DNA from: Bacilli bacterium
GTDB taxonomy: Bacteria; Bacillota_I; Bacilli_A; RF39; UBA660
DNA length: 64,000 bases
NCBI GenBank assembly: GCA_051872635.1
Contig: JBJEEA010000005.1
Location: 77 to 64,076 of the forward strand
Direction of reading: 5' to 3'
The notes below the pieces were generated by a model. That model had not been told where the DNA came from. It worked only from the letters and a program-made list of their open reading frames with translations, and made no database searches. A program made the translations under genes and the position numbers. The number at the start of each line of letters is the position of its first letter. The first letter of the stretch is position 1. This document shows positions 1-64,000 of the stretch, in pieces.

Positions 1-243
1 TACGAGAGGACCGGGATGGACCTACCTCTGGTGTATCTGTTGTCACGCCAGTGGCAGTGCAGAGTAGCTATGTAGGGAAGGGATAAACGCTGAAAGCATC
101 TAAGCGTGAAGCCCTCTCCAAGATGAGTTTTCCCATTGGAATAACCAAGTAAAATCCCAGATAGACTAACTGGTTGATAGGCTAGAAGTGGAAGTGTAGC
201 GATACATTGAGCGGACTAGTACTAATAGATTGAGGATTTAATC
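1..243 (+). rRNA. rrl: 23S rRNA, 3'-terminal ~240 nt (partial; gene continues upstream of window)
   Basis: Conserved 23S 3'-domain strings read directly: TACGAGAGGACCGGGATGGAC, GCTGAAAGCATCTAAGCGTGAAG, GGTTGATAGGC, GTACTAATAG. 3' end approximate. Confidence 0.9.
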
Positions 244-318
244 CCTAAATTATTCAATTTGATTTAACCACATTATCATGTTTTCAGAGAACTATTAAAA
301 TAAATTTATTAAATTATA

Positions 319-423
319 TTGGTGATTATTGCGAAGTGGTTCACCTGTTCCCATCCCGAACACAGAAGTTAAACACTTCAGCGCCGAAGATAGTGGATTC
401 TGCTAAAATAGGTCGTTGCCAAT
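319..423 (+). rRNA. rrf: 5S rRNA (short, ~105 nt)
   Basis: Core CCTGTTCCCATCCCGAACACAGAAGTTAAAC...CAGCGCCGAAGATAGT...GTCGTTGCCAAT. Lies ~75 nt after the 23S end and is followed by a terminator hairpin. Confidence 0.85.
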
Positions 424-445
424 ATTTTTTTTATTTTTAATTATT

Positions 446-478
446 AAGAGAAAGTCATTTAACTTTTCTCTTTTTTTT
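446..478 (+). terminator. Rho-independent terminator of the rrn operon
   Basis: AAGAGAAAGT / ACTTTTCTCTT inverted repeat followed by a T-run. Confidence 0.6.
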
Positions 479-504
479 GCTATAATATCGGTATTGGTGA
501 TAAT

Positions 505-2040
505 ATGGGAATAAATATACGAAGTAAATTTAGAGATCGTGAAAGATCATATAAGTTAAATATTAAAAGAAAAAAGTTAAACCAAGAAGAAAAAGAAAAA
601 AAGCATGAAGAAAGTTTTATTAAAATACTTATCTTCTCACCATTAATTTTTGGTGACTTTATTAAAAAAATTATTGATTATTATAAAATATCCCAGCAAA
701 AAGACATAAATTTAGATAAAAAAAATGAAAATAAAAATATTTTATTGTACCAGAATGATAAAAAAACACTAGTATCAAAGATAAATAAGCAATTTATTTC
801 AAATATTGATCAATTAAAAGAACAATCCTATATACCAAATAGTAGTATTGAAAATACTAGTCAAATTAAAATAAGTAATAAAAATATTAAATTTAGAAAA
901 AAAGCCTCAAAAGACATTTTTATGACTAATATTGAAAAATTTAATAATTATAATTATGAATTTAAAAGTAATGAAGATATTAATTTAGAAATTAAAATAT
1001 TTTCAAAGCTTAAAAGAAAAATATTAACATTAAAAAATAATACAGACATTATAGAAAGTGAATTATATCTAATAAGTAAGTACACTAACGATCATCAAAA
1101 TTTTAAAGAGTCTAAAAAAATAGCTAGAGAAATTTCTGCTTTATATGATAGACTAGAAGAAATAAATGAAAAATTTCTTCTAACAAGTAATAATAGTTTT
1201 ATTGAAAATTCATTACTTTTAGATGATAATCTTCTAATAGATGACATAATTAGATATCGTGAAAAATTAAAAAATTTTGAATTAAGAGAAATACCAGATA
1301 AGTTAAAATTATTTGATGAATATCAAGATTTATACATAAAATTAGAAGAGTTAGAAAATAGTGTTTCAGAATTAAAACAAAAAAGTGAAAAAAGAAGTGA
1401 AGAACTAGCTAGTAGGGATAAAAATTATAAAACTGCTAAAGAAAAAATAATAAATTTAGATGAAGTAAATAAAACATGTAATGAGATTATCAATAAGTAT
1501 AATAAATATTTAAATGAAATATTGAGTAAGAGCGGTAAAATTGAAGAAACAAAATTTGTAGAATATAAATTAAAAGGATTAAATGATTTACTTACATCAT
1601 CACTTAAATATATAGGACTTTTATCATTAACACCACTTCGTGGATTAATTCCCGGAATAGCAGCAAGAACTTTTGCTACAAGAAAACTAGTAGGAAATAT
1701 GATTCATAATATTCATTATGAAAAAGAAGAGAAAATAGTATATTCATTAAAAAACTATCAATCAGAAATAAATAATAAAATTTTCGATATAAATTCTTTA
1801 GATAAAAATATTGATTCTGCTTTATCTGAAATAACCATATTAAAAGAAGAATTTGAAGATTACTTTTTCAAATATAATTTAGAAGAATATGATGTTACAT
1901 ATAAAAAAATAGAAAAGATGGAAGAAGATATTATAAGAAACAAAGAAAAAATGAAAATTATTAAAGAAAGATTAATAAACAGTAGAGAAATAAATAAAAA
2001 GAATTTGTTAAAAGTCCGTAAGTTAAAAATTGACACTTAA
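505..2040 (+). CDS. Hypothetical Lys/Glu/Asn-rich coiled-coil protein with one internal hydrophobic segment
   Basis: 511-aa ORF with heptad-like charged sequence and a hydrophobic stretch LKYIGLLSLTPLRGLIPGIAA. No recognisable catalytic motif. Confidence 0.55.
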   Translation: MGINIRSKFRDRERSYKLNIKRKKLNQEEKEKKHEESFIKILIFSPLIFGDFIKKIIDYYKISQQKDINLDKKNENKNILLYQNDKKTLVSKINKQFISNIDQLKEQSYIPNSSIENTSQIKISNKNIKFRKKASKDIFMTNIEKFNNYNYEFKSNEDINLEIKIFSKLKRKILTLKNNTDIIESELYLISKYTNDHQNFKESKKIAREISALYDRLEEINEKFLLTSNNSFIENSLLLDDNLLIDDIIRYREKLKNFELREIPDKLKLFDEYQDLYIKLEELENSVSELKQKSEKRSEELASRDKNYKTAKEKIINLDEVNKTCNEIINKYNKYLNEILSKSGKIEETKFVEYKLKGLNDLLTSSLKYIGLLSLTPLRGLIPGIAARTFATRKLVGNMIHNIHYEKEEKIVYSLKNYQSEINNKIFDINSLDKNIDSALSEITILKEEFEDYFFKYNLEEYDVTYKKIEKMEEDIIRNKEKMKIIKERLINSREINKKNLLKVRKLKIDT

Positions 2041-2150
2041 AATTTACAAATTAATTTTTTTTAAAATATATCTTGTATAGGTAAAAAAAATGTGATATAC
2101 TAACTTCAGAATAGATGATAATAACTATATCATATACGGGAGGATTTATT

Positions 2151-3068
2151 ATGAATACAAGTTTTAATGTATTGGATAAAAAAAATAATGTACAAAAGAC
2201 AGCTGATGTAATAGTAAAATTTAATTATGAAAATAAAGAATATTTAATTTATAGTATTGATGAGAACGATCAAAATAAGCAAATATTTATATCTAGACTT
2301 ATCTCAAACTTGGAAGGAGAATACTTTGTTGAAAATATATTACCAGAAGAAAAAGGAAAATTAAGTAATATTGTTTACAATATTGTTATAGTTCTCCCTT
2401 CTTACTATCAAAAAGGCAAAGATGCTAAAGAATTGATTGATGAATTTTCAACTAAAAATTTAGTTAACCTTTCTAAAGATATACCAGAATTAAAAAATCA
2501 AGAATACTATAATAGTTGTTCAGTAGCAATAACAAGTAATGTATTAGTAAATAATGCTATTTCATTTTATTTAGAACATTTAGTAGGTGAAGAATCTTTA
2601 CCAAGTAAAGATATTCCAACATGGACTATCCCTATTGAAGAATCATCACAAACTATAACACCTACTACCCCTAACATAGATACTAATCAGAATCTTAATC
2701 ATGCTAATGCTATTTCTGATTTAAATATAACTACTGACAATAGTTTAAATAGTATGGTTGATCAAAATATAAATTTGGAACCTAACAGTATAAGTGAAGT
2801 ATCTAATGATATGTTAAATACAGCTCAAAATTTTAGTAGTGAAGAAAATCTTCCTAATCCTCAAGCCGAAATATTAACTGCTGTTAATAATGACCCTAAT
2901 TTGTCTAAAGCTACAGGTATTAGAACAGAGGTAACTATGCAACCAAATTTAGGTAAGGCCAAAAAAGCTGGTTTTGCTAATAGCAAATACATAATAATAG
3001 GAACAGTAAGCTTATTATTAGCAATAGTCGTTGTAATAGTAGCTTATATCCTTATAAAAAATAAATAA
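2151..3068 (+). CDS. C-terminally membrane-anchored protein with a DUF1292-like N-terminal domain
   Basis: Start moved to the ATG after RBS GGGAGGA. N-terminus (VIVKFNYENKEYLIYSIDEN...IFISRL) resembles DUF1292. C-terminal TM IIIGTVSLLLAIVVVIVAYILI. Confidence 0.45.
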   Translation: MNTSFNVLDKKNNVQKTADVIVKFNYENKEYLIYSIDENDQNKQIFISRLISNLEGEYFVENILPEEKGKLSNIVYNIVIVLPSYYQKGKDAKELIDEFSTKNLVNLSKDIPELKNQEYYNSCSVAITSNVLVNNAISFYLEHLVGEESLPSKDIPTWTIPIEESSQTITPTTPNIDTNQNLNHANAISDLNITTDNSLNSMVDQNINLEPNSISEVSNDMLNTAQNFSSEENLPNPQAEILTAVNNDPNLSKATGIRTEVTMQPNLGKAKKAGFANSKYIIIGTVSLLLAIVVVIVAYILIKNK

Positions 3069-3668
3069 TTACTGTGGTTTGGAATATATACATCCACAGT
3101 AATTTTGCCTATATAAATTATATTTTTGTGATAATAAGATGGACTTTTTATAGCCATCTTTCTTTTTAAAGTCAGAATATAACCACCTAATATTATAACT
3201 ATTTTCTAATTCTTCACCTATTTTATTAATAAGTTCAGCATTTTTATATGGGCTAACAGAAAGAGTTGTACAAAAAAAATCATAATTATTAGCTTTTGCT
3301 ATCATAGCTGTTTTTTCCATTCTCATTTTGTAGCAGATCTTACATCTACTTCCTCTTTCTGGTTCATTCTCTAAACCCCTCACTAATTCATTATATAAAT
3401 TATTGTCATAATCACAATCCATTATATCAATTTTATTTACTGTATCCATTTCCTTTATAAGTCTTATTTGTTCTTCTTTTCTTTTTAAATACTCATTATA
3501 AGGATAAATATTAGGATTATAGTATAAAATAGTTATATCAAAATAATTAGTTAAATAACTTATTACATAACTACTACATGGTCCACAACAACTGTGGAGA
3601 AGTAGTTTTTTCTTATCTTTTATTTCATTTAAGATATTTTCACACATTAAGCTATAGTTTTCTTTCAT
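3069..3668 (-). CDS. queH: Epoxyqueuosine reductase QueH (DUF208)
   Basis: LLLHSCCGPCSSYV, GSRCKICYKMRMEKTA and C-terminal NYCGCIYS motifs, typical of QueH; ~200 aa. Confidence 0.85.
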   Translation of the reverse strand: MKENYSLMCENILNEIKDKKKLLLHSCCGPCSSYVISYLTNYFDITILYYNPNIYPYNEYLKRKEEQIRLIKEMDTVNKIDIMDCDYDNNLYNELVRGLENEPERGSRCKICYKMRMEKTAMIAKANNYDFFCTTLSVSPYKNAELINKIGEELENSYNIRWLYSDFKKKDGYKKSILLSQKYNLYRQNYCGCIYSKPQ

Positions 3669-3786
3669 TTACATTATCCTTCTTTCAAAAAACATCTATA
3701 TTATATCATAATAAAAATAAATTTTCATATAATTTTCTTGAAAAAATATTTGTAAACTGATACAATGTTAATGGAGGTTATTTACT

Positions 3787-4305
3787 GTGGAAAAAGAAAA
3801 AAACATTCCTTTAAAAAATTACATTATTTTAGCAGCCATATTAATTTTAACAATTATCTTGGTTATTTATTTTTATATGTGGTATGAAAATTATGAAAGT
3901 ACGAAATTAACTAGTCCAATAATGGATGAATATATGCAAGTTATAAACTATAATGAATTAAATGATTACTTAGTAGAAAATAAAAATTCAGTAATATATG
4001 TTTCAGTATTAGATAGTAAAGAAATAAGAAACTTTGAATTAAAATTCAAAAAATTTATAAGAGATAATTCATTAGATAATAGTATTTTATATCTAAATTT
4101 AACGGAAGAATTAAAAGATAATAAAATAGTTAAAGAATTAAAAAATAAATATAAATTAGATGATCTTGATATTACTAATGTACCAGCAATAATCATCTTC
4201 AAGGATGGCAATATCACTAGTATATATAATATTAAAGATGACGACTACAATATTGATAAATTAAAATCATACTTAGAAAAAGAGAGAGTAATAGAAGATG
4301 ATTAA
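3787..4305 (+). CDS. Membrane-anchored thioredoxin-fold-like protein lacking CXXC
   Basis: GTG start 9 nt after GGAGG. N-terminal TM, then a ~130-aa domain with thioredoxin-like layout (VIYVSV...VPAIIIFKDG) but no cysteines. Confidence 0.4.
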   Translation: MEKEKNIPLKNYIILAAILILTIILVIYFYMWYENYESTKLTSPIMDEYMQVINYNELNDYLVENKNSVIYVSVLDSKEIRNFELKFKKFIRDNSLDNSILYLNLTEELKDNKIVKELKNKYKLDDLDITNVPAIIIFKDGNITSIYNIKDDDYNIDKLKSYLEKERVIEDD

Positions 4306-4807
4306 TATTGTATTATATGAACCAGAGATACCAGAAAATACTGGGAATATTATGCGTACTTGTGCTGCTACAAATAGTAAACTTCATTTAATAGAACCAC
4401 TAGGATTTATTTTAGATGAAAAAAGAATCAGAAGAAGTGGAGTCAATTACATTGATAAAGTCGATTATCAAACATATCTTGATTATGATGACTTTCTTTC
4501 AAAGAATAAGGGAGAATTTTACTATTTTACTAGATATGGAAAAAAAACACATAGTGATATTGATTTTACTGATAAAGATAAAAATATATATTTAATATTT
4601 GGTAAAGAGAGTACTGGAATTCCTAAAGAAATATTATCAAAAAATCTTGATAAATGTTATCGCATTCCAACTAGTGACAATGTTAGAGCACTAAATTTAT
4701 CTAATTGTGTTGCTTTAGTTACTTATGAAGCTTTGAGACAACAAAATTATCCTAATTTACTTAGAAGTGATCCATTTAAAGGTGAAGATTATTTAGAAAA
4801 AGAATAG
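4298..4807 (+). CDS. trmL: tRNA (cytidine/uridine-34 2'-O)-methyltransferase TrmL (SpoU family)
   Basis: MINIVLYEPEIPENTGNIMRTCAAT...LHLIEPLGF, LIFGKESTGIP, ALNLSNCVA; ~169 aa. Confidence 0.85.
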   Translation: MINIVLYEPEIPENTGNIMRTCAATNSKLHLIEPLGFILDEKRIRRSGVNYIDKVDYQTYLDYDDFLSKNKGEFYYFTRYGKKTHSDIDFTDKDKNIYLIFGKESTGIPKEILSKNLDKCYRIPTSDNVRALNLSNCVALVTYEALRQQNYPNLLRSDPFKGEDYLEKE

Positions 4808-4809
4808 TT

Positions 4810-5253
4810 TTATTCATTGATAAAACCATTCTTTTTTAATTTATTAATAACTTTATCTGAAGATACATCTCCCTCAATTCTCGTAGCAGTTGTCTCTTCT
4901 TTACCTTCTTTAAAAAATATAGTAACAGGAGTAGCTCCATCAAAGCTAATATCATCTTTAAATTTATTATACTCATTTTCATCAAAAGTATTAACATCTG
5001 TATAATAAATCTTAACATCATATTCATTAGCGATCTTTTTTAATTTTGGTTTATAGTTTTGACAATGTGTACAGTCTGTTGCCGATACGCAAAGTATAAA
5101 TGTATCGTTATTATTTACTTTTTCCATAACTTCATCATAACTAAGACTTATAAAATTATTTTTATAAAAAAATATGAAATATATAATACATAATATAATA
5201 ATACATATTATAGTGGCCAATAAAATTATTTTTTTACTTATCTTCTTTTTCAT
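4810..5253 (-). CDS. Membrane-anchored thioredoxin-family protein (CTHC active site)
   Basis: Start set at MKKKISKK (RBS GGTGA 5 nt upstream). N-terminal TM. Thioredoxin motif SATDCTHCQNYKPKL. Faces away from the Tad/T4SS locus. Confidence 0.65.
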   Translation of the reverse strand: MKKKISKKIILLATIICIIILCIIYFIFFYKNNFISLSYDEVMEKVNNNDTFILCVSATDCTHCQNYKPKLKKIANEYDVKIYYTDVNTFDENEYNKFKDDISFDGATPVTIFFKEGKEETTATRIEGDVSSDKVINKLKKNGFINE

Positions 5254-5367
5254 TAATATCACCAATATAATGATACCATTTTTTATATAAAATTGCAAAA
5301 ATGACTTTTAATTTATTAAAAAAAATGATATCATTATATATAGAATAGACTAGTGAAAGGAGTACAT

Positions 5368-6054
5368 ATGAAAAATATTAAATATTTAATAATATCTCTA
5401 TTTCTCCTATGTTTAAATTTTACTTATGTAAAAGCTTCTTGCACTAGTGAAGAGTTATCTAGTTTAAAAGAAGAAATCAAAAAAATAAAAATAACCTATA
5501 AGCATTTAGGAGAAATAATTAATGATGATGGAAGTAAATCATATGATAAATTTTTAGTTACTGCTAAAAATATACCAGAAGGCGTTTACGTTCATTTAAG
5601 TCCAATGACAGAAGAAAATTTTGATGAAAGCACCGATGATTTAAAAATAAAATTAACCACAGGTACATGGTACTATAATATGTATTCATCAAAATGTGAA
5701 ACAGTAGTAGATATCATTACTGTAAAATTACCGCGATTTAATATCTATTCCTTAGACCCACTATGCGAAGGTATTGACAGTGATGATTTCCAATTATGTA
5801 GTAAATACTATGAATATGAATTCAGTCGTGAAACATTTGAAAAAAAAGTTAATGCTTATCGAGAAGAAAATAACATAGGTAAAACTGATAATGATAATAA
5901 TGAAGAAACAGAAAACAATAATATTTTAGAAGTAGTACTAGATTTTATAGAAACTTACAATTTATTCATAGTGGGAGGACTAACTATTGTCTTAATAATA
6001 TTAATAGTTATAATAGTAATTTCTAAGAAAAAGAAAAGAAAAATTTTAGAGTAA
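5368..6054 (+). CDS. Exported type-I membrane protein, first gene of the Tad/T4SS locus
   Basis: RBS GAAAGGAG. Signal peptide MKNIKYLIISLFLLCLNFTYVKA. Four Cys in the mature part. C-terminal TM plus KKKKRK stop-transfer. Confidence 0.6.
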   Translation: MKNIKYLIISLFLLCLNFTYVKASCTSEELSSLKEEIKKIKITYKHLGEIINDDGSKSYDKFLVTAKNIPEGVYVHLSPMTEENFDESTDDLKIKLTTGTWYYNMYSSKCETVVDIITVKLPRFNIYSLDPLCEGIDSDDFQLCSKYYEYEFSRETFEKKVNAYREENNIGKTDNDNNEETENNNILEVVLDFIETYNLFIVGGLTIVLIILIVIIVISKKKKRKILE

Positions 6055-6074
6055 TAAAGAAGGAGGAACTAAAT

Positions 6075-7874
6075 ATGAAAAAAGTAAATCAATATAAATA
6101 TATTTTAATTTTATTTATTTCACTTTTCATATTAATTCCTCAAATAAAAGCTGAAACAATAACTACAACGTATAATAATTATTATTTCTTTCTAGAACCA
6201 TATAAAGTATGTTTTGGAAGCGGTGACGATTGTGATACCATTGTAAATGGGACCACTGCAAATTTAAATGGGAGCCAAAATGAAACTGGCTTTATTAGAT
6301 TAATGTTAACTGCATTTGGAGGTAGTTATGAAAGAATAAATTTACTTGACAATAATCCAAATTCAGAGTGGAGCTTTGAAGATTTTTATATAAAACTAAA
6401 AGAAATTGAAGGTACAAATAAGCAAAACTATAGTTTTTCAGGATTATCATGTTCAACAAAATATATCGTAGAAAATAAAAGTGAAACAGAAGTAAATAGT
6501 TACTTTAGTCATGGCTGTTATAGAAGTGTTGGAGAAAATGATTGGAAAAATCAAATTGAAAATTGGAGTTATTCAAATTCAAATATATTAGCATGTGCTA
6601 GTGTAAATATCGATGTTAATGAAGCAGAAAGCAAATTTGAATATAAAAATTTTGATAATTCAAACGCCTATCTTTATAGCAAAATAGTAAGAAATCCAAC
6701 TACAGTAAATAATATTCAGAATGCTGAATTCAATAATAATATAAATTCTAGCAATTGTGAAGGGAAAATATACCCTATTAAAAGTGAAGACGGAAAGTAT
6801 AGAATATTTTCACCAGTATTATATAAATACACTTATACAACCACTTCTGAAGTATGTAAACCTAACTTAACAAAGCCAAATACTGGAAAATGTAATTCTA
6901 GTGAAAACACACTATCTAGTACTTGTGAAAAGGAAACAATAGAAACAAGTAATTCAAGAGCAGATGTCAAAATTGATCAGAATGGTACAGTATCTAATAT
7001 TCTAACACCAGATAGTGTATATCAAGGTGGTGGATTTAAATTTGGTTTTGTCTACTATAATGAAATAAGCTGGGATTTCGCTGGAGATATATATACAACG
7101 CTTGGTAGTACAGATGCTGCAAAAGAAGAAATAACAGCAGCAATGAAGGAAAAAATACAAAATATTGAAGCCTTTAAAGAAAGTATAATATTAGATAATA
7201 TAACCTTTGGAAATGAAACCATAGATAGTAGCCTTATTCAAAAAAGCTGCCAAAGGAGTGGTGAATTTAATCCAGGAGAAACCGTCACTACAATATGTAC
7301 TTTCTATTTACCAAATTCCGTAGTAGAACCTTATACAGGAAAGATAACTTACAGTACATCAATAGGAACAAACTATGGTATAAATAATAAATATTATACT
7401 CCTTTAACCTATGAAGGAAAATATAATCTAAAAGCTACATTAAAAAACTTAAATGTCTTAATAAATGATGAAAACTGGGTTGGGAATTGGAGCCTAACAT
7501 TTGATGGAAGTAAAGACAGTAGTTGCCAAATAGATGTAGTCAAACGTCTTTATGATAAAGTAGATGATAAATCCTATTCATTTGCCTTTATTTATAGGCC
7601 GATAGATTTAAATGACCCATTTCCAAATAGGAATGCAGGAGTAAATTGGTATGTTTGGTACAACCAAACTAGCAATAAAGAAAGACTAAAAGAAAGCTAT
7701 TCAAATTTACAATATCAAGTTAAATTAGATAATAAAAAAACGTATGCTATTAAAAATTATAATAGTAAGAATGATTACTTAAATTGGGACAGTATAGACG
7801 AAAGTGAAGAAAGTTCATTTATTGATGAATATTTCGATATTTATCGAAAGAACATTGAAGGTGATAATCCATGA
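6075..7874 (+). CDS. Secreted Cys-rich 599-aa protein (candidate adhesin or pilus-associated protein)
   Basis: RBS AGGAGG. Signal peptide ending IKAE. About a dozen Cys spread through the sequence. Stop overlaps the next start (ATGA). Confidence 0.6.
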   Translation: MKKVNQYKYILILFISLFILIPQIKAETITTTYNNYYFFLEPYKVCFGSGDDCDTIVNGTTANLNGSQNETGFIRLMLTAFGGSYERINLLDNNPNSEWSFEDFYIKLKEIEGTNKQNYSFSGLSCSTKYIVENKSETEVNSYFSHGCYRSVGENDWKNQIENWSYSNSNILACASVNIDVNEAESKFEYKNFDNSNAYLYSKIVRNPTTVNNIQNAEFNNNINSSNCEGKIYPIKSEDGKYRIFSPVLYKYTYTTTSEVCKPNLTKPNTGKCNSSENTLSSTCEKETIETSNSRADVKIDQNGTVSNILTPDSVYQGGGFKFGFVYYNEISWDFAGDIYTTLGSTDAAKEEITAAMKEKIQNIEAFKESIILDNITFGNETIDSSLIQKSCQRSGEFNPGETVTTICTFYLPNSVVEPYTGKITYSTSIGTNYGINNKYYTPLTYEGKYNLKATLKNLNVLINDENWVGNWSLTFDGSKDSSCQIDVVKRLYDKVDDKSYSFAFIYRPIDLNDPFPNRNAGVNWYVWYNQTSNKERLKESYSNLQYQVKLDNKKTYAIKNYNSKNDYLNWDSIDESEESSFIDEYFDIYRKNIEGDNP

Positions 7875-8803
7875 AATGGTCATTTGCCTCAGTAGGTTTA
7901 ATCGTCTTTGGATTAATAGGTGTAACAATTATCATGTTGTTTGAAGAACTTACAACAACTAATGAAAATGATTACTATTTATTAAAAGAAGTAACTGAAG
8001 CTGCTATGATTGATTCTGTTGATATAAGTTACTACCGTGAAACAGGAGAACTTAAAATAGTTAGAGAAAAATTTGTTGAAAATTTCACAAGAAGATTTGC
8101 TGAATCAACACTTTTAACAGGAAGTGGTTATACTATTAGTTTCTTTGATATTATTGAAACACCACCCAAAGTATCCGTTACTATAAATACAGGGATAGGT
8201 GAATATACAATTTATGAAGATACAAGTAGCTATAATGTCAATAATCGTCTTGATGCTATCTTAGAGTATATAGGTGAAAATACTTATGAGTCCTCTAATA
8301 GTATCAGAGATCCATATACAGAAAAAACCTATAAGAAGACATATTATAATTTAGTAAGAGTTAAAGACAATAGGGCTACTGTTACTGAACCTGTAAATAT
8401 TCCAGAAAAATTAAATCAAGGACATATTAAAAATGTCAAGATTAGGTCTATTTTAGGTGCTACTGTTGTTGAAGAAGAAAAAGATTTAATGCTTGGTATG
8501 CTTCAAAGAGAAATTGATTGGGCTAAAAGTACTGAAGATGATAATCGCACAGATTTTAATCCAGCATCAGCCAGTACAAGTATTAAAAATTATGCTTCGG
8601 AAATTGAGGTTAACATCTCATCTCCAGAGTGGTATAATTGTAGTGACAACTATAAAAGTAAAGAATGGATGAAAGGTACAGAAGTAGATTGTGGAAAATA
8701 TGATTATTTCATTCATTGGACCGGAGATTTAAATAGTAGTAAAAGTTTTATAGCAGTTAAATATGAAGTAACATGGTCATATGAAGAATATGAATATAAA
8801 TAA
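7871..8803 (+). CDS. N-terminally anchored 310-aa protein, possibly a pseudopilin-like or assembly component
   Basis: Translationally coupled (ATGA). Single N-terminal hydrophobic helix SFASVGLIVFGLIGVTIIMLF followed by E-E. No family recognised. Confidence 0.5.
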   Translation: MKWSFASVGLIVFGLIGVTIIMLFEELTTTNENDYYLLKEVTEAAMIDSVDISYYRETGELKIVREKFVENFTRRFAESTLLTGSGYTISFFDIIETPPKVSVTINTGIGEYTIYEDTSSYNVNNRLDAILEYIGENTYESSNSIRDPYTEKTYKKTYYNLVRVKDNRATVTEPVNIPEKLNQGHIKNVKIRSILGATVVEEEKDLMLGMLQREIDWAKSTEDDNRTDFNPASASTSIKNYASEIEVNISSPEWYNCSDNYKSKEWMKGTEVDCGKYDYFIHWTGDLNSSKSFIAVKYEVTWSYEEYEYK

Positions 8804-8816
8804 AAAGGAGGAAAAT

Positions 8817-9665
8817 ATGAATAATTTAAAAGCTTCGATGAAAAAGTTCTTTGGTAACAAAAATACTGTTACCATATTGGGGGTAATATTATGTTTAGTA
8901 ATATTATATATTGGTTATAATTATCGTATCAACAAAGAAGTTGAATTAGTACAAATACCATATGCTAAAGAGACAATTCAGCCAAGAACATATATAACAA
9001 AAGACATGATTGGTACAATGGAAGTGCCTAAAGCGTTCTTAGAGGGAAATTACTATACGAGTGTAAACAGTATTGTTGGTAAGTATTCTAATTATAATAC
9101 TGTTATAGCTAAAGGAAGTATTTTCTATACTGATTTAGTAGTATCAGAGGCAGATCTTCCTGATTCAGCTTTTCAAGATGTACCCGAAGGATATACAGTA
9201 ATTAACTATCCAGTAAATATATCTAGTACTTATGCTAATTCAATGGCTCCAGGTAGCTATATAAATATTTATTATAAGTCACTTAATGATGCTGGTGAAG
9301 TAATGTTTGGCAAATTTATAAGCAATGTCAAAGTATTAGATGTCAAGGATTCTTCAGGAAGACATGTCTTTGAAAATAGTGAAGAGTCTAGAACTCCTGC
9401 TTATATGTTATTTGCTGTCCCAGAAGAGACGCACTTACTTTTAAGAAAAGCATTGTACTTAGATAAATATGATGTTGAATTATTATTAATACCAAATACA
9501 GCAACTTTAAGTGAAAAAGATAAAGTAACCGTAAGCAGTACCCAAATTGAAGAATTTATAAATTCTAAAACCGTATTTGTATCAGTAGATGATTTACCTA
9601 ACATAGAAGATCAAGTAACTGAAGAAGAAAATAATACAAATGAAAATACAAATACCAATCAGTAA
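8817..9665 (+). CDS. CpaB/RcpC-like Flp pilus assembly protein (SAF-domain type)
   Basis: Start at ATG after AAAGGAGG. N-terminal TM, then a SAF-like stretch (ITKDMIGTMEVPKAFLEGNYYTS...IVGKY..TVIAKGSIFYTDLV). Sits immediately upstream of the Tad ATPase. Confidence 0.55.
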   Translation: MNNLKASMKKFFGNKNTVTILGVILCLVILYIGYNYRINKEVELVQIPYAKETIQPRTYITKDMIGTMEVPKAFLEGNYYTSVNSIVGKYSNYNTVIAKGSIFYTDLVVSEADLPDSAFQDVPEGYTVINYPVNISSTYANSMAPGSYINIYYKSLNDAGEVMFGKFISNVKVLDVKDSSGRHVFENSEESRTPAYMLFAVPEETHLLLRKALYLDKYDVELLLIPNTATLSEKDKVTVSSTQIEEFINSKTVFVSVDDLPNIEDQVTEEENNTNENTNTNQ

Positions 9666-9695
9666 TAAAAATAAGAAATAAAAAGGAGGTAAAAA

Positions 9696-11048
9696 ATGGA
9701 AGCCGAATTTACTCAGGTCGATTTTGGCCCTCTAAAAGCCTTTTTAGATAATGATGATGTCACCGATATATCATATAGCAATGGTGGACAAGTCTGGTTA
9801 AAGACATTGTCTCAAGGCGTATACAGAGTAGAAAATACCGGTATTGATAATGCCCTAATGGAAAAAATAGCTTTTCAGTGTGCCAATTCAATGGGAAAAT
9901 CTTTCAATATGGCTAATCCCTTCCTAGATGCCGAATCAGCAGAACTTCGTATGAATTTTGTTCATGACTCTATTGCTAAAAATGGAATAGCAGTCCTTAT
10001 AAGAAAAACACCGGCTAAAATAAGATTACAAAAAGATAAAATAATTGCCGAAGATTATATTAGATTAAATATTCATGACTTTCTCTTAAAATGTGTTGAA
10101 GGACACTGTAATATTATTGTCAGTGGAGAAACTGGTTCAGGTAAAACAGAGTTCATAAAATATTTAGCAGCTCATACCAAAGAAAATGAAAAACTAATAA
10201 CCATTGAAGACACACTAGAATTACACCTTGATAAAATATTTCCTCATCGTGATATCGTTGCTATGAAAACCAATAACATTGCTTCGTATTCTGATGTTTT
10301 GGTAACTTGTATGCGACAAAATCCTAGATGGATATTACTTTCCGAAGTAAGAAGTGCCGAAGCCGTAATGGCTGTTCGAAATTCTATTTCATCAGGTCAT
10401 AATATTTTATCAACAATACACGCTGATAAAGCTGAATCAATTCCAAACAGAATGTATAGCCTACTTGAAACTAATCAAGATATAGGTCAGTTTCTAACTA
10501 CTATCCATAGATATGTTCAACTAGGAGTTCATATTAAAGCTTACTATAGTCAAAAATATAAAAGATTCCATAGAGAAGTAGCTGAAGTTGTGGAATTCTA
10601 CGTAACAGAAGATAATAAAGCCGAGTACAAAATATTATATAAGAAAACACCAGATGGTAAAGAAACAGTAGCTAATCCTTCTAAATACTTACTTAGTTAT
10701 CTAGAAAGTCAAGGCGTGATAATGCCAAAAGATATTTTAGTAAAAGAAGAATTTACTGATGCTAGTAGCATATCTTTAGAAGAAAGTAAAATAGATGAAA
10801 ATTCTTTTGTTATAGATAACAGTACTATAACTCAAAATATTCCAAATAACTATAGTACAAATAATACCATGAATAATAATATTCCAAATAATTATGCTTC
10901 AAGTAATATTGAGGAGAATCAAGCTCCAATTAATGTAGGAGCAAATATGTCTGTAAATGGTCTAAATAGCAACAATATTCCAAATCCATATGCTAGTGCA
11001 GTAATTCCAAATGCTGTTAATATTACTAGTATAAATAATAATGTCTAA
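9696..11048 (+). CDS. cpaF: CpaF/TadA-type secretion ATPase (VirB11/PulE superfamily) with an Asn-rich C-terminal extension
   Basis: Walker A SGETGSGKT, ITIEDTLEL, RQNPRWILLSEVR, His box LSTIHA. Followed by two T2SS-F-like polytopic proteins. Confidence 0.85.
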   Translation: MEAEFTQVDFGPLKAFLDNDDVTDISYSNGGQVWLKTLSQGVYRVENTGIDNALMEKIAFQCANSMGKSFNMANPFLDAESAELRMNFVHDSIAKNGIAVLIRKTPAKIRLQKDKIIAEDYIRLNIHDFLLKCVEGHCNIIVSGETGSGKTEFIKYLAAHTKENEKLITIEDTLELHLDKIFPHRDIVAMKTNNIASYSDVLVTCMRQNPRWILLSEVRSAEAVMAVRNSISSGHNILSTIHADKAESIPNRMYSLLETNQDIGQFLTTIHRYVQLGVHIKAYYSQKYKRFHREVAEVVEFYVTEDNKAEYKILYKKTPDGKETVANPSKYLLSYLESQGVIMPKDILVKEEFTDASSISLEESKIDENSFVIDNSTITQNIPNNYSTNNTMNNNIPNNYASSNIEENQAPINVGANMSVNGLNSNNIPNPYASAVIPNAVNITSINNNV

Positions 11049-11057
11049 ATAAGGTAG

Positions 11058-11960
11058 GTGATAAAATTGGAAATACTTATAATAGGTCTAATAATAATAT
11101 TTATTGTTTCATATAGAACTAAAAGAGGAGAGTCTATATATAAATTTATCTCTACTGAAGCAATAAATACCTATAAAAAAATAGAGCCTTACTCTTTTAA
11201 AGTAATGCGTGAAAAAGTAAAAGAATTAGGCCTTGAATATACTACAAGACAATACTTATTTCAAATAATTGCTTTTGCTGGGTTAGCCGGTGTTATAAGT
11301 TATTTATACTTTTACAATTTATTTATATCTGCTATATACATAATAGTAGCAGTATCATTTATTCCATATATAACCTACCTAAGATGTAAAAGACAGTATA
11401 GTGAATATATCTTCGAACAAGTTCAAGTATACTGTACTAATACCATTATGGAGTTTGCTACTACTCAAGCTTTTGTCAAATCATTAGAGGGAGTAGCAGA
11501 GTCAGGAGTACTAGAAGAACCACTTCTATCAGATGTTAAGACAATGATAGCCTTATCTTATGAAAAAGGCGATGTCTACGACTCTATTAAGTACATGGAT
11601 ACCAAATATCCTTATTATATGGTAAAAAATATGCACCAATTATTTTTACAAGTAACAAAGGAAGGTGCCAAAGATACTAGTGAGACATTTGAAAATATGC
11701 TATCAGATATAGATATTCTAGTAGAAGGTGTATATAGAGATAGAACAGATAGAGCAACCTTCCATAAACAGTTTTTAACTTTTGGTATAGCATTATATGG
11801 AATGGTAGCCTTAATTCAACTACTGATAGGTAAAGAAACTTATATATCTATGATTGATAATATCTTTATTAGAATAATAGTTCATGCTATCGTTATTATA
11901 AATAGTTGGTTTCTCCTTTCTGGAGAAAAATATTACAACGAGAATGTAGGTGCTGAATAA
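11058..11960 (+). CDS. TadB-like platform protein (T2SS-F-like topology)
   Basis: 300 aa. N-terminal TM, TM pair at ~aa 65-105, ~130-aa cytoplasmic domain, C-terminal TMs. Position right after the ATPase. Start could be TTG at 11067. Confidence 0.55.
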   Translation: MIKLEILIIGLIIIFIVSYRTKRGESIYKFISTEAINTYKKIEPYSFKVMREKVKELGLEYTTRQYLFQIIAFAGLAGVISYLYFYNLFISAIYIIVAVSFIPYITYLRCKRQYSEYIFEQVQVYCTNTIMEFATTQAFVKSLEGVAESGVLEEPLLSDVKTMIALSYEKGDVYDSIKYMDTKYPYYMVKNMHQLFLQVTKEGAKDTSETFENMLSDIDILVEGVYRDRTDRATFHKQFLTFGIALYGMVALIQLLIGKETYISMIDNIFIRIIVHAIVIINSWFLLSGEKYYNENVGAE

Positions 11961-12754
11961 TGATTGAAATGTTAATAGTAGCTATCATAGTAATATACAT
12001 TTTTGTTGTAAATGGAAAAATAGATAAAGATAATATTTTTACTAATAACAACAAATTATGTAATTTATTAAAAGAAAAAGATTACGATTTTCTTCTAATA
12101 GCACGATATGGTGATAAAGTTTATAATCCTAATGAAGTATTCATGAAAAGAATAAAAAATGGTATACTAGTAGCAGCAGCGCTTATCTTCTTATTTCTAT
12201 CACAAATGAGCTATATAACTGTAATAGCAGCATTAGTAGTAGGATATTTTGTGTCAAAAATTCAATATATAAGTTTAAAATTATGGTATAAAAGACATCT
12301 TAATTATATTGAATCATTATTACCATATTATTTAAAAAGTTTAGAAGTACTAGTTCATCATTATACAGTACCAGTAGCATTAGCTAAAAGTATCGACGAT
12401 GCTCCTGAAGTATTCAAACCAGGACTAAAAAGATTAATAGACAAAATAGAAGCAGGTGACTCATCAATTGATCCATATATGGATTTTGCTAATGAATATC
12501 CAGTTAGAGATTCAATGCGTATGATGAGATTATTATATAGATTAGGACTTGGAGAACAAGAAAAAAAGCACCAACAGTTAGTTTCCTTCTCTAAGTCAGT
12601 ATCTTCTCTTCAAGCAAAAGCCAGAGAACAAAAATATCAGGCCAGACTTGATACTATGGAGAGAAAGACCATGATTATGATGTGTGTAACCGGATTTGGT
12701 TCACTCGGATTACTATTGATTTCAATATTTATGTTAATGGGAACAGCAATGTAA
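11960..12754 (+). CDS. TadC-like platform protein (T2SS-F-like topology)
   Basis: Start overlaps the previous stop (TAATG). 264 aa with the same TM / cytoplasmic domain / TM layout as the preceding gene. Confidence 0.55.
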   Translation: MIEMLIVAIIVIYIFVVNGKIDKDNIFTNNNKLCNLLKEKDYDFLLIARYGDKVYNPNEVFMKRIKNGILVAAALIFLFLSQMSYITVIAALVVGYFVSKIQYISLKLWYKRHLNYIESLLPYYLKSLEVLVHHYTVPVALAKSIDDAPEVFKPGLKRLIDKIEAGDSSIDPYMDFANEYPVRDSMRMMRLLYRLGLGEQEKKHQQLVSFSKSVSSLQAKAREQKYQARLDTMERKTMIMMCVTGFGSLGLLLISIFMLMGTAM

Positions 12755-12813
12755 ATATTTGAAATATATAAGAAAAGAATAAAAAAAACATATATGAAAG
12801 AAGGTGAGAAATA

Positions 12814-13035
12814 ATGAAAGAAGCAACAGGTGAAGTATCAATGACAGTAATTGTAATCCTTGCAATAGCAGTAATTGGTGGAATAGTAGTAGCACTTGGA
12901 CCGACTCTGAAAGACACAATAATGACAAGATGGGGAAATTCAGATGCAGCAGCATGTAGCTCAGGTGGTGGTACATGGAACGAAACTGATTCTAAAACGG
13001 GCGAAGGATATTGTTCAATGCCAAAAAATAATTAA
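12814..13035 (+). CDS. Flp-like (type IVc) prepilin candidate, 73 aa
   Basis: RBS AAGGTGAG. Short charged leader MKEATG, then a ~25-aa hydrophobic helix VSMTVIVILAIAVIGGIVVALG. Small C-terminal part with 2 Cys. Deviates from the classical G/xxxxEY motif. Confidence 0.45.
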   Translation: MKEATGEVSMTVIVILAIAVIGGIVVALGPTLKDTIMTRWGNSDAAACSSGGGTWNETDSKTGEGYCSMPKNN

Positions 13036-13056
13036 TTAGAGAGTAGGTGATTAATA

Positions 13057-13497
13057 ATGCGAGAAGCCTTTGGTGGAACATTTATGATAAAATTAATGTT
13101 AATCTTTATAGCCATATATATAGCCTTCATAGCGGTAGCTCTAAATTATGCTAAGGCATTTAGAGTAAAGAATGGTATTATTGATATCATTGAGCAAAAT
13201 GAAGGAATAGATGACTATACTGATACTAGTGGTACATTAGGTGAAATAAATGAATATCTAAATAAAGTAAGTTATTATGTATCATTAGATAAAATAGATT
13301 CTTTAAATACAGATGGCAATTATTGTTCTGCAAGAGGCTATTGTATTAAAAGGATAGATGCAACATCGAAAGTAGATAATATTAATAGTTCATATTATAA
13401 AGTAACAACTTATATAAACATTAATTTTCCATTCTTTGGATTAAATTTTAGAATTCCAATAACTGGAGAAACACGTAAAATAGAAAGGATAAGTTAA
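13057..13497 (+). CDS. TadE-like minor (pseudo)pilin candidate
   Basis: Leader MREAFG resembles that of the preceding gene. Followed by the hydrophobic helix FMIKLMLIFIAIYIAFIAVAL and a ~100-aa globular part. Confidence 0.4.
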   Translation: MREAFGGTFMIKLMLIFIAIYIAFIAVALNYAKAFRVKNGIIDIIEQNEGIDDYTDTSGTLGEINEYLNKVSYYVSLDKIDSLNTDGNYCSARGYCIKRIDATSKVDNINSSYYKVTTYININFPFFGLNFRIPITGETRKIERIS

Positions 13498-13498
13498 C

Positions 13499-14521
13499 AT
13501 GGATACTGTAATAGCAAACAAATATAATGACATATTAAGCTCTTTAGATATTGAAGTATCAAAGAAACTAGAAGGAGAGTACGATGTTGAAGAGATAATT
13601 TCAACTTTTGGTAATTACTTTTTCAATAAAATGTTTTTAGATATTACCGCTATTAAAGATTATAAAGATTTTACCAATCTTAAAAAATTATCTATGAGTA
13701 TAAATATGGATAAAGTAATATTACTTTTAGATAAAGATGATGCTATTAGTGATTCTAATGTCTTTTTATCAAAGCTTGTCGATATGGGAATATATAATTT
13801 TACTAAAGATGAAAATAGTCTTATGTATTTATATAATAATCCTAATATTTATCGTGATGTTGCTTATCTTCAAAATAGTACTCCTAGTGAAGAAGAAACT
13901 CCTAATGTAGCACCATTAGAAGTATCTAATAAGAAAATTATTGGAATAAAAAATATAACTGACTCTGCCGGATCCACTACTTTTACTTATTTATTAAAAA
14001 AAGTATTAAGCGATTACTATAGTGTCATGGCTCTTGAAATAGATAAAAGAGAGTTAACTTATTTCAAAGATAAAGACTGTCTTACAATTAAAGAAGATAA
14101 TATTGATGATACTATAAATAAATATAATGGTGTAGATATATTTTTAATAGATTTAGGTAATTCAAAAAAAGAACATTTATGTGATGATGTTATATATTTA
14201 ATTGAACCTAGTACTATTAAATTAAATAAATTAGTCTTAGTAAATCCAGGTATATTTAAAGAATTAGAAGGTAAAAAAGTTATTTTAAATAAGAGTTTAT
14301 TAAGTGAAAATGATATAGCTAACTTTGAAGTAGAATCAGGTATAAGAATATTTTATAATATGCCTCCTATTAACGATAAAGAAGATAAGGATATAAATGA
14401 TAAAATACTTCCTCTATTAGCAAAACTTGGCTATGTAAAAGAGTCTCCAGAAGAAGAAATACCTACCAAAAAATCAATATTTGACTTTTTAAAAAAAATA
14501 AACAATGAAAAAGGCAAATAA
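13499..14521 (+). CDS. TadZ/CpaE-like protein (N-terminal receiver-like region plus degenerate MinD/ParA-like domain)
   Basis: C-terminal half IIGIKNITDSAGSTTFTYLL...ALEIDK...IFLIDLGNS looks like a MinD/ParA fold with a deviant P-loop lacking Lys, as reported for TadZ. Assigned from position and layout only. Confidence 0.35.
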   Translation: MDTVIANKYNDILSSLDIEVSKKLEGEYDVEEIISTFGNYFFNKMFLDITAIKDYKDFTNLKKLSMSINMDKVILLLDKDDAISDSNVFLSKLVDMGIYNFTKDENSLMYLYNNPNIYRDVAYLQNSTPSEEETPNVAPLEVSNKKIIGIKNITDSAGSTTFTYLLKKVLSDYYSVMALEIDKRELTYFKDKDCLTIKEDNIDDTINKYNGVDIFLIDLGNSKKEHLCDDVIYLIEPSTIKLNKLVLVNPGIFKELEGKKVILNKSLLSENDIANFEVESGIRIFYNMPPINDKEDKDINDKILPLLAKLGYVKESPEEEIPTKKSIFDFLKKINNEKGK

Positions 14522-14526
14522 AATAA

Positions 14527-14555
14527 TTGACTTTTGTGAATTTTTAGTGTAATAT
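14527..14555 (+). promoter_or_regulatory. Candidate sigma-A promoter for the VirB2-like gene
   Basis: TTGACT, 17-nt spacer, TAATAT; ~30 nt upstream of the RBS GAGGAGG. Confidence 0.45.
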
Positions 14556-14583
14556 ATAAGTATAATTTGAGGAGGAATAAAAT

Positions 14584-14913
14584 ATGTATTTTTTAGATGG
14601 ATGTCCTGCTGGGTTGGAACCAATTTTAGGAATTGTTAATTATGTTATAAATGCTATTATGATAGGAGTTCCAATATTATTAATAATATTTGGTATGATT
14701 GATATAGGTAAAGCTGTTATTTCAAGTAAAGATGATGAAGTAAAAAAAGCTACTAAAGCATTTGGAAGAAGATTCCTTGCTGCCGTTGGAGTATTCGCAA
14801 TAGTATGGCTTGTAACATTTGTATTTACTACAATAGCATCTGCTACAAATGATGCCGTTAATCCAGATGAAGCAAATTGGCAATCATGTTGGGCACAAAT
14901 AAGAAAATCGTAA
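14584..14913 (+). CDS. VirB2/TrbC-like pilin-type conjugal transfer protein (109 aa, two TM helices)
   Basis: Two hydrophobic helices joined by a charged loop (VPILLIIFGMIDIGKAVISSKDDEVKKATKAFGRRFLAAVGVFAIVW). Same motif recurs at the C-terminus of the 15451 ORF. Confidence 0.5.
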   Translation: MYFLDGCPAGLEPILGIVNYVINAIMIGVPILLIIFGMIDIGKAVISSKDDEVKKATKAFGRRFLAAVGVFAIVWLVTFVFTTIASATNDAVNPDEANWQSCWAQIRKS

Positions 14914-14918
14914 TCTAA

Positions 14919-14953
14919 AAAATTCAGTTAAAAAACATGACTGAATTTTTTTA
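14919..14953 (+). terminator. Rho-independent terminator after the VirB2-like gene
   Basis: AATTCAGT / ACTGAATT stem followed by TTTTTTT. Confidence 0.65.
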
Positions 14954-15350
14954 TAGTAGGATTAGACAAAAATATAAATTAATAAAAAATAATTCTTTTA
15001 TATATTTTGAAGTGTATAAAAGCCAAATCAAAATAGTGGAAGAGTATTTTATTGTGTCTAAGAGGAGTCGGATAAGCATATAGCCTATTAAGTCATGAAA
15101 CAAAAGAAAATTTTTCTATTACAAAATAAACAAAACAATAGTTGAAAAAAATAGTTTGTTAAATACCCCGTTAAATACATTATATAGTAATATAGATATA
15201 TTTTTGAAAGCCTTTTCAAATAAAATAAATAACAAATATAATAGTATTTTAAAATATTTAGAATAAAACAAAAAATTTCTCAAATTATTTTCTAAAATTG
15301 AAGAAAGTAACTTAAGACAAATGAGCAAAACTACCAAAAAAAAATAAAAT

Positions 15351-15392
15351 TGAAAAAGGAATCATTTTTATTCAAAAAATGATTCCTTTTTT
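15351..15392. terminator. Strong hairpin, possibly a bidirectional terminator, with no upstream ORF
   Basis: AAAAGGAATCATTTT / AAAATGATTCCTTTT perfect stem flanked by an A-run and a T-run. Nothing convincing is encoded between 14954 and 15350. Confidence 0.5.
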
Positions 15393-15402
15393 CTTACTAG
15401 TA

Positions 15403-15411
15403 TGTTATAAT
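15403..15411 (+). promoter_or_regulatory. Extended -10 element (TGtTATAAT) upstream of the T4SS module
   Basis: TGTTATAAT read directly, ~40 nt upstream of the ATG at 15451. No good -35. Confidence 0.35.
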
Positions 15412-15450
15412 TTAAATGTGATAGATTAACTTCCAAGGAGTAGATTATAT

Positions 15451-17286
15451 ATGAAAAAAAATAAAAAGCAAATATTATTGACAATTATAGTATTATCAAT
15501 ATCAACAATATTATTTACAAGTAGAGTAGATGCAGTAGTCATGTGGATGCAGTGTGTTCCCAGTCCTGAAGATGAAATGGATTGTGGAGGAGATTGCGAT
15601 GATTATGGATTATATAACACTTTTGCATTGATACATTATGCGAGCGATGGCGTAAGAAATTTGGCATATAATCCAAACAATTTTTATAGTGGCCAATATC
15701 CAGTTTATATTATGGCAGAAAAAACTAATGGTAAACTTGTGGGTAATAGTTGTTGGTATGAAGAATATTTTGATGATATAGAGGAATGTGAAGATGAAAA
15801 AGAAAAAATGGTTCCTATTTCAAAGATGCTTGAAGGTGTTTGCCCAACAGGAGTGAGAAAAAATGATCACTACACTGCTGGTTTTATGAATGCTATTGGA
15901 GCTGGTTGGATATATAAAAAAGTAGTAAAAGATTTTATTGTAGTGTATGGTACTACTCCTGCTTATGAACGCGAAGTTTTAAATGAAAATATTTTTGTTA
16001 TTTATGGTTTTCAAAAAAATAACGAAAAAGCAACTGACTATATAATTGAGGGATATAATTCTTCAGGCGAATATGGTTATGCAACAACATGGGAAGATGA
16101 AGAATCATTTAAGGATAATTTAAATTTGAAAGAAAATGATTCAGATTATGATTTAATAAACGAAGAAGAATATGCTACTAATCATATGACTTGGGCAGGT
16201 ATGACACAAGCACGTAGAGTAGCCAATTTAGGTAGAAATTATTTTAAATTATTGGATACTGAGGACGCTTGGCTGATTAATACACAAGAAGATTCCAAAT
16301 TCGTAAAGAAAGAATATGATGATAATAACAATTTAACAATATATCGCAGTGATGATAGCAATAAGAACTTTTATAGTTGGGTTTCTTCTTGGTATGAAAA
16401 ATATGACGAGGTACTATCTAGCCAAATAAAAATAATAAAAGATTTAAAAGAAAAATCAAAATATGTAAAAGCACTAGAGGTAGCTAAAGAGATAAGTAAT
16501 GCTGTTGATGAAGGAAAAGAATATCGATTTGATGAAGATTATGCTTCTGAAATGGTCCTTGTTATGGAAGAGGCTTATGATTTGTTAGTTCCTATTTTAG
16601 GTGATAATGATCCTATATATGATTCTTATGGAGAAGATTGCAAGGTAACTGGGAAAAAGGTCAATGATCCATCGGCGTCAATACTAACACAGTTTAATTG
16701 TGAAACATTTGGAAAGTCTTCAATAAGTAAACTTCCAAATAAAGTAAATGATGGAATGCTAAATTCAATGATTTCTTCAGCACTAAGTAATGCTGTTAAT
16801 GAGTATAATAATTCTAGTGTTTCAATTGATAAAATACGTAGTACCGCTGAAGAATATGCTAAATATTATGCTATTGCTATTAAATATATTAAAAAATATA
16901 ATTTGGCTACTGGTGATGCAGCAGCGATTATTGATGATCTTACTGACAATTATAATGAAATGACAAGAAGCTTTGGCGTTGAAACAATCGTTAGTTGTGA
17001 TGACTTATTTAGTGATGACCTAAGAAACAAAATAGGTAGTTATCTTAATATAGTTAAAATAGCAGTACCGATAATATTAATTGGTTTTGGAATAATTGAT
17101 TTTACAAAAGCAATTTTTGCCGGAGATGAAGAAAAAATGAAAAAGGCTCAAAAAGATTTTATTATGAGACTAGGAATTGCAATGTTGTTTTTCTTAGTTC
17201 CAACTATAGTAGATCTTTTGCTAAGATTAGCTAATAAGGTTTGGTATTTTATTGAGCCTGGATCTTGTGGTATATTTGATGCATAG
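15451..17286 (+). CDS. Secreted Cys-rich 611-aa protein with a C-terminal VirB2/TrbC-like two-helix domain
   Basis: RBS AAGGAG. Signal peptide ending RVDAV. ~10 Cys. Last ~80 aa (VPIILIGFGIIDFTKAIFAGDEEKMKKAQKDFIMRLGIAMLFFLVP) align with the 109-aa ORF at 14584. Confidence 0.6.
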   Translation: MKKNKKQILLTIIVLSISTILFTSRVDAVVMWMQCVPSPEDEMDCGGDCDDYGLYNTFALIHYASDGVRNLAYNPNNFYSGQYPVYIMAEKTNGKLVGNSCWYEEYFDDIEECEDEKEKMVPISKMLEGVCPTGVRKNDHYTAGFMNAIGAGWIYKKVVKDFIVVYGTTPAYEREVLNENIFVIYGFQKNNEKATDYIIEGYNSSGEYGYATTWEDEESFKDNLNLKENDSDYDLINEEEYATNHMTWAGMTQARRVANLGRNYFKLLDTEDAWLINTQEDSKFVKKEYDDNNNLTIYRSDDSNKNFYSWVSSWYEKYDEVLSSQIKIIKDLKEKSKYVKALEVAKEISNAVDEGKEYRFDEDYASEMVLVMEEAYDLLVPILGDNDPIYDSYGEDCKVTGKKVNDPSASILTQFNCETFGKSSISKLPNKVNDGMLNSMISSALSNAVNEYNNSSVSIDKIRSTAEEYAKYYAIAIKYIKKYNLATGDAAAIIDDLTDNYNEMTRSFGVETIVSCDDLFSDDLRNKIGSYLNIVKIAVPIILIGFGIIDFTKAIFAGDEEKMKKAQKDFIMRLGIAMLFFLVPTIVDLLLRLANKVWYFIEPGSCGIFDA

Positions 17287-17310
17287 AAACTTTAATTAAG
17301 GAGGTATATT

Positions 17311-19410
17311 ATGATTTATTTCTTGTCTTTTTGGTCAGATGTTGGCTTTTCTATAAAACAAGCACTTAGAACTTTTTCTTGTAAAATTGCTTGTGTATTA
17401 TATGATTTTATTGTTGACTTATATAATGTTTTTATGTATACTGCTAGAGCTGAAATATTAAGTAGTAGTTTTGTTCAGCAAATATATAATAAAGTGGGAA
17501 TGCTTTTGGGTATCTTTATGGTTTTTAAATTATCCTTTTCTCTAATACAATCACTAGTTGATCCTAATAAATTTACAGATGAAAAAACTGGCTTTGGTGG
17601 AATTATAAAGAGAAGTGTTATTTCAATAGTACTTTTGGGAATCACGCCTTCACTTTTTCGTATGGCTTTTGATTTTCAAAACTTAATTATTGGTTCGGCA
17701 AATAATACTGATAATATTATTTATAAGATTATTGTTGGCTCAGCACCATATAATGATGCTGCGAGTTTTGGCAACATAATTGCTTCAGAGTTGTATTTTG
17801 GCTTTTATACTGAAAACTCTCCTTATAAATTAGATGAGGGAATCGATATTGAGTATCCTGATGGTGAAGCAAAAATAGTTACTAAAAACTATGCCAATCT
17901 GAAAAGTGAAATAGAAAATGGTGCTTCTTTTAATACCACTATTGATTATCTGTCTGTTACAAATAGTGGGCAGTATGTTATTAATTGGAATGGATTGTTT
18001 GCAATAGCAATGGCTGCTTTCATGATTTACATATTGGTTACATACTGTATACAGGTAGCAACACGTGTAATACAACTAGCTTATTTGCAATTAGTTGCTC
18101 CAGTTCCTATTTTATCATATATTTCAGATCCAGATGGAGCCTTTAAAAATTGGACAAGGCAATGTTTGACTACTTATTTAGATTTATTTATAAGATTAGC
18201 AATAATATACTTTATAATAACAGTTAGTACTCAAATATTACAAGCACTAAAAGATGCAGAAAGCATATTATATCAAAGCACCGGACTTGATCAGTTAAAT
18301 GATGCCGATACAATGTGGTGGGTAGTAATATTTTTAATTATTGGTTTATTAATGTTTGGAAAAAGAGTACCAGATTTATTAAAAGATTTATTCCCTAATA
18401 TGGGTGGTGGTGCCGCTACTATTGGATTTGGAATAAAAAGTCCAAAAAAAACACTTGCAGATATTCCTATAGTAGGAGGTCCTACAAATAAGGCATTAGG
18501 ATATGCAGGAAACCTTGGGAAAAAAGCAGGAAAATTCGCATGGAGCCACACCGGCGGAGCAGCAGGCAAATTTGTTTGGGGCCATACCGGAGGTAAGATT
18601 AAGAATAACTATAACAGATGGAAAGACGATAGAACAGGATATAAAGAAGGATACAAAAAAGATAAAGAATCAGAAGATGCATGGAAAGAATATGGAAATG
18701 ACTTTAATGTTGATCCTTCAGCATCTCCAGAAGAAAAATTGGTTGCATATAAAAAGGCATTTCATAGCAGCCGAGATAAAAATGGTGAATATGCAGCATC
18801 TTATGCACAATTAGAAAGAACTGGTGAGGCTTTGAAAAAATATAGAGGTGACACTAACTCAGCAGAGTATAGAAAACTTCTTGCAGACAAAGAAAAAGCA
18901 CAAAAGAATCATGATGTAAATAGAGAAAAATATAAAGATCTTGCTAGAAGAGAAGATCAACTTAAAAGATATGCTAATAGGCATCCAGAAGTTAAAAAGA
19001 ATACTTCTTCCGCATCAACTACCTCATCATCTTCTTCATCATCACCTTCAGCAACTTCTAATTCTTATCAAAGATCAAATTATAAAGGAACAAATCAACC
19101 AATTAATGAGCAAAACTCTATGTTTGCAAACATGAGTGATGAAGAATGGAAAGCTAGACGTAGTCAAAACGAGCAAGAAATAAGAGAAGAAAACTTAAGA
19201 TTAAGAGAAGCCAATCGAAATGATCCTAATCAATATTTTGATAAAATGGATCAACAGTATGCAGATGAATATTTAAAGAATAATGGTGTATCCGATGATT
19301 TTGATATGCAGTATGAAACCAAAAGAGGCCAAATGGAAGATGCATATAAAAAATTAGGATGGAGTCAAGACAATGATGGAAAATGGACCAAAAATGGCAA
19401 TGGTTCTTAA
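17311..19410 (+). CDS. VirB6/TrbL/TcpH-like polytopic channel protein with a ~325-aa hydrophilic C-terminal extension
   Basis: RBS AAGGAGG. At least 6 predicted TM helices in aa 1-360. Position between pilin-like and VirB3/VirB4 genes. C-terminal half is charged, with a poly-Ser tract. Confidence 0.55.
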   Translation: MIYFLSFWSDVGFSIKQALRTFSCKIACVLYDFIVDLYNVFMYTARAEILSSSFVQQIYNKVGMLLGIFMVFKLSFSLIQSLVDPNKFTDEKTGFGGIIKRSVISIVLLGITPSLFRMAFDFQNLIIGSANNTDNIIYKIIVGSAPYNDAASFGNIIASELYFGFYTENSPYKLDEGIDIEYPDGEAKIVTKNYANLKSEIENGASFNTTIDYLSVTNSGQYVINWNGLFAIAMAAFMIYILVTYCIQVATRVIQLAYLQLVAPVPILSYISDPDGAFKNWTRQCLTTYLDLFIRLAIIYFIITVSTQILQALKDAESILYQSTGLDQLNDADTMWWVVIFLIIGLLMFGKRVPDLLKDLFPNMGGGAATIGFGIKSPKKTLADIPIVGGPTNKALGYAGNLGKKAGKFAWSHTGGAAGKFVWGHTGGKIKNNYNRWKDDRTGYKEGYKKDKESEDAWKEYGNDFNVDPSASPEEKLVAYKKAFHSSRDKNGEYAASYAQLERTGEALKKYRGDTNSAEYRKLLADKEKAQKNHDVNREKYKDLARREDQLKRYANRHPEVKKNTSSASTTSSSSSSSPSATSNSYQRSNYKGTNQPINEQNSMFANMSDEEWKARRSQNEQEIREENLRLREANRNDPNQYFDKMDQQYADEYLKNNGVSDDFDMQYETKRGQMEDAYKKLGWSQDNDGKWTKNGNGS
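18525..18597 (+). repeat. In-frame tandem peptide repeat GKFAWSHTGGAA / GKFVWGHTGGK within the VirB6-like protein
   Basis: Read directly in translation and DNA (aaattcgcatggagccacaccggcgga / aaatttgtttggggccataccggaggt). Confidence 0.8.
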
Positions 19411-19433
19411 TGCTATAAGGAGTGTGATACATA

Positions 19434-19760
19434 GTGAATGGATTTTTAGTACCAGCAAATGCTAAAAGAGGTACTCTTATATTAAATATATTTAGACCAT
19501 TTGATTTAATTATGTTTGGAACAGGAGCACTAGTTACTTTATTATTACTTGTAATTGTTAATTCAAATGATACAGTAATGATATTACTATCCTGTCTTCC
19601 TGTTGCAATAACTGGGTTCCTAGTTGTTCCGGTACCTAACTATCATAATGTTCTATGTGCTATACAAAGTATATTTAAATTTTATTCAGAAAGAAGAAAT
19701 TATATTTGGAAGGGTTGGTGTTTCTATGAAAAATTCGGAAGCGAAGAAGAAAAAAAGTAA
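19434..19760 (+). CDS. VirB3/TcpE/PrgI-like small membrane protein
   Basis: GTG start after AAGGAGTG. 108 aa, two TM helices. Lies immediately upstream of and overlapping VirB4, as in Gram-positive T4SS loci. Confidence 0.45.
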   Translation: MNGFLVPANAKRGTLILNIFRPFDLIMFGTGALVTLLLLVIVNSNDTVMILLSCLPVAITGFLVVPVPNYHNVLCAIQSIFKFYSERRNYIWKGWCFYEKFGSEEEKK

Positions 19761-20289
19761 TTCAAAATATACAGAAGATTGGCTACCAATAAAAGCCATA
19801 TCTAATGGATGTATTCTTTTGGATAATAAAATGAAAGTAACTGGTGTTAAGATAAGACCTAGAAATATTTTTATCTTAGATCAGATAACTCAAGACAATG
19901 TTATTATTGCTCTAAAGAATTTTTACAATACCATTGATTTTGAGTTTTGGCTAATATCTGCAGACCGTCCAGTTGATTTAAATAGTTATTTAGCAAGATT
20001 ACAACTATTATATAATCAAACTCCAAATCCTGCAATTAGGAAACTTATAAATCAAGATATTGATAAAGCCAATAATTTTATGAATAATAATGTTACCGAT
20101 ACAGAGTATTATATATTATTCAAAGAAAAGAATGATGATTTAATCCAAAAAAATCTTCGTACATTAATAACAGGACTTGCTAATTCTGGACTTGAATCTA
20201 CTCAAGTATCAAATGATGATTTAAGAATAATATTAGATAATTTCTTAAATAGTGGAATGACAACTAATTTTGGGACGGTGATTTCGTAA
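19726..20289 (+). CDS. VirB4-family N-terminal domain encoded as a separate 187-aa ORF
   Basis: DWLPIKAISNGCILLDNKMKVTGVKIRPRNIFIL...NFYNTIDFEFWLIS matches the N-terminal region of Gram-positive VirB4 (TcpF/Orf16-like). Start chosen at the internal ATG of the track ORF. Confidence 0.6.
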   Translation: MKNSEAKKKKSNSKYTEDWLPIKAISNGCILLDNKMKVTGVKIRPRNIFILDQITQDNVIIALKNFYNTIDFEFWLISADRPVDLNSYLARLQLLYNQTPNPAIRKLINQDIDKANNFMNNNVTDTEYYILFKEKNDDLIQKNLRTLITGLANSGLESTQVSNDDLRIILDNFLNSGMTTNFGTVIS

Positions 20290-22073
20290 TGAATTTAAAA
20301 AGTGAACTAGCTCCTAAGGGGTTACAATTTAATCCAGCTGATTTTGTTATTAGTGATAGATATGCTACCATTTTAACAGTAATATCATATCCTAGATTTA
20401 TCGGAGCTGGATACCTGGCTAATTTAACTAATATGTCTGGTGTAAAATTAGTAATTAAACATATTCCTCTTCCGTTTTCAGTACTTGCTAAAATGTTAAA
20501 TAAAGAAATAGCCGACTTAAAAAGTAAATATCAACAAGAAAGAGATAGAACTATTCAAGAAAGAATTAGGCAAGATGTAGATTCATTAGAGTACTTTATT
20601 CAGCAGTTTACTGCTTCCCAAGCTAAAACTTTTGATTTTCAAATGCATATTATGGTAACTGCTGATACTAAAGAAGAACTTGAAATGAAGAAAGTTAATC
20701 TTAAGAACTATTTAGATGCTATGGAACTTAGAGCTATACCATTAAGGTTTGAACAAGAAAGAGTTCTAAAATCGATTCTTCCTATTTTTGATAAGCAACC
20801 AATTGAAAGTAGAATAGGTACTCCTATGCCTTCTCCTACTATGGCAGCAATGTATCCATTTATTTTTGATAGTATTAAAGATGATGGCTTATCAACATTA
20901 CTTGGCGTTGATTTTTCTGGTGGTGTAGTATTATTTAATCAATTCTTATATCAGTTAAAGAAAGAAAGCAATAGAAACAATGCTAATATGATTATTTTAG
21001 GTACATCTGGTAGTGGTAAATCCACAGCAGCTAAACTAATATTAAGAAGTCATATTCGAAATGGTTATCAAATAGTAGCAGTTGATCCCGAAGGCGAAAT
21101 AAGTGAAATGACAAGAATGTATGGAGGAGATGTCATAGATCTTGGTAAAGGTGGAGAATATGGTATGGTAAATCCACTTGAAGTAGTAATGGATGCTGAT
21201 GAAAATGAAATTAAAAATGGACTAGGATATACTGTATTAAATAAAACATTGCAGTCATTAAAAGCATTTATGAAATATTATTCACCTGATATTGAAGAGG
21301 ATGTTCTTGCACTATTTAGTGAAGTAGTCCAAGATACATATGCCAGGTTTGGAATAACATTTACTTCAGATTTTTCAAAATTCACTTCAAATGATTATCC
21401 AACTTTTGGAGATGTATATATAACAGTAACTAGTAAGTTAACATCTATGACAGTAAAAACACATGAAAGAGATGTTATGGAAAGACTAGAATTAAAACTA
21501 AGACCATTAGTTAGAGAACTTAAATATTATTTTAATGGTCATACTTCAATTAATACAGAAAGTGATTTCCTCGTGTTCAATATAAAAGAACTTATGAATT
21601 CAGATGTAAATATAAGAAATGCTTTATTATTTAATGTTCTTAAGTTTGCTTGGGGATTATGCTTAAACCCCAATGTTAATACTGTTCTATCAGTTGATGA
21701 AGCACATGTTTTACTTGGCGCAAAAAATGAATTAGGTGCTGAATTTTTAGCCCAAGTTCAAAGAAGAGCAAGAAAATATAACACAGGTACAATAATAATT
21801 ACTCAACAGCCATCAGACTTTGTCGCAGATGGAATATTAATGCATGGTAAAGCCATATTTGATAACTCTTCATATTATTTAGTTATGGGATTAAAGAAAC
21901 AATCTGTAGAAGATTTATCAATGTTAATAGACTTAAACGATAATGAGAAAGAAGGAATAAAAAGATTTAGTCAAGGTGAAGCATTATTTGTATGTGGAAA
22001 TAGAAGAATGCAAATTAATGTAGTTGTAACTGAAGATGAATTAGAGTCATTTGGCTCAGGTGGTGGATTATAG
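20289..22073 (+). CDS. virB4: VirB4-family T4SS ATPase (middle and ATPase domains, 594 aa)
   Basis: ISDRYATILTVISYPRF, Walker A GTSGSGKST, Walker B LSVDEAH, IIITQQPSD. ATG overlaps the previous stop (TAATG) and has its own GGTGA RBS. Confidence 0.85.
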   Translation: MNLKSELAPKGLQFNPADFVISDRYATILTVISYPRFIGAGYLANLTNMSGVKLVIKHIPLPFSVLAKMLNKEIADLKSKYQQERDRTIQERIRQDVDSLEYFIQQFTASQAKTFDFQMHIMVTADTKEELEMKKVNLKNYLDAMELRAIPLRFEQERVLKSILPIFDKQPIESRIGTPMPSPTMAAMYPFIFDSIKDDGLSTLLGVDFSGGVVLFNQFLYQLKKESNRNNANMIILGTSGSGKSTAAKLILRSHIRNGYQIVAVDPEGEISEMTRMYGGDVIDLGKGGEYGMVNPLEVVMDADENEIKNGLGYTVLNKTLQSLKAFMKYYSPDIEEDVLALFSEVVQDTYARFGITFTSDFSKFTSNDYPTFGDVYITVTSKLTSMTVKTHERDVMERLELKLRPLVRELKYYFNGHTSINTESDFLVFNIKELMNSDVNIRNALLFNVLKFAWGLCLNPNVNTVLSVDEAHVLLGAKNELGAEFLAQVQRRARKYNTGTIIITQQPSDFVADGILMHGKAIFDNSSYYLVMGLKKQSVEDLSMLIDLNDNEKEGIKRFSQGEALFVCGNRRMQINVVVTEDELESFGSGGGL

Positions 22074-22097
22074 ACCACAATTAGGTGGTGAGTTAAA

Positions 22098-23690
22098 ATG
22101 AATGAAAAACAACAAGATAGTGAGAACAAGTTATCTAAAAAAGAAAAAGCTGAATCTGCTGGTAAAGATATAGCAGAAATTGGAGCAAAAGCATTAGGAA
22201 CATATTATGGAGGAGAGGCAGGAGGAGCAATAGTAGATGAAGCTCTAAATACTAAAGCCGGTCAAAAAGCAGCAACTAAAGCAGGTAAACGACTAGCTAA
22301 AAATCCAATAGCCAAAAGAGCCCTTGTTAAAGCCGAACCGACGATTTCTCAAAACAAAGAAAATATAAATAGAGCTTTAGGAATGTCATTAGCTAGCAGC
22401 ACCAGTAGTAGTAGTTCAGCAACCAATAGTACAGTAACAACTAGTGATGGGAATGCAGAAGAAAATTCCTCAAGTAATTTGATGACTTCAAACAATTTAT
22501 CTAGTAATGACAATACAGATACTAAAGAAAAAAATAATAAAATAAGTGGTAGTGTAAAGGGAATCTTTAAAAATAAAAGTATAAAATTTAAGTTAATTAC
22601 TATAGGTATTATAGCTGGATTAGTATTTACTATGATTTTTATAGTTGTTTTAATATCACCACTAATGTCTTTAGGAATAATCGATATTGGTGGTGCAAGT
22701 TATGGAAATGGTTCACTATCATATGCAGATTATTCAAGCATTGGATCAAGTACTAGTTATTGGTGGCCGATTGGCGGAAGCAATATATCTATAGTAGATG
22801 GTAAAGAGTTTGCTACTGATTCGCCAACTTGTACTACTATTACCTCTAATTTTGGCTTAAGACAATTAGATGGTAGTAATAATGATCATACCGGTATAGA
22901 TATAGCTTGTCAACATCCAAGCAATCAAGACATTGTTATAGCAGCACTTGATGGAACAGTAATCAATGTAGTTAATGGATACGCTGATGGTAGAAATAAA
23001 TCTGCTGGTTATGGTAATTATGTAAAAATTCAGCATAATAATGGTGATATAACAATATATGGTCACATGTACATTAATAGTATAACCGTAAGTATTGGAG
23101 ATCATGTAAGTCAAGGACAAGTTATTGGTAAGATGGGAAGCAGTGGTAACAGTAAAGGGACTCATTTACATTTTGAAATTAGAGAAAATGGTACAGCAAT
23201 TGATCCAGCTAATCTTATATCATCTAGTAATCCAAGACCTACATCAAGTACAGGTAATTATATTAATGCTAACTCTAATAAAGAATCTATTTGCTTGAGT
23301 TTAAAAGCAAATGGCTTTACAGAAAATGCTACAATTGCTTCACTAACTAATATATACCACGAAAGTGGATTCAAAACAGATGCAGTAGGAGATGGTGGGG
23401 CAAGCTATGGAATATGTCAGTGGTATAACAGTAGAAATATGAATTTAAGAAACGCTTTTCCAAATAATTATGATACTCTAGAAGCACAAATTCAATTTTT
23501 AATATATGAACTTGAAAATAATTATAATAATCTTTACAACAATCTTACTACTAGTAGTTTAAGTGCTAATGAGTTAACTTATAAATTTTGTATAATTTTT
23601 GAAAGCCCAGCTGACACTGAAAATACATGCCGCAAAAGAGCGAGCAATTCTGTTAATTTTACAGATTATGTAAAAAATGGTTGCAAATAA
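22098..23690 (+). CDS. Membrane-anchored bifunctional cell-wall hydrolase (M23 peptidase plus lysozyme-like domain), VirB1 analogue
   Basis: HTGIDIA...GNYVKIQH...GSSGNSKGTHLHFEIR (M23). C-terminal ESGF...SYGICQW...EAQIQFLIYEL (phage-tail-lysozyme-like). One TM at ~aa 165-190. Confidence 0.8.
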   Translation: MNEKQQDSENKLSKKEKAESAGKDIAEIGAKALGTYYGGEAGGAIVDEALNTKAGQKAATKAGKRLAKNPIAKRALVKAEPTISQNKENINRALGMSLASSTSSSSSATNSTVTTSDGNAEENSSSNLMTSNNLSSNDNTDTKEKNNKISGSVKGIFKNKSIKFKLITIGIIAGLVFTMIFIVVLISPLMSLGIIDIGGASYGNGSLSYADYSSIGSSTSYWWPIGGSNISIVDGKEFATDSPTCTTITSNFGLRQLDGSNNDHTGIDIACQHPSNQDIVIAALDGTVINVVNGYADGRNKSAGYGNYVKIQHNNGDITIYGHMYINSITVSIGDHVSQGQVIGKMGSSGNSKGTHLHFEIRENGTAIDPANLISSSNPRPTSSTGNYINANSNKESICLSLKANGFTENATIASLTNIYHESGFKTDAVGDGGASYGICQWYNSRNMNLRNAFPNNYDTLEAQIQFLIYELENNYNNLYNNLTTSSLSANELTYKFCIIFESPADTENTCRKRASNSVNFTDYVKNGCK

Positions 23691-23701
23691 AGGAGATATT
23701 T

Positions 23702-24577
23702 ATGAATAGATTTACTAAAGATGATTTAAAAACTTTAATCGTAGTAATATTAGTATGTACTATATTTGCATCAATAGTTTTAGTAGTTAATATAAAAAGT
23801 AATAGCGAAAAGTTAGAAGCAGTAAATGAATACAACACTTTTTTTTCAACAACTAAATATGTAAATTCCTATTTAAATTATCTATCGAATGGAGATAGCC
23901 AAGCTGTTTATAATTTACTTTTTGATAAATATATAGAAAAATATAACATTACTGAAGATAATGTCTTATCTAAATTAAATAAATATCCTAAAGATATTTC
24001 TATTAGAGTAAAACAAATGGAATATGTTAAAGTAAAAGATAATTATATATACTATATAAATGGAAAAATTATCGAAAATGGCTATGATTATGAAAAAGTA
24101 ATAGATGAAAATTTTGAAATAATTGTAATTAATGATTTTAATAATTTATCAGTAGCTTTATATCCTATAAATGATACCAATTATAAAAAGATAATAGATA
24201 ATATAAAGGAAATAAACATAGTTCAAAATAATACCAATCATATTGTTAAATCAGACCTTATAACTAAAGAACAGATTTGTATTATGTATTTATCTGATTA
24301 CTTAAATGAAATTAAAACTAACATTGACTATTCATATGAAATTCTTAGTCAAAGTATGAAAAAGAAATATACCACTCTAGATTCTTACAAGAAATATATT
24401 AATAGTCAAATTAATAATCTTACCACAGTTGCAGATAAATGCAAAGAGGAAGAAATTGATAAAAAGAGAGTCTATACAGTTGTAGATAAAAATGAAAATG
24501 TTTATTCTTTTACTGAAGAATCTATAATGAATTATAAAGTTGATTTATATTTTAAAGAAGATAAAAATGAACAATAA
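23702..24577 (+). CDS. N-terminally anchored protein in the VirB8/TcpC/ConB position
   Basis: Start at ATG after AAGGAGA. Single N-terminal TM plus a ~250-aa extracytoplasmic part. Assigned from gene order and topology only. Confidence 0.35.
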   Translation: MNRFTKDDLKTLIVVILVCTIFASIVLVVNIKSNSEKLEAVNEYNTFFSTTKYVNSYLNYLSNGDSQAVYNLLFDKYIEKYNITEDNVLSKLNKYPKDISIRVKQMEYVKVKDNYIYYINGKIIENGYDYEKVIDENFEIIVINDFNNLSVALYPINDTNYKKIIDNIKEINIVQNNTNHIVKSDLITKEQICIMYLSDYLNEIKTNIDYSYEILSQSMKKKYTTLDSYKKYINSQINNLTTVADKCKEEEIDKKRVYTVVDKNENVYSFTEESIMNYKVDLYFKEDKNEQ

Positions 24578-24614
24578 ATATAGATGTTAAGTATTGTAAT
24601 ATCTATATTTTTTC
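24577..24614 (+). terminator. Hairpin plus T-run between the VirB8-position gene and the coupling-protein gene
   Basis: AAATATAGAT / ATCTATATTT stem followed by TTTT. Confidence 0.5.
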
Positions 24615-24650
24615 TTTTCCAATTCATATTTCAATTCAAAAATTTATATG

Positions 24651-24679
24651 TTTACAATTCAAGGTATTAATGCTATAAT
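24651..24679 (+). promoter_or_regulatory. Near-consensus promoter for the coupling-protein gene
   Basis: TTTACA, 17-nt spacer, TGcTATAAT (extended -10). Confidence 0.55.
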
Positions 24680-24705
24680 ATTGTTAGTTATTCGGAGGAA
24701 AATAT

Positions 24706-26883
24706 ATGAAAATAAAAGTAGAAAAAAAAGATTTAATAATATTTATAGCTTTTTGCGTTTTCCTATTATATTTATGCGCTATTGGAGTTTTAAATGCCTC
24801 AAGCATAGCAAGTGAAGGTAAATTTTATGGATTTTTACCATTTAAAGCTTTTACTTCTAAATATATTGGTATGACACTATTACTTTTTTTAGCATCAATT
24901 ATTGGTATTTTTTTAGCAGTAAAGTCTTATATTTTCGATCATGAAAAGGGATTTGGACTTTCAATTGGCTCTAAAAAAGAAAAAGGATATTCTAGATGGG
25001 CCACTGATAACGAATTTAAAAAAGGATTAGATATAGTTAATATTAAAGATGAAAAAATTCCAGCAGCAGGTATTGCTTTATATAGTAAAAAAGGAAAAAT
25101 GTGGGTTGATAATGGTGAAGACCACTATTTAGTCATGGGTGCTACTGGTTCTGGTAAAACTGTTATTGTAGCAAAGCCAATGATAAAATTACTTGCCAAA
25201 CATGACGAATCAATGATTTTAACAGATCCTAAGGGTGAATTATATGAAGAAACCGCCGAAATGTTAAAAGCAGAAGGATATAATATAATTACCTTAAATT
25301 TTAGAGATCCAGGTCATGGTAATGCTTGGAACCCTATGAGCTTACCTTATCAATTATATAAAGATGGAAATCAAGATAAAGCAATTGAACTCTTAGATGA
25401 CTTAGCATTAAATATACTATATGATGAAAAAACAACTGGTGATCCCTTTTGGGAAAAAACCGCGGCAGATTATTTTACTGGTTTGGCTTTAGGACTATTT
25501 GAAGATGGTACAGAAGCTCAAATAAACTTAAATAGTTTAAATTTAATGTGTAGCTTAGGTGAAGAAAGATTTGGTGGACCAAATAATAATTATATAAAAG
25601 AGTACTTTAATAGCAAAGATCCATCAAAACCAGCATATATAAATGCATCTGGTACCGTATTTACTGCCGATGAAACAAAGCAAGGTATTATTGCAACTTT
25701 TAAACAAAAAATAAAGCTATTTTCATCACGTGAAAACTTATCAGAAATGCTTGCTTATAGTGACTTTGATATGCGTGAGATAGGACGAAAGAAAACAGCG
25801 GTATTTTTAATCGTTCAAGATGAAAAGAAAACACTTCATCCACTTGCCACTATTTTCATTAAACAGTGTTATGAAACACTTATAGATGTGGCACAGGAAT
25901 GTGGTGGAAAACTGCCGTTTAGAACTAACTTTATTCTAGATGAATTTGCCAATATGCCACCACTTAAAGATGTAACAACAATGGTAACTGCTGCTAGAAG
26001 TAGATTAATTAGGTTCACTTTTATAATACAGAATTTTGCCCAACTTACTAAAGTTTATGGAAAAGAAGATGGGGATACCATACGAGGAAACTGTAATTTA
26101 TTATATTTAATAAGTAGTGAAATAGCAGCCTTGGAAGAAATAAGCAAAATGTGTGGGGAAGTAAAGTCAAAAGAAAAAGAAAAAACCGCTTCAACCCCAC
26201 TAGTTACAGTAAGTGATTTACAGAGATTAAATAAATTTGAAATAATCGTTTTAAGAAGAAGAATGTTCCCATTCAAAACTAGATTTCAGACAGATTTTGA
26301 AGTTGACTGGGGTAGAACTTATCCAAAAGCCACACCACCATCTAGAGAAAGAAGAGAACTAGAACTATTTGATATAAGAGAATTTGTAAAAGCTAAAAAG
26401 CAAGAGAAAATGCAACAAATGACAAATAATATGGGTAGTAGTCCTTTTATGAATAGTCCTTTTGGAGGATCTGTATCTCCATTTGGAGTTTCAAATCCAT
26501 TTATTCAACCTAGTCCATTTAGTTCTTCTTCTCCAGAGTTTATGGGAGGTCCTAAATCTTCTAACAATAGTGAAAATGAAACTTTTAATATTGATGAATT
26601 AGTCAAGAAAATAGATGCTAAAATAGCAGAAATAGAAAAAGAAGAAGCCGAAGAAAATCAGAAAAACAGTCTTTCATTTAATGAATTAATAAAACCACAA
26701 AACAATGAAAAAGAAAACATTGCTTTTGATGAAAAATCAAATGATAATACTGTTGTGATTAATAATCAAGTCGAAGAAACTTTATCTAATAAAGAAAATG
26801 AAGAAGATAAAAATAGTAGCTCTTTATATGAAGATGATACTGATGATGACGCCTTCTTTGATGATTTCTTTAGTGATGATTAA
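24706..26883 (+). CDS. virD4: VirD4/TraG-family type IV coupling protein (T4CP)
   Basis: Two N-terminal TMs, Walker A MGATGSGKT, Walker B FILDEFANMPP, IQNFAQL. Long low-complexity C-terminal tail. Confidence 0.85.
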   Translation: MKIKVEKKDLIIFIAFCVFLLYLCAIGVLNASSIASEGKFYGFLPFKAFTSKYIGMTLLLFLASIIGIFLAVKSYIFDHEKGFGLSIGSKKEKGYSRWATDNEFKKGLDIVNIKDEKIPAAGIALYSKKGKMWVDNGEDHYLVMGATGSGKTVIVAKPMIKLLAKHDESMILTDPKGELYEETAEMLKAEGYNIITLNFRDPGHGNAWNPMSLPYQLYKDGNQDKAIELLDDLALNILYDEKTTGDPFWEKTAADYFTGLALGLFEDGTEAQINLNSLNLMCSLGEERFGGPNNNYIKEYFNSKDPSKPAYINASGTVFTADETKQGIIATFKQKIKLFSSRENLSEMLAYSDFDMREIGRKKTAVFLIVQDEKKTLHPLATIFIKQCYETLIDVAQECGGKLPFRTNFILDEFANMPPLKDVTTMVTAARSRLIRFTFIIQNFAQLTKVYGKEDGDTIRGNCNLLYLISSEIAALEEISKMCGEVKSKEKEKTASTPLVTVSDLQRLNKFEIIVLRRRMFPFKTRFQTDFEVDWGRTYPKATPPSRERRELELFDIREFVKAKKQEKMQQMTNNMGSSPFMNSPFGGSVSPFGVSNPFIQPSPFSSSSPEFMGGPKSSNNSENETFNIDELVKKIDAKIAEIEKEEAEENQKNSLSFNELIKPQNNEKENIAFDEKSNDNTVVINNQVEETLSNKENEEDKNSSSLYEDDTDDDAFFDDFFSDD

Positions 26884-26890
26884 TAAATAT

Positions 26891-26924
26891 AAAGATATAG
26901 TAAAAAAATTTTACTATATCTTTT
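26891..26924 (+). terminator. Rho-independent terminator closing the T4SS module
   Basis: AAAGATATAGTAAAA / TTTTACTATATCTTT stem. Confidence 0.6.
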
Positions 26925-27134
26925 ACTTTATATTATTTGATAAAAAAACAAAACATATAAATTAAAAAATATTATAATCAATTATACAATATAAACTAAA
27001 TGTAGTACTTCCTTTAAATATAACATTTTTATTATAGGACAATAGTTTAAAATATTATTAAAATATAAAGACTTATTGTGTTTATTAACTTTTCACATTT
27101 AAAATAAATGTATATATTATAGTGAGGTGTAATT

Positions 27135-27410
27135 ATGAATACAATTAGTTTTGAAAGTTTAAAAAAAATAACTAATCCTATTATAATTGATATTAGAGAT
27201 AATTATTCATACAATATTTCTCATGTCAAAGGTTCAATAAATATACCTTACTATAATCTATTAAATAATTATTCACATTATCTAAATAAAAATAATGTTT
27301 ATTATCTATATTGTGAAGAAGGAAAACAATCTTATGAAATAAGTAAAAGACTTAATTCATTTGGATATAAAACTAAATCAATTGAAGGTGGATATTTAGC
27401 TATTAAATAA
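27135..27410 (+). CDS. Single-domain rhodanese-like sulfurtransferase
   Basis: IIIDIRDNYSYNISHVKGSINIP and active-site loop YCEEGKQS; 91 aa. Confidence 0.75.
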   Translation: MNTISFESLKKITNPIIIDIRDNYSYNISHVKGSINIPYYNLLNNYSHYLNKNNVYYLYCEEGKQSYEISKRLNSFGYKTKSIEGGYLAIK

Positions 27411-27445
27411 TTCAACTAAATCATTTATTAAACATATATTTTAAT

Positions 27446-28195
27446 ATGAAGATGAACTTGAGACCTCGAAAAAGGAAAACAAATAAAATATTTAAAATCA
27501 TCATTATAATAACTACCTTATTGATTATTATGATTATGGTGTTTATAAATTATTATTCTAAGAAATCATTACCCGTTCTTGTTTCTTATGCCGAATCTGA
27601 AGCAAAGAAATTAACAATATTGATAATTAATAAAGCTGTTACTAAACAAATATCTAGCATGGAAACCGATGATCTATTTGACATTATCTATAGCAGTGAT
27701 GGTGAAATTCAAATGATAGATTTTAATTCTAAAAATGCAACTAAAATTTTAAGCACTATGACAAGTTTGGTAGAATTAAATTTAAGAGCTGTCGAAGAAG
27801 GCAAAATTGATATGTTAGAACTTCCTGAAAATAGTTTAAGCGATTATGATATGGATTTATTAGAAAAAGGTATAATATTTGAAATACCACTAGGAATTAC
27901 TACTGGATCTAATCTTTTGTATAATATTGGCCCTAAAATTCCAGTAAGACTATCTTTAGTAGGAGATGTATCGACATGCTTTAAAACCGAAATAGAAGAG
28001 TATGGTATAAATAGTGCACTTTTGAAATTAATGATTAATATTAAAGTAACTACAAAAGTAATTCTTCCTATTGTAACAGATGAAGTAATTATTGATTGCA
28101 ATATACCAATAGCAATGAAGATAATCCAAGGAAAAATACCCGATTATTATATGAACGGATTCACAACTAAATCAAATATAGTAGAGGGAAATTAA
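27446..28195 (+). CDS. yunB: Sporulation protein YunB
   Basis: IPLGITTGSNLLYNIGPKIPVRLSLVGD...YGINSAL closely parallels B. subtilis YunB (IPLGQVTGNSLLGNLGPKIPVRFNLIGD...YGINNAL). N-terminal TM. Confidence 0.8.
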   Translation: MKMNLRPRKRKTNKIFKIIIIITTLLIIMIMVFINYYSKKSLPVLVSYAESEAKKLTILIINKAVTKQISSMETDDLFDIIYSSDGEIQMIDFNSKNATKILSTMTSLVELNLRAVEEGKIDMLELPENSLSDYDMDLLEKGIIFEIPLGITTGSNLLYNIGPKIPVRLSLVGDVSTCFKTEIEEYGINSALLKLMINIKVTTKVILPIVTDEVIIDCNIPIAMKIIQGKIPDYYMNGFTTKSNIVEGN

Positions 28196-28279
28196 CTGTC
28201 TAGCATTTTGTAAATAGATAGTTTTTTTCTTTACATCTAAAGCCTTTTCATATATAATATGATTATAAAAGGTGATAAC

Positions 28280-29593
28280 ATGAAGCTAACAAAAGAAGTA
28301 GTAAGAAGAATATCAACTATTAAAAAAGAACCAAAATGGATGTTAGATTTTAGATTAACATCTTTAGATGCTTTTAATAAAAGTAGTAATCCAAATTTTG
28401 GACCAAAACTAGATATAGATTATGATAGTATAAACTATTATAAAGAAAGAGAAAATAATTTAACAGATAATTGGAATAATATATCTTGTAACGTAAGAAA
28501 TTTATTTGATGATTTAGGAGTCATTTCCGCTGAAAAAAAATACCTAGATGGTATGGGAGCACAGTATGATAGTGAAGTAATATACCATAATATGAATAAA
28601 GAATTAAAAGAAAAAAATATTATTTTCCTAGATACTGATACGGCTTTAAAAGAGCATCCTGAAATATTTAAAAAATATTTTAATAAATTAGTAAAATATA
28701 ATGAAAATAAATTTACAGCTTTAAATGGTGCAGTTTGGTCGGGTGGAACATTTATATATATACCACCCAATACTAAATTAGATCGTCCTTTACAAAGCTA
28801 TTTTCGTATAAACAGTAAAAATATGGGACAATTTGAAAGAACTCTAATTATTGTTGATGATAACAGCAGTCTTCACTATATTGAAGGATGCACTGCTCCA
28901 ACATATACCGAAGATTCACTACATGCAGCAGTAGTAGAAATATTTGTTGGTAAAAATGCTACTTGCAGATATACTACAATCCAAAATTGGTCTACTGATG
29001 TTTATAATTTAGTTACCAAAAGAGCCATTGTTGAAGAAAACGGTTTAATGGAATGGATAGATGGTAATATTGGATCTAAAACTAATATGAAATATCCTTG
29101 CTGTATATTAAAAGGAGATGGTGCTAGAGGAAGTTGCATAACCGTCGCAGCAGCTGGTAAAGATCAAATTCAAGATAGCGGCGCTAAAATGATTCATATT
29201 GGAAAAAATACTAAAAGTAATATAGTATCAAAATCAATTGCTTCAAATGGTGGCAATGCCACATATCGTGGAGAAGTAAAAATAACAAGAAATGCTACTG
29301 GATCAAAAGCCTCAGTCAAATGTGACACTTTAATATTAGATTCTATTTCTAAAAGTGATACAATACCCACTAATAGTGTAAATAACTTATCATCATTTCT
29401 AGAACACGAAGCAACTGTATCAAAAATATCCGAAGATAAATTATTTTATCTTATGTCAAAAGGAATAAGTGAAGAAAAAGCCAAAGAATTAATAATAATG
29501 GGATTTATTGGCGCTTTTAGAGAAGAATTACCAATGGAATATGCAGTTGAATTAAATAGACTATTAGCATTAAATATAGGAGAAAATAAATGA
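28280..29593 (+). CDS. sufB: Fe-S cluster assembly scaffold SufB
   Basis: Start after [30 protein letters not shown] and the beta-helix repeat region typical of SufB. Confidence 0.85.
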
Positions 29594-30873
29594 AAAAAAT
29601 AATTATAACATTTATATTATTACTTATAATTACATTATTAGGATATTTTACCTATGTTAATTATATAAAAGATAAAATTTCTAAAATAAAACCTGAAGAT
29701 GAAGTAGTAGATATTACAGAATATTATATTTATGGCAATCATCTGAATATTAAAGGAAACATTAAACTTTCAAATAAAAATTATCAGAGCATTGTCCTTA
29801 ATATGCATGGTATAGAAGATAAAGATATTGAACTAAAAATAGAAGAAGAAAGTTCCAAAATAAATTTCTATGTTTCTGAAACTTTAAATGAAGGAATTTA
29901 TTTGGACGATTTGCCAAGAGGCATATATTATCTCTTTCTAAAAATTACATATGAAAATAGTGAAAACCCCGAAAAAGAATTAGTAAAGTACTATACTTTA
30001 AAAAATAATACAGACTACAAAGAAACTAGTTATTATACTTTGTCTAAATATAATAATAAAATAATAATAAATTCAGACAATGAATATAATACAATGGCAT
30101 TAAATATCAAAGAAAATAAAGATTCAAAAGAGATTGCTGATATAACTCTAGATCCAGGTCATGGAGGTATGGATGGCGGAGGAACCGCAAATAATTATAA
30201 AGAAACTGACTTTACTTTAGACATATGTGAAAAAATTAAAGATAATTTAGAAAAGTCTGGATTAAAAGTAAAACTTACACACAAAAAGGAAGATTTAAGT
30301 AGTGGTGAAGTACTTGATGAATATAATACCAATGGCAGAGCTGTAATTCCAAATGAAGTAATGTCAAAATACACTTTTTCTATTCATATAAATACAAATA
30401 ATTCTAGCTCAGTAAATGGATTAGAAATATATACCGCGAGTGATATAAATTATGATTTAGCTAAGTCATTAGCAGATAGTATTACTTCTTATACGGGCAT
30501 AAATTATTCAACTAATAAATTATATAAAATGTATGATGGAGTATATACCCATAATTTTACTGAGAGTGAAGTAACATCAGCTCTAGAAAAGTATAAACAA
30601 AAAAATTATAAACCATATAATGTTACAACAAAATCAAATTTTTTATATATGATAAGAGAAACAGGTGGCTTTATGACAGGAGCTTATATTGATGATAGTA
30701 ATCCTGAAAAAGTAGGAGTAAACCCTTATTATAATAGCAATATTGGTAATGAATCTTATTTATTAGAAATAGCATATCTATCAAACAAGAATGATCTAAA
30801 TATACTAATAGATAAACAAGATAAATTTGCCGAAGCAATTGCAGACTCAATAAAAAAAGAATTAGGTATATAA
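29590..30873 (+). CDS. N-acetylmuramoyl-L-alanine amidase (Amidase_3) with an N-terminal anchor and ~190-aa extra domain
   Basis: [43 protein letters not shown]. Confidence 0.8.
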
Positions 30874-30942
30874 TAAATGTGTCAAATTTGTGTCAACTAA
30901 AAAAAATATTAAAAATAGATTTTTAATTAAATAAAATGAGGA

Positions 30943-30977
30943 AAAAGAATTTTTTGATATTTAAAAATTCTTTTTTT
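30943..30977 (+). terminator. Rho-independent terminator after the amidase gene
   Basis: AAGAATTTTT / AAAAATTCTT stem followed by TTTTT. Confidence 0.5.
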
Positions 30978-31063
30978 ATATAAAATAACAATCAAATAAA
31001 CAATTTTGACTATTTGTCATAGTACTTTAAACTATGATATATTTCATAGCGAAAGGAGGTATT

Positions 31064-31435
31064 ATGGTTAATCAAATAGTTTTAGTTGGAAGAATAGCTA
31101 GAGCTCCAGAAACAAAGGTAACAGAGAATGGTAAGAAATATGCTACGCTTACTTTAGCCGTACCTAGAAATTACAAAAATAGTAATGGTGAATATGAAAC
31201 CGATTTCTTAGAATGTACACTTTGGGCCGCTGTTGCCGAATCAACTAGTGAGTATTGTCAAGCTGGAGATATGATCGGTGTAAAGGGACGTGTTCAATCG
31301 AGAATTATTGAATCACCAGAAGGTATAAGAAAAAAGAAAACCGAAATAATCGCTGAAAAAGTAACGTTTTTAACATCAAATTCTTCTCATAAAAGAAAAG
31401 ATGAAGTAGTTAAAGAAACAGAAGCAGGTAATTAA
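31064..31435 (+). CDS. ssb: Single-stranded DNA-binding protein, SsbB-like (no acidic C-terminal tail)
   Basis: RBS GAAAGGAGG. MVNQIVLVGRIARAPE...TDFLECTLWAAVAE OB-fold. Ends ...VVKETEAGN rather than a D-D-x-P-F tail. Confidence 0.8.
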   Translation: MVNQIVLVGRIARAPETKVTENGKKYATLTLAVPRNYKNSNGEYETDFLECTLWAAVAESTSEYCQAGDMIGVKGRVQSRIIESPEGIRKKKTEIIAEKVTFLTSNSSHKRKDEVVKETEAGN

Positions 31436-31683
31436 AACTGCTTCTTTATTTATCTTTTTAATAAAAATATATTTAATTATCATATATATAGTTTAAAACT
31501 ATGTACATAAATTATCTTATTTAAAGTAATACTAATTAATAAATAACTAATAAACTATTCACAGCATAAATTTTGTTTAAAAAAAATAGTTAACAAATAG
31601 TTAATTATCTATACATTTTTAAATTTTTGTTATACAATAACATTAACAAGGAGATAACTAAATCTATAAGGCAGGTATATATT

Positions 31684-32037
31684 ATGATAGGAAAACGTGT
31701 AAGAGAATTGAGAATAGAAAAGGGCTTTTCACAGCAAGAACTTGGCTCTGCTATAGGAGTTACTAAAGTATCAATTTGTGGATATGAAAATGGTACGAGA
31801 ATTCCAAGTCTAGAAAATTTAGTTAAGATTGCAGAAGCATTAGAGACAACTACAGATTATTTACTAGGAAGAGAAGTGCCAATTATAAATGAAGAAAATC
31901 GTTCATACATAGCTTCTATTTCATATGAAGATGTCTGTTTAATATTAGAATTAAGACATTATCCCAATTTATATAACAAATTACTTAAAGATACTAAGAG
32001 ATCTGCAAGTATAATTAATAAAAGATTACTAAAGTGA
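31684..32037 (+). CDS. XRE-family helix-turn-helix transcriptional regulator
   Basis: IGKRVRELRIEKGFSQQELGSAIGVTKVSICGYENGTRIPSLENLVKIAEAL. Stop lies 15 nt before the asnS start. Confidence 0.75.
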   Translation: MIGKRVRELRIEKGFSQQELGSAIGVTKVSICGYENGTRIPSLENLVKIAEALETTTDYLLGREVPIINEENRSYIASISYEDVCLILELRHYPNLYNKLLKDTKRSASIINKRLLK

Positions 32038-32051
32038 AAGAAGGAAATATA

Positions 32052-33425
32052 ATGCTAGATGTAAAAGATTTATATGAAAAAAATTTTGAAGGAAAAGAAA
32101 TAACAATAAGTGGCTGGATTAAAAGTCATAGGAAGCAAGCCCATTTTGGCTTTATTGATTTATCAGATGGTACATATTTTAAACCTCTGCAAGTAGTTTA
32201 TGATGATAATCTTAAAAATTTTGATGAAATAACTAAATTAAAATTAGGATCTGCTATTACTGTAACAGGTACATTAGTTAGTTCTCCTAAAGAAGGCCAA
32301 AAATTTGAACTTAATTTAAAATCGTATGTTTTAGAAGGAGATTGCCTTGATGATTATCCCCTTCAAGCAAAAGGAAGACCAACACGAGAATTTTTAAGAG
32401 AAATAGCATATTTAAGACCTAGAACAAATTTATTTAATGCCGTATTTAGAGTTAGAAGTGTAGCGGCTTATGCTATTCATAAATACTTTCAAGAAAGAGG
32501 TTATGTTTATTTTCACGCTCCGCTAATAACTGCTTCTGACTGTGAAGGCGCAGGACAAATGTTCGGAGTTACAACTTTAGACTTAAATAAAATAGCTCAA
32601 GATGGTAAAGTAGATTATAGTAAAGACTTTTTTGGCAAACAGACATCACTTACTGTATCAGGACAGTTAGAAGCAGAAACTTTTGCTATGGCTTATAAAA
32701 AAGTATATACTTTTGGTCCAACCTTTAGAGCAGAAAACTCAAATACTAAAACACATGCTTCTGAATTTTGGATGATTGAACCTGAAATTGCGTTTTGTGA
32801 TTTAGAAGGTGATATGGATATCATGGAAGATATGCTAAAGTATATAGTTAAATATGTTTTAGATAATTGCCCAGATGAAATAGCATTCTTTGATAAATTT
32901 GTTGAAAAAGGTTTAATTAATAAATTAACTAAATTAATAAATAGTACTTTCGTTAGAATCGATCATGAAGAAGTAATAAGAATTTTAAAAGAAGCAAAAA
33001 TAAAATGGGAATTTGAACCGGAATATGGTCAAGATATAGCTAAAGAACACGAAAAATATATAACCGAATATTTTGATGGACCTGTTTTTATAAAAAATTG
33101 GCCTAAAGATATTAAAGCTTTCTATATGAAGCAGAATCCTGATGGTAAAACAGTAGCAGCAGTAGATCTAGAAGTCCCAGGAGCAGGAGAACTTATCGGT
33201 GGAAGTCAAAGAGAAGAAAATTATGATAAATTAGTTACTAGAATGAAAGAAATAGGAATTGATCCTAAATCAATGGAATGGTATTTAAATTTAAGACGTT
33301 TTGGAGGTTGCACACATTCAGGATTTGGTATGGGCTTTGAAAGACTCTTGATATATTTAACTGGCGTAGATAATATTAGAGATGTTATTCCATATCCTAG
33401 AACACCAGGCAATTGTGATTATTAA
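32052..33425 (+). CDS. asnS: Asparagine--tRNA ligase
   Basis: FRAENSNTKTHASEFWMIEPE, GGSQRE, HSGFGMGFERL; length ~457 aa. Confidence 0.9.
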   Translation: MLDVKDLYEKNFEGKEITISGWIKSHRKQAHFGFIDLSDGTYFKPLQVVYDDNLKNFDEITKLKLGSAITVTGTLVSSPKEGQKFELNLKSYVLEGDCLDDYPLQAKGRPTREFLREIAYLRPRTNLFNAVFRVRSVAAYAIHKYFQERGYVYFHAPLITASDCEGAGQMFGVTTLDLNKIAQDGKVDYSKDFFGKQTSLTVSGQLEAETFAMAYKKVYTFGPTFRAENSNTKTHASEFWMIEPEIAFCDLEGDMDIMEDMLKYIVKYVLDNCPDEIAFFDKFVEKGLINKLTKLINSTFVRIDHEEVIRILKEAKIKWEFEPEYGQDIAKEHEKYITEYFDGPVFIKNWPKDIKAFYMKQNPDGKTVAAVDLEVPGAGELIGGSQREENYDKLVTRMKEIGIDPKSMEWYLNLRRFGGCTHSGFGMGFERLLIYLTGVDNIRDVIPYPRTPGNCDY

Positions 33426-33434
33426 AAAATTACT

Positions 33435-33467
33435 AAATAAATAGTGTAAAAACTATTTATTTTTTTC
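33435..33467 (+). terminator. Rho-independent terminator after asnS
   Basis: AAATAAATAGT / ACTATTTATTT stem followed by a T-run. Confidence 0.6.
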
Positions 33468-33531
33468 TAAAAATTACCATGTTAATATTATGCATAATTG
33501 GTAATACTATAACTGGAAAGGAGTAATTTTT

Positions 33532-34155
33532 ATGAAAAAAGCTTTATTATTAATTGCTATAATTATTATTCTATCAGGTTGTGGAAGCAATGAAACATTA
33601 ACATGTACTACTAGTAATAAGCTTGGTACTTTATCATCAAATTCCACTTATAAAATAGATTATCGAGATAATGATGTAAAAAAACTAACTATTACTTACG
33701 AATATAAAGATAATCATACTGATGGAGTAGGAACAGGAACCGATGGTACAACAAATGATAATGATAACAACAATAATAATACAACTAATGCTAACAATAA
33801 TGATAACAACAATAATAATACAACTAATAATAATACAACAAATAATGTAGAAGATAATGATGGTATTATAGATGGTGTTGTTGGTGAAGCATTAGATGAT
33901 GTTGTAACTGGAGTAACTGATGGAATTCTTGATATTGCTGGTATCAAAGCAAGGCATAACAATAGATTTGGAACATATACTAATACAGAAGGATTTACAA
34001 CTAATATAGACACTGATAATGATAATGATTATAAAGTAACTTATACTTATGATTTGTCAAAATTATCAGATGCTGATTTAGCAAAATTTGGTATCAGTAG
34101 AGATTTCAACACTCAAAAGAATACATATACAAATCAAGGCTTAACTTGTAAATAG
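33532..34155 (+). CDS. Lipoprotein with an Asn/Thr/Asp low-complexity insert
   Basis: Lipobox LSGC at aa 14-17. Central NDNDNNNNNTTNANNNDNNNNNTTNNNTTNN tract. Confidence 0.65.
   Translation: MKKALLLIAIIIILSGCGSNETLTCTTSNKLGTLSSNSTYKIDYRDNDVKKLTITYEYKDNHTDGVGTGTDGTTNDNDNNNNNTTNANNNDNNNNNTTNNNTTNNVEDNDGIIDGVVGEALDDVVTGVTDGILDIAGIKARHNNRFGTYTNTEGFTTNIDTDNDNDYKVTYTYDLSKLSDADLAKFGISRDFNTQKNTYTNQGLTCK
33763..33828 (+). repeat. Perfect 27-nt direct repeat with 39-nt period inside the lipoprotein gene
   Basis: GATAACAACAATAATAATACAACTAAT at 33763-33789 and 33802-33828. The period is in frame (13 codons). Confidence 0.85.
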
Positions 34156-34271
34156 TTAAGTTTTTTCATTATATCTATTTGTAAGTATAATAAAAAATCT
34201 TCATAAATACTATTGAAAATATTTTATGGAAATGTTATCATTAAAATGAGAGGAGAAATTGAGAATATAAG

Positions 34272-35024
34272 ATGAAAAATAATAAAAAAATTATAGTTGT
34301 TACAATTGTATTAAGTATATTGGTTATTATAATGGGAAGTTTCATAATTTATGATAAGTTTATAAAAGATAACGACAATACACAAATCAATAACAGTAAT
34401 GAAAATGATAATAATAATGACGTTAGCTTAACAGTAGAAGATAGTTATGTAAATATAAATATTAACTATTCTGGAGAATATATCGATTTAAACAAATATA
34501 TTAAAGAATTTAATGATAATGAAGATTATAAAAATAAATTATTAAATATTGTTGTTTCGAAAATAAATATTGGAGAAAAATATTATACATTTAAATTAAA
34601 TAATCATCCTCAAGATTGCTTAAAAGTATTGGCAGAAGAAGAAACATATAATGATAATTATAATTTATTTTACATTAATGATAAAAAAATTTATCAGTGG
34701 AATAACCAATCCTGTTATTTAGAAATGGTAAAATTTATAACTGTCATTGACAATAAATATATTGGCATATATTTTGAAGGACAAGGCGGTAACTATATGA
34801 AAGTATATGATGAAAATATTGAATTAGTTGATGAATTAGAAGCTAAATCCATATCGATAGTCGATGGGGAAATAAATTTTACTGATTATGAAAAAGACGA
34901 TAAAGAGTGCAAACTTAACACTTATCTATATGAAATTTCTGATGGAAAACCTACTAAAACATTAAAAGAAAGGGGAACTGAATCATATTGCAATCAAATG
35001 ACAGGAGAAGGTTGCTGTAAATAA
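34272..35024 (+). CDS. N-terminally anchored hypothetical protein
   Basis: TM IIVVTIVLSILVIIMGSFIIY, 250 aa, C-terminal Cys cluster (CNQMTGEGCC). No family recognised. Confidence 0.5.
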   Translation: MKNNKKIIVVTIVLSILVIIMGSFIIYDKFIKDNDNTQINNSNENDNNNDVSLTVEDSYVNININYSGEYIDLNKYIKEFNDNEDYKNKLLNIVVSKINIGEKYYTFKLNNHPQDCLKVLAEEETYNDNYNLFYINDKKIYQWNNQSCYLEMVKFITVIDNKYIGIYFEGQGGNYMKVYDENIELVDELEAKSISIVDGEINFTDYEKDDKECKLNTYLYEISDGKPTKTLKERGTESYCNQMTGEGCCK

Positions 35025-35040
35025 AATATATTTAACTAAA

Positions 35041-35081
35041 AAAGATAATATAGAATTTAGAAATCTATATTATCTTTTTTT
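35041..35081 (+). terminator. Rho-independent terminator
   Basis: AGATAATATAG / CTATATTATCT stem followed by TTTTTT. Confidence 0.65.
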
Positions 35082-35157
35082 CTATATAATATTTATTAAT
35101 TGTTATTTTCTCTAATTTATGATAAAATTATATTATATAAGAATAAGGAGGATATAT

Positions 35158-38100
35158 ATGACGAGTTATAAGACAATGGATGGTAATGAGGCCGTAGCAA
35201 GAGTAGCATATAAATTCACCGAAGTGGCAGGAATTTATCCTATTACCCCAGCTTCTCCTATGGCCGAAAAAATAGATGTATTAAGTAGTAACAATGAAAT
35301 AAATTTTTGGGGAAATAAAGTTAAAGTAGTTGAAATGCAATCCGAGGCAGGAGCCATAGCTCTAGTACATGGATCTCTTCAAAGTGGCGTGCTTGCCAGT
35401 TCTTTTACTGCAAGTCAAGGGCTTCTTTTAATGATTCCCACTCTTTATAAATTAGCAGGCGAAATGCTTCCTGGCGTTATTCACGTTGCCGCTAGAAGCT
35501 TATCTACTCATGCTCTTAGTATCTTTGGCGATCATCAAGACATTTATGCCGTAAGGCAAACTGGTGTATGTATGTTATCATCTTCTTCTGTTGAAGAAGC
35601 ATACCATATGGCTATGGTAGCCCATTTATCTAGTATTAAATCATCTCTTCCTTTTATTCATTTTTTTGATGGCTTTCGTACTAGCCATGAGATAGATAAA
35701 ATAAAAGAAATCGACTTATCTAAAGTGGAAACATTAATTGATAAGAAAGCCTTAAAAGAATTCCGTGAAAGAGGTATGCAAAATAGTAAACCAAATATCA
35801 GGGGAACTGCACAAAATGACGATATTTACTTTCAGAATACCGAAGCCAGAAATAGATCTTATGAAGAAACAATCGATATTGTTGAGTCTTACATGAATAA
35901 AATAAATAAATTAACTAAAAAAAATTATAGCTTATTTGACTATTACGGCAGTGAAAAAGCAACTAGTATAATTATCGCGATGGGATCAGTATCTAGTACC
36001 ATTGAAGAAACTGTTGATAGATTAAATAAAGAAGGATATAAAGTAGGATTTGTTAAAGTTCATTTATATCGTCCCTTTAGTATAAAACATTTACTTAATG
36101 TAATACCTAAGACAGTAAAAGAAGTAGCTGTATTAGATAGAACTAAAGAAGCTGGCTCTAGTGGAGAACCACTATACTTAGATGTTGTAAATGCTTTAAA
36201 AGATACCAATATTAATGTAATCGGAGGAAGATATGGTTTATCATCTAAAAATACAACTCCTGCTATGATAAAAGCTGTTTTTGATAACTTACAAAATGAG
36301 AAAAAAAATCATTTTACAATTGGTATTAATGATGATGTCACAAATCTAAGCTTAGATTTTGATAATAGTTTTAAATTCGATAATAATAATTATCAAATGT
36401 TAATATATGGCTATGGATCTGATGGCATGGTATCAACATCAAAAGATATTCTAAAGATAATAGGGGATAATACTGATAAATATGTCCAAGGTTATTTTCA
36501 GTATGATTCCAAAAAATCCGGTGGTGTAACAAGAAGTCATCTAAGAATATCTCCTTCTGAAATAAAGAGTACTTATTACATAGATAATCCAGATTTTATT
36601 ATAGTATCTAAAGATACTTATATGTATAAATATGATATCTTAGATAAGCTAAAAGATAACGGAATCCTTTTTTTAAATACTAATCTTGATGAAGAAAAAC
36701 TAATTAAATCACTTCCTAATAAAGTAAAAAAATTACTTGCTACTAAAAAAGCTAAATTTTATATAATAGATGCTTATAAACTAGCAAATGATTTAGGTTT
36801 AAAAAATAAAATAAATACCTGTATGGAAACCTGTATTTTTAAAATAATGAATTTATATGATATGAAGAAAATAATAGCCATTATGAAGAGTAATAACGAA
36901 AATAGATTTTCTTCTAAAGGTCAGAATATTATTGATATCAATAACAAAATAATTGATAATTCATTAACTTATCTAAAAGAAATAAAAGTCGATGAGTCAT
37001 GGCGAGAATTGGAGTATAAGGATAATAAGAAATTAAACTTTATGGATACAGTAAACCTCTTAAAAGGAGATACACTTCCAGTAAGTAGTTTTCTAGATAA
37101 AAAGTCTGGTATATTCCCTTCTGGTACCACTAAGGAAGAAAAGAGAAACATCGCCGAAAATATTCCTAATTGGATACCAGAAAATTGTATACAGTGTAAT
37201 CAATGTGTATTTTCTTGTCCACATGCTGTTATAAGGCCTTTCCTATTAAATAATAAAGATGATAAAGTAAAATCAATACCATCTATTATGCCTAAAGATA
37301 AAGAATTTGCTATTGGAATTAATTACGAACAGTGTACTGGTTGTGGTGTTTGTGCTGTAACTTGTCCTGGTCGTCAAGGACAAAAAGCTCTCGAAATGAT
37401 TCCAAATAATAGAAAAGATAGGGATTTCGATTATCTATTAAATAATAATACCAATAATTCATATGATTCAAAACTATTAAATGTTAAAAGTATTGGCTTC
37501 AAAGAACCAAAATTTGAGTATTCTGGAGCTTGTGCCGGATGTGGTGAAACACCATATCTAACTAATTTAACTAGAGTATTTAATGACAATCTAATAATAG
37601 CTAATGCCACAGGTTGTTCTTCCATATATGGCTCTTCTGTTCCTAGCATGCCATATAGCGTACCTTGGGCTAGTTCTCTATTTGAAGATAACTCTGAATA
37701 TGGCTATGGCATACTAACCGGTATTAATATAAAAAGAGATAAAATAAGAAAATATATGAAAGAATATCCTAAAAATAAGACTTTCAAAAAGTGGCTTGAA
37801 AATAGTGAAAATTACGAAATATGCAAAGAAGTATCTGATAGTATAGATTACAGAAAGCATCCATATCTTTTAGATATGCAAGATTATATTATTCCTAAAA
37901 GCGTATGGATTGTGGGTGGAGATGGTTTTGCCTATGATATAGGTTATGGCGGACTTGATCATATCTTATCAAAAAATGAAAACATCAACATCTTAGTACT
38001 AGATACTGAAGTATATTCAAATACTGGTGGACAATCATCTAAATCATCTAATTTAGGTTCTATCGCTTCCTTTACATCGCATGGAAAAGATAACTATAAA

Positions 38101-38532
38101 AAAGATCTAGCCCGAATTGCTATGTGCTATCCTAATTGCTATGTAGCATGCACCAATATCGGTTATAATAAAGAACAGTATCTCAAAGTATTAAAAGAAG
38201 CTTCAGAACATAATGGACCATCTCTAGTAATAGCATACTCTCCTTGTATTGAGCATGGAATAAAAACTGGTATGGAGCATTCGCAATCTAATGGCTATTT
38301 AGCTACTAAATGTGGTTATTTCTTGACATTTAGGTATAACCCAAATACATCAAAACTAATTTTAGATTCTAAAGAACCTGATTTTACTAAATATGAAGAT
38401 TATTTAATGACTGAGAATAGATTCGCTAATTTGAAGAGAGTAAATAAAGATAATGCTAGTAACATTTTAGAAAGCCAAAAGAAATGGGCTATAGATAGAT
38501 ATAATTATTATAAAAAACTAAGTGAGGAATGA
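35158..38532 (+). CDS. nifJ: Pyruvate:ferredoxin (flavodoxin) oxidoreductase, single-polypeptide PFOR
   Basis: RBS AAGGAGG. MDGNEAVARVAYKFTEVAGIYPITPASPM, two 4Fe-4S motifs (CIQCNQCVFSCP, CTGCGVCAVTCP), TPP region GGDGFAYDIGYGGLDH. Confidence 0.9.
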   Translation: MTSYKTMDGNEAVARVAYKFTEVAGIYPITPASPMAEKIDVLSSNNEINFWGNKVKVVEMQSEAGAIALVHGSLQSGVLASSFTASQGLLLMIPTLYKLAGEMLPGVIHVAARSLSTHALSIFGDHQDIYAVRQTGVCMLSSSSVEEAYHMAMVAHLSSIKSSLPFIHFFDGFRTSHEIDKIKEIDLSKVETLIDKKALKEFRERGMQNSKPNIRGTAQNDDIYFQNTEARNRSYEETIDIVESYMNKINKLTKKNYSLFDYYGSEKATSIIIAMGSVSSTIEETVDRLNKEGYKVGFVKVHLYRPFSIKHLLNVIPKTVKEVAVLDRTKEAGSSGEPLYLDVVNALKDTNINVIGGRYGLSSKNTTPAMIKAVFDNLQNEKKNHFTIGINDDVTNLSLDFDNSFKFDNNNYQMLIYGYGSDGMVSTSKDILKIIGDNTDKYVQGYFQYDSKKSGGVTRSHLRISPSEIKSTYYIDNPDFIIVSKDTYMYKYDILDKLKDNGILFLNTNLDEEKLIKSLPNKVKKLLATKKAKFYIIDAYKLANDLGLKNKINTCMETCIFKIMNLYDMKKIIAIMKSNNENRFSSKGQNIIDINNKIIDNSLTYLKEIKVDESWRELEYKDNKKLNFMDTVNLLKGDTLPVSSFLDKKSGIFPSGTTKEEKRNIAENIPNWIPENCIQCNQCVFSCPHAVIRPFLLNNKDDKVKSIPSIMPKDKEFAIGINYEQCTGCGVCAVTCPGRQGQKALEMIPNNRKDRDFDYLLNNNTNNSYDSKLLNVKSIGFKEPKFEYSGACAGCGETPYLTNLTRVFNDNLIIANATGCSSIYGSSVPSMPYSVPWASSLFEDNSEYGYGILTGINIKRDKIRKYMKEYPKNKTFKKWLENSENYEICKEVSDSIDYRKHPYLLDMQDYIIPKSVWIVGGDGFAYDIGYGGLDHILSKNENINILVLDTEVYSNTGGQSSKSSNLGSIASFTSHGKDNYKKDLARIAMCYPNCYVACTNIGYNKEQYLKVLKEASEHNGPSLVIAYSPCIEHGIKTGMEHSQSNGYLATKCGYFLTFRYNPNTSKLILDSKEPDFTKYEDYLMTENRFANLKRVNKDNASNILESQKKWAIDRYNYYKKLSEE

Positions 38533-38587
38533 GGAATAAGTATGAGCAAAGTAGAAAAAAGAAAAAAGTTAAAGGAAATAAGTGCTA

Positions 38588-39934
38588 ATGGAAAGAAGTA
38601 GAGAAAGAGAAGAGTTACTTAAAAATATAGCTTTGCTATATCAAGATGCTCCTGAACCTGATGATAGATTAATTAGTAATTATATAAACTTATCCAACAG
38701 TACTAGTGAAAATCTCCTTGGTACACAAACTAAAATAAGAAATAATTACATAAAAGAGGAGAAAAAAAACAAATTAAAAATTGCTCCTTATCCTAACTTT
38801 CTTGTTATAGATACGCCAAATAGTGAAGGACGTTATACCAACACTTTCACTATGGACGACGGTATTAAAATATATATTCCAGTTGATTCCTCAAAGATGT
38901 ATAAAGTAGCTACGAGTATATTAGACTTTATTATTAAGAAAAAAATACCTGCTCAATTTAAAATGAGAAATATTCTTGCTAATGATGCTTTAACAATAAG
39001 ATGTTCAAGTAAAGAAGATATAGATCAAATAATAGAATATATAAATAAAAAGATTATAAAAGATATAAATACCAGTAAAATTAATCCGTTTATACCAGTA
39101 GTAGAAGGAATAAATGCTTGCGTTGACGGTCAAGTATCTTATAATAGAGTACTTGCTAGACTTTTAGATAGTTATTTATATGATAAAAAATTATCTGGTA
39201 CTATAACAAATGTCTCAGTAAAAGAATTTTCTGATTTTGTTGGAAAAGAAATAAACAATCTTCAGAGTAGAAATTGGCATTATTACTTTTTACTATATAA
39301 AATTAACAATATGCGAATGTATCAAGATTTTATTTTGGTAGCGAGTATGATAAAAGATAATATAAATACCAAAGTGTCACTCGATGATATTGAGAATTAT
39401 CAAAAAGCAAAAAAATTCAAGCCTGGTGATAAATTTGAATATAGCTCTAAAGAAATGGAAGAAATAAAGAAGAAAGCATTGCGAGAAATATTAATATATC
39501 TAAAAAATTTCTATGATGCTGATGACAGCATTAATAATAGTATAGAATATTTACATAGAGTAATGATGGAATATATAAGTATGAATAACCTCAAAGGGTT
39601 TACTAGAAATAATAAAGTAAGAAATGTAATAAATAGATATTATCCCAATGATATTTTTAAAAAGTACGTTACTGAAATGGGATATGATACCTTGATTAAT
39701 GTCGCATTAGAGACTAAATTAAAATATGGTAATGACCAGTTAAAAGGAGCACTATGTAAATTAATGAAGGAAGGAAAATTATCTGGATTTACTAACGAAA
39801 AAGGTCTTCGAAGTGAACTAGGGTTTATTATTCCTTCAGATCTTTTAGTTGAAACATTAAAAATAAGTACTATAAATGGGAGAAATTTATTTGAAGATAT
39901 AATAGTAGAAGAACCAAAGAGAGGTAGAAAATGA
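38588..39934 (+). CDS. Hypothetical 448-aa cytoplasmic protein
   Basis: Long ORF with no TM or catalytic motif that I recognise. Start placed at the ATG (MERSRE); the track uses the GTG at 38582. Confidence 0.5.
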   Translation: MERSREREELLKNIALLYQDAPEPDDRLISNYINLSNSTSENLLGTQTKIRNNYIKEEKKNKLKIAPYPNFLVIDTPNSEGRYTNTFTMDDGIKIYIPVDSSKMYKVATSILDFIIKKKIPAQFKMRNILANDALTIRCSSKEDIDQIIEYINKKIIKDINTSKINPFIPVVEGINACVDGQVSYNRVLARLLDSYLYDKKLSGTITNVSVKEFSDFVGKEINNLQSRNWHYYFLLYKINNMRMYQDFILVASMIKDNINTKVSLDDIENYQKAKKFKPGDKFEYSSKEMEEIKKKALREILIYLKNFYDADDSINNSIEYLHRVMMEYISMNNLKGFTRNNKVRNVINRYYPNDIFKKYVTEMGYDTLINVALETKLKYGNDQLKGALCKLMKEGKLSGFTNEKGLRSELGFIIPSDLLVETLKISTINGRNLFEDIIVEEPKRGRK

Positions 39935-40067
39935 CAAATATTTTCTACTCTCTTTTTTTGACAAATTTATCTATTTGTGATAAAATTATATTGCTTGAAA
40001 AGAAATTCATTTTAAATTGACAAAGTATTCTTTTTTTGAGATAATTTTATTATAGAGGTGATATCAA

Positions 40068-40394
40068 ATGTATAAAGACAGAATTACATTGACAATGCAA
40101 GATATTTTAGAGAAAGAATTTAAAATAGATGCTAGAGGTTATAGACCACAAGAAGTCGACAAATTTCTTGATATAATTATTAAGGACTATAATGAATATA
40201 ATAATATTATTAGAGGCTTAGAAAAAGATAAAAAAGTTCTACTGGAAGAAAATAGTAATCTAAGAAATGAAGTTAGAAATCTAAAATCAAGTATTGAAGC
40301 CGCTAAAATAGGCGAAAAAGAAATAACAAATGTTGACTTATTAAGAAGAATTTCACAGCTAGAAAAAATAATTTTAGGAAAAGAACAACAATAA
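40068..40394 (+). CDS. gpsB: Cell-cycle protein GpsB (DivIVA-domain)
   Basis: DILEKEFKIDARGYRPQEVDKFLDIIIKDYNEY parallels B. subtilis GpsB. ~108 aa. Followed by rnpB, as in B. subtilis. Confidence 0.85.
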   Translation: MYKDRITLTMQDILEKEFKIDARGYRPQEVDKFLDIIIKDYNEYNNIIRGLEKDKKVLLEENSNLRNEVRNLKSSIEAAKIGEKEITNVDLLRRISQLEKIILGKEQQ

Positions 40395-40740
40395 TTTAAT
40401 CTGGGTAAATGCTGCATTAACATGTAGAGGAAAGTCCATGCTCGCACTATCTGCGATGATAGTAGTGTTTGTGCTTAGGAAAAAAATAACCTAAGGCAGG
40501 AAACTGACGGCTCTTTTTTACCTAAAGAATTCCATGGTAAAAAAGTATAAAAGTGCCACAGAGACGATTTATTTAGAAATAAATAAAGTGAAACGAGGTA
40601 AACCCCACAAGCGAGAAACCCAAATTATGGTAGGGGAATTTCTTAAAGAGAATTTGAATCCGAGAGAAAATGATATTAATCATAGATAAATATTTACCGC
40701 CTAGCGATAGGTACAGAACATGGCTTATAAGATTAATTTA
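40393..40740 (+). ncRNA. rnpB: RNase P RNA (type B, Bacillus-like, ~350 nt)
   Basis: GGGTAAATGCTGCA...GTAGAGGAAAGTCCATGCTCGCAC, GTGCCACAGAGACGA, GGTAAACCCCACAAGCGAGAAACCCAAAT, ACAGAACATGGCTTA. Ends approximate. Confidence 0.85.
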
Positions 40741-40755
40741 TTATTAAGGAGATTT

Positions 40756-41226
40756 ATGAAAAATATTGGATTGAAATTAAAAAATAAAAGGGAAGAAAAC
40801 GGTCTTACAATTGAAGAAGTAGCAGAAGACCTTAAAATGCGACCTATACAAATATCTAGTATTGAAGAAGGTAAAATAGAAGACTTTAAAGATGTTTTTT
40901 ATTTAAAGTATTTTATTCGTGATTATGCCAAATATTTAGGATTAGATAGTGAAAAAATATTAGATGAATTTAACGAATATTTATTTGATAAAACTTCAAA
41001 AATACCGGTAGATTTAATTGAAGAAGCAAAAAAAGAAAAAAAAGATGAAGAGAGAGAAACCACTTCACCATATACTAAAGATACTAAGAAAAAAGTAAAA
41101 GTTCCTAAGATGTTAATAGGCATTTTAGTTATTATTGTTCTAATAGTGATAGGATACATAATAGTAAGCAACTATAAAGGCAATGATTTTAGTAGTAATA
41201 ATATAACATACAGTATAAGGAGATAA
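40756..41226 (+). CDS. RodZ-like HTH membrane protein
   Basis: RBS AAGGAGA. N-terminal HTH (IGLKLKNKREENGLTIEEVAEDLKMRP), a charged linker and one TM. Lies upstream of pgsA as ymfM/rodZ does in B. subtilis. Confidence 0.6.
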   Translation: MKNIGLKLKNKREENGLTIEEVAEDLKMRPIQISSIEEGKIEDFKDVFYLKYFIRDYAKYLGLDSEKILDEFNEYLFDKTSKIPVDLIEEAKKEKKDEERETTSPYTKDTKKKVKVPKMLIGILVIIVLIVIGYIIVSNYKGNDFSSNNITYSIRR

Positions 41227-41228
41227 AA

Positions 41229-41822
41229 ATGAATAAAGCCAATAAAATAACAATTTCTAGGATAATATTATCTATAATAATAATTGCATTAATGCTTTTT
41301 CCATTTGATGAAGTAGGAGTAGATTTTCCAACTTTTTTGCTTCAAGGAAAAATATTAATAGATGTAAAATACATAATTGTCGGAGTATTATTTGTAATTG
41401 CTTCACTTACAGATTTCCTAGATGGATATGTTGCTAGAAAATATAATATGGTAACAGATTTTGGTAAGATGGTCGATGCCATATCCGACAAACTTCTTAC
41501 TAATTCTGTTTTAATAATATTAGCTTGTAATGGAAGAATATCCACTTTTGTTACTGTAGTAATAGTAATGCGCGATATCGTTGTTGACTCAATTAAAATG
41601 ATTATTGGAAACAAAGGTGCTGCTGTTGCTGCTATAAAAATAGCTAAGGTAAAAACAGCAACTCTTATGATCGGCTTAACACTGACACTATTTTATAACT
41701 TACCATTTGAATTAATACCACTACGTGTATCAGACTTCTTACTTGCACTTTCTGCTATTTTATCAGTAATATCTGGGGTAAAATACTATATAATGGCAAA
41801 ACCATACTTACAAGATAGATAA
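41229..41822 (+). CDS. pgsA: CDP-diacylglycerol--glycerol-3-phosphate 3-phosphatidyltransferase
   Basis: NKITISRIIL..., CDP-alcohol motif DFLDGYVARKYNMVTDFGKMVDAISDKL. Confidence 0.85.
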   Translation: MNKANKITISRIILSIIIIALMLFPFDEVGVDFPTFLLQGKILIDVKYIIVGVLFVIASLTDFLDGYVARKYNMVTDFGKMVDAISDKLLTNSVLIILACNGRISTFVTVVIVMRDIVVDSIKMIIGNKGAAVAAIKIAKVKTATLMIGLTLTLFYNLPFELIPLRVSDFLLALSAILSVISGVKYYIMAKPYLQDR

Positions 41823-41878
41823 TACTATATGTATTATTTATTTTTACAAAAAAACACGAACAAATGTATCAAAAAGTA

Positions 41879-41907
41879 TTGACACAATAAAAAAAATATT
41901 GTAAAAT
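41879..41907 (+). promoter_or_regulatory. Consensus-like sigma-A promoter of recA
   Basis: TTGACA, 17-nt spacer, TAAAAT; ~40 nt upstream of the recA ATG. Confidence 0.5.
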
Positions 41908-41947
41908 AATATTGTAATTAAGGAAAGCATAAGAAAGAGAGGAAATT

Positions 41948-43006
41948 ATGGCAAAAATAGTAGAAAAAGATGCTGCTCTTGCCCAAGTATTAGCAGATAT
42001 TGAAAAGCAATTCGGTAAAGGAGCAATAATGAAATTAGGAGAACAGGAACATAAGGAAGTTGAAGTATCCCCAAGTGGATCACTTAGCTTAGATATAGCT
42101 TTAGGTGTAGGTGGCTATCCTAAAGGAAGAATAATAGAAATATATGGGCCAGAATCTTCAGGAAAAACAACTTTTGCTCTTCATGCTATAGCAGAAGTTC
42201 AAAAAGAAGGTGGTAGAGCCGCTTTTATTGACGCCGAGCATTCATTAGATCCTATATACGCTCATAACTTAGGTGTAAATACAGATGAATTATTATTATC
42301 CCAGCCAGATACTGGAGAGCAAGCTTTAGAAATATGTGATGCTTTAGTTAAAAGTGAAGCCGTTTCAATAATTGTCATCGATTCAGTAGCAGCTCTAGTG
42401 CCACAAGCTGAAATAGATGGTGAAATGGGTGATTCTCACGTTGGTCTTCAAGCTAGACTTATGAGTCAGGCTTTAAGAAAATTATCTGGATCAATAAATA
42501 AGACCAAGACAATAGTTATATTCATAAATCAGTTAAGAGAAAAAGTAGGTGTTATGTTTGGTAATCCCGAAACTACTCCAGGAGGGAAGGCTTTAAAATA
42601 TTATTCTTCAGTTAGATTAGATATCAGAAGAGGAGAACAATTAAAACAAGGATCTGATGTAATTGGAAACAAAACTACTATTAAAGTTGTAAAAAACAAA
42701 GTAGCACCACCATTTAAAACAGCTATCGTTGATATCATGTATGGTGAAGGTGTTTCTAAAGAAGGTGAATTATTAGACTTAGCTTCAGAAATAGGAATAG
42801 TAGAAAAAAGCGGTGCATGGTATGCATATAAAGGTGATAAAATTGGTCAAGGAAAAGAAAATGCTAAAATTTTCTTAAAAGATAATAAGCTAATAGAGGA
42901 TGAAATAGAAGAAAAAGTTCGTGAGCACTATAATATATCCAAAAATAAAAAAACTAAAAAAGAAGAAAAACAAACTAAAAAACAAAAAAGCGAAGAAGAG
43001 GAATAA
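41948..43006 (+). CDS. recA: Recombinase RecA
   Basis: [11 protein letters not shown], Walker [54 protein letters not shown]. Confidence 0.97.
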
Positions 43007-43063
43007 AAAAATATAATATTCCTTTTTTGATGTTAATATGTTAAAATATATATGGGTGAAAAT

Positions 43064-43993
43064 ATGAAAAAAGCATTAGTAATATATAATCCTAATTCTG
43101 GAAAATATAACAAAGAAGAAACACTTCCTAAAATAAAAAATGTTTTAGAAGAATGCAATTATGAAGTAGAAATAAAAAAGACAGAATATAAAGGGCATGC
43201 CAGTCTAATTGCAGAGACTTGTGCTGACTGTGATTTACTAATATCAATAGGAGGGGATGGAACTTTTAATGAAGTAATGACCGGTAACTTTAAAAGGAAA
43301 AAAAGATTAATTCTATGCCATCTTCCTTCTGGGACCACTAACGATATTGGAGCTATGTGGGGATATAGCAAAAATATAATAAACAATTTAAAATCAGCTT
43401 TAAATGGTGAAATAAAAAGAATAGATGTATGTACTATTAATGGTAGACCATTTGTCTATTCTGCTGGTTTTGGTAAATTTATGAATATTCCGTATGAAAC
43501 ACCACGAAAATTAAAGAAACACTTAGGTCATTTAGCTTACATAAAAGAGGGAGCTATTGATTTCTTTCGAAAAGTAAAACTATATGATATCGATTACGAA
43601 ATAAACGGAGAAAAGTACCGTGGTTTATTTTCCTTTGCTTTAATAACAAATGCTAATAGAGTAGCGGGTATAAATAATTTTTATAAAGACATTAAACTAA
43701 ATGATAATAAGTTTGAAGTTCTTATGTGTAATATTACTAAATTAAAAGATATTGTAAAAACATTATATTTCTTTACAAAATATGATGCTAGTAAAATACC
43801 TGGCTTTTACTTCTATAAGACCGACAATATGAAAATAAAATTTAATACCGAAGTTAAAAAACCGCTTTGCATTGACGGTGAATCACTAGATGATTTAAGC
43901 GGGGAATATAATATAAAAATAGACCATGATGTTTATGTTTTGATGCCATCTAAAAATATTGATAGTCTCTTTATAAAAGAAGAAGATAATTAA
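43064..43993 (+). CDS. Diacylglycerol kinase-family lipid kinase (YegS/DagK type)
   Basis: ALVIYNPNSG, ISIGGDGTFNEV, LPSGTTNDI. Confidence 0.8.
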   Translation: MKKALVIYNPNSGKYNKEETLPKIKNVLEECNYEVEIKKTEYKGHASLIAETCADCDLLISIGGDGTFNEVMTGNFKRKKRLILCHLPSGTTNDIGAMWGYSKNIINNLKSALNGEIKRIDVCTINGRPFVYSAGFGKFMNIPYETPRKLKKHLGHLAYIKEGAIDFFRKVKLYDIDYEINGEKYRGLFSFALITNANRVAGINNFYKDIKLNDNKFEVLMCNITKLKDIVKTLYFFTKYDASKIPGFYFYKTDNMKIKFNTEVKKPLCIDGESLDDLSGEYNIKIDHDVYVLMPSKNIDSLFIKEEDN

Positions 43994-44589
43994 TTAGTTA
44001 TCTTCTTTTCATAAACATTATTTCTTATCATCTGTCTTTTCCAGTTAATATTTGCAAGAAAAATATAAAGTCTCTTTCCCATTGGTCTAATAGTAGTCCT
44101 AAGACTAACATAAGAATTACTATCTATACATTTTTTAAATTTTCTAATTTTAAATAAAAATGGGATAGATACAAGTTTATAAATTTTCTTTTTATCACAT
44201 TTACCAATAATTTCGCCCGCTCCAATTTCTAAGTATCCTTTAAAATTAGCTTTATTATTGTCACAGAAACACTTAATTATTAAAATAGCAGTATCGTTTT
44301 GGAAACTTTCCCAAAATCCACTATTACATATGACATAAATATTTTTATCACTAATATCTATATTATTATCTTTAATATATTCCATAAATTTAATAACCAT
44401 ACTAGGTGGACTATCTACATATAGTGGGAACGCAAATACTATCGTATTGCATTTCACTACACTATCAATAATTTGATCAAAACTATCTTTATATAAATAA
44501 TTTATCCTATTATTATCACTTATCCTTTTTAAAAAATATTCAGAGTTACTTTTTTTTAATTTAGGACTACCATTTACATACATAATCAT
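43990..44589 (-). CDS. Flavodoxin-fold (NADPH-dependent FMN reductase-like) protein
   Basis: YVNGSPK..., VFAFPLYVDSPP pattern typical of FMN-reductase-like proteins. Weak call. Confidence 0.4.
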   Translation of the reverse strand: MIMYVNGSPKLKKSNSEYFLKRISDNNRINYLYKDSFDQIIDSVVKCNTIVFAFPLYVDSPPSMVIKFMEYIKDNNIDISDKNIYVICNSGFWESFQNDTAILIIKCFCDNNKANFKGYLEIGAGEIIGKCDKKKIYKLVSIPFLFKIRKFKKCIDSNSYVSLRTTIRPMGKRLYIFLANINWKRQMIRNNVYEKKITN

Positions 44590-45068
44590 TATATTTTAAT
44601 CTCCTTTATATTATTAATAAAATATATTTCTGGATCTTTTGTATTTAAATTCTTTTGATTAGCTAAAACTAATTTAGTTACAGTCTTTTTGTCTATATCA
44701 CTAATATCATCACCATAGAAAAATACTTTAAAGTTAAGCTTTTTATCAGTTCTTGCCTTATGATGTATTTCATTATTTCTAATTGTAAAAAAAGGTTCAA
44801 CATAAGAAATACTTCTTTCTAGAATTGCTTTAACTTTATAGCTATAGGAGCCATTAATACATTTACTTATAATAATGAGTTCATCACTGTCTAGTATTGT
44901 TTTGCCATTATTTTTTATACTGTCTTTAATTGTACATTCAAAAGGTGTCCTAACCCAACAGTTAAAGCATCCCATGCAATTCCCATTAGATTTATTGCAA
45001 ATAGCTACATCATCTTTATTTAATTCTAAAAAATCATTATTCTCCAAATCATGTATAATTGTTCTCAT
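44589..45068 (-). CDS. Flavodoxin-family or iron-sulfur flavoprotein-like protein (divergent)
   Basis: CMGCFNCWVRTPFEC motif and DELIIISKCINGSY layout. Overlaps the downstream gene by 1 nt. Weak call. Confidence 0.35.
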   Translation of the reverse strand: MRTIIHDLENNDFLELNKDDVAICNKSNGNCMGCFNCWVRTPFECTIKDSIKNNGKTILDSDELIIISKCINGSYSYKVKAILERSISYVEPFFTIRNNEIHHKARTDKKLNFKVFFYGDDISDIDKKTVTKLVLANQKNLNTKDPEIYFINNIKEIKI

Positions 45069-45164
45069 AATACAAGATATGTAATAAATTATTATTTATG
45101 ATTATGTATATAAAGTATTTAAAATATTTTAAAATGCATTTCATCATACTTTAAGTTAAAACTA

Positions 45165-45190
45165 AAACTCGGACTATAAAAGTTCGAGTT
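45165..45190 (-). terminator. Hairpin downstream of tRNA-Leu on the minus strand
   Basis: AAACTCGGAC / GTTCGAGTTT stem with one G-U pair. T-rich on the minus strand after the stem. Confidence 0.45.
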
Positions 45191-45200
45191 TCCTATCAAT

Positions 45201-45286
45201 CTGGTGTGAGAAAGGAGACTTGAACTCCCACGATCTAAGATCACTACCCCCTCAAAGTAGCGCGTCTACCGATTCCGCCATCCTCA
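45201..45286 (-). tRNA. tRNA-Leu (anticodon GAG), class II with long variable arm, CCA encoded
   Basis: Reverse complement GTGAGGATGGCGGAATCGGTAGACGCGCTACTTTGAGGGGGTAG...GGGAGTTCAAGTCTCCTTTCTCACACCA folds as a cloverleaf. Anticodon loop TTGAGGG. Confidence 0.85.
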
Positions 45287-45291
45287 CAAAA

Positions 45292-45648
45292 TTGGTGGAG
45301 CTGAGGGGATTCGAACCCCTGTCCGCAAATAAAGTTATTTAACCTTCTACAAGATTATTAAGCTATCAATTTCGTAAAGTGAATAGTCAGCTTACGAACA
45401 TAATCACTTACTAGTTTATTATAGTTCGTTATGAAGTCTAAACAAAAATCATAATATAGTCTGCTTTATAAGTCCTTACTAAATCTCACAGACAAAGAAT
45501 TAGAAGAACCTGTTGCTACCTTAAATTAGGCAAATGCAACAGCATTTTTATAGCTGTTTCCAGTTATATTTAATTTATCTTCTTTACGCGAAGAAGCACG
45601 TCTTGCTAATTAAATACTTATATTTCCGTCGAAGCCAAAGACAGCCCC
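45292..45648 (-). ncRNA. ssrA: tmRNA (SsrA), ~357 nt
   Basis: 5' GGGGCTGTCTTTGGCTTCGACGG, 3' GGACAGGGGTTCGAATCCCCTCAGCTCCACCA, with a G3-U70 pair in the acceptor stem. Tag frame ends ...GNSYKNAVAFA-TAA at ~45526-45561. Confidence 0.9.
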
Positions 45649-45765
45649 ATTACAAACATAATTTTATCAAACAATTGTTCCTTTGTCAATTTTTTGCTTA
45701 AATTTTATTGTAATATTCAAGAAAATTTGATACAATTACTTTAGAATAAAAATAGGAGTGTAAAT

Positions 45766-46437
45766 ATGAATAACAATCATGAAGATAATAAAAATTATTT
45801 TGGCGTAAGGCATTACAAAGTAAGCATTGTAAGAGAAAAAATAAAACCATTAAAGTTTATTTCTAGCGTGATATCATATGCTGTATTTATATGGCTATTA
45901 TTAATAGGTTTTACACTACTAGTCTATATTGCAGATATTAAAATAAGAGCAGCTAAAGGAGATACAACACCTCCTAAATATAATGCTTATGTTGTTTTAA
46001 CTGGATCGATGCTTCCCGAAATACAAGTAAAAGACGTTGTTATTACTAAGAAAAGAGATCCTAAGGACTTAGAGCCAGGAGACATTATAACATTTTTATC
46101 ATCAGACTCTAGAATGTCTGGAATCATAGTTACACATAGAATAAAAAACGTCTATTATGATGCCACTACTGGTAGATATAGTTTTCAAACTAAAGGAGAT
46201 AACAACAATGTTGAAGATTTTGCTTTAGCCCAAGATTACAATGTCATTGGTGAAGTAATTTTTAAAATACCTAAATTGGGATATATTCAAGATTTACTTG
46301 CTTCAAAAGGTATTTTAATAATTGTTGTATTAATACCATGTCTAGCAGTATTATCATATGATATCGTAAAACTAGGAAGAAATATTAATAAAAAGCATAA
46401 ACAGAAGCAAAGTAAGATGACAGTTGTAAGAAGGTGA
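45766..46437 (+). CDS. sipW: Signal peptidase I, SipW (archaeal/ER, S26B) type
   Basis: VLTGSMLPEIQVKDVVI, GDIITF, VTHRI, TKGDNNN; plus a C-terminal TM, as in SipW. Confidence 0.8.
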   Translation: MNNNHEDNKNYFGVRHYKVSIVREKIKPLKFISSVISYAVFIWLLLIGFTLLVYIADIKIRAAKGDTTPPKYNAYVVLTGSMLPEIQVKDVVITKKRDPKDLEPGDIITFLSSDSRMSGIIVTHRIKNVYYDATTGRYSFQTKGDNNNVEDFALAQDYNVIGEVIFKIPKLGYIQDLLASKGILIIVVLIPCLAVLSYDIVKLGRNINKKHKQKQSKMTVVRR

Positions 46438-46442
46438 CAAAG

Positions 46443-47783
46443 GTGAAAAAAACTGACAACTTTCGTATAAAAAAATATGAAGATAAAGAAAGCAGGATAA
46501 CTGTTGAAGAGGAAAGAAAACAGCATTCTTCTTTTGCCCTATTTTTCAAAAATAATGGAAAATTAATCTTTATCATAACATTTCTTTTATCATTTAGTAT
46601 AACCTTAATAGCGGCCTATCTTACTATCACCAATCTCAAAGATTCAGAAATAGTTTATTATGAATCAGATGGGGTAATAGTTACTTTTGATGAAACAGAT
46701 GAAAGCATTTTAAATGGACTTCCTATAACTAAAGAATATGCTGGCAAGCTTTTTGATAGTAGTCTTTCTGAAGAAGATAAACTAGAAGGAGTAGTCATAA
46801 AGATTAAAGAATCAACTTTTTCAAATGGTAAGATAATTTTTTATTCTGACAAAACTGCTCTTATTAAATATAATGATAATACATTTATGCGCATTTTCCC
46901 TGTAGAAAAAGAATATGGCGTAAGTGAAAAAGGCGTTATAAATAATACTGCTATAACAAAAAAAGTAACCGGCAAATATGATTATAACAATAATTTAGGT
47001 ATTGAAATTCTTTATTTATCCGATGGTACTGCTGAAATAAATAAAGGAAAAGTTACGATTTTTATTAGAAACACTGATTTCACAAATAACGAAAATACTT
47101 TTTATACTAATTTAAGTATTATATCTATTCCCGTTACAGAAGAAAACAATAAAGTATACTATTCAAATGGAATCACTAAAGAAGGAACTAACATTATTGT
47201 AGATAATAAAGTTATTAGAATAAAAGAAGAAAAAAATATTCATAATAATATTAAAATAATTTATTATGAAAATGGTTATGCCGAAATAATTAAAGATAAT
47301 TTGAGTATTATCGTTGAAAAAAAAGACCATATTATTTATGATAATGATATTCTTGAAATTATTGATAATAATAAAACAAATGAAAATTTAAATACTAAAG
47401 ATGTTATGGATATCAAAAATATAACTTTAAAAAACACTAATACTACAAAAGCCAATTATATAATTGCATTAGAAGAAACAAACAATTATCAAAAGTATAA
47501 TATTGATAATATATTGGATAGTAAATATATAAATTTTAACATTTATGTCAATAAAAAAACTATTAGTAATAATATTCTAGGAGAAAACTTAAAAGAAAAA
47601 GATAGTCTTGGCAGTATAAATGTTAAAGGTAATACTTATGTATTATATCAAGGAGAGTTAAACCCTAATGAAGAGGTTTCAGTAAAAGTAGGTATGTGGA
47701 TAGATTATGAGACCATAACAAATGAATATATGAATTCCGCTTTTATTGGAACAATGAGAGTATATGTTGAATCATTAGATTAG
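46443..47783 (+). CDS. Membrane-anchored protein with a C-terminal TasA/camelysin-like beta-sandwich signature
   Basis: GTG after AAGGTGA. TM LIFIITFLLSFSITLIAAYLTI. C-terminal ITLKNTNTTKANYIIALEE...EVSVKVGMWIDYE...FIGTMRVYVE parallels the next gene's N-terminal domain. Confidence 0.5.
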   Translation: MKKTDNFRIKKYEDKESRITVEEERKQHSSFALFFKNNGKLIFIITFLLSFSITLIAAYLTITNLKDSEIVYYESDGVIVTFDETDESILNGLPITKEYAGKLFDSSLSEEDKLEGVVIKIKESTFSNGKIIFYSDKTALIKYNDNTFMRIFPVEKEYGVSEKGVINNTAITKKVTGKYDYNNNLGIEILYLSDGTAEINKGKVTIFIRNTDFTNNENTFYTNLSIISIPVTEENNKVYYSNGITKEGTNIIVDNKVIRIKEEKNIHNNIKIIYYENGYAEIIKDNLSIIVEKKDHIIYDNDILEIIDNNKTNENLNTKDVMDIKNITLKNTNTTKANYIIALEETNNYQKYNIDNILDSKYINFNIYVNKKTISNNILGENLKEKDSLGSINVKGNTYVLYQGELNPNEEVSVKVGMWIDYETITNEYMNSAFIGTMRVYVESLD

Positions 47784-47844
47784 ACATATATAAAAAAATA
47801 TGCTAAAATATAATCATAATTAAAATCTAAGAAGGTGATTAAAG

Positions 47845-49440
47845 ATGAAGAAAAAAACAACTGGGAAAATAGTTTTAATAATTTTATCTATAATTTTAGT
47901 TGTGATAGCTATATTTACAGCAACATACGCTGTATTCTTTAGTGAACAAACTGCACCCAATCCCAATGACTATTCAACGGGATTATTGTCAATAACAGCT
48001 TCATCTAAATCAGAAACCATAAGTCTTTCTTCAGCTATACCTAAGACCGATGAAGAAGGGCTAATCACTAGTCCATATGTTTTTACTATTAAAAATATTG
48101 GAAATCTAGATTACAATTTTAACATTAAATTATTATCTACAAGTAGCAATACCATATCACCACAATATATCAAATTACAAATTGATGATGGGGATGTAAC
48201 TACTTTATCTGCTTTATCAAATAGTATTATTAAAGAAGATATAACCTTAAAAGCACAAGAAAGCATCGATATAAAAATAAGAATATGGTTAAGCATAGAT
48301 ACTCCTAATAGTGAAATAGGAAAGACGTTTAATTCACAAATAGTTGCTGATGGTAAAGCAATTTATACTACTACTAATTCTACTATATCTGGTGCAATAT
48401 ATATTATGAATCTCTATAATAATGCCACAAAAACACAAATTACGAATAATAGTATTAAATATAATTACGCAACATCACTAGGCATTATGAATGATCGTAA
48501 AGGTGGTGTAACTCCAGACTTAGATGGGGGGAATTTAAGGTATTATGGGGCAAACCCTAATAACTATATCTATTTTAATTGTACAGATTATCAAAATCAA
48601 GATGCTAGTAGTTGTGAACTCTGGAGAATTATTGGTATTTTCGATGGTAAAATAAAAATAATAAGAAATGAAGCCCTAGATGCTTATGCTTGGGATACTT
48701 CAGCTTCTACTATCAATAGTGGTTACGGGGTAAGTGATTGGACAGAGGCAGATTTAATGAAATTATTAAATCCTGGCTATGAAGCAAATACTGATCTTGA
48801 TAGTGATGGCAACGAAATAACAGTAAATAATAGTCTTTATTGGAACAGTCAAAGTGGCTCTTGTTATATTGGCTCTTCAAATGAATACATTAATGCAGAG
48901 GATAGTTCTGACAATTGGTGTGACTTCACAAGTACAGGTATAAAAAATGAGTCTACAAAGAATTTGATTTCTTTAGCTAATTGGCCACTCTATAGTCCTA
49001 GTGGTGTAAAAAAGTATTCCGATGTTGTATATAATGAAGATACAAGTAGCAGTAGCACATGGACTGGTAAAATAGGGTTATTATCTTTATCTGATTATGC
49101 CTATTCTACTAATTTATCATCATGTACGAGTAAACTAAGTGGTTATTCATCTAGTGATTGTAAAAGTAATAGTTGGCTTGTTCCACCAGAAGAGCAAAGT
49201 GGTAGTTGGACTATCAATGGTGATAGTTCAAGTTCAAATAATGCTTACGTAATTAAAAAAGACGGACAACCTTCTTCTGTAAGAACTTCCTACGGAAGAT
49301 TAATATCGGTAAACTCTTCTACTGGAGAAGAAACAGTAACTAAGTACTATGTAAGACCAGTATTATATCTAAATGAATCGGTAGTTATCTCTTCTGGGGA
49401 AGGCACAGAAAGTAGCCCTTATCAAATTATTTCAAGTTAA
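47845..49440 (+). CDS. Secreted protein with a SipW-type signal peptide, TasA/camelysin-like N-domain and C-terminal domain ending YVRPVLYL
   Basis: KKKTTGKIVLIILSIILVVIAIFTATYAVFFSE (like the TasA-class ...AYFSD signal). FTIKNIGNLDYNFNIKL...IDIKIRIWLSID. C-terminal ELWRIIG...DWTEADLMKLLN...YVRPVLYL. Confidence 0.6.
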   Translation: MKKKTTGKIVLIILSIILVVIAIFTATYAVFFSEQTAPNPNDYSTGLLSITASSKSETISLSSAIPKTDEEGLITSPYVFTIKNIGNLDYNFNIKLLSTSSNTISPQYIKLQIDDGDVTTLSALSNSIIKEDITLKAQESIDIKIRIWLSIDTPNSEIGKTFNSQIVADGKAIYTTTNSTISGAIYIMNLYNNATKTQITNNSIKYNYATSLGIMNDRKGGVTPDLDGGNLRYYGANPNNYIYFNCTDYQNQDASSCELWRIIGIFDGKIKIIRNEALDAYAWDTSASTINSGYGVSDWTEADLMKLLNPGYEANTDLDSDGNEITVNNSLYWNSQSGSCYIGSSNEYINAEDSSDNWCDFTSTGIKNESTKNLISLANWPLYSPSGVKKYSDVVYNEDTSSSSTWTGKIGLLSLSDYAYSTNLSSCTSKLSGYSSSDCKSNSWLVPPEEQSGSWTINGDSSSSNNAYVIKKDGQPSSVRTSYGRLISVNSSTGEETVTKYYVRPVLYLNESVVISSGEGTESSPYQIISS

Positions 49441-49469
49441 AAGCATAAATTCAAAATTATGCTTTTTTT
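49439..49469 (+). terminator. Rho-independent terminator
   Basis: AAGCATAA / TTATGCTT stem followed by TTTTT. Confidence 0.55.
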
Positions 49470-49513
49470 GAATATAAAATAAAGTAAAGTTCATACTAAT
49501 ACTGGTGAATCAT

Positions 49514-50005
49514 ATGAATAAAAAAAATGTTTTAATAGTAAGCATGTTATCAGTAATATTAATAATTATTTGCACTATTGCAGGCACTTATGCTGTTGTA
49601 ATTAATGTAATAAATGAAAATGGAATAGACAAAATAGTAAATGAAATAACTGTTAGAGATTTACTTACCACTGATGACGGAGCATATAATGGCACATACT
49701 ATAATGTAAAAAAAACACTAGATATAACAGATGAAGAAGCAGAGTTATTGATGGAATCAGTACCACTAAATAGTGCTTTAACAAGTGTTTTAAACTCCAT
49801 AGTTAAGTATAGACTCCATAATGATGAAAGTGCTAAGTATAGTAATGAAGAATTATATAATATAATAGAAGACTCCATAAACAAAACAGATAATATAAGT
49901 AATGAATTAAAAGAAAAAGTAATAACTAAAGCATACTATTATCGGCAAGATGTAAGTGATTTTATCTATGATATTCCCGTAACTTTATTAGGAGAAAATT
50001 CGTGA
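49514..50005 (+). CDS. Small secreted protein with a SipW-type signal peptide
   Basis: RBS GGTGA. MNKKNVLIVSMLSVILIIICTIAGTYAVVINV shares the (A/G)TYAV motif with the preceding protein. Confidence 0.5.
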   Translation: MNKKNVLIVSMLSVILIIICTIAGTYAVVINVINENGIDKIVNEITVRDLLTTDDGAYNGTYYNVKKTLDITDEEAELLMESVPLNSALTSVLNSIVKYRLHNDESAKYSNEELYNIIEDSINKTDNISNELKEKVITKAYYYRQDVSDFIYDIPVTLLGENS

Positions 50006-50313
50006 GTATTTTATATCTAGTAATATTAGTTTTAATTATATTATTATTTATTACTATTCGTAACAAATTACTAGTTTTAAAAACAATTAGTATTATTTCT
50101 CTTATTTCATCATTAATAATATTAATAATAGGATATATAACAAAAATAATAATTAAATCAAAAATAAATTTTATTAATACCAATAAAATAACTAATAATA
50201 TTTTTAAATTATTTTTGAATAATAGTATTATTTTCTTTATAGTAGGTATTGTGTTATATATCATTTATTATCTAGTCAAGAAAAACATAAAAAAAGTGTA
50301 TAATAAAATTTAA
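50002..50313 (+). CDS. Small polytopic membrane protein (3 predicted TMs)
   Basis: GTG start overlapping the previous stop. Ile/Leu-rich 103-aa ORF. Composition-driven, so uncertain. Confidence 0.35.
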   Translation: MSILYLVILVLIILLFITIRNKLLVLKTISIISLISSLIILIIGYITKIIIKSKINFINTNKITNNIFKLFLNNSIIFFIVGIVLYIIYYLVKKNIKKVYNKI

Positions 50314-50362
50314 ATTATATATTTTTTTTACTATTTGTGATAGAATTATTATGGGTGGTATA

Positions 50363-51628
50363 ATGGCTAGGAAGAAAGAAAAAATGCAAAAAGAGAAAAA
50401 AAGCAAATTAAAAGAAAAAATATCTAATATAAAGATTTTACATGCAAATAAACATGATACATTTACTACTAAAGAAATGATAGTTATAATGTTTTTCTCT
50501 TTGGGAATAGGTTTTTTAATGTGTTTAGGTTCTATTAGTCTATTTACAGGTAAAAATTATTTAGCTGTATATCATGATTTAGATAAAGTAGTGGATACAT
50601 ATTATGCCATAGTAGACAATTATTATGGCCAGCTTGATAAAGAAGCATTAATTGATGGTGCTGTAGAAGGAATGATTTCTTCAGTAGGGGACTCTTATAC
50701 AAGCTATACCAATAGTGACGATACCGTATCTTTCGATGAAACTATAAACGGTAGCTATGAAGGAATAGGTTGCAGTATCGCAACTTATGCCGATGGCAAA
50801 ATAGTCGTAATAGAAGTATTTGATAATTCACCTGCTAACAAAGCTGGTTTAAAAGTTGGCGACATTATAATCAAAGTAGATGGTAAAGATTGTAATGGTA
50901 AAACAGGCACGGATATTTCATCATATATTAAAGACAGTGGTAAAGAAAAGGTTGTATTAACTATTGAACGAGAAAATATGGAAAAAGATATTACAATAAA
51001 TTTAAGTAAAGTTGAAATACCATATGTAAATGGAAAAGTTTTTGAAAAAAACGATAAAAAAGTTGGATATATACAAGTGGCACTTTTTTCCAGCACATCA
51101 TATAAACAATTTAAAGAAGAACTTGAAAAATTAGAAGAAGAAAAAATAGATAGTCTAATAATAGATGTTCGGGACAACAGTGGTGGTTACCTAACATCAG
51201 TAACTGATATTTGCAATTTATTTCTTGCCAAAGGAAAAATAATATACCAGTTAGAAGATGAAAATGGAATCATAGTTAAGAAGGATACCACTAAAGAAAG
51301 GAGAAGCTATGAAATTGCCGTTTTAATAAATAGAGGATCTGCATCTGCTTCGGAAATTTTAGCTTCTGCGATTAAAGAAAGCTATGATGGCTTAGTCGTA
51401 GGAACAAATAGCTATGGTAAAGGTACAGTTCAGCAGACAAAAAAATTATTAGATGGTAGTATGATAAAATATACAACACAAAAATGGTTGACTCCTGAAG
51501 GAAACTTTATAAACGAAGTAGGTGTAACTCCCACTAATACTGTTGAATTATCTGAAGATTATTATAAAAATCCAACTGTTGACAACGATAATCAGTTGAA
51601 TGAAGCTCTAAACTTACTAACAAAGTAG
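50363..51628 (+). CDS. S41 carboxy-terminal processing peptidase (CtpA/CtpB-like) with a PDZ domain
   Basis: GIGCSI...VIEVFDNSPANKAGLKVGDIIIKVDG (PDZ), IIDVRDNSGGYL, NRGSASASEILA, GTNSYGKGTVQ. Confidence 0.85.
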   Translation: MARKKEKMQKEKKSKLKEKISNIKILHANKHDTFTTKEMIVIMFFSLGIGFLMCLGSISLFTGKNYLAVYHDLDKVVDTYYAIVDNYYGQLDKEALIDGAVEGMISSVGDSYTSYTNSDDTVSFDETINGSYEGIGCSIATYADGKIVVIEVFDNSPANKAGLKVGDIIIKVDGKDCNGKTGTDISSYIKDSGKEKVVLTIERENMEKDITINLSKVEIPYVNGKVFEKNDKKVGYIQVALFSSTSYKQFKEELEKLEEEKIDSLIIDVRDNSGGYLTSVTDICNLFLAKGKIIYQLEDENGIIVKKDTTKERRSYEIAVLINRGSASASEILASAIKESYDGLVVGTNSYGKGTVQQTKKLLDGSMIKYTTQKWLTPEGNFINEVGVTPTNTVELSEDYYKNPTVDNDNQLNEALNLLTK

Positions 51629-51671
51629 CATAAATGAGCTTCTTTTTTTATATACTATATTGGTGATATAT

Positions 51672-52097
51672 ATGATTGTGAAATACACAGATAAGGAAAA
51701 AGAACTTCTTGCTAGACTTATGAGAGCTGAGGCTGTAGGAGAGGGTAATCTTGGCATGTTAATGGTTGGAAATGTAGGTATAAATAGAGTATTAGCTGAT
51801 TGTTTAACTTTTAAGGATATTCATTCTATATCCGAAATGATTTATCAGTCGCCAGGAGGTTTTAGCGGGACCAGTAGTTCACTGTTTTATGGAAATCCTA
51901 CTGAATTAGAAAAGTCCCTTGCTGAAAGGGTAATAAGAGGAGAATACTATTATCCTGCAACTAATGCTCTATGGTTTTATGCTCCAAAATCCGGAACTTC
52001 ATGCACAAGTACTTGGTGGGATCAAGACTTAGCTGGAAGATATAAAAATCATTGCTTTTATGAACCCAATCCTGGAGTTTGTAAAGAATTACACTAA
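51672..52097 (+). CDS. SleB-family cell wall hydrolase (Hydrolase_2 domain only)
   Basis: ELLARLMRAEAVGEGNLGMLMVGNVGINRV, ALWFYAP. Confidence 0.75.
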   Translation: MIVKYTDKEKELLARLMRAEAVGEGNLGMLMVGNVGINRVLADCLTFKDIHSISEMIYQSPGGFSGTSSSLFYGNPTELEKSLAERVIRGEYYYPATNALWFYAPKSGTSCTSTWWDQDLAGRYKNHCFYEPNPGVCKELH

Positions 52098-52900
52098 TGA
52101 AAAATTTCCTTAAAGGATTTATCATTGGCATTGGAAAAATAATTCCCGGAGTATCAGGAGCTATGCTTGCAATAATAATGGGCATATATGACAAAAGCTT
52201 ATATTATTTAAATAACTTTAAACAAAACAAAAAAGAAAGCTTAAAGTACCTATTACCTATAGGACTTGGTGTTCTTTTATCAATTATCATATTTAGTAAA
52301 ATTATAGATTATGTTCTAAAAAAATATTATTTAATAACAATGCTTTTTTTCATTGGTCTTATAATAGGGGGACTCCCCTTTGTAGCAAAAAAAGTAGAAA
52401 AAAATAGTTATCTTTTTGTTGCTATAACTTTCTTAATCTTTTTTATCATATCAATTAGCAATATAAGTAGCAATTATATTGTAAAAAACAATTTCATAGA
52501 TCAATTAGTTTTTCTTATATCTGGTTTTGTTGAGGCAATAGGAACAGTTGTTCCTGGAATAAGCAGTACTGCCCTTCTACTAATAGTTGGAACTTATAAT
52601 ATTATTATTTCATCAATAGGAAATATAACTAATTTGAGTTTAATAGTAACAAATTTAAAAGTATTAATTCCATTTACAATTGGCCTTATAATTGGTATAA
52701 TTATAGTAGTAAAGATTGTAAATATTCTATTTAAAAAGTATGAGAAAAAGACCTATAGTTTTATTTTGGGAATTCTACTTTCCAGTATAACTTTGTTAAT
52801 CTTTCAAGCTTTTAGTAAGCCTTTTAAATTAGTAGAATTAATTATTGGCGTCTTTCTCTTAATTATTGGAATATTTATATCTAATTTAATGGAGGAATAA
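52097..52900 (+). CDS. DUF368-family membrane protein (family recently linked to undecaprenyl-phosphate translocation)
   Basis: Duplicated motif GFIIGIGKIIPGVSGAMLAIIMGIYD / GFVEAIGTVVPGISSTALLLIVGTYN; ~8 TMs. Confidence 0.75.
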   Translation: MKNFLKGFIIGIGKIIPGVSGAMLAIIMGIYDKSLYYLNNFKQNKKESLKYLLPIGLGVLLSIIIFSKIIDYVLKKYYLITMLFFIGLIIGGLPFVAKKVEKNSYLFVAITFLIFFIISISNISSNYIVKNNFIDQLVFLISGFVEAIGTVVPGISSTALLLIVGTYNIIISSIGNITNLSLIVTNLKVLIPFTIGLIIGIIIVVKIVNILFKKYEKKTYSFILGILLSSITLLIFQAFSKPFKLVELIIGVFLLIIGIFISNLMEE

Positions 52901-53382
52901 TGAAACATATAAGTATTAGTATAAATGGAAAAGAAGATTTAAGTGAAAAATATAATAGTAGTGTATTATCAAATGAGATAAATTCATACATCTTAAATGA
53001 ATGCTTACCAGTAAGAAAAAATGAAAAAATTGTAATTGACATATTATCTTCTAATGAATTAGAAGAAGAAGATAAATTAGAGATAGAAAAATTAATAAAA
53101 AACAACTATAAAAATCTTCGTGATGAAAAAAATATAATTAAAGAGTATCAATATAAACAAAGCATTGTAATTACTATTATAGGTATTATCTTTATTGTCA
53201 TGTCAAATATTTTAAAAAATGAAAGTATCTTATCAGAATTATTCTTAATAGCAGGATGGGTATCACTTTGGGAAGTTATTTATAAAGTACTATTTGGCAG
53301 AGTAAAAGATAAAATAGAAATAGAAAGATATAAAAAATTATCCAAATGTAAAATAAATTTTACTATGAAAAAAAAGCCCTAA
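52900..53382 (+). CDS. Hypothetical membrane protein (two C-terminal TMs)
   Basis: Start overlaps the previous stop. 160 aa. No family recognised. Confidence 0.45.
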   Translation: MKHISISINGKEDLSEKYNSSVLSNEINSYILNECLPVRKNEKIVIDILSSNELEEEDKLEIEKLIKNNYKNLRDEKNIIKEYQYKQSIVITIIGIIFIVMSNILKNESILSELFLIAGWVSLWEVIYKVLFGRVKDKIEIERYKKLSKCKINFTMKKKP

Positions 53383-53391
53383 GGCTTTTTT
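53369..53391. terminator. Short bidirectional hairpin between the + operon and the - tRNA cluster
   Basis: AAAAAGCC CTAA GGCTTTTT. Confidence 0.4.
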
Positions 53392-53401
53392 AAATTTTAA
53401 T

Positions 53402-53478
53402 TGGTGACCAGTATGGAATTCGAATCCATGAATGCTGCCGTGAAAGGGCAGTGTGTTAAGCCACTTCACCAACTGGCC
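53402..53478 (-). tRNA. tRNA-Glu (anticodon TTC), CCA encoded
   Basis: Reverse complement GGCCAGTTGGTGAAGTGGCTTAACACACTGCCCTTTCACGGCAGCATTCATGGATTCGAATTCCATACTGGTCACCA. Confidence 0.88.
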
Positions 53479-53482
53479 AAAA

Positions 53483-53559
<77 letters not shown>

Positions 53560-53631
53560 ATTTTTCATTGCTTTTACATTATACCATACAAGAAAAAACT
53601 TGACAAGCATTTTCGCAAAAAAATATAAAAA

Positions 53632-53707
53632 TGGTGTCCCCTTAGGGATTCGAACCCTAGACCCACTGATTAAGAGTCAGTTGCTCTACCAACTGAGCTA
53701 AGGAGAC
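53632..53707 (-). tRNA. tRNA-Lys (anticodon CTT), CCA encoded
   Basis: Reverse complement GTCTCCTTAGCTCAGTTGGTAGAGCAACTGACTCTTAATCAGTGGGTCTAGGGTTCGAATCCCTAAGGGGACACCA. Confidence 0.88.
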
Positions 53708-53827
53708 ATAAGTAAATACAGTTAATATTATATCATATTTTTTTTATTTGTGAACCCCTAAATTAAAAAAACATTGCAAAAAAAATAAAAATATGATATA
53801 TTTGATTTATAATGAAAGGAATAAGAT

Positions 53828-53983
53828 ATGAGTAAGACCGACGATAAAAAAGTGAAAAGTAAAAAAAATACAAATAAAAAAGAAGAAAACAAATTAAATA
53901 TGCCATTTGCATGTATATATTTTGGAATTATACTTTTTTTAGTATTGATATTGGTATTCTTTTTAACAAAACATGCACTTTAA
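53828..53983 (+). CDS. Candidate 51-aa tail-anchored small membrane protein (below the ORF-track length cutoff)
   Basis: ATG 5 nt after AAAGGAATAAG. MSKTDDKKVKSKKNTNKKEENKLNMPFACIYFGIILFLVLILVFFLTKHAL: Lys-rich N-terminus plus one TM. Confidence 0.35.
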   Translation: MSKTDDKKVKSKKNTNKKEENKLNMPFACIYFGIILFLVLILVFFLTKHAL

Positions 53984-54182
53984 TAATCAAAAAATTATAA
54001 TTTTTATATTGAGATAAAAAAATCAATAATATGCTTTTATAAAATTAACAATAACAAGTAAAAACTTAAAAAATATAAACACATAAAAAACAAAAAGGAA
54101 ATAAACTTTTTAAATAGTTCATTTCCTTTTTCTATAATATTTATTTTATTCCAAAGTTTTAAATAAACCTATTAAAGGTTAA

Positions 54183-54211
54183 TTGACTTTTATACCTCAT
54201 TTTGATATAAT
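54183..54211 (+). promoter_or_regulatory. Near-consensus promoter of the giant surface-protein operon
   Basis: TTGACT, 17-nt spacer, TGaTATAAT (extended -10); ~27 nt before the ATG. Confidence 0.6.
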
Positions 54212-54237
54212 CAAAATGATAGGTATCGGTGATAAAA

Positions 54238-57200
54238 ATGAAAAAAATAGGTGGTAAAAGTTTTTGGATAATATTAGTTCTTAGCATTACTTCTTTATTT
54301 TTATTAATAGTTGGAGTTATCTTTTTAACAAAAAAGTCAGAAACTGAATTTTATTCATCTGGTTATATCATAAGTAGTGGTGCTACTAAAACAGATAGAT
54401 ACTACTTTAATGATAATACTACTTATAAAGAAAATGTCTTTGAAGAATATATCTTTAAAGATATGCAAAATAACGAAGTACATATAAGTAAAGATAATTT
54501 TATTCATTACTTAGATAATTCAATGTCATTCATGCAAAATGGAGTAATTTTAGATTTAGATAATTTAGATACATCATTAGTACCATATTATAATATCACT
54601 GATAAATCACTATTAAAATATAATAATGGTAGTTATTATATTGAAAATAGTGATAAAACTTTAATATTTACTAATTTTTTGGGAAGAATTTCTGAAAACA
54701 AATATATCGTTGTAGGAAGTAATATCAAAGTTAAATTAGCAGGAAATGATAATCCTGTAAGTGGCGATTATTTTGAAGTGCTCTTTGTTGAAAATGGAAT
54801 TGTTAAAATTGAAAATCAAGAAGGCAGTTATCAAACAGTAAGTGATGGCACAATAATTTACATTGGCGATAATATTAAAATTGATCTTGGAACGCAAAAA
54901 GTAATATCTAATAATACTGAAAAATTATCATTGCAAGAAATGACTATTAATGGAGACGATAATATTGATATCAAAGATGAAACTGGAAAGATAGACAAAG
55001 ATAATACTAGTGAAACTGGAGAAAGTGCTGAAAAAGATGCGAATATTAGTGATACCGAAAATAACAATACTACCGGAAACGATACTGAAGAAGAAACAAC
55101 TTCCGTTCTAAAAAAAGAAGTGTCAATAAATTTAATAACAGCAGAGGCTAAAATAAATAGCTTATCAGCTAGTTTTCAAATAATAGATACTGCTAATTTT
55201 ATTAAAGGAAACTTAATTTTTAATTTAGTAAATACCACTACTGGAAAGACAGTATATACCAAAACACTAGCCAATGTTCCAGATATTCAAAATGTAAGTG
55301 TAAGCTCTCTTTCTCCAGATTGTAACTATGTAATGACAATTACCGAAGAAAATAATAGCACCAGTACTGAATATTTTAAAAAAGTATTTCAAACAGAGAG
55401 TTTAGACTTAAAATTAATAAGAGATTTAGCCACTACCAATTCATTATCATACACATTAAATTTTGGCGAAAGTAGTGAAGTAAAGTCTGCAAATGTATCA
55501 CTATATGATGAAAATGGTCAAGTAGGAGCAACTCATACCATTATAAATGGTGAAGATAATACTATTAATTTCTCATCCCTTGAAAAAAATAAAAAATACA
55601 ATGTAGTAGTAGATTCGGTTATCTTTAACAATACAAACTATGCTGAAACTTATACAATAAATAGAAGCGATATGACATTAAAAGAAAAACCAATACTAAA
55701 TGAAATATCTGTATCAACAGATACTGAAAATCAAAACTTCACTTTAAAAATGGAATTGCCTGAAGATGTTGACAAAAGTATCACTAGATACACATACGAA
55801 ATATATAAAGCTGAAGATTTAACTGAAGAAAATATAAATAGTGCTAAACCAGTATATACATATAGTCAAAATGATTTAAAAGATGTAACTCTTAGTCTTG
55901 GAATAGATGGCTTAGAAGAGAAAACTGATTATCGTTTTAAAGTAATTGTAGAATACTATGACAATTATAAATACGGAACACTTGAAACAAACTTTAGTGA
56001 CTACTTCCAAGTAGTAGGTAAGCCTACTATAACTTTTGAAGAAGAAACTGTCGACTTTAATCTAATTAAAGGTAAAATTATCTTAAAAGATGAAGGTTGC
56101 TTAGTACCGTTTGAAGGCCGCGAATGTAATGATAATTCAAATGATATTATCGTTCGCTATCGTAGTGCCCTTGAAACCTCTACTAAGGCAATAAAATCTG
56201 CATTCATTCAGAATAGTAAAAATAAAAATGAGTATTATATGTCTTTAGAATTAAATAATTTAATAGAAAATACTAATTATATATTTGAAGTATACTCTGA
56301 TATTGATTTAAAAAATGGATCTGGTCTTAAAGAGTCACAATATATCGGTGGCTTTACCGTAAAAACTAAAGGAATAGAATCATTAAAGATGCAAAATTGG
56401 CATCAAAATACATCTACCTATAATACTCCTATTTCTGTGAATACTGAACTAGTTTCTACTGTTCCAGAAAGCAATTATGGTGATAAGCTTGCTAGTTTAA
56501 CTTTTAAATTATATCGAGGAGATATAACAAATGGTATTAAAGCAGAACCAATAATAGTCTTTAAAGATACCGAAGACATAAAAGGAAAATATTACAATAA
56601 AGAATTTTCTGTGACTTCAAATATGCTTGGCATAAATAACTTAGATGAATTAAGGGAATTATCAGGTGGAAAATTAAGTAGGTACTATACCATTGAAGTA
56701 ACTGATGCATATGATGCTTCAGAAACTAATAAATTTAATATTATAGATAACTTATTCGTCTTTGAGACACCTGCAATTTTACTTCTTGAAGATGAAGTGG
56801 AATCTCCAAGTATTATTGTCGAAGAACTTACTAATATTCAGATGAAATCAGGAGAATATACGAAAAAATATGACCCAAATCTAAGTGATTCCATTATTGT
56901 TGGCTATCAAGTAATAGCTTCATTTAATAAAGAAAAAATTGAAACATATTTTCAAGGAGAAAATCCTATAAAAACAATTAACTTTCATATAAGTAAAGAT
57001 GGAAAAGAAGTAGCATTAAGTGAAGGTGCTAAAACTATTAATTTAGCAAATGATAACACTTATACTAAGTACTTTTTCTTAGATTATGGAAGCGATTATA
57101 ATACGGAAGATGACACCCTTAGAAGAGGCAATACCTATGTATTTAGCTATGACATAAGTATTGATACTAATAATGATGGTAAATCTGATACTGTTTTTCC

Positions 57201-59805
57201 ATCAAATAGACCAGTTAGTGGTAAAATGACCTCTATTAAACAAGATCCAACATTTAAAATGTATATTGATAATAGTACTGCATCTTCGGTTACATATAAA
57301 TATCAAATTACTGATTACGATAATGCCCTTTACAAGAGCAATGAAGAAGATAACTACTACATATACTATACTATAGATGGAGATGATAATGAGTATCAAA
57401 GTATTATAACTAAAAGAGAAGACTATAATATTGTTGAAATATCAAATTTAGTACCTTCAGCGTTATACAGTCTTAATTACTATCGTGCTAGTAGTAAAAG
57501 AGAAAGTGATATAAGTAAAGTAAATATTGGAAAATATCTATTTGATGGCATTCATGAGTCTCCGTTATTAGAATACAAATTAGATTATGGAAATTTTGAC
57601 AATCGCTTAAAAGTAATTATTGAAGACAACGACTTTTTAAATCGTGTGTCAGCTTACAGACTTGTTTTAAGTTCAGATGATACAAATGACAAAGACTATG
57701 AGCTAATACTTTCCAGTATTAATGAGTCTTCTGAATGTGATGATAAAAAATGTATTATTATTGATTACAGTAATATCCAACAGTTTAAAGGAAATAATGT
57801 TAAAGTTAGTTTAGAAGCTTTTTACGATACAGGACTTATTGGCTTTAGTCAAGAATCAAAATTAGGAAATTATTTTAAAAGTTTAGGGTATGTAGATGAT
57901 AAGAATTTATCAAAAGTAGGTTATGTCCTTCAAAATACAAGTACTACTGAAATAGGAAAATATGTTTACTTAAATAGTAATGGAGGTCTTGAAACTTCTA
58001 ATACCCCTAAAGGTATTTTAGGATATAGTTTAACTCCTGGTGAAGGAACTAATCTTTGGAAACTTAAAGTTGTAAATTTAGTTAATATAAATGAAAATAA
58101 ATTTGTATCTTTTGATACAATAGCTAAAGAAATAAGTGTATATCCTGTTACCAAAGGTATTTTTGAAACATCAACATCTACTACAAGAAACACATTCAAT
58201 CCAAAAGTATTAGATAAAGTAAATCTTAATGCAGGTGATAATAATTTTAAATTTACTAGTATTACTCCAAAAGTTAAATCAGAAGTAACACCATTAATAA
58301 ATGGTGGAGTAGTAGACATAGACTTATCGATAGATTCAAGTACATTAGAATCAGATTTTGTTAAAACCGATGATGATAAATATAAATTTTATATTGACAT
58401 TTATACAAAAAATGAGTGCTCTATAAAAGATCAAAATTGTAGTAGTGAGCTTGTATATCTAAAAAGTATTGAAACAGATTATGATAATTTAACAGGAATT
58501 ACTTTTGAAGGTCTAGATCCAGATACAACTTATTACTATAAAATATCAGCAGATATGAATAAAAATGGTACTTCAGTAAAAACACCTCTATTTGACTATA
58601 ATCGTTCTGGATATATTGAATATCAAAATAGTTTTAAAACATTAGGTAAGGATGAAATATTTACAAGAGTAACTTATAATTATGATTCTAAAATAACAGA
58701 GGAAACTTATAGTAAGAGAACTTTAAATATTATTAGTTACTTAAATACTAATAAAAATTTTAATATCAAATATGAACTATATGATAATTTAGGTAATTTA
58801 GAATATGAAAGCACTATAAATAATAATGATATAACTACAAGCGGTAGTAAATATCTTGCTAAATATAGTGAAGATATAACTGGAAATACCTTTGTTTTTG
58901 GTGAAAACTATCATACATTAAAAATATATGCTGTAACTACTGACCTAGGTAAAGAGTTAGAATTATATAATAAAGTTCTTACAAATGGTGGTCTAGGAGA
59001 ACAGCAAGATATAGGTGAACTTATCAATCCTTCATTTAATATTAGCCAAACATCAATTATAAATAACGATGAAGGAAGTAACAATTATGGTATAAAATAT
59101 GAAATTAATGTTAAGGATGAAGATAAGGTTATAAATAATGGAATATATAATATTGAACTTCAAAATGCCAGCTATGAAAACGCATGTACTGGTCATGAGG
59201 AAGATTGTAAAGCTACAGTAGATATAAAAAATAGTACTTGTACTATAAATGGAAGTAGTAAAAATTGTACTATTGTAAGTCAAGATCAAAATGGTAACCA
59301 AGTTCTTAATATAACATTTAATGATTTAAAGCCAAATACTAACTATATAATATACGTTTATGCAAATACTTATCGCAATAATCTTTCCCTTGATGAAAAA
59401 GAAGGATTAGTATATGTAAGAAAAAGTCAGTATACTAAAAGCGAGCTAGGTTTTTCACTTGGAGCGGTAACCCCTACAGCAGTATCCAAAAACAAATTAG
59501 TTATTACTTTTACTGGTGCATCTAATCTCGAAAACAAATTAAAGAAAATTGATTATAATATTACTGTTATAGGAGCAGAAAAAATAGCAGAAGGCACTCT
59601 AGAAATTGGAAAAAATATCAATTTCGGTAGAGATAAAGATAACTATCCAACTCTCGAAATACCAATAGCAAATGGAAATGAGTTAGGATTAAATAACTAT
59701 ATTATACTTACTTATTACTATGAGACAGATGATGGAAGCATTGAAGTACTAATGTTTGGGGAAGATACCAACATGCAATATCCAGTTAAAAGCGAAAATA
59801 AATAA
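54238..59805 (+). CDS. Giant (~1855 aa) N-terminally anchored surface protein with many FN3/Ig-like repeats
   Basis: RBS GGTGA. TM FWIILVLSITSLFLLIVGVIFL. Recurrent FN3-style strand-end motifs (TDYRFKVIVEYY, NTNYIFEVYSD, DTTYYYKISAD, NTNYIIYVYAN). No LPXTG. Confidence 0.75.
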   Translation: MKKIGGKSFWIILVLSITSLFLLIVGVIFLTKKSETEFYSSGYIISSGATKTDRYYFNDNTTYKENVFEEYIFKDMQNNEVHISKDNFIHYLDNSMSFMQNGVILDLDNLDTSLVPYYNITDKSLLKYNNGSYYIENSDKTLIFTNFLGRISENKYIVVGSNIKVKLAGNDNPVSGDYFEVLFVENGIVKIENQEGSYQTVSDGTIIYIGDNIKIDLGTQKVISNNTEKLSLQEMTINGDDNIDIKDETGKIDKDNTSETGESAEKDANISDTENNNTTGNDTEEETTSVLKKEVSINLITAEAKINSLSASFQIIDTANFIKGNLIFNLVNTTTGKTVYTKTLANVPDIQNVSVSSLSPDCNYVMTITEENNSTSTEYFKKVFQTESLDLKLIRDLATTNSLSYTLNFGESSEVKSANVSLYDENGQVGATHTIINGEDNTINFSSLEKNKKYNVVVDSVIFNNTNYAETYTINRSDMTLKEKPILNEISVSTDTENQNFTLKMELPEDVDKSITRYTYEIYKAEDLTEENINSAKPVYTYSQNDLKDVTLSLGIDGLEEKTDYRFKVIVEYYDNYKYGTLETNFSDYFQVVGKPTITFEEETVDFNLIKGKIILKDEGCLVPFEGRECNDNSNDIIVRYRSALETSTKAIKSAFIQNSKNKNEYYMSLELNNLIENTNYIFEVYSDIDLKNGSGLKESQYIGGFTVKTKGIESLKMQNWHQNTSTYNTPISVNTELVSTVPESNYGDKLASLTFKLYRGDITNGIKAEPIIVFKDTEDIKGKYYNKEFSVTSNMLGINNLDELRELSGGKLSRYYTIEVTDAYDASETNKFNIIDNLFVFETPAILLLEDEVESPSIIVEELTNIQMKSGEYTKKYDPNLSDSIIVGYQVIASFNKEKIETYFQGENPIKTINFHISKDGKEVALSEGAKTINLANDNTYTKYFFLDYGSDYNTEDDTLRRGNTYVFSYDISIDTNNDGKSDTVFPSNRPVSGKMTSIKQDPTFKMYIDNSTASSVTYKYQITDYDNALYKSNEEDNYYIYYTIDGDDNEYQSIITKREDYNIVEISNLVPSALYSLNYYRASSKRESDISKVNIGKYLFDGIHESPLLEYKLDYGNFDNRLKVIIEDNDFLNRVSAYRLVLSSDDTNDKDYELILSSINESSECDDKKCIIIDYSNIQQFKGNNVKVSLEAFYDTGLIGFSQESKLGNYFKSLGYVDDKNLSKVGYVLQNTSTTEIGKYVYLNSNGGLETSNTPKGILGYSLTPGEGTNLWKLKVVNLVNINENKFVSFDTIAKEISVYPVTKGIFETSTSTTRNTFNPKVLDKVNLNAGDNNFKFTSITPKVKSEVTPLINGGVVDIDLSIDSSTLESDFVKTDDDKYKFYIDIYTKNECSIKDQNCSSELVYLKSIETDYDNLTGITFEGLDPDTTYYYKISADMNKNGTSVKTPLFDYNRSGYIEYQNSFKTLGKDEIFTRVTYNYDSKITEETYSKRTLNIISYLNTNKNFNIKYELYDNLGNLEYESTINNNDITTSGSKYLAKYSEDITGNTFVFGENYHTLKIYAVTTDLGKELELYNKVLTNGGLGEQQDIGELINPSFNISQTSIINNDEGSNNYGIKYEINVKDEDKVINNGIYNIELQNASYENACTGHEEDCKATVDIKNSTCTINGSSKNCTIVSQDQNGNQVLNITFNDLKPNTNYIIYVYANTYRNNLSLDEKEGLVYVRKSQYTKSELGFSLGAVTPTAVSKNKLVITFTGASNLENKLKKIDYNITVIGAEKIAEGTLEIGKNINFGRDKDNYPTLEIPIANGNELGLNNYIILTYYYETDDGSIEVLMFGEDTNMQYPVKSENK

Positions 59806-59823
59806 AGAAAGGTAGCAAAACAT

Positions 59824-61203
59824 ATGAGAAAATATGATATAAAAAATAAGAGAAATATTGGAATAATTATTGGAATATCAATTATAATTATTATCATGTT
59901 TTCTCTATGTATAAAATTATTTTTATCGAGTGATAAAAAAGAGTATCTCATTTCTGAAGGAACCCTTGTTTTTGATAAAGATAAAAGCATTATCAAGGTA
60001 GAAAATGACTCTATAATAAAAACTAAATGGAATAACGATTACTACTTAATTTATGGTAATTCTTCATCTGATTTAGGAAAGACCGCTATTACGTATAACG
60101 AGTCATCAGGAGAAATTCATCTTTACGGAAAGTATTACGAAATAAATAGTGGTGATGAGATCAATATAACTTCTGATGAAACAATAATAAAAAGTTCTGC
60201 TTTAACCAAATTTTATAAATTAGCGGACCGCAAATATCTAGTTATTGACAAAAACATCAAATCTGCCGATGGTCTTCTATCAACTAGTGATTTTCTATTA
60301 GTAGATATCGATAAAGTAGGAAATGCTACCCTTACTAATCATAAAATTAGTTTAAAAGTATTTTCAGCATCTACTATTGTAACTTCTAATTATACTTTTG
60401 ATATAGCTAATGAAATATTAACTTATGGAAGTGATAAGATAGATTTAAAGAAAATAATAGGGTCTTCTAATACTTATACTAAAGAAGATTTAGTTCCTGA
60501 AGAAAATATTCAAAACAACAGTGGAGTAAACAATTCTGATATAACCACTATTCACGATAATAATAACAATGAAAATAATAATGGAAGTAGTGGAACTAAA
60601 AATAATAACATTCAGTTGGAAGAAATAAAGAAAGAAACCAAAAGAACATCTGTAATAGCAGTTACAACTAAAGTAAATAAAATTGTTGTCGATTATGTAA
60701 TTTATGATCCTAAAAAAGAATATTCTTCAGTTTATATGGAAGTAAAAGATAGTAGTTCTAATAAAGTAAGTACATATTATTTGAGTAGTTCATCTACAAC
60801 ATATGAATTAAATGAAAATATTTTCCCTAAAACATCTTATGAATTAACATTTAAATATTCGTATTTAGATGAAAGCAATACATTAAAAGTTGAGACATTT
60901 GATAAAATAACAGTTACTACAAAAGAACCAATAATATCATTAAAAATAACAAGGATAGATAAAGATATAATTAATTATCTTATTACCAATGATAACAGTT
61001 TTCCTCTTTCTAATGGTATTTTAGTAACATATCTGAATGGTAATGAATATCAAAGAGAAAAAATAAATTTAGATGAAAAAGTAGGATCAGTATCTATATC
61101 TAATTTAAACAATAATGACATTGTTGAACTTAAATTAGTAAATTTAGAAAAAGATAATAGGATAGTAAATGGACTTACTGTCAGCGATAAGTTTAAGTAT
61201 TAA
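59824..61203 (+). CDS. N-terminally anchored 459-aa protein with FN3-like C-terminal repeats
   Basis: TM IGIIIGISIIIIIMFSLCI, Asn-rich linker, then KTSYELTFKYSY-type motifs. 18 nt after the giant gene. Confidence 0.6.
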   Translation: MRKYDIKNKRNIGIIIGISIIIIIMFSLCIKLFLSSDKKEYLISEGTLVFDKDKSIIKVENDSIIKTKWNNDYYLIYGNSSSDLGKTAITYNESSGEIHLYGKYYEINSGDEINITSDETIIKSSALTKFYKLADRKYLVIDKNIKSADGLLSTSDFLLVDIDKVGNATLTNHKISLKVFSASTIVTSNYTFDIANEILTYGSDKIDLKKIIGSSNTYTKEDLVPEENIQNNSGVNNSDITTIHDNNNNENNNGSSGTKNNNIQLEEIKKETKRTSVIAVTTKVNKIVVDYVIYDPKKEYSSVYMEVKDSSSNKVSTYYLSSSSTTYELNENIFPKTSYELTFKYSYLDESNTLKVETFDKITVTTKEPIISLKITRIDKDIINYLITNDNSFPLSNGILVTYLNGNEYQREKINLDEKVGSVSISNLNNNDIVELKLVNLEKDNRIVNGLTVSDKFKY

Positions 61204-61213
61204 GGAGGTACCA

Positions 61214-61936
61214 ATGAAAGAATTTTTAAAGAAAAAATATAATATACTAATACCAATATTTTTACTTATTGTAATTCTAATAGCAGTCCTTCTTTATACT
61301 CATGAATATAAAACTAATCGTTATGTTAATCTTAAAGAAGTAGAAGTATATCAATATTTTGCTTCTTCTAAAATAGAATATACCGCTATTATTGGAAGAA
61401 ATAAAAAAAATGTTATTCTAAGTTATAGTAACAAAGACTTTGATGTTAGCTTAGATAGTACACCAGTTTATATAAAAGATAAAAATGCAATCATTTTGTC
61501 TAAAGAAATGATGATAGTCTTTCCTCTAGAAGATAAAATATATAAATTGGGGGCCTTGTCAGAAATATATGAGGAAAATAATCTATACTATTTAAATATT
61601 AAAAATTTAAATAAGCCATATGATCATGCTTTTCTATATGATGGCAAAAATACTTATCTTTTTATTGATGAAGTTAATGTAACAGTAGACGATTTAAATA
61701 TTACCTTGAGTCCAATGTCATATTTAACTTGTTCTCATCTTAATTTACTTGAATACTATAATAAAGAAAATGATACTTATAATCAAGTTGAAATAAAACA
61801 AGGAAGTGTAATAGTATCAAATGATTATATGAAAGTAGATGTTTCACTAGATAAAGTATTATATGAAAAATCATTTACACTTCTTCCAAATGATTTTAGT
61901 GTTCTAAGCAAAATTTCAGATATTGAAAAAGAGTAG
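61214..61936 (+). CDS. N-terminally anchored 240-aa protein, third gene of the operon
   Basis: RBS AAGGAGG. TM ILIPIFLLIVILIAVLLY. Confidence 0.55.
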   Translation: MKEFLKKKYNILIPIFLLIVILIAVLLYTHEYKTNRYVNLKEVEVYQYFASSKIEYTAIIGRNKKNVILSYSNKDFDVSLDSTPVYIKDKNAIILSKEMMIVFPLEDKIYKLGALSEIYEENNLYYLNIKNLNKPYDHAFLYDGKNTYLFIDEVNVTVDDLNITLSPMSYLTCSHLNLLEYYNKENDTYNQVEIKQGSVIVSNDYMKVDVSLDKVLYEKSFTLLPNDFSVLSKISDIEKE

Positions 61937-61964
61937 AACATATACTTAAATGGGTGACCATATT

Positions 61965-62627
61965 ATGATAAACAAAATATCAAAAATAATTAAAGTGATA
62001 GTAATGCTTTTAATACCATTAAATTTAATAATGGGGAAATCATTTATCACTTTTATTTTATTATTAGTTTTAATTTTATTATTAATAACTGATTATTTAA
62101 AAAATAAGCTTGGCTTTTCAGATTTAACATACATGCTTATTTATATATTTGTTATAAGTTCAGAAATTTTGGGTGAAGTTTTTTCATTTTATAATAAAAT
62201 TTCTTACTTTGATATTATTATGCATACATTAAGTGGCTTTGTTGCCGCTACAATATCTGTTTATCTTTTAAAAAAGCTAAATAAAAGTTCATCTAGAAAT
62301 TTAATTCTTATCTTCTCATTTTTATTTGCTATGACTTCCGCAGCAATATGGGAAATTACGGAGTTTACTATTGATCGCGTTTTTCACCAAGATATGCAAA
62401 AAGATACTATTATTCAAAGTATTACCTCTAATATATTTTCTCCAAATAATGATGAACCAATAACAAAAAATATCGAACATGCCACTATTAATAATATAGA
62501 CTTGACGAAAATGTATGGCGGTTATATTGATATTGGTCTATATGATACAATCGAAGATATTATAGCAGCTTCTTTTGGATCAATAGTATTTATTTTTATA
62601 ACGTTAAAAAGAAAGACTATCATTTAA
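61965..62627 (+). CDS. Polytopic membrane protein, possibly YjdF/DUF2238-like
   Basis: RBS GGGTGA. ~6 TMs. HTLSGFVAA...AAIWEITEFTIDRVF...DTIEDIIAASFG. Family assignment tentative. Confidence 0.45.
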   Translation: MINKISKIIKVIVMLLIPLNLIMGKSFITFILLLVLILLLITDYLKNKLGFSDLTYMLIYIFVISSEILGEVFSFYNKISYFDIIMHTLSGFVAATISVYLLKKLNKSSSRNLILIFSFLFAMTSAAIWEITEFTIDRVFHQDMQKDTIIQSITSNIFSPNNDEPITKNIEHATINNIDLTKMYGGYIDIGLYDTIEDIIAASFGSIVFIFITLKRKTII

Positions 62628-62656
62628 AAAAAACTGATATTTATATCTCAGTCTTT

Positions 62657-63616
62657 TTAACGGGCTTCACTATAAACATTTTTATCAAAGCTATGAGTAC
62701 CATCATTGATTTTTTCAAGTTTATCAGTTGTTATTAAAAAATACGTATCTCTATTTACATTAGTGTCACTTATTGGGTCATCCCAAGTAAGGTCTAAGTG
62801 ATACCAATTACCATCTAGATAAACAAGATTCCAAATATGTTCATCATTACTTATCTTATAATTAATAACATTTAATCTATTTAAGAATATTGCCATTGCA
62901 TCAGCATATCCATTACATGTACCATATCCTTGTATTAAAACACCATATGCTGTATTAGATTTATATGTTGTATCATTTTTATTTTCATATTTTAACTTGT
63001 CATATTCAGCATTGTCAATAATATAATCATGTATAACTTTAATTTTTTCTTTAGTGGGCATATTATTTGTAATTTTTTCATTTATAATTTTATCTACAAC
63101 AGTATTTATTTTTTCTATTTCGTCATCAGAATAAGCTTTGTTTATAGTAATACCAATTTTATAATCTCCACCATAATTAAGTTTTATATTATTAGAACTA
63201 TTAAAAGGATGGACAAAATTATTAAGAGTAGAAATAATTCCTTTAAATCCTTCACCATTGTTTAAATTAAGATTGTTTAAATCACTTTGGTAAGATAAAT
63301 ACGATTTATCGATATACCTTTCTGTATAGTTATTTCCACTATTAATGGCATAATATATAAAGTTTATAAGATCATTTTTATTTTTAATTCCCATCTTGGT
63401 ATAATTATCAACATATTCAAAATTATCTTCTAAATAATAATCATTAACTTCTTGATTAGAATATTTTTTATTAATACTATATTTATAATAGCCGTGGATA
63501 ATGTCATCTTTTTTTATCGCACAAATGATAACTATGACAACCGCAAGTATACCAGTTACTAAGATTAAAATACTACTTTTACTTTTCTTTATCACACTTA
63601 CCACCTCTAAAATCAT
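62657..63616 (-). CDS. Membrane-anchored transglutaminase-like cysteine protease-fold protein
   Basis: GYGTCNGYADAMAIFLN (Cys), HIWNLVYLDGNWYHLDLTWDD (His/Asp). N-terminal TM. True start may be the GTG at 63595 after GAGGTGG. Confidence 0.75.
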   Translation of the reverse strand: MILEVVSVIKKSKSSILILVTGILAVVIVIICAIKKDDIIHGYYKYSINKKYSNQEVNDYYLEDNFEYVDNYTKMGIKNKNDLINFIYYAINSGNNYTERYIDKSYLSYQSDLNNLNLNNGEGFKGIISTLNNFVHPFNSSNNIKLNYGGDYKIGITINKAYSDDEIEKINTVVDKIINEKITNNMPTKEKIKVIHDYIIDNAEYDKLKYENKNDTTYKSNTAYGVLIQGYGTCNGYADAMAIFLNRLNVINYKISNDEHIWNLVYLDGNWYHLDLTWDDPISDTNVNRDTYFLITTDKLEKINDGTHSFDKNVYSEAR

Positions 63617-63917
63617 TATATCATTTAAGTATAAGCTCGTAAAGTGAAAATATTAACTTTTAATAAAAAATAGATGTTTATAAAAGTAAAATAAGTATTA
63701 AAAAATGTAAAGTGTAAAGTAATAATTAGACCATAATATTTTTAAATTATTACGAATAAAAAAAGAATAAGAAAAAACAATTAATTCCATATTTATATAT
63801 ATTATATTTAATAAAGAAAAATAAGCTTAGTTAATTTTATAATAATAAAAATGTACTTAAAATAATTTACTTCCTTTCAATAATTTGATATAATTATAAA
63901 GGAATATTGGAGGATTT

Positions 63918-64000: not shown

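Follow-up and report, generated by a model that had tools for sequence, protein, structure and literature searches.

Chromosomal or relaxase-independent exchange of DNA by way of T4SS-like machines has three precedents: chromosomal transfer in Mycoplasma (PMC12857230, PMC6030558), the Ups pili with Ced DNA import (PMC9905601, PMC11868833), and pXO16, where relaxase and oriT are unidentified (PMC9673590). For the Mycoplasma ICE (MICE) a relaxase is assumed by the model and none has been identified (PMC6030558). Patescibacteria (CPR) possess a monoderm MPF_FATA-type T4SS with VirB1, B3, B4, B6, B8 and D4 (PMC12102498; PMC12857230), without which the cells do not grow, and this need has nothing to do with ComEC-dependent competence (PMC12857230). 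The Patescibacteria system is chromosomal and clade-wide, has VirB2-like pilins (PF18895), co-occurs with a type IV-filament pilus and lacks a relaxase in most clusters, and its hosts are uncultured and have reduced genomes. A Tad-like pilus cluster with CpaB, ParA-like, CpaF, TadB/C and pilins is found on the chromosome throughout the uncultured gut Firmicutes order TANB77 (PMC11680825). The locus described here comes from a lineage related to Mycoplasmatales (PMC10868615). It occupies positions 5353-26883 of the window (the whole 64-kb stretch of DNA that was analysed) and unites a Tad-like pilus module with a complete Gram-positive T4SS, which comprises a VirD4 coupling protein besides VirB1-, B2-, B3-, B4-, B6- and B8-like proteins. 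A T4SS with a coupling protein had been proposed in a preliminary description of this DNA, and family and structure-database matches of VirB4, VirD4, VirB6, the hydrolase and the T2SSE ATPase confirmed it.

The first operon contains the Tad-like module; all genes of the locus are on the (+) strand. The first gene, o1 (5353..6054), encodes a protein that carries a signal peptide and is anchored by a TM segment at its C-terminus; its identity across relatives is 36-53%, and the gene relocates together with o2-o4 to a place after VirD4 in L028 and L055. The next product, o2 (6075..7874), is a secreted protein of 599 aa with no family match in Pfam or NCBIfam; it is hypervariable, with 27-46% identity where the motor proteins show 85-95%, and is a candidate pilus-associated adhesin. 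A DUF5411 protein with an N-terminal TM helix, o3 (7871..8803; PF17424, 6.9e-50), is 40-64% identical across relatives and may be a minor pilin or pseudopilin. The CpaB/RcpC-like SAF-domain protein o4 (8781..9665) was recognized by its match to a pBMB67 protein annotated as SAF domain-containing (phmmer 2.5e-25, jackhmmer 1.5e-76), and its match to TIGR03177 CpaB is weak (1.4e-3). It is followed by a secretion ATPase that resembles CpaF/TadA and also VirB11 and has a C-terminal tail rich in Asn (9696..11048; T2SSE PF00437, 2.5e-26), for which the best PDB matches were CpaF (1.8e-19) and VirB11 (2e-15), the NCBIfam scores for VirB11 (117 bits) and TadA (105 bits) were both below cutoff, and the match to the pBMB67 T2SSE ATPase was 6e-35.

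Two polytopic platform proteins come next. The TadB-like one (11058..11960) has no Pfam T2SSF match and was assigned by position and paralogy only: it is a paralog of the TadC-like protein (hhalign E 8.6e-5) and matches pBMB67 31826 (jackhmmer 4e-56) and the protein after CpaF of a Mycoplasmatota plasmid (hhalign 5.9e-5). The TadC-like protein (11960..12754) matches pBMB67 32916 (jackhmmer 5e-59). The small Flp-like pilin (12814..13035) has a weak Pilin_N match and a conserved six-residue leader, MKEATG|E; its N-terminus, MK(E/A)A(T/S)G-E(L/V)(N/S)(M/L)TV, is kept in 40 orthologs, and the homologous module of the Mycoplasmatota plasmid has the canonical Flp motif G/xxxxEY at the equivalent position. 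A leader of the pilin's type, M(R/K)(D/E)A.G|G, followed by a hydrophobic helix, is common to about 50 orthologs of the TadE-like pseudopilin (13057..13497). Because the pilin and the TadE-like protein share this conserved leader of class III type, their processing enzyme is likely to be encoded elsewhere. The platform proteins and the pilin are assigned to the Tad family only provisionally. The last protein of the module, o10 (13499..14521), is the sole soluble one among the unknowns of the locus and appears to be TadZ/CpaE-like, with a receiver-like domain and a degenerate ParA/MinD-like NTPase domain (AF2 pLDDT 69; Foldseek top hit the MinD/ParA-type HypB at 1.2e-5, then ParA, FlhG and McdA). 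A role of o10 as relaxase or recombinase was rejected, as the fold differs in the AF2 model and Foldseek search.

The T4SS module starts with a VirB2-like T4SS pilin of 109 aa with two TM helices (14584..14913), the orthologs of which match PF18895 T4SS_pilin; it is well conserved across all loci and matches the NCBIfam Mbov_0395 pilin-like family weakly. Directly 3' of this gene lies an AT-rich hairpin followed by a T-run, resembling a terminator (14920..14956, (+) strand). A palindrome with a 17-bp stem (15353..15391), followed by TGtTATAAT and an RBS ahead of the next gene, is probably where a second transcription unit begins. That gene encodes o12 (15451..17286), a secreted protein of 611 aa with a C-terminal VirB2-like domain (PF18895, 5.4e-4, residues 528-590) and a hypervariable N-terminal part (identity 27-53% in most relatives, with an outlier of 79% in L105). 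Then follow a VirB6/TrbL-like polytopic channel protein with a long C-terminal extension (17311..19410; PF19597 TrbL_4, 31 bits against a cutoff of 27; NCBIfam MMCAP2_0566 at 2.5e-10 and Mbov_0396 at 9.3e-8) and a small VirB3-like membrane protein of the PrgI family (19434..19760; jackhmmer 1.7e-18 to the pBMB67 PrgI-family protein, weak Pfam TcpE match). VirB4 is split into two ORFs in all loci and in pBMB67; here the TraC-like N-terminal domain (19726..20289; PF26593) overlaps the start of the VirB4 ATPase (20289..22073; PF19044, 7.9e-14; PDB 4ag5, 1.5e-55) by one base, and the two cover residues 87-277 and 294-893, respectively, of the 894-residue Mycoplasma VirB4 model. The VirB1-type cell-wall hydrolase (22098..23690) combines an M23 peptidase (PF01551, 5e-27) with a lysozyme-like domain (PF18013, Phage_lysozyme2, 4.2e-24) and is swapped in relatives for PPIase+SpoIID+CHAP or NlpC/P60 proteins. 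A TM helix and two NTF2-like domains make o18 (23702..24577) a putative VirB8-like protein; its AF2 model has a pLDDT of 91 and the top Foldseek hits, with weak statistics, were VirB8-like OrfG of ICESt3 (3.9e-3) and TcpC (3ub1).

The VirD4-type coupling protein (24706..26883; PF02534, 4.7e-51) scored 286.6 bits against the NCBIfam CD1115 family, which has a cutoff of 250. Its last 12 residues (26845-26880, (+) strand) form an acidic tail, DDxFFDDFFxD(D/E), found invariant on ortholog comparison. Of 57 full-length VirD4 orthologs, 54 have the FFDDFF tail; pBMB67 VirD4 lacks it, and the window has it at no other place. By sequence it appears to be specific to this clade, and it may dock a conserved cytoplasmic partner.

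On the left, the locus is preceded by the end of the 23S and the 5S gene (1-424), queH, DUF6568, trmL (4298-4807) and a thioredoxin gene on the (-) strand (4810-5298); on the right it is followed in order by a single-domain rhodanese gene (27135..27410, (+) strand; PF00581, 1.7e-13), yunB (27446), sufB (28259), amidase, ssb, asnS, PFOR and recA. Family matches thus bore out the flanks given in the preliminary description, namely trmL and thioredoxin near rrn on one side and rhodanese, yunB and sufB on the other. In most loci, including those with VirB4 identity as low as 73%, the gene after VirD4 is that for rhodanese, a conserved neighbour whose membership in the system is uncertain. The composition and codon usage of the locus are native. 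GC3 is 0.169 in the locus and 0.157 elsewhere, the codon-usage distance between the two has p ~0.17, and tetranucleotide windows gave no outlier, all in agreement with the earlier impression that no compositional break exists. Direct repeats at the borders, of which none obvious had been seen by eye either, were not found beyond AT-rich chance matches.

Mobility genes were sought among the 57 ORFs of at least 80 aa across the window, all by Pfam and, for the locus ORFs, the ssb gene and ten of the no-hit ORFs, by NCBIfam as well. Many window ORFs have no family match. No relaxase, tyrosine or serine recombinase, DDE transposase, Rep or Peptidase_A24 was found among the 57 ORFs in these searches, as the preliminary description had stated, and no hypothetical protein scored as a relaxase or recombinase. 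The MobP3 relaxase of pBMB67 gave a best E of 0.43 against the six-frame window in tblastn, and the blocks of relatives have no mobility genes either. The window does encode a signal peptidase I of SipW type (45766-46437), an enzyme distinct from prepilin peptidases.

VirB4 homologs below 1e-10 number more than 7,266, and identity is 83-95% for the top 120 cluster representatives. In species-representative genomes, 564 matching stretches were confirmed, all from uncultured gut Bacilli or 'Tenericutes'-labelled MAGs save a few likely mis-binned contigs. Tad genes lie upstream in 40 of 55 VirB4-anchored loci, VirD4 downstream in 53 of 63, T4SS genes downstream in 41 of 42 TadA-anchored loci, and trmL upstream in 45 of 46. 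The right flank rhodanese-yunB-sufB-amidase-ssb is retained in L002, L004, L007 and L010. One subclade (L013, L017, L020-L023) has no VirD4 within 10 kb of VirB4 and no adjoining Tad genes. Gene order is kept down to 72% VirB4 identity and both flanks are kept in closer relatives. Comparison of the trmL-to-sufB interval, suggested earlier, showed a syntenic locus with fixed flanks. A recent ICE was rejected, as gene order and, in closer relatives, flanks are conserved over many MAGs. VirB4 identity in the closest species is 93-95% and exceeds that of SufB (87-91%), TrmL (79-86%), QueH (74-82%) and AsnRS; TadB-like identity is 84-92% among closer (TadA-anchored) relatives and 55-69% in more distant ones. 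Judged from these identities, the locus appears more strongly constrained than the neighbouring housekeeping genes.

A decaying, non-functional remnant of an ICE or plasmid integration would explain the missing mobility genes. However, all core genes are intact full-length ORFs with native codon usage, and VirB4 and the TadB-like protein exceed housekeeping genes in identity while gene order persists in distant relatives; because of this conservation pattern the idea is effectively refuted and has hardly any probability left. Thus, of the two fates proposed in the preliminary description, decay fails, with the T4SS core parts all intact and VirB4 so conserved across species, and a domesticated ICE is supported as far as domestication goes, the locus being clade-wide, syntenic, natively composed and strongly constrained between fixed flanks. 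Very probably the locus is a functional, domesticated, non-mobile system. The T4SS could instead serve in trans a relaxase and oriT (plus integrase) encoded elsewhere, so that the chromosome or some unlinked element would be mobilised by conjugation of the classical kind, dependent on that relaxase. VirD4 does score above the curated cutoff of a conjugative T4CP family, the pBMB67 relaxase is a separate gene adjoining VirD4 that could have relocated, and the conserved tail of the T4CP could be a docking site for an accessory protein of the relaxosome, for which F TraD-TraM offers a comparison. But the flanks are housekeeping genes for 5 kb on one side and 37 kb on the other and are syntenic in relatives, therefore nothing mobile adjoins the locus; fixation at one site over many species under very strong purifying selection is also atypical for the helper of a selfish element. 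We consider such service in trans unlikely.

The domesticated system would descend from a Gram-positive conjugation module of the kind found on pBMB67/pAW63-type plasmids, which pairs a Tad-like pilus with an MPF_FATA-like T4SS and is related to the Mollicutes ICEs; the copy in the window would have lost the relaxase and any integration or replication genes. The first operon, which encodes the CpaB-like protein, CpaF-like ATPase, two TadB/C-like proteins, Flp-like pilin, TadE-like pseudopilin and TadZ-like NTPase, would build a thin fibre, the pilins being processed by a prepilin-type peptidase encoded elsewhere, as their common leader suggests. The hypervariable secreted proteins o1, o2 and o3 could give the fibre partner specificity and so join two cells. 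From the second operon, with its VirB2-like pilin, pilin-fusion protein, VirB6, VirB3, split VirB4, hydrolase and VirB8-like protein, a wall-spanning channel would be built, which the cargo would enter via VirD4. By analogy with Mycoplasma chromosomal transfer and Ups/Ced, the most likely cargo would be DNA swapped among cells of the clade, either independently of a relaxase or with an unlinked or unrecognised nickase; the choice of DNA is tentative. Conservation above that of SufB exceeds expectation for an occasional DNA-exchange system and resembles that of the Patescibacteria T4SS, which counts against DNA.

Somewhat doubtful, and yet a possibility to be taken seriously, is a domesticated machine with another cargo, in which the pilus attaches to a partner bacterium or the host mucosa and the T4SS moves proteins, toxins or other molecules. 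Models are the essential chromosomal T4SS of Patescibacteria, as proposed, and the S. suis 89K effector system. Such a cargo would agree with the absence of a relaxase from the window and the blocks of relatives, with VirB4 being conserved above housekeeping genes, with the small genome of L044 (1.52 Mb, the sole closed one in the set) and the wholly uncultured lineage, and with VirB2-like pilins as in Patescibacteria (PMC12102498; PMC12857230), whose precedent strengthens a non-conjugative use (PMC12102498). Delivery of effectors or interaction with a host would likewise be consistent with the surface-exposed parts, mostly 27-54% identical, and with the variable cassettes of relatives; one such cassette holds an HExxH protein and three paralogs in tandem that have a conserved C-terminal domain. 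On the other hand, the locus in the window has no such cassette and no recognisable effector, toxin or immunity gene, and the nearest homologs of known function all move DNA.

Among known systems, plasmids such as B. thuringiensis pBMB67 are the closest relatives that are mobile, although VirB4 identity is only about 29%. The pBMB67 tra region, of the pAW63-pXO2 type in the B. cereus group (a Gram-positive T4SS with a 'VirB11' ATPase), has both modules and gene-by-gene homology to the window locus: VirD4, TrbL, PrgI, a split VirB4 N-terminal ORF and VirB4 in the T4SS module, and SAF/CpaB, an AAA ATPase, a T2SSE ATPase, two membrane proteins and small pilin-like proteins in the pilus module. 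An A24 peptidase adjoining the Tad module is absent from pBMB67, as from the window, and from the homologous plasmid regions examined. In contrast to the chromosomal, relaxase-less, clade-wide copy in the window, that of pBMB67 is plasmid-borne with partition genes and a MobP3 relaxase directly upstream of VirD4; module order also differs and its VirD4 has no FFDDFF tail. The Mycoplasmatota plasmid also bears both modules. By sequence, the T4SS half seems closest to Mollicutes ICE families: in NCBIfam, VirB4, VirB6 and the pilin-like protein match best to Mbov_0397, Mbov_0396 and Mbov_0395, respectively, and gene order matches MICE, with scores below curated cutoffs (353 against 590 bits). MICE, which moves chromosomal DNA, is mobile through a DDE recombinase with many insertion sites and has neither VirB1/VirB8-like parts nor a Tad module, whereas in the window locus a wall hydrolase and a VirB8-like protein are present and a DDE gene is absent. 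The TANB77 cluster resembles the pilus half and differs in belonging to class Clostridia, in its fused TadB-TadC, in its seven larger pilins and in having no accompanying T4SS reported (PMC11680825). H. pylori ComB is likewise a chromosomal relaxase-less T4SS serving its host, but it is of diderm type and without VirD4, which the window system keeps highly conserved.

The archaeal Ups and Ced agree with the locus in outline, as a type IV-filament aggregation pilus with a T4SS-like machine (PMC9905601, PMC11868833), though the Ced parts CedA, CedA1, CedA2 and CedB include no VirD4-type coupling protein (PMC11868833). The Ced machine has a VirB4-like ATPase, a VirB6-like protein and VirB2-like pilins and is chromosomal, relaxase-free and used for host DNA exchange; its homology to the window locus is only remote (CedD 5.3e-11, P-loop region). 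The Ups and Ced loci lie apart from each other. The Patescibacteria T4SS is alike in the features given at the outset other than its proven essentiality, but belongs to another phylum and has about six VirB2 paralogs in an array and a separate T4P locus, where the window has one small VirB2-like protein, one fusion protein and a Tad-like module physically joined to the T4SS. The system has the look of a plasmid machine that has passed into the service of the cell, and it is best read as a vertically inherited cell-contact transfer machine, a former conjugation module serving its host, with the Patescibacteria T4SS and Ups/Ced as the closest published parallels.

The locus at 5353-26883 comprises nineteen to twenty genes, all on the plus strand and nearly gapless, and was split by profile searches into a Tad-like pilus module (5353-14913) and a type IV secretion (T4SS) module (15451-26883). 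In the T4SS module, VirB4 was recognised by PF19044 (7.9e-14) and an AAA_10 match, by the VirB4-like PDB entry 4ag5 (1.5e-55) and by NCBIfam VirB4_plasma (2e-105). VirD4 matched PF02534 (4.7e-51) and TraG-D_C (5.9e-21), and it scored above the curated threshold for NF045973, the CD1115 family of conjugative T4CPs (286.6 bits; cutoff 250). VirB6 was found by PF19597 (TrbL_4; 31 bits, Pfam cutoff 27) and also by NCBIfam Mycoplasma ICE TM families. The VirB3-like protein was matched by jackhmmer to the PrgI-family protein of the Bacillus thuringiensis plasmid pBMB67 (1.7e-18), Pfam TcpE reaching only 0.0089. The VirB1-like peptidoglycan hydrolase carries M23 (5e-27) and Phage_lysozyme2 (4.2e-24) domains, and o12 (ORFs are numbered by their order in the locus) is a secreted protein of 611 aa with a T4SS_pilin domain at its C-terminus. 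One 894-residue Mycoplasma VirB4 model was covered consecutively by a TraC-like ORF and then by VirB4; VirB4 is therefore split in two translationally coupled ORFs, as in every relative and in pBMB67. The predicted structure of o18 (AF2, pLDDT 91) has a TM helix and two NTF2-like helix/beta-sheet modules, and its best Foldseek matches were the VirB8-like OrfG of ICESt3 (3.9e-3) and then TcpC (3ub1), with weak statistics and none below 1e-3. With o18 as a putative VirB8-like protein, the canonical monoderm set of VirB1, B2, B3, B4, B6, B8 and D4 would be complete. The parts that mark a Gram-positive MPF_FATA-like T4SS, namely VirB4, VirD4, VirB6/TrbL, VirB3 (PrgI/TcpE) and a VirB1-like hydrolase, are all present. 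The M23 protein, the T2SSE ATPase and the adjoining yunB also raised the question of a sporulation 'feeding tube' (SpoIIIA/SpoIIQ), a reading rejected on the strength of VirB4, VirB6 and VirD4, which mark the system as a T4SS.

An AT-rich, terminator-like hairpin lies directly 3' of the VirB2-like gene, and the following gene is preceded by a 17-bp palindrome with a -10-like TGtTATAAT, which together suggest at least two transcription units. The stretch of about 400 bp between hairpin and palindrome (14957-15352), near the module boundary, is non-coding and had no match in Rfam. In relatives, insertions of differing length are found to either side of the VirB2-like gene, near the equivalent of this stretch.

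The first three ORFs of the Tad-like module (o1, o2 and o3) encode secreted or membrane-anchored proteins, o3 being a DUF5411 protein (6.9e-50). Its T2SSE ATPase (PF00437, 2.5e-26) found CpaF as the best PDB match (1.8e-19) with VirB11 (2e-15) and FlaI close behind, and stayed under the cutoffs of both the VirB11 and the TadA models of NCBIfam; by sequence it appears equidistant from CpaF and VirB11. The C-terminal tail of this ATPase (10818-10901) is Asn-rich and of low complexity, and part of it is encoded by a tandem duplication of 42 nt; several matches in metagenomes covered residues 1-383 alone, so the tail varies among relatives. The CpaB/RcpC-like o4 matches the SAF protein of pBMB67, with a weak match to TIGR03177. 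Of the locus proteins without a known function, o10 alone is soluble (340 aa; predicted structure with pLDDT 69), and Foldseek placed it among MinD/ParA-class NTPases (HypB 1.2e-5, then ParA, FlhG and McdA); the predicted fold fits a TadZ/CpaE-like role, and o4 and o10 would thus supply the CpaB/RcpC and TadZ/CpaE accessory proteins of a Tad pilus. The TadB-like and TadC-like proteins are polytopic, paralogous to each other (hhalign E 8.6e-5) and located where platform proteins are expected. T2SSF was not reached from them in Pfam, in pooled Pfam scans, in PDB profile searches or by hhalign with an annotated T2SSF protein; T2SSF membership thus found no profile support, and their assignment comes solely from paralogy and position. 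Formal membership of the module in the Tad family appears incomplete, the ATPase lying between CpaF and VirB11 and the platform proteins falling short of T2SSF.

The small proteins of the first module are a 73-aa pilin-like protein, a TadE-like protein and a 109-aa VirB2-like protein with two TM segments. The pilin N-terminus reads MK(E/A)A(T/S)G/E(L/V)(N/S)(M/L)TV in 40 orthologs, where the slash outside brackets marks the presumed cleavage point; the window copy is MKEATG/ELNMTV and has TV instead of the EY of the G/xxxxEY class III signal. The TadE-like leader is M(R/K)(D/E)A.G/G in about 50 orthologs, and a hydrophobic helix follows the leader in both proteins. In the equivalent proteins of a Mycoplasmatota plasmid the canonical Flp signal G/xxxxEY is found. 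The leader common to the pilin and the TadE-like protein implies that both would be cleaved after the glycine by a prepilin-type peptidase. No TadV/CpaA enzyme (Peptidase_A24) was found among the window ORFs or the recurrent in-block genes scanned in relatives, nor beside the Tad module in the two plasmid regions inspected (pBMB67 and the Mycoplasmatota plasmid). Most simply, the peptidase is supplied from elsewhere in the genome, as the preliminary description had suggested.

The same description had reported a coupling protein in a window free of genes for a relaxase, recombinase, DDE transposase, Rep protein or prepilin peptidase, and this was borne out by scans of all 57 window ORFs of at least 80 aa with Pfam and of the locus proteins, the ssb gene and ten no-hit ORFs with NCBIfam. 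In these scans of the 57 ORFs no relaxase of any MOB family, tyrosine or serine recombinase, DDE transposase, Rep, integrase or A24 prepilin peptidase was detected. A relaxase or recombinase concealed among the hypothetical proteins had been allowed for; none scored in Pfam or NCBIfam, and the modelled o10 is of the MinD/ParA type, not a relaxase, Rep or recombinase. A remnant of a MobP3 relaxase was also looked for by tblastn of the window with the pBMB67 relaxase, with no match. ORFs within the blocks of relatives and without a homolog in the window were pooled as 96 cluster representatives, singletons being covered non-exhaustively. No relaxase was present among the recurrent in-block genes, and the families listed (25 of 97) were all housekeeping, with no relaxase or integrase among them. 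Ten in-block representatives scanned singly, including those of five of the six most recurrent clusters, proved to be alternative hydrolases, an Ig-like protein, Obg, MurJ and the like.

The window as a whole is a segment of a Firmicute chromosome with 23-32% G+C; it includes a class B RNase P, a tmRNA and, at 1-424, the end of an rrn operon. The core-gene flanks noted before were confirmed and extended: queH, DUF6568, trmL and thioredoxin (trx) on the left, and rhodanese, yunB, sufB, amidase, ssb, asnS, PFOR, RNase P RNA and recA on the right. At the borders, formed by the trx and rhodanese genes, direct repeats of att type did not exceed chance and only short AT-rich repeats were seen, while GC3, codon usage and tetranucleotides did not distinguish the locus from the remaining window, in agreement with the earlier impression of no border repeats and no compositional break. 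Among the marks of an ICE or conjugative plasmid, the locus thus lacks a relaxase, an integrase, recombinase, DDE or Rep gene, and att repeats or a tRNA-type site; in place of patchy spread, a variable site or foreign composition it has fixed flanks in close relatives and native composition. A relaxase/integrase module just outside the window is very unlikely, because the housekeeping flanks are syntenic in relatives.

More than 7,266 VirB4 homologs were found below 1e-10, the best 120 cluster representatives being 83-95% identical, and 564 matching stretches were confirmed in contigs taken at one genome per species. The best 80 of these 564 belong to MAGs of uncultured gut bacteria that bear the labels Bacilli, Tenericutes, Bacillales, CAG:321, Acholeplasma sp. 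CAG:878 or Candidatus Onthousia, and include one closed genome of 1.52 Mb. These labels fit orders of the type of RFN20, RF39 and ML615J-28, which are uncultured, related to Mycoplasmatales and in part sporulating (PMC10868615). A few locus contigs (homologous loci L018, L019, L029, L049, L060 and L079) stand in bins named Methanobacteriaceae, Oribacterium or Muribaculaceae, most likely through binning contamination rather than as true hosts. A metagenome scan with the hypervariable o2 gave no relatives and was redone with the ATPase as query.

When the window proteins were mapped onto 160 fetched loci, the order o4, ATPase, TadB-like, TadC-like, pilin, TadE-like, o10, VirB2-like, o12, VirB6, VirB3, VirB4N (the TraC-like ORF), VirB4, hydrolase, o18, VirD4, rhodanese was recovered, and from o4 to rhodanese it is kept down to 72% VirB4 identity. 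Of 55 loci anchored on VirB4, 40 have Tad genes upstream, and VirD4 lies downstream in 53 of 63; in 41 of 42 loci anchored on the ATPase, T4SS genes lie downstream. Among 46 loci of closer relatives, 45 have the left flank (w505, w2115, queH, DUF6568, trmL, trx), and the right flank of rhodanese, yunB, sufB, amidase and ssb is kept in the closest ones (L002, L004, L007 and L010); many contigs of relatives stop at the position of the window's rrn operon. In more distant species other housekeeping genes form the flanks. The locus is syntenic, with fixed flanks in close relatives, a pattern that points to an ancient, vertically inherited chromosomal locus and not to an inserting element.

Identity among the closer relatives is 93-95% for VirB4 and 84-92% for the TadB-like protein; the corresponding values in the same loci are 87-91% for SufB, 79-86% for TrmL, 74-82% for QueH and 85% for AsnRS. 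In more distant loci VirB4 is still 82-85% identical, while AsnRS falls to 68-78% and SufB to 71%. The exposed components o1, o2, o3, o12 and VirB6 behave otherwise, with identities mostly of 27-54%. The hydrolase is swapped among species, with M23 plus lysozyme in the window (22098-23690) and PPIase plus SpoIID plus CHAP, or NlpC/P60, in many others; the 1000-aa PPIase+SpoIID+CHAP form occurs in 42 loci (e.g. L080:11812-14811), and L045:11808-13427 is another swapped hydrolase. The segment that separates o10 from the VirB2-like gene is 62 bp long in the window and in relatives reaches about 6 kb, filled with cassette genes. The products of such a cassette between the TadZ-like and VirB2-like genes (L093:14828-20126; also in L095, L098, L104 and L106) are a coiled-coil protein, a membrane protein, one with an HExxH motif, and three paralogs in tandem, whose Gly/Ser-rich N-termini diverge and whose C-terminal domain of about 150 aa is conserved; the cassette proteins are candidate substrates. 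Conserved motors together with fast-evolving surfaces indicate a working machine with its exterior under diversifying pressure; a decaying remnant, such as the decayed ICE among the earlier explanations, is excluded. The conservation of VirB4 above SufB also fits well with a cargo other than DNA, as in Patescibacteria, and so do the small genome of the sole closed relative and the uncultured lineage. The Patescibacteria T4SS is chromosomal, mostly relaxase-less, MPF_FATA-derived and equipped with VirB2-like pilins, and it is essential for epibiotic growth and ComEC-independent (PMC12102498; PMC12857230). A non-DNA cargo is the main rival reading and is distinctly possible, though on the whole doubtful.

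The C-terminus of VirD4 has the sequence DDxFFDDFFxD(D/E) (window 26845-26880) in 54 of 57 full-length orthologs, and the approximately 150 residues before it are hypervariable. The motif is found neither in the VirD4 of pBMB67 nor elsewhere in the window. This acidic-aromatic tail is best read, from its conservation, as a probable docking site for a conserved partner. It is reminiscent of the F TraD tail, which binds TraM, and of the acidic tail of SSB. The ssb gene about 4 kb downstream of the locus (31034-31435), which is followed by an HTH gene and kept in the closest relatives (L002, L004, L007, L010), encodes a stand-alone protein of 133 aa that lacks the usual acidic C-terminal tail. 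A bolder reading is that a whole radiation of small-genome, uncultured gut Bacilli related to Mycoplasmatales depends on a domesticated pilus and T4SS organelle for obligate exchange with partner cells, the FFDDFF tail docking a cargo adaptor. Although we consider this unlikely, it would make the system the Bacillota counterpart of the essential Patescibacteria T4SS, would have the invariant VirD4 tail dock a new clade-specific cargo adaptor, and could explain both the conservation of VirB4 above SufB and the resistance to cultivation.

Two other gene clusters of the window should be mentioned. A 1858-aa fn3 surface protein and two following unknown ORFs (59824-61203 and 61169-61936) occupy 54229-61936, and homologs of all three lie directly upstream of the T4SS block in L017, L020, L021 and L022, a subclade in which the Tad genes are non-adjacent and VirD4 is not within 10 kb; their position there could be a functional link or mere rearrangement. 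Just downstream of the tmRNA (45293-45648, minus strand) and a tRNA, a five-gene plus-strand cluster (45766-50313) starts with a SipW-type (archaeal-type) signal peptidase I (45766-46437; TIGR02228, 96 bits, cutoff 51.85) and continues with unknown proteins; it could represent either an operon for a TasA-like fibre or a small island.

The nearest plasmid VirB4s, about 29-30% identical, are those of a Mycoplasmatota plasmid, of Spiroplasma citri plasmids and of B. thuringiensis plasmids of 56-72 kb. Both plasmid contexts inspected, the Mycoplasmatota plasmid and pBMB67, carry the T4SS and Tad-like pair. In pBMB67, a putative conjugative plasmid (PMC9673590), the order is MobP3 relaxase, VirD4, hypothetical, TrbL, PrgI, hypothetical, VirB4; farther along come SAF, an AAA ATPase, a T2SSE ATPase, two hypotheticals and some small proteins that include a DUF4320. 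Gene-by-gene matches link it to o4, the ATPase, both membrane proteins, VirB3, VirB4N, VirB4 and VirD4, and the related tra regions of pAW63/pXO2 have VirD4, VirB4 and 'VirB11' ATPases (PMC9673590). Since pBMB67-type plasmids carry both modules, the hybrid architecture is a known, little-studied conjugation module. The relaxase adjoins VirD4 in pBMB67, whereas the window locus lacks one and is fixed in the chromosome; classical conjugation served by an unlinked relaxase is quite improbable. The Mycoplasmatota plasmid (L082, CP074574.1; 98 kb) has a canonical Flp/Tad module beside its T4SS and is typed as non-mobilizable (PLSDB/MOB-suite), i.e. without a recognised relaxase; its T4SS lineage may use an unrecognised DNA-processing protein. 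In NCBIfam the T4SS half is closest to the Mycoplasma ICE families Mbov_0395, Mbov_0396 and Mbov_0397, all under cutoff, which fits the phylogenetic neighbourhood of the host. Compared with these ICEs, the window VirB4 reaches 353 bits against the Mbov_0397 cutoff of 590, and the DDE (CDS22) recombinase is absent.

From the parts of the system, their conservation and their ancestry, which are plain, a course of action can be proposed: the Tad-like fibre and variable secreted proteins would establish specific cell contact, the T4SS would form the channel, and the VirD4 tail would recruit the cargo. We lean, with a little less than even confidence, to DNA exchanged among cells of the clade, because all characterised relatives move DNA and because DNA is transferred by T4SS-like machines without a recognised relaxase in three precedents: Mycoplasma chromosomal transfer (PMC12857230, PMC6030558), pXO16 (PMC9673590), and the archaeal Ups pili with Ced import, where a type IV filament is paired with a T4SS-like importer (PMC9905601, PMC11868833). 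If DNA is exchanged, the system would be a bacterial counterpart of Ups/Ced, and an important route by which genes move in the gut would have gone unrecognised; with another cargo, it would extend a Patescibacteria-type lifestyle machine to Bacillota.

Many abundant but uncultured gut bacteria of humans and animals thus have, fixed in the chromosome, an apparently complete T4SS joined to a Tad-like pilus, without a linked relaxase and very strongly constrained. Whatever the cargo, handles on the system are offered by the tail motif of VirD4, the pilin leader of class III type and the hypervariable surface proteins, and the step from plasmid module to host organelle is visible because the locus can be compared with a plasmid relative that retains its relaxase. 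A literature search gave no account of this system. A TANB77 Tad-like locus is known from Clostridia, a T4SS not being reported with it (PMC11680825), and identity with that cluster was rejected for its other architecture and taxonomic class. According to a 2025 review, the known functions of Gram-positive T4SSs are nearly all confined to the transfer of mobile DNA, with the S. suis 89K island and the system of Patescibacteria named as exceptions (PMC12857230). Like the latter, the T4SS described here is chromosomal, clade-wide and without a linked relaxase, and has VirB2-like pilins (PMC12102498); its VirB4 is unlikely to fall inside the monophyletic Patescibacteria clade, because the hosts here are Bacillota. 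What is new is that Bacillota have a monoderm T4SS which, like that of Patescibacteria, lacks a relaxase and is fixed in the host, and which differs from it in being physically joined to a Tad-like pilus, in having plasmid relatives that retain the relaxase, and in its clade-specific coupling-protein tail.

What the first reader, a model, noticed from the sequence alone, without database searches (positions are those of the whole stretch)
5368..26924. Tad/Flp-type pilus module joined head-to-tail with a Gram-positive-type T4SS in one 21.5-kb locus
Seen in sequence: about 20 same-strand, tightly packed or overlapping genes.

- **Genes 4-10** carry Tad hallmarks:
  - a CpaB-like SAF protein;
  - a CpaF/TadA ATPase with Walker A, Asp box, Walker B and His box;
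  - two T2SS-F-like platform proteins;
  - a 73-aa Flp-like prepilin and a TadE-like protein;
  - a TadZ-like degenerate MinD.
- **Genes 11-19** carry monoderm T4SS hallmarks:
  - VirB2/TrbC-like two-helix proteins;
  - a VirB6-like polytopic protein and a VirB3-like protein;
  - VirB4 with Walker A and B;
  - an M23+lysozyme hydrolase;
  - a bitopic protein in the VirB8 position;
  - a VirD4 coupling protein.

Established knowledge: monoderm conjugative T4SSs (ICEBs1 Con, pCW3 Tcp, pCF10 Prg, Tn916) are described as pilus-less and rely on surface adhesins. Among diderms, IncI plasmids such as R64 pair a T4SS with a separate type IVb thin pilus that stabilises mating in liquid.

Inference: this locus could be a monoderm counterpart, with a retractile Tad pilus supplying cell contact for a T4SS. 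Alternatively it is a chimeric DNA or protein translocation machine. I do not recall this architecture being described.
Basis: partly seen in the sequence, partly recalled or inferred. Interest (0 to 1): 0.9.

Follow-up and report, generated by a model that had tools for sequence, protein, structure and literature searches.

The report
Fixed pilus-and-secretion locus of gut bacteria
Nineteen same-strand genes in the chromosome of an uncultured gut bacterium (order RF39) combine a distant relative of a Tad-type pilus machine with a Gram-positive transfer channel; the same combination sits, apparently unrecognised, in known conjugative plasmids such as pLS20, but here it is a fixed, non-mobile part of the genome in hundreds of species.

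Summary
The genes are real: 19 co-directional ORFs at 5353-26883.

**T4SS half.** It is solid: VirB4, a VirD4 of the CD1115 family, a VirB6-like protein, T4SS_pilin domains and an M23+lysozyme hydrolase.

**Tad half.** It is supported only by remote methods.
- The ATPase is a T2SSE protein in its own clade with Gram-positive plasmid "VirB11" proteins. It is neither CpaF nor true VirB11.
- g6 matches a TadB profile (hhalign 95-97%).
- g7 is fused to g6 in other organisms.
- g4 matches CpaB.
- g10 has a ParA/MinD fold.
- g8 and g9 share an invariant short leader ending in Gly.
- Pfam Flp, TadE and T2SSF models do not hit, and there is no prepilin peptidase in 64 kb.

**Architecture.** It is not new at the sequence level. 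It is collinear with pLS20 genes 34-54, pXO2/pAW63 and pHTβ-type plasmids, where these genes are called "VirB11" plus unknowns.

- The locus is chromosomal, with rRNA, RecA and tmRNA around it.
- Both flanks are syntenic in relatives.
- The window holds no recognisable relaxase or integrase.
- At least 476 species representatives carry it.
- About one informative locus in five keeps the filament module without the T4SS.

**Verdict.** A domesticated pLS20-type transfer apparatus with a built-in type-IV-filament module. Its substrate is unknown.

The parts
5353..6054 (+). g1, 233 aa: signal peptide plus C-terminal membrane anchor; candidate surface protein, fast-evolving
   Evidence: Sequence. 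Only 26-75% identity in relatives whose g6 is 60-92% identical. Sits in the position of the pLS20 adhesin region.
6075..7874 (+). g2, 599 aa: secreted Cys-rich protein; candidate adhesin or tip protein
   Evidence: No family hit. The most divergent gene of the block. The function is inferred from position only.
7871..8803 (+). g3, 310 aa: DUF5411, N-terminal hydrophobic helix; counterpart of pLS20 gene 36
   Evidence: Pfam DUF5411 at 6.9e-50. Family HMM against the pLS20-like p36 gives 7.5e-5. Conserved N-terminus MKWSFASVG....
8781..9665 (+). g4, 294 aa: CpaB/RcpC-like bitopic protein (SAF-type)
   Evidence: Family HMM against the annotated Microvirga CpaB gives 1.4e-6. TIGR03177 at 1.4e-3 and the FlgA C-terminal model at 2e-3, both below their cut-offs.
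9696..11048 (+). g5, 450 aa: hexameric secretion ATPase (T2SSE superfamily) with an Asn-rich tail
   Evidence: Pfam T2SSE, 92.6 bits. PDB: CpaF 73 bits, VirB11 60, archaeal GspE/FlaI 57-59. NCBIfam: VirB11 117 bits, TadA-conjugal 105, all far below their cut-offs. Forms a clade with the pLS20, pZB18 and pXO2 ATPases, bootstrap 90.
11058..11960 (+). g6, 300 aa: TadB-like platform protein (remote T2SSF relative); counterpart of pLS20 gene 38
   Evidence: hhalign of A1 against a 9-sequence TadB profile gives 95.1%, E 3.4e-8, 234 columns. Against a TadB+TadC profile it gives 96.8%, E 3e-10. Five control families give E >= 0.077. Against pLS20-like p38: 97.5%. AF2 pLDDT 85.8. The only compact Foldseek matches are the GspF cytoplasmic domains, and they are not significant.
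11960..12754 (+). g7, 264 aa: second platform protein (TadC position); counterpart of pLS20 gene 39
   Evidence: Fused to a g6-like half in 500-720-aa proteins elsewhere (hhalign 98.8%). HMM against pLS20-like p39 gives 6.9e-4. Against a TadB+TadC profile E is 5.8e-4, which is weak. Single-sequence comparisons were negative.
12814..13035 (+). g8, 73 aa: pilin-like protein with leader MKEATG, then a hydrophobic helix and a small Cys-containing head
   Evidence: The N-terminus MKEA[TAS]GE..MT is invariant in 33 orthologues. One weak Pilin_N hit at 0.0086. No Flp hit.
13057..13497 (+). g9, 146 aa: minor-pilin-like protein with leader M[RK][DE]AxG; counterpart of pLS20 gene 40
   Evidence: 78 orthologues share the leader. 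HMM against the pZB18 120-aa protein gives 4.2e-4 and against pLS20-like p40 gives 4.9e-3. No TadE hit.
13499..14521 (+). g10, 340 aa: N-terminal alpha/beta domain plus ParA/MinD-fold domain with a degenerate P-loop (TadZ/CpaE-like build)
   Evidence: AF2 pLDDT 82. Foldseek against PDB gives 42 hits below 1e-3; the top is the ParA-family ATPase 3ea0 at 1.5e-5, followed by ParA, FleN, FlhG, MinD and BcsQ. No sequence-level match to CpaE.
14584..14913 (+). g11, 109 aa: VirB2-like two-helix protein (T4SS_pilin type)
   Evidence: Paralogue of the g12 C-terminus (3e-10). Weak match to the Mycoplasma ICE Mbov_0395 pilin-like model at 1.3e-3.
14917..14953 (+). Hairpin plus U-run directly after the g11 stop (terminator-like)
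   Evidence: dG -14.1 kcal/mol, z -4.9, 0 of 200 shuffles as good. Sequence.
15352..15392 (+). Perfect 18-bp hairpin plus U-run, followed by a TGnTATAAT-like box and an RBS before g12
   Evidence: dG -18.7 kcal/mol, z -6.3. Also. The role (terminator or attenuator) is inferred.
15451..17286 (+). g12, 611 aa: signal peptide, large variable ectodomain and C-terminal T4SS_pilin domain; counterpart of pLS20 gene 46 by build
   Evidence: Pfam T4SS_pilin at 5.4e-4 for residues 528-590.. Size varies from 368 to 611 aa in relatives.
17311..19410 (+). g13, 699 aa: VirB6-like polytopic channel protein with a long charged tail
   Evidence: Pfam TrbL_4, 31 bits against a cut-off of 27. MMCAP2_0566 / Mbov_0396 models at 2.5e-10 and 9e-8. 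HMM against the pLS20_p028-family protein gives 3.7e-4.
19434..19760 (+). g14, 108 aa: VirB3-like small membrane protein
   Evidence: Family HMM against the pZB18 DUF5592 protein gives 5.5e-4. Weak TcpE hit at 0.0089.
19624..20289 (+). g15: N-terminal part of a split VirB4 (the likely start is the ATG near 19726, giving 188 aa)
   Evidence: Matches positions 87-277 of NF045975 (Mycoplasma ICE VirB4) at 1.2e-14. TraC-like PF26593 in the orthologues.
20289..22073 (+). g16, 594 aa: VirB4 ATPase body
   Evidence: NF045975, 353 bits, positions 294-893. Pfam P-loop_TraG and AAA_10. 94% identical in near relatives.
22098..23690 (+). g17, 530 aa: membrane-anchored cell-wall hydrolase (M23 + lysozyme); VirB1 role
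   Evidence: Pfam Peptidase_M23 at 5e-27 and Phage_lysozyme2 at 4.2e-24.
23681..24577 (+). g18, 298 aa: bitopic protein in the VirB8 position; unassigned
   Evidence: No hit in Pfam, NCBIfam or PDB. Replaced by 170-aa and 159-aa proteins in a relative.
24706..26883 (+). g19, 725 aa: VirD4 coupling protein (CD1115 family) with an acidic tail
   Evidence: NF045973, 286.6 bits, above the 250 cut-off. Pfam T4SS-DNA_transf at 4.7e-51.

Best explanation
The locus is one chromosomally fixed copy of the pLS20/pXO2/pHTβ-type Gram-positive transfer apparatus, in a gut bacterium of the order RF39 (closest named relative: Clostridium sp. CAG:302). It has two sub-machines.

**(i) A divergent type-IV-filament (Tad-like) assembly system.**
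- The g5 ATPase drives a g6/g7 platform in the membrane.
- The platform would polymerise g8, with g9 and perhaps g3 as minor subunits. All three start with a short charged leader or a hydrophobic N-terminal helix.
- The CpaB-like g4 and the ParA/MinD-like g10 act as accessory or positioning factors.
- g1 and g2 are candidate surface adhesins.

**(ii) A monoderm T4SS channel.**
- VirB2-like g11 and g12, VirB6-like g13 and VirB3-like g14.
- A split VirB4 (g15/g16), the wall hydrolase g17 and the VirD4 receptor g19.

**Inferred mechanism.** The filament crosses the wall and makes or tightens contact with another cell. The T4SS then passes a VirD4-selected substrate through that contact.

**Status of the locus.** The window has no recognisable relaxase or integrase, and the locus sits in conserved housekeeping synteny. 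It is therefore a domesticated cellular organelle, not an active ICE.

**Shown versus inferred.**
- Shown: gene identities, homology to the plasmid systems, chromosomal fixation and breadth of distribution.
- Inferred: that a filament is actually built, that the two halves work together, and what the substrate is. My split is roughly even between DNA (Mycoplasma-like chromosomal exchange) and proteins (effector or partner-cell interaction, as in Patescibacteria).
For: **Collinear homology with the plasmid systems (gene tables).**
- g3~p36, g5~p37 (175 bits), g6~p38, g7~p39 and g9~p40.
- g13~VirB6, g14~DUF5592, g16~VirB4 and g19~VirD4.
- hhalign of the g6 family against p38 gives 97.5%, E 5.8e-12, and against pZB18 gives 93%.

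**Filament module.**
- g6 against TadB profiles: 95-97%, with clean negative controls.
- g6+g7 are fused in other organisms.
- g4 matches CpaB at 1.4e-6.
- g10 has a ParA/MinD fold.
- g8 and g9 carry an invariant leader ending in Gly.
- The ATPase clade is separate from both VirB11 and CpaF.

**T4SS.**

**Chromosomal and fixed.**
- 23S and 5S rRNA, RNase P RNA, tmRNA, tRNAs, RecA, PFOR, an aminoacyl-tRNA synthetase and SufB surround the locus.
- Both flanks are syntenic in relatives.
- At least 476 GTDB species representatives carry a g6 relative.
- VirB4 is 94% identical in relatives where QueH is 79%.
- No relaxase or integrase family was hit among the proteins scanned (all ORFs of at least 80 aa outside the locus, all 19 locus proteins). 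The pLS20-like plasmid has a MobP2 relaxase downstream.
Against: - No curated Flp, TadE or T2SSF model is hit.
- The Foldseek match of g6 to GspF is not significant.
- g7's link to TadC is weak.
- No A24 prepilin peptidase lies in the 64 kb, so leader cleavage is unproven.
- Two strong terminator-like hairpins separate g11 from g12, and relatives carry variable cassettes there.
- About 12 of 62 informative species loci keep the filament module but have housekeeping genes where the T4SS would be. The two halves can therefore exist apart.
- No filament has been reported for pLS20-type plasmids. The pLS20 family paper states that they lack pilus components.
- A relaxase could lie elsewhere in the genome.
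Confidence: 0.7

Rival explanations
1. Two functionally independent systems are merely neighbours. One is a stand-alone Tad-like adhesion pilus, a core colonisation organelle of RF39. The other is a separate T4SS.
For: - Some loci have the filament module only, and their ATPases nest inside the clade of T4SS-carrying species.
- Terminator-like hairpins and a promoter-like box lie in the gap.
- Variable cassettes are inserted at the junction in relatives.
Against: - The same linkage is kept in three unrelated plasmid families whose only shared business is conjugation.
- The T4SS is adjacent in 45 of 62 informative RF39 loci, and 5 more carry g11/g12 hits.
- The VirB2-like g11 sits on the filament side of the gap.
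Confidence: 0.2
2. There is no filament. g5 is simply the VirB11 of a monoderm T4SS, and g6-g10 are lineage-specific channel or scaffold proteins.
For: - The best NCBIfam hit of g5 is VirB11 (117 bits).
- Pfam sees no T2SSF, Flp or TadE domain.
- No prepilin peptidase is present in the window.
- The literature treats pLS20 p37 as VirB11.
Against: - g6 matches TadB profiles nearly full length at 95-97%, with clean controls.
- g6+g7 fusions mimic two-domain PilC/GspF platforms.
- A CpaB-like protein and a ParA/MinD-like protein accompany them.
- Two pilin-like families share a conserved leader ending in Gly.
- The ATPase is outside the VirB11 clade.
- Classical VirB11 has no platform partner (my own knowledge).
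Confidence: 0.12
3. The locus is an integrated conjugative element, active or recently decayed, and its relaxase and integrase lie outside the window.
For: - All the T4SS parts are of conjugation type.
- VirD4 is intact.
- The closest VirB4, VirB6 and pilin models are those of Mycoplasma ICEs.
Against: - Both flanks are housekeeping genes and are syntenic in relatives whose VirD4 is about 83% identical.
- Proteins of the locus are 60-94% identical across hundreds of species, and in the nearest relatives VirB4 is better conserved than the flanking housekeeping genes.
- GC content does not shift sharply at either boundary.
- No recombinase or relaxase family was hit in the 64 kb.
Confidence: 0.06
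4. The locus is a DNA-uptake (competence) machine. The filament captures DNA and the T4SS imports it, as ComB does in Helicobacter or Ced does in archaea.
For: - No relaxase was found.
- A weak CedD hit for VirB4 at 5e-11.
Against: - A VirD4 coupling protein is present, and the review lists DNA-uptake systems among those that lack one.
- No ComEC or ComEA lies in the locus.
- The closest relatives are export or conjugation systems.
Confidence: 0.08

Closest known systems
pLS20-family conjugation operon of Bacillus plasmids (genes 34-54)
   Same: - Same order: adhesin region, small N-terminal-TM protein (p36), T2SSE ATPase (p37, called VirB11), two ~250-aa membrane proteins (p38, p39), small N-terminal-TM proteins (p40, p41), a two-helix protein (p45), a large protein with a C-terminal TM segment (p46), VirB6, DUF5592, VirB4 and a hydrolase.
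- Pairwise homology was shown for g3, g5, g6, g7, g9, g13, g16 and g19.
- VirD4 is of the same CD1115 family.
   Different: - pLS20 is a plasmid with a MobP2 relaxase, oriT, SSB, primase-like genes and quorum-sensing control. The window has none of these.
- VirD4 lies at the end of the block here, but before VirB6 in pLS20.
- I did not find a CpaB-like g4 or a ParA-like g10 in the pLS20-like stretch (no hit).
- VirB4 is split here.
pXO2 / pAW63 / pBT9727 (Bacillus cereus group) and pHTβ / pMG1 / pZB18 (Enterococcus) transfer regions
   Same: - ATPase followed by 278-aa, 250-aa and 121-aa proteins in pAW63.
- The same layout in pZB18.
- Their ATPases form one clade with the RF39 ATPases, bootstrap 90.
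   Different: - They are plasmid-borne and conjugative, with isopeptide or Rhs-like adhesins.
- ATPase identity is only about 30-34%.
Tad/Flp pilus (Caulobacter Cpa, Aggregatibacter Tad)
   Same: - The same cast by role: CpaB-like protein, secretion ATPase, two single-domain platform proteins, a small major subunit plus a larger minor subunit, and a ParA/MinD-type protein.
- The ATPase-TadB-TadC order matches annotated Tad loci.
   Different: - The ATPase is not in the CpaF clade.
- There are no Flp or TadE family hits, and the leader MKEATG|E differs from the Flp G/XXXXEY motif (motif from my own knowledge).
- No TadV peptidase is present in the window.
- There is no secretin, as expected for a monoderm.
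Mycoplasma integrative conjugative elements (Mbov_0395-0397 / MMCAP2_0565-0566 genes)
   Same: The best NCBIfam models for g11, g13 and g15+g16 are the Mycoplasma ICE pilin-like protein, transmembrane protein and VirB4, in the same gene order. NCBI files one carrier of the locus, Ca. Fimihabitans, under Mycoplasmatota.
   Different: - Every score is below the curated cut-off (353 against 590 for VirB4).
- No DDE transposase was found.
- Whether Mycoplasma ICEs carry a T2SSE ATPase or platform genes was not checked here.
Chromosomal relaxase-less T4SS of Patescibacteria (Saccharibacteria and relatives)
   Same: - A monoderm, conjugation-derived T4SS fixed in the chromosome of reduced-genome bacteria.
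- Usually no relaxase, with VirB2-like pilins.
- It acts alongside type IV pili and is needed for life on a partner cell.
   Different: - It belongs to a different phylum with its own VirB4 clade.
- There the T4P genes are a separate classical system, not a pLS20-type module in the same block.
- RF39 is not known to be epibiotic.
IncI (R64) thin pilus plus Dot/Icm-like T4SS, and PAPI-1
   Same: The concept is the same: a type IV filament encoded with a T4SS helps or is required for mating.
   Different: - Those are diderm systems with classical type IVb pili (PilQ/PilR/PilS/PilU) in a separate operon.
- No specific homology was shown here.

Membership tests
Tad/Flp pilus system | TadA/CpaF-clade secretion ATPase | tested here: not met
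   - The T2SSE superfamily is met.
- Scores to CpaF, VirB11, TrbB and FlaI are all similar and far below the curated cut-offs.
- The NJ tree puts the protein with the Gram-positive plasmid ATPases, outside the CpaF clade (a rough tree of 17 sequences).
Tad/Flp pilus system | Two single-domain T2SSF platform proteins (TadB, TadC) next to the ATPase | tested here: inconclusive
   - g6 is remote but convincing: hhalign 95-97% to TadB profiles with clean controls, and E 2.5e-5 against a single TadB.
- g7 is supported only by fusion to g6 and E 5.8e-4.
- The Pfam T2SSF gathering score is not reached: 2 of 26 relatives hit, best 1.1e-3.
- Foldseek to GspF domains is not significant.
Tad/Flp pilus system | Flp prepilin (Flp_Fap family, G/XXXXEY processing motif) | tested here: not met
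   - No Flp hit in 17 g8 orthologues.
- The leader is MKEATG followed by E-[VLA]-[SN]-[ML]-T.
- One weak archaeal Pilin_N hit.
Tad/Flp pilus system | TadE/TadF pseudopilins | tested here: not met
   No TadE hit in 13 g9 orthologues. The resemblance is limited to size and an N-terminal leader plus helix.
Tad/Flp pilus system | Dedicated prepilin peptidase (TadV/CpaA, Peptidase_A24) | tested here: not met
   No A24 hit among the window proteins scanned, which were all ORFs of at least 80 aa outside the locus and all 19 locus proteins. The rest of the genome could not be examined.
Tad/Flp pilus system | CpaB/RcpC protein | tested here: inconclusive
   Family HMM against an annotated CpaB gives 1.4e-6. 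TIGR03177 scores 17.9 bits against a cut-off of 71.
Tad/Flp pilus system | TadZ/CpaE: atypical ParA/MinD ATPase with an N-terminal receiver-like domain | tested here: inconclusive
   - The fold is met: ParA/MinD hits down to 1.5e-5, a two-domain model and a degenerate P-loop.
- There is no sequence-level link to CpaE.
pLS20-type Gram-positive conjugation system | Conserved order p36 - ATPase p37 - p38 - p39 - p40 ... VirB6 - DUF5592 - VirB4 - hydrolase, with homologous proteins | tested here: met
pLS20-type Gram-positive conjugation system | VirD4 of the CD1115 family | tested here: met
   NF045973 scores 286.6 bits, above the cut-off of 250. The pLS20-like plasmid and pZB18 carry the same annotation.
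pLS20-type Gram-positive conjugation system | Relaxase, oriT and residence on a self-transmissible replicon | tested here: not met
   - No relaxase, replication or integrase family was hit among the proteins scanned in the 64 kb.
- The context is chromosomal.
- The pLS20-like plasmid has MobP2.
- oriT was not searched for.
Mycoplasma ICE T4SS | Mbov_0397-family VirB4, Mbov_0396 TM protein and Mbov_0395 pilin-like protein at the curated scores | tested here: not met
   These are the best-scoring models, but all fall below their cut-offs: 353 against 590, 31.9 against 70, and 18.3 against 40.
Integrative conjugative element (any) | Integrase or DDE recombinase, attachment repeats, variable presence | tested here: not met
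   - No recombinase family was hit.
- Both flanks are syntenic in relatives.
- Attachment repeats were not searched for specifically.

The most novel reading that the evidence does not exclude
The 'VirB11' of all pLS20/pXO2/pHTβ-type Gram-positive conjugation systems is really the motor of an unrecognised type IV filament: a Gram-positive conjugative pilus or pseudopilus built from p40/p41-like subunits. In the order RF39 this filament-plus-T4SS apparatus has been domesticated. There it would be a core, relaxase-independent organelle for obligate contact with other cells, exchanging DNA or proteins in a way that parallels the essential T4SS of Patescibacteria.
Probability: 0.3. Interest if true: 0.85.

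Novelty: new variant of a known kind. Interest (0 to 1): 0.62.

Why it matters
**1. Mating contact in Gram-positive conjugation.** Reviews still say these systems have no pilus, and how mating pairs form is called elusive.
- If the ATPase/platform/pilin-like module builds a filament, that gap closes for a whole class of plasmids. The class includes vancomycin-resistance pHTβ/pMG1 plasmids and the pXO2 backbone.
- The idea is directly testable in pLS20, which is genetically tractable and transfers in liquid.

**2. Biology of RF39.** RF39 is a widespread, uncultured gut lineage with a reduced genome.
- A highly conserved, non-mobile transfer apparatus in at least 476 species points to an important cell-cell interaction, in DNA exchange, predation or dependency.
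- That could explain how these auxotrophs live, and could guide attempts to culture them.

**3. Evolution of the ATPase.** An ATPase clade that is neither CpaF nor VirB11, but keeps platform partners, bears on how VirB11 arose from type-IV-filament motors.

Tried and rejected
**Searches that found nothing or failed**
- Megablast of the whole locus against plasmids: no match.
- Pfam and NCBIfam on g6, g7, g9 and g10: nothing.
- Pfam at E up to 5 on g6, g7 and the pLS20/pZB18 p38/p39 proteins: only one T2SSF trace at E 2.2.
- Profile of the g6 family against PDB sequences: nothing.
- Foldseek of the g6 model against PDB: no significant hit. The GspF domains were the only compact matches.
- hhalign of g7 against a single TadB or TadC, and of g10 against a CpaE-position protein: negative.
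- g10 profile against PDB sequences: negative.
- Pfam on 30 pilin-like orthologues: no pilin family.
- g18 and the two upstream ORFs (505-2040, 2115-3068) against PDB: nothing.
- Rfam: nothing in the locus or the gap.
- Promoter scan: not above chance.
- Exact look-up of the window's own g6: only 1.5-kb contigs.

**Literature searches**
- No paper linked pLS20 with TadB/TadC, or RF39 with T4SS. This library is open-access only, so absence is not proof.

**Ideas considered and rejected**
- Plasmid or phage origin: rejected because of the rRNA, RecA and tmRNA context.
- Diderm host such as Fusobacterium: rejected because the organism names are Bacilli/RF39 and the components are of monoderm type.

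Full report
**1. What is in the sequence**

The window is AT-rich (about 24-32% G+C), and G+C does not shift sharply at the borders of the locus. Between 5353 and 26883 there are 19 + strand ORFs. They are separated by a few bases or overlap, apart from one 539-bp gap at 14914-15450. I call them g1-g19.

**2. The T4SS half is solid**

Curated models identify these parts:
- VirB4 (g16; P-loop_TraG and AAA_10).
- A VirD4 coupling protein (g19). It passes the NCBIfam cut-off for the CD1115 family, 286.6 bits against 250.
- A VirB6-like TrbL_4 protein (g13).
- A membrane-anchored M23 + lysozyme hydrolase (g17).

Further points:
- g11 and the C-terminus of g12 are paralogous two-helix T4SS_pilin domains (3e-10).
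- g14 matches the DUF5592/VirB3-like protein of pZB18 (5.5e-4).
- The best NCBIfam models for g11, g13 and VirB4 are those of Mycoplasma ICEs (Mbov_0395, 0396, 0397), in the same gene order. All score below the curated cut-offs.
- VirB4 is split. g15 covers model positions 87-277 and g16 covers 294-893.
- g18, in the 'VirB8 position', matches nothing.

**3. The Tad half is real but remote**

*ATPase (g5).*
- It is a T2SSE ATPase with all four motifs.
- It is about equally distant from several known ATPases. Against PDB sequences it scores 73 bits to CpaF, 60 to VirB11 and 57-59 to archaeal GspE/FlaI.
- Against NCBIfam it scores 117 bits to VirB11, 105 to TadA-conjugal and 97 to TrbB.
- In a rough bootstrapped NJ tree it groups with the ATPases of a pLS20-like plasmid, pZB18 and pXO2 (bootstrap 90). 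That group lies outside the VirB11 clade (94) and the CpaF+TrbB clade (98).

*Platform proteins (g6, g7).*
- g6 and g7 have no Pfam hit.
- A search of 1.84 billion representative proteins found only 241 relatives of g6.
- An alignment of 26 diverse relatives (A1) matches a 9-sequence TadB profile over 234 columns at 95.1% (E 3.4e-8).
- The same alignment matches a TadB+TadC profile at 96.8% (E 3e-10).
- Five other families from the locus gave E >= 0.077 as controls.
- The AF2 model of g6 is confident (pLDDT 85.8). Its only compact PDB matches are the cytoplasmic domains of GspF (TM 0.54-0.61), and these are not statistically significant.
- Several relatives of 500-720 aa are fusions of a g6-like half and a g7-like half (98.8%). 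This resembles two-domain PilC/GspF platforms.
- g7 on its own reaches only E 5.8e-4 against the TadB+TadC profile.

*Accessory proteins (g4, g10).*
- g4 matches an annotated CpaB at 1.4e-6.
- g10 folds (pLDDT 82) into an N-terminal alpha/beta domain plus a ParA/MinD-type domain with a lysine-less P-loop.
- Foldseek gives 42 hits below 1e-3 for g10, led by ParA-family ATPases, FleN, FlhG and MinD.

*Pilin-like proteins (g8, g9).*
- g8 (33 orthologues) begins with an invariant MKEA[TAS]GE, followed by a hydrophobic helix.
- g9 (78 orthologues) begins with M[RK][DE]AxG, followed by a hydrophobic helix.
- Two different families therefore share a short charged leader ending in Gly. That is what a prepilin-type signal looks like.

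*What fails.*
- No Flp, TadE or pilin model is hit.
- No A24 peptidase lies in the 64 kb.

I therefore call the module 'type-IV-filament-like, Tad-like in cast'. I do not call it a member of the Tad family.

**4. The architecture is already present in known plasmids**

- tblastn of g5 finds its best plasmid relatives in Bacillus pLS20-family plasmids, Listeria plasmids and Enterococcus pZB18, a pMG1/pHTβ-like plasmid.
- In all of them the ATPase is followed by two membrane proteins of about 250 aa and by small proteins with an N-terminal TM segment. VirD4, VirB6, DUF5592 and VirB4 come next.
- pAW63 and pXO2 have the same order.
- Family HMMs built from 80 RF39 loci link several gene pairs: g3 to p36, g5 to p37, g6 to p38, g7 to p39 and g9 to p40. 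They also link g13 to VirB6, g14 to DUF5592, g16 to VirB4 and g19 to VirD4.
- hhalign gives 97.5% for g6 against p38.
- The pLS20 family paper lists gene 37 as 'putative VirB11' and genes 38-47 as unknown. It states that these plasmids encode no pilus components.
- I found no paper connecting pLS20 with TadB/TadC. A December 2025 T4SS review mentions neither pLS20 nor Tad.

So the gene order is known. The filament reading appears not to be.

**5.

*Chromosomal context.*
- The window starts in an rRNA operon (23S and 5S).
- It also holds RNase P RNA, tmRNA, four tRNAs, RecA, PFOR, an aminoacyl-tRNA synthetase, SufB, DivIVA and PgsA.
- Directly upstream of the locus are QueH, a SpoU methylase and a thioredoxin. 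Directly downstream are a rhodanese, YunB, SufB and an amidase.
- Both flanks are the same in relatives from human-gut metagenomes, on contigs of 148 kb to 849 kb.
- No relaxase, integrase, transposase or replication protein was detected in the window.

*Distribution.*
- g6, g10 and VirD4 each have 6000-8000 close relatives in metagenome protein sets.
- The record names include Bacilli MAGs, 'uncultured Tenericutes', Clostridium sp. CAG:302, CAG:914 and Ca. Fimihabitans.
- Ca. Fimihabitans and family CAG-302 are assigned to GTDB order RF39. [quoted passage not shown]
- In near relatives VirB4 is 94% identical, while QueH is 79% and SpoU is 85%. That indicates strong purifying selection.

**6. 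Modularity**

- Of 62 species loci with enough downstream sequence, 45 have the T4SS right after the filament module.
- Five more have g11/g12 hits, with the rest presumably pushed out of range.
- About 12 have housekeeping genes there instead: RlmH and LeuRS in CAG:914, Lgt and TrxB in another.
- The ATPases of two such loci nest inside the clade of T4SS-carrying species.
- The T4SS was therefore most likely lost or moved while the filament module was kept. The filament module must have value on its own.

In the window, the gap between g11 and g12 has two strong hairpins with U-runs (z -4.9 and -6.3) and a TGnTATAAT-like box before g12. In relatives the same spot carries variable genes: CHAP, C39/C70-like peptidase and Listeria-Bacteroides-repeat proteins, with partners of about 215 aa. 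pLS20-type operons are known to read through internal terminators by processive antitermination (abstract of PMC8191782). The hairpins therefore do not prove separate operons.

**7. Mechanism**

*Shown.*
- A secretion ATPase, a TadB-like platform, pilin-like substrates, and CpaB-like and ParA-like accessory proteins are encoded next to a complete monoderm T4SS with a coupling protein.

*Inferred.*
- The ATPase and platform extrude g8/g9 (and perhaps g3) as a short filament through the wall.
- g1, g2 or the g12 ectodomain make contact with another cell. These are the fastest-evolving genes of the block.
- The T4SS then transfers a VirD4-selected substrate.

- pLS20 transfers in fluid environments.
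- From my own knowledge, pMG1/pHTβ and pAW63 also mate efficiently in broth.

*Substrate.*
- For RF39 the substrate is open.
- Options are DNA, as in Mycoplasma-type chromosomal transfer (mentioned), or proteins, as in Patescibacteria, where a relaxase-less chromosomal T4SS is essential for epibiotic growth.
- The peptidase-plus-partner cassettes in relatives hint at effector/immunity pairs. That is speculation.

**8. Verdict**

- The architecture is a new variant of a known kind: a domesticated chromosomal version of the pLS20-type system.
- Its filament module seems not to have been recognised as such.
- Interest is moderate to high. The filament hypothesis is directly testable in pLS20, and the RF39 distribution parallels the Patescibacteria story.
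- The key claims, that a filament exists and what the substrate is, remain inferences from remote homology.

Noticed in passing
window 1-424; 40397-40732; 45202-45648; 53402-53707: The 3' end of 23S rRNA, 5S rRNA, RNase P RNA, tmRNA (tag GNSYKNAVAFA) and four tRNAs are present. The T4SS locus lies about 5 kb downstream of an rRNA operon.
   Followed up: partly
window 14914-15450: This AT-rich gap has two strong hairpins with U-runs, at 14917-14953 and 15352-15392, and an extended -10-like box before g12. It matches no Rfam family. It could be an operon boundary, an antitermination target or a small transcript.
   Followed up: partly
L006 14383-16031; L007 14334-17452; L008 13715-15326: In close relatives the junction between the two modules carries variable cassettes. 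They encode a CHAP-domain protein, a Peptidase_C39_2/C70-like protein or a Listeria-Bacteroides-repeat protein; the CHAP and C39-like proteins are each followed by a 215-219-aa protein. These could be effector/immunity pairs or adhesins.
   Followed up: partly
window 19624-22073: VirB4 is encoded as two ORFs, g15 and g16. Together they cover the single Mycoplasma ICE VirB4 model NF045975. The split is conserved in relatives as 188-aa and 594-aa products.
   Followed up: partly
proteins P0228, P0229, P0230, P0253, P0257 (not in window): Single proteins of 500-720 aa fuse a g6-like half and a g7-like half. The organisms that carry them were not identified.
   Followed up: partly
L018, L021, L023, L024, L028-L030, L032, L034, L037, L067, L076: These RF39 species keep g3-g10 but have housekeeping genes where the T4SS would be. 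A conserved unassigned protein of 442-488 aa follows g10 there.
   Followed up: partly
window 10770-11048; 18950-19410; 26400-26883: Long low-complexity tails are present: Asn-rich on the ATPase, Ser-rich and charged on VirB6, and acidic on VirD4, which ends in DDTDDDAFFDDFFSDD.
   Followed up: no
window 54229-59805: A 1858-aa protein shows only weak fibronectin-III and purple-acid-phosphatase-N signals. It is probably a giant surface protein.
   Followed up: no
window 505-3068: Two ORFs of 511 aa and 317 aa lie between the rRNA operon and queH. They have no family or PDB match, yet they are conserved in relatives as 495-aa and 321-aa proteins.
   Followed up: partly
L090/L091 16542-17360: A relative carries an extra YhcG/DUF1016 nuclease-like gene between ssb and the HTH gene. 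This gene is absent from the window.
   Followed up: no

What the first reader, a model, noticed from the sequence alone, without database searches (positions are those of the whole stretch)
12814..13497. Two adjacent prepilin-like genes share an M-(K/R)-E-A-x-G leader; the Flp-like one has a Cys-bounded C-terminal loop
Seen in sequence: ORF 12814 begins MKEATG|EVSMTVIVILAIAVIGG and ORF 13057 begins MREAFG|GTFMIKLMLIFIAIYIA. Both have a 6-residue charged leader ending in Gly, followed by a ~22-aa hydrophobic helix. This is the layout of class III (prepilin) signal peptides.

They lack the canonical Flp G/xxxxEY motif and the Glu+5 of type IVa pilins. The 73-aa protein ends with C-x18-C (AAACSSGGGTWNETDSKTGEGYCSMP). 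That loop resembles the disulfide-bonded D-region of type IVa pilins, which Flp pilins normally lack.

Inference: a divergent pilin class with its own processing rule.
Basis: partly seen in the sequence, partly recalled or inferred. Interest (0 to 1): 0.6.

Follow-up and report, generated by a model that had tools for sequence, protein, structure and literature searches.

The report
Mini-pilin pair of a Tad-like/T4SS machine
Two neighbouring small genes most likely encode the fibre subunits of an undescribed pilus-like machine that is built into a chromosomal DNA/protein-transfer system of uncultured small-genome gut bacteria; whether their invariant six-residue start is cut off is still unproven.

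Summary
ORF 12814-13035 (73 aa) starts MKEATG+EVSMT and ORF 13057-13497 (146 aa) starts MREAFG+GTFMI. Each has a ~22-33-residue hydrophobic helix, and the 73-aa protein has Cys48-x18-Cys67. These are the only two ORFs in the 1.25-Mb genome with this leader plus a helix.

Both belong to large families that match no curated profile:
- MK[EA]A[TS]GE..T is invariant in 230 pilin homologues, and synonymous codons vary, so selection acts on the protein.
- The genes follow a CpaF/VirB11-type ATPase and two polytopic proteins, and lie beside a Gram-positive-type T4SS.
- The whole locus sits at a fixed chromosomal site in about 125 of 151 genomes of one order of gut Bacilli.

- No Flp, TadE, N_methyl or T2SSF profile matches.
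- There is no peptidase in the locus. One PilD-type A24 enzyme lies elsewhere, whether or not the module is present.
- The Cys pair occurs in only about a quarter of family clusters.
- The module is homologous to unexplained genes 36-41 of pLS20-type plasmids, whose small proteins have no Gly leader.

Cleavage is therefore inferred, not shown. This scan has flagged the same system several times before on other genomes.

The parts
12814..13035 (+). 73-aa mini-pilin-like protein (candidate major subunit). It has the leader MKEATG, then EVSMT plus a hydrophobic helix, then a C-terminal Cys48-x18-Cys67 hairpin.
   Evidence: - ORF and RBS.
- Family alignments: A1 and A5.
- 899 clusters at 50% identity match with E<=1e-3.
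- AF2 model has pLDDT 74.8, with helix 7-39, helix 43-50 and hairpin 54-68.
- The only Pfam trace is Pilin_N at 17.4 bits against a cut-off of 25.2.
13057..13497 (+). 146-aa pilin-like protein (candidate minor subunit, in the TadE position). It has the leader MREAFG, then GTFMI plus a long helix, then a beta-sheet domain with Cys90-x5-Cys96.
   Evidence: - ORF.
- 353 or more homologues; alignment A2.
- AF2 model has pLDDT 78.5, with helix 3-47, helix 60-71 and five strands.
- 116 of 120 homologues have exactly two Cys.
- No significant Pfam, PDB or Foldseek match.
9696..11048 (+). CpaF/TadA/VirB11-superfamily secretion ATPase (450 aa)
   Evidence: - Pfam T2SSE, E 2.5e-26.
- NCBIfam VirB11 117 bits, TadA family 105 bits, TrbB 97 bits; all are below the equivalog cut-offs.
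- The best PDB match is Caulobacter CpaF at 1.8e-19, against VirB11 at 2e-15.
- 33-34% identity to the pLS20-family 'putative VirB11'.
11058..11960 (+). 300-aa polytopic membrane protein in the TadB position
   Evidence: - Hydropathy gives TM 1-22, 66-110 and 238-289, with a soluble domain of about 125 aa.
- No T2SSF signal.
- 82-92% identical in most related loci, falling to 56% in the most distant.
- Present in 127 of 151 genomes of the order.
- hhalign against pLS20 gene-38 homologues is collinear but not significant: probability 10%, E 0.003.
11960..12754 (+). 264-aa polytopic membrane protein in the TadC position
   Evidence: - Hydropathy.
- No T2SSF signal.
- hhalign against pLS20 gene-39 homologues gives probability 95.3%, E 2.2e-8 over 129 columns.
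13499..14521 (+). 340-aa soluble protein in the TadZ position. It has an N-terminal receiver-like part and then IIGIKNITDSAGSTT, which looks like a degenerate P-loop.
   Evidence: - Alignment A6.
- No Pfam, NCBIfam or PDB hit.
- The TadZ-like reading is by eye only.
8781..9665 (+). 294-aa N-terminally anchored protein, weakly CpaB/RcpC-like
   Evidence: - Pfam RcpC, E 0.014.
- NCBIfam pilus_cpaB, E 0.0014.
- Both are below their cut-offs.
7871..8803 (+). DUF5411 protein (310 aa) with an N-terminal helix
   Evidence: - Pfam DUF5411, E 6.9e-50.
- The protein in the pLS20 gene-36 position also hits DUF5411, at 1.4e-5.
14584..26883 (+). Adjacent Gram-positive-type T4SS. It comprises a T4SS_pilin-like 109-aa protein, a 611-aa exoprotein, TrbL/VirB6, TcpE/PrgI-like, VirB4, an M23+lysozyme hydrolase and VirD4.
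   Evidence: - Pfam annotation.
- A VirB4 orthologue at 63-95% identity is present in 142 of 151 genomes of the order.
4810..5298 (-). Membrane-anchored thioredoxin, syntenic with the locus. It is a possible oxidoreductase for the Cys-paired exported proteins.
   Evidence: - Pfam Thioredoxin, E 2.5e-8.
- It keeps the same position in most related loci.
- Any functional link is inference.

Best explanation
**What the two genes are.**
- They encode the major (73 aa) and a minor (146 aa) subunit of a very divergent type-IV-filament-like (Tad-like) fibre.
- The fibre would be assembled by the ATPase and the two polytopic membrane proteins encoded just upstream.
- This module is the pilus-like arm of a vertically inherited chromosomal Gram-positive-type T4SS in an order of uncultured, small-genome gut Bacilli.

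**Proposed mechanism.**
1. Both proteins insert into the membrane through their N-terminal hydrophobic helix.
2. The six-residue leader M-[KR]-[ED]-A-x-G is removed after the invariant Gly. The likely enzyme is the genome's single PilD-type A24 peptidase, which is encoded elsewhere next to pilC.
3. The ATPase then extracts the mature subunits, which start with Glu (major) or Gly (minor), and polymerises them.
4. Outside the cell, the small C-terminal hairpin of the major subunit and the beta-domain of the minor subunit are locked by disulfides.

**Shown here.**
- The genes, the conserved leader and protein-level selection on it.
- The helix-plus-small-domain models and the gene neighbourhood.
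- Co-inheritance of the module's parts, even Cys counts, and presence of an A24 peptidase.

**Inferred only.** Filament formation, cleavage, which enzyme cleaves, and the disulfides.
For: **Leader.**
- M1 K2 E3 A4 G6 E7 V8 S9 M10 T11 are invariant in alignment A1.
- MK[EA]A[TS]GE..T holds in 230 homologues.
- Codons 3-7 vary synonymously across 40 loci (GCA/GCT/GCG, ACA/ACT/ACG, four Gly codons) while the residues do not change.
- The 146-aa family keeps M[KR][ED][AGS]xG[GSA] in 118 of 120 members.
- The leader plus helix is unique to these two ORFs in the genome.

**Shape.**
- In the major subunit, residues 1-6 have no helix or strand, 7-39 form a helix, and a small hairpin follows.
- The minor subunit has a 45-residue N-terminal helix plus a five-stranded sheet.

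**Context.**
- The ATPase's best solved relative is CpaF.
- The order ATPase, polytopic, polytopic, small pilin, larger pilin-like gene is kept in L003-L038.
- From established knowledge, this is also the order of the Bifidobacterium breve tad locus, whose tadV is likewise unlinked.

**Co-inheritance.**
- The minor pilin is found in 125 of 151 genomes and the B-like protein in 127 of 151.
- The two sets of genomes without a match are nearly the same.

**Peptidase.** PF01478 is present in the own genome and in 149 of 151 genomes of the order.

**Exported and oxidised.** Cys counts are even in 225 of 230 pilins and are exactly two in 116 of 120 minor pilins.
Against: - No curated pilin profile matches: Flp_Fap, TadE, N_methyl and DUF4244 give nothing at E<=1. 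Pilin_N is sub-threshold in only 9 of 43 members.
- The two platform-like proteins have no T2SSF signal by hmmscan, by whole-genome search at E<=10, or by hhalign against a 21-sequence PilC alignment.
- No solved structure resembles either model significantly.
- The A24 peptidase is PilD-type, sits in a canonical pilC cluster, and has eight or more KG/FTLIE substrates of its own.
- The peptidase is just as present in the roughly 24 genomes without the module. Its presence therefore permits cleavage but does not point to it.
- Glu at +1 and Thr at +5 are unusual for A24 substrates.
- In the homologous pLS20-type module, the positional counterparts (gene 40 at about 120 aa, gene 41 at about 47 aa) have no conserved Gly before the helix.
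Confidence: 0.5

Rival explanations
1. The two proteins are uncleaved, single-pass membrane subunits of a T4SS inner-membrane sub-complex. That complex would consist of a VirB11-like ATPase, two polytopic proteins and small bitopic partners. The invariant MKEATGE / MREAFGG N-terminus would be a short cytoplasmic docking motif for the ATPase or platform, not a signal for a peptidase. No filament is made.
For: - The ATPase scores as well against VirB11 and TrbB models as against TadA.
- pLS20-family authors call its plasmid homologue 'putative VirB11' and list genes 36 and 38-41 as unknown (PMC8557374).
- The module is homologous to the pLS20-type one: ATPase at 33% identity, C-like protein at hhalign 95%, DUF5411 in both.
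- The plasmid small proteins lack a Gly-ended leader.
- No T2SSF domain is detectable.
- There is no dedicated peptidase.
- A leader that is merely discarded rarely needs seven invariant residues.
Against: - Gly at position 6 is absolutely conserved in two otherwise unrelated families, directly before a hydrophobic helix. That is the class III signature.
- The extracytoplasmic parts vary fast and carry paired Cys, as exposed fibre surfaces do.
- The size range of 50-75 aa and the major-plus-minor arrangement mirror Flp/TadE.
- Homology between the plasmid small proteins and these two families is not established: hhalign probabilities are 3.6% and 9.5%.
Confidence: 0.27
2. They are true prepilins, but an enzyme other than the A24 peptidase processes them. 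This could be an unrecognised membrane protease of the locus or a housekeeping one, which would make a genuinely separate processing rule.
For: - The leader (TG/E, FG/G) differs from the genome's own PilD substrates (KG/FTLIE).
- PilD presence is unrelated to module presence.
- Two module-bearing genomes (G023, G097) show neither PilD nor PilC.
Against: - No locus protein has a peptidase profile or a GxGD-like signature.
- G023 and G097 are 94-95% complete MAGs, and pilC and pilD are adjacent, so one missing contig explains both absences.
- From established knowledge (mutational studies of Pseudomonas PilD), A24 enzymes need little beyond Gly at -1.
Confidence: 0.1
3. It is chance resemblance or a mis-called pair of ORFs.
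For: None beyond the general AT-richness of the genome, which makes spurious ORFs common.
Against: - Both have strong RBSs.
- Both have hundreds of homologues with conserved length and motifs.
- Synteny is conserved.
- The AF2 models reach pLDDT 75-79.
Confidence: 0.01

Closest known systems
Tad/Flp (type IVc) pili of monoderm bacteria, for example the Bifidobacterium breve tadZABC-flp-tadE-tadF locus with unlinked tadV
   Same: - The gene order is ATPase, two single-domain-sized polytopic proteins, a 50-75-aa pilin, then a larger pilin-like protein with the same leader type.
- The prepilin peptidase is encoded elsewhere.
- The ATPase is closest to CpaF among solved structures.
- There is a weak CpaB-like protein and a protein with TadZ-like layout.
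   Different: - No Flp_Fap or TadE profile match and no G/xxxxEY. The leader is only 6 residues with net charge 0, and the mature N-terminus would be Glu.
- The platform proteins lack any detectable T2SSF domain.
- The TadZ-like protein lacks a P-loop.
- The only peptidase is PilD-type, not TadV-type.
- The module is genetically fused to a T4SS.
Conjugation operon of pLS20-family Bacillus plasmids, genes 36-41 (PMC8557374), and the same block in Listeria, Enterococcus (pZB18), Virgibacillus and Peribacillus plasmids
   Same: - Homologous ATPase (33-34% identity, E 1e-37 to 1e-43).
- Homologous C-like polytopic protein (hhalign 95%).
- A DUF5411 protein lies before the ATPase.
- A protein of about 120 aa with an N-terminal helix and a mini-protein of about 47 aa with a central helix lie after the platform.
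- The block sits next to VirD4, VirB4, VirB6 and a T4SS_pilin-like gene.
   Different: - It is plasmid-borne and has a relaxase.
- The small proteins start ML(D/E)xNxxR or MQEGxIME with no Gly-ended leader. Their homology to the two families here is not demonstrated.
- The order of small and large subunit is reversed.
- The plasmids have thioester or isopeptide adhesins in place of the Cys-rich exoproteins.
Type IVa pilins (PilA/ComGC class) with a C-terminal disulfide-bonded D-region
   Same: - A short leader ending in Gly.
- An N-terminal hydrophobic helix.
- A C-terminal Cys pair in some members.
   Different: - No N_methyl motif, no Phe at +1 and no Glu at +5.
- The protein is 3-4 times smaller.
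- The Cys pair is absent from most clusters of the family.
- The genome's real type IVa pilins (KG/FTLIE) are encoded elsewhere.
IncI plasmid R64 thin pilus (a type IVb pilus encoded with a conjugative T4SS)
   Same: A type IV filament system that is encoded with a T4SS and works for it. In R64 it stabilises mating pairs in liquid.
   Different: - It is a diderm system with canonical PilS/PilV pilins, a PilU peptidase and T2SSF platforms.
- It is plasmid-borne.
- There is no sequence relationship to the proteins here.
Chromosomal relaxase-less MPF_FATA-like T4SS of Patescibacteria (bioRxiv 10.1101/2025.01.22.634366)
   Same: A monoderm-type T4SS fixed in the chromosome of small-genome, probably host-dependent bacteria. 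It has pilin-like gene arrays and no relaxase nearby.
   Different: - The arrays there are VirB2-like pilins.
- No Tad-like ATPase/platform module or MKEAxG proteins are described there.

Membership tests
Flp/Fap major pilin (Pfam PF04964, Tad pili) | Match to the Flp_Fap profile | tested here: not met
   There is no hit at E<=1 for the window protein or for any of the 43 family members.
Flp/Fap major pilin (Pfam PF04964, Tad pili) | Processing motif G/XXXXEY (Glu5-Tyr6 of the mature pilin) | tested here: not met
   The sequence after Gly6 is E-[VLT]-[SN]-[ML]-T. Position +5 is Thr in all 230 homologues.
Flp/Fap major pilin (Pfam PF04964, Tad pili) | Protein of about 50-80 aa made of one long hydrophobic N-terminal helix with little or no globular domain | tested here: met
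   Family median length is 62 aa. The AF2 model has helix 7-39 plus a 25-residue tail.
Flp/Fap major pilin (Pfam PF04964, Tad pili) | Cleavage by a TadV/CpaA-type A24 peptidase | not testable with these tools
   No TadV lies in the locus. One PilD-type A24 peptidase is encoded elsewhere. Cleavage needs an experiment.
TadE/TadF pseudopilins (Pfam PF07811 / PF13400) | Match to the TadE or Tad profiles | tested here: not met
   PF07811 is absent. PF13400 appears in 3 of 32 members at E>=0.23 only.
TadE/TadF pseudopilins (Pfam PF07811 / PF13400) | Same leader type as the major pilin, encoded next to it, with a larger C-terminal domain | tested here: met
   The two proteins share M[KR][ED]AxG. The genes are adjacent. 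The model shows a helix plus a five-stranded sheet.
Type IVa pilin (N_methyl, PF07963) | G/F(M)-T-L-x-E N-terminus | tested here: not met
   No Pfam hit. The genome's KG/FTLIE pilins are elsewhere.
Archaeal type IV pilin N-terminus (Pfam PF07790) | Match to the Pilin_N profile above the gathering score | tested here: inconclusive
   The window protein scores 17.4 bits against a cut-off of 25.2, E 0.0086. Nine of 43 members hit, with best E 0.0033.
Tad (type IVc) assembly machinery | TadA/CpaF-clade ATPase | tested here: inconclusive
   The best PDB match is CpaF (1.8e-19) against VirB11 (2e-15). NCBIfam gives VirB11 117 bits and TadA family 105 bits, both far below their cut-offs. No phylogeny was made.
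Tad (type IVc) assembly machinery | TadB and TadC platform proteins carrying a T2SSF domain (PF00482) | tested here: not met
   hmmscan gives no hit at E<=1. A whole-genome PF00482 search at E<=10 hits only contigs 26, 51, 1 and 44. hhalign against PilC alignments gives probability below 3%. Only position, size and topology agree.
Tad (type IVc) assembly machinery | CpaB/RcpC and TadZ/CpaE accessory proteins | tested here: inconclusive
   CpaB-like hits are sub-threshold, at E 0.0014 and 0.014. The 340-aa protein has no hit anywhere. Its TadZ-like layout is seen by eye only.
pLS20-type conjugation-operon module (genes 36-41) | Homologous ATPase, polytopic proteins and DUF5411 protein in the same order next to T4SS genes | tested here: met
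   - ATPase by tblastn: 33-34% identity, E down to 1e-43.
- C-like protein by hhalign: 95.3%.
- DUF5411 in both.
- Gene order.
- The B-like protein is only collinear, at probability 10%.
pLS20-type conjugation-operon module (genes 36-41) | Homology of the two flagged proteins to plasmid genes 40 and 41 | tested here: inconclusive
   hhalign of A2 against five gene-40 homologues gives probability 3.6%. hhalign of A5 against four gene-41 homologues gives 9.5%. Both alignments are collinear but not significant.

The most novel reading that the evidence does not exclude
Monoderm T4SSs of this type, both the chromosomal one of these gut Bacilli and by homology the pLS20 plasmid family, possess a true extracellular fibre. 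That fibre would be built not from VirB2 but from 50-75-aa mini-pilins, by a Tad-derived motor with a non-T2SSF platform. The MKEATG/E proteins would then define a new class of type IV filament with its own leader rule and a Glu1/Thr5 helix chemistry. It would also give the first 'conjugative pilus' equivalent in Gram-positive bacteria.
Probability: 0.3. Interest if true: 0.85.

Novelty: new variant of a known kind. Interest (0 to 1): 0.55.

Why it matters
Gram-positive T4SSs are generally said to lack a pilus, and pLS20 genes 36-41 are still listed as 'unknown'.

If these proteins are cleaved and polymerised, several things follow:
- They would be the shaft of a fibre that a Tad-like motor adds to a monoderm T4SS.
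- They would be a pilin class that current HMMs (Pfam, NCBIfam) do not detect.
- The organisms are abundant, uncultured, 0.6-1.6-Mb gut Bacilli that keep this roughly 21-kb machine almost universally. That suggests it is central to how they live, for example through cell contact, DNA exchange or effector exchange.
- The invariant N-terminus gives a simple sequence handle for finding the system, and a directly testable processing question.

If they are not cleaved, they still mark an unrecognised conserved sub-complex of Gram-positive conjugation machines.

Tried and rejected
**Profile and sequence searches that found nothing.**
- Pfam and NCBIfam scans of the two proteins and of all members of A1 and A2 gave no curated family.
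- PDB sequence searches with profiles A1, A2, A3, A4 and A6 gave nothing significant.
- Megablast of the locus, and tblastn of the pilin and the B-like protein, against 72,556 plasmids gave no match.

**Structure search.** Foldseek of both AF2 models against the PDB gave a best E of 0.12 (levivirus coat proteins) and 2.7. I rejected both as noise.

**Remote-homology tests.**
- hhalign of the B-like and C-like proteins against each other and against PilC, first as a single sequence and then as a 21-sequence alignment split into its two repeats, gave probabilities of about 7% or less. I could not show a T2SSF relationship.
- hhalign of the pilin families against pLS20 genes 40 and 41 was not significant.

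**Comparative tests.**
- The idea that PilD presence tracks the module was rejected. PilD is in 149 of 151 genomes.
- The idea that the locus is a mobile ICE was rejected. It has the same flanks (QueH and thioredoxin on the left, rhodanese and SufB on the right) across many genera, and no integrase or relaxase in the part scanned.

**Other.**
- The promoter and terminator scan around the pilin was uninformative in this AT-rich DNA.
- Literature searches found no paper describing these pilins.
Full report
**1. What is there**

The two ORFs exist as described.
- 12814-13035 (+) encodes a 73-aa protein, MKEATGEVSMTVIVILAIAVIGGIVVALGPTLKDTIMTRWGNSDAAACSSGGGTWNETDSKTGEGYCSMPKNN. A GAAGGTGAG ribosome-binding site lies 5 nt upstream.
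- 13057-13497 (+) encodes a 146-aa protein that starts MREAFGGTFMIKLMLIFIAIYIAFIAVALNYAKAFRVKN.
- The Cys residues of the first protein are at 48 and 67, giving C-x18-C. The second protein has Cys90 and Cys96.
- Neither protein has Glu at +5 or the Flp motif G/xxxxEY.

I scanned all start codons of all ORFs of 40 aa or more in the 1.25-Mb genome. M[KR][ED][AST]xG followed by a hydrophobic stretch occurs only in these two genes. The same genome encodes at least eight ordinary type IVa-like pilins with KG/FTL(I/V)E on other contigs.

**2. Both are members of large, uncurated families**

The 73-aa protein:
- It has 91 homologous 90%-identity clusters by word-seeded search.
- A profile search found 899 clusters at 50% identity with E<=1e-3, of which 282 have E<=1e-10.
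- In alignment A1, M1 K2 E3 A4 G6 E7 V8 S9 M10 T11 are invariant.
- Over 230 homologues the rule is MK[EA]A[TS]GE-[VLT]-[SN]-[ML]-T.
- Across 40 loci, codons 3-7 vary synonymously (GCA/GCT/GCG, ACA/ACT/ACG, GGT/GGC/GGA/GGG, GAA/GAG) while the residues stay fixed. The constraint is therefore on the protein, not on the RNA.

The 146-aa protein:
- It has more than 350 homologous clusters.
- It keeps M[KR][ED][AGS]xG[GSA] in 118 of 120.

No Pfam or NCBIfam model reaches its threshold on either family.
- Flp_Fap, TadE, N_methyl and DUF4244 give nothing.
- The only traces are Pilin_N (17.4 bits against a cut-off of 25.2; 9 of 43 members), one Flp1_like hit, and three PF13400 hits at E>=0.23.

**3. 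The Cys loop**

The C-terminal Cys pair is real here, but it is present in only some members of the family.
- Among 139 pilin-like proteins in the 150 best 50%-identity clusters, 99 have no Cys, 33 have two and 4 have four.
- The spacing runs from x8 to x18.
- A large sub-family ends in ...FAGENSIGRKWIxNTF... with no Cys at all.
- What is informative is parity. 225 of 230 pilins have an even Cys count, and 116 of 120 minor-pilin homologues have exactly two. This is what exported, disulfide-bonded domains look like.
- A membrane-anchored thioredoxin (4810-5298, minus strand) is syntenic with the locus. Any functional link is inference.

**4. Structure models**

With the family alignments, AF2 gives the following.
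- 73-aa protein: pLDDT 74.8. Residues 1-6 have no helix or strand, 7-39 form a helix, 43-50 a short helix, and 54-59/64-68 a hairpin.
- 146-aa protein: pLDDT 78.5. It has helix 3-47, helix 60-71 and a five-stranded sheet.

Both are 'helix plus small head' shapes, as pilins are. Foldseek against the PDB finds nothing significant, with best E values of 2.7 and 0.12. The fold comparison therefore neither supports nor refutes a pilin identity.

**5. Neighbourhood**

Upstream of the two genes lie:
- two exported proteins;
- a DUF5411 protein (E 7e-50);
- a weakly CpaB/RcpC-like protein (sub-threshold);
- a T2SSE-superfamily ATPase;
- two polytopic membrane proteins of 300 and 264 aa.

Downstream lie a 340-aa soluble protein and then a Gram-positive-type T4SS. 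The T4SS comprises a T4SS_pilin-like gene, TrbL/VirB6, TcpE/PrgI-like, VirB4, an M23+lysozyme hydrolase and VirD4.

The ATPase:
- Its best solved relative is Caulobacter CpaF (1.8e-19), ahead of VirB11 (2e-15) and FlaI.
- NCBIfam scores it about equally against VirB11, TadA-family and TrbB models, all far below their cut-offs.

The two polytopic proteins:
- They have the size and topology of TadB/TadC: an N-terminal TM, a TM hairpin, a cytoplasmic domain of about 125 aa, and C-terminal TMs.
- I could not detect a T2SSF domain by hmmscan, by a whole-genome PF00482 search at E<=10, or by hhalign against a 21-sequence PilC alignment.

The 340-aa protein has a receiver-like N-terminus and IIGIKNITDSAG(A/S)TT where a P-loop would be. 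It matches no profile or structure.

'Tad-like' is thus a statement about the ATPase, gene order and topology. It is not a statement of family membership.

**6. Distribution**

- Related loci come from uncultured gut 'Bacilli bacterium', 'Tenericutes' and CAG:302/321/762 assemblies.
- In 151 genomes of the window's order (0.6-1.6 Mb), the 146-aa family is found in 125, covering 71 of 86 genera.
- The B-like protein is found in 127, and the set of genomes without it is nearly the same.
- Across the class, the pilin profile hits 27 of 34 genomes of this family but only 1 of 265 from 28 other families.
- Gene order and flanks are kept: QueH and thioredoxin on the left, rhodanese and SufB on the right.
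- Four loci are rearranged but keep the pilin and B-like gene a few kb away.
- The locus is therefore a fixed, vertically inherited chromosomal feature, not an ICE.
- The VirB4 orthologue (63-95% identical) is in 142 of 151 genomes. These include at least 16 genomes, among them whole genera, that lack the pilus module. The T4SS can evidently persist without the module.

**7. The peptidase question**

- The genome has exactly one A24 peptidase. It is a 255-aa PilD-type enzyme next to pilC on contig 26.
- In the order it is present in 149 of 151 genomes, nearly always as a single copy. That includes every genome lacking the pilus module.
- PilC is equally universal.
But the presence of PilD is not evidence that it acts on these proteins.
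- Two module-bearing MAGs lack both pilC and pilD (G023, G097; 94-95% complete). One missing contig would explain that.
- From established knowledge of PilD specificity, Gly at -1 is the critical residue and +1 is tolerant. TG/E and FG/G are therefore plausible substrates, but untested.
- An unlinked peptidase has a precedent in the Bifidobacterium breve tad locus (established knowledge).

**8. A link to known plasmids (a lead from earlier notes of this scan, tested here)**

- The ATPase's best plasmid matches are the 'CpaF/VirB11 family' proteins of pLS20-family Bacillus plasmids and of Listeria, Enterococcus, Virgibacillus and Peribacillus plasmids. They share 29-34% identity, with E down to 1e-43.
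- In all five plasmids inspected, the block has the same order:
  - an adhesin;
  - a protein of about 125 aa;
  - the ATPase;
  - a polytopic protein of about 270 aa;
  - a polytopic protein of about 245 aa;
  - a protein of about 120 aa with an N-terminal helix;
  - small proteins;
  - a TrbC/VirB2- or T4SS_pilin-like protein;
  - VirD4.
- The protein of about 125 aa hits DUF5411, as does the window's gene 7871-8803.
- The window's C-like family aligns to the plasmid 245-aa family with hhalign probability 95.3%, E 2e-8.
- The B-like pair is collinear but not significant, at 10%.
- The pLS20-family paper lists gene 37 as 'putative VirB11' and genes 36 and 38-41 as unknown. It states that no pilus components are encoded (PMC8557374).
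- The plasmid counterparts of the two flagged genes start MQEGxIME... or MLEGSVMAIGK... (about 120 aa) and ML(D/E)xNxxR... (about 47 aa), with no conserved Gly before the helix.
- Their homology to the families here is not demonstrable, at 3.6% and 9.5%.

This keeps open the reading that such small proteins work uncleaved.

**9. Judgement**

The most likely reading has confidence about 0.5. The two genes encode the major and a minor subunit of a Tad-like fibre that belongs to this chromosomal T4SS, and their six-residue leader is removed after Gly6, probably by PilD.

The main rival has confidence about 0.27. It holds that they are uncleaved bitopic subunits of a VirB11-type inner-membrane sub-complex, and that the invariant N-terminus is a cytoplasmic docking motif.

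The comparison with the type IVa D-region does not hold for the family as a whole.

**10. Novelty**

- I found no paper describing these proteins.
- A recent preprint describes relaxase-less chromosomal monoderm-type T4SSs with VirB2-like arrays in Patescibacteria (10.1101/2025.01.22.634366). That is a useful parallel, but it has no such module.
- Within this scan, the same system has been noted and followed up several times on other genomes, with concordant conclusions. For the scan, this window is therefore another instance rather than a first sighting.
- One tool (look-up of sequencing runs) was closed, so no expression data could be examined.

Noticed in passing
window 19624-22073: VirB4 appears as two ORFs: a 221-aa N-terminal part that ends at 20289, and a 594-aa ATPase part that starts at 20289 with a one-base overlap. 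Related loci show the same two-part arrangement, listed as 'B4N' and 'VirB4'.
   Followed up: partly
order-wide comparison: At least 16 of 151 genomes, including whole genera, keep the VirB4 orthologue at 66-72% identity but have no match to the B-like platform protein or the minor pilin. The T4SS seems able to persist without the pilus-like module.
   Followed up: partly
G000 contig 26, 44198-45372 (outside the window): A second pair of T2SSF-domain matches (E 1e-16 and 1e-12) lies about 20 kb from pilC-pilD. The genome therefore has two canonical type IV pilus/competence-type platforms in addition to the module studied here.
   Followed up: no
window 4810-5298 (-) and 3787-4305 (+): A membrane-anchored thioredoxin and a DUF6568 protein lie directly left of the locus. 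The thioredoxin is syntenic in most related loci, including those whose pilin has no Cys.
   Followed up: partly
L032, L034, L038 and many genomes: The 146-aa gene is tandemly duplicated in many relatives, giving two paralogues with the same MR[ED]AFGG leader. Some genomes also have two pilin copies (G020, G021, G031).
   Followed up: partly
G162:C76:8142-8288 (another family of the class): This is the only pilin-profile hit outside the window's family, at E 1.9e-18, and it carries an in-frame TAA. It could be a pseudogene, a transfer or a binning error.
   Followed up: no
L076 13002-13238 (pLS20-family plasmid gene 45 position): The 78-aa two-TM protein passes the Pfam T4SS_pilin threshold (28.8 bits, E 1.3e-6). 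The pLS20-family paper states that no VirB2 homologue is encoded.
   Followed up: no
window 11058-11960: The B-like polytopic protein is unusually conserved. It is 82-92% identical in loci where the adjacent minor pilin is only 50-70% identical.
   Followed up: no
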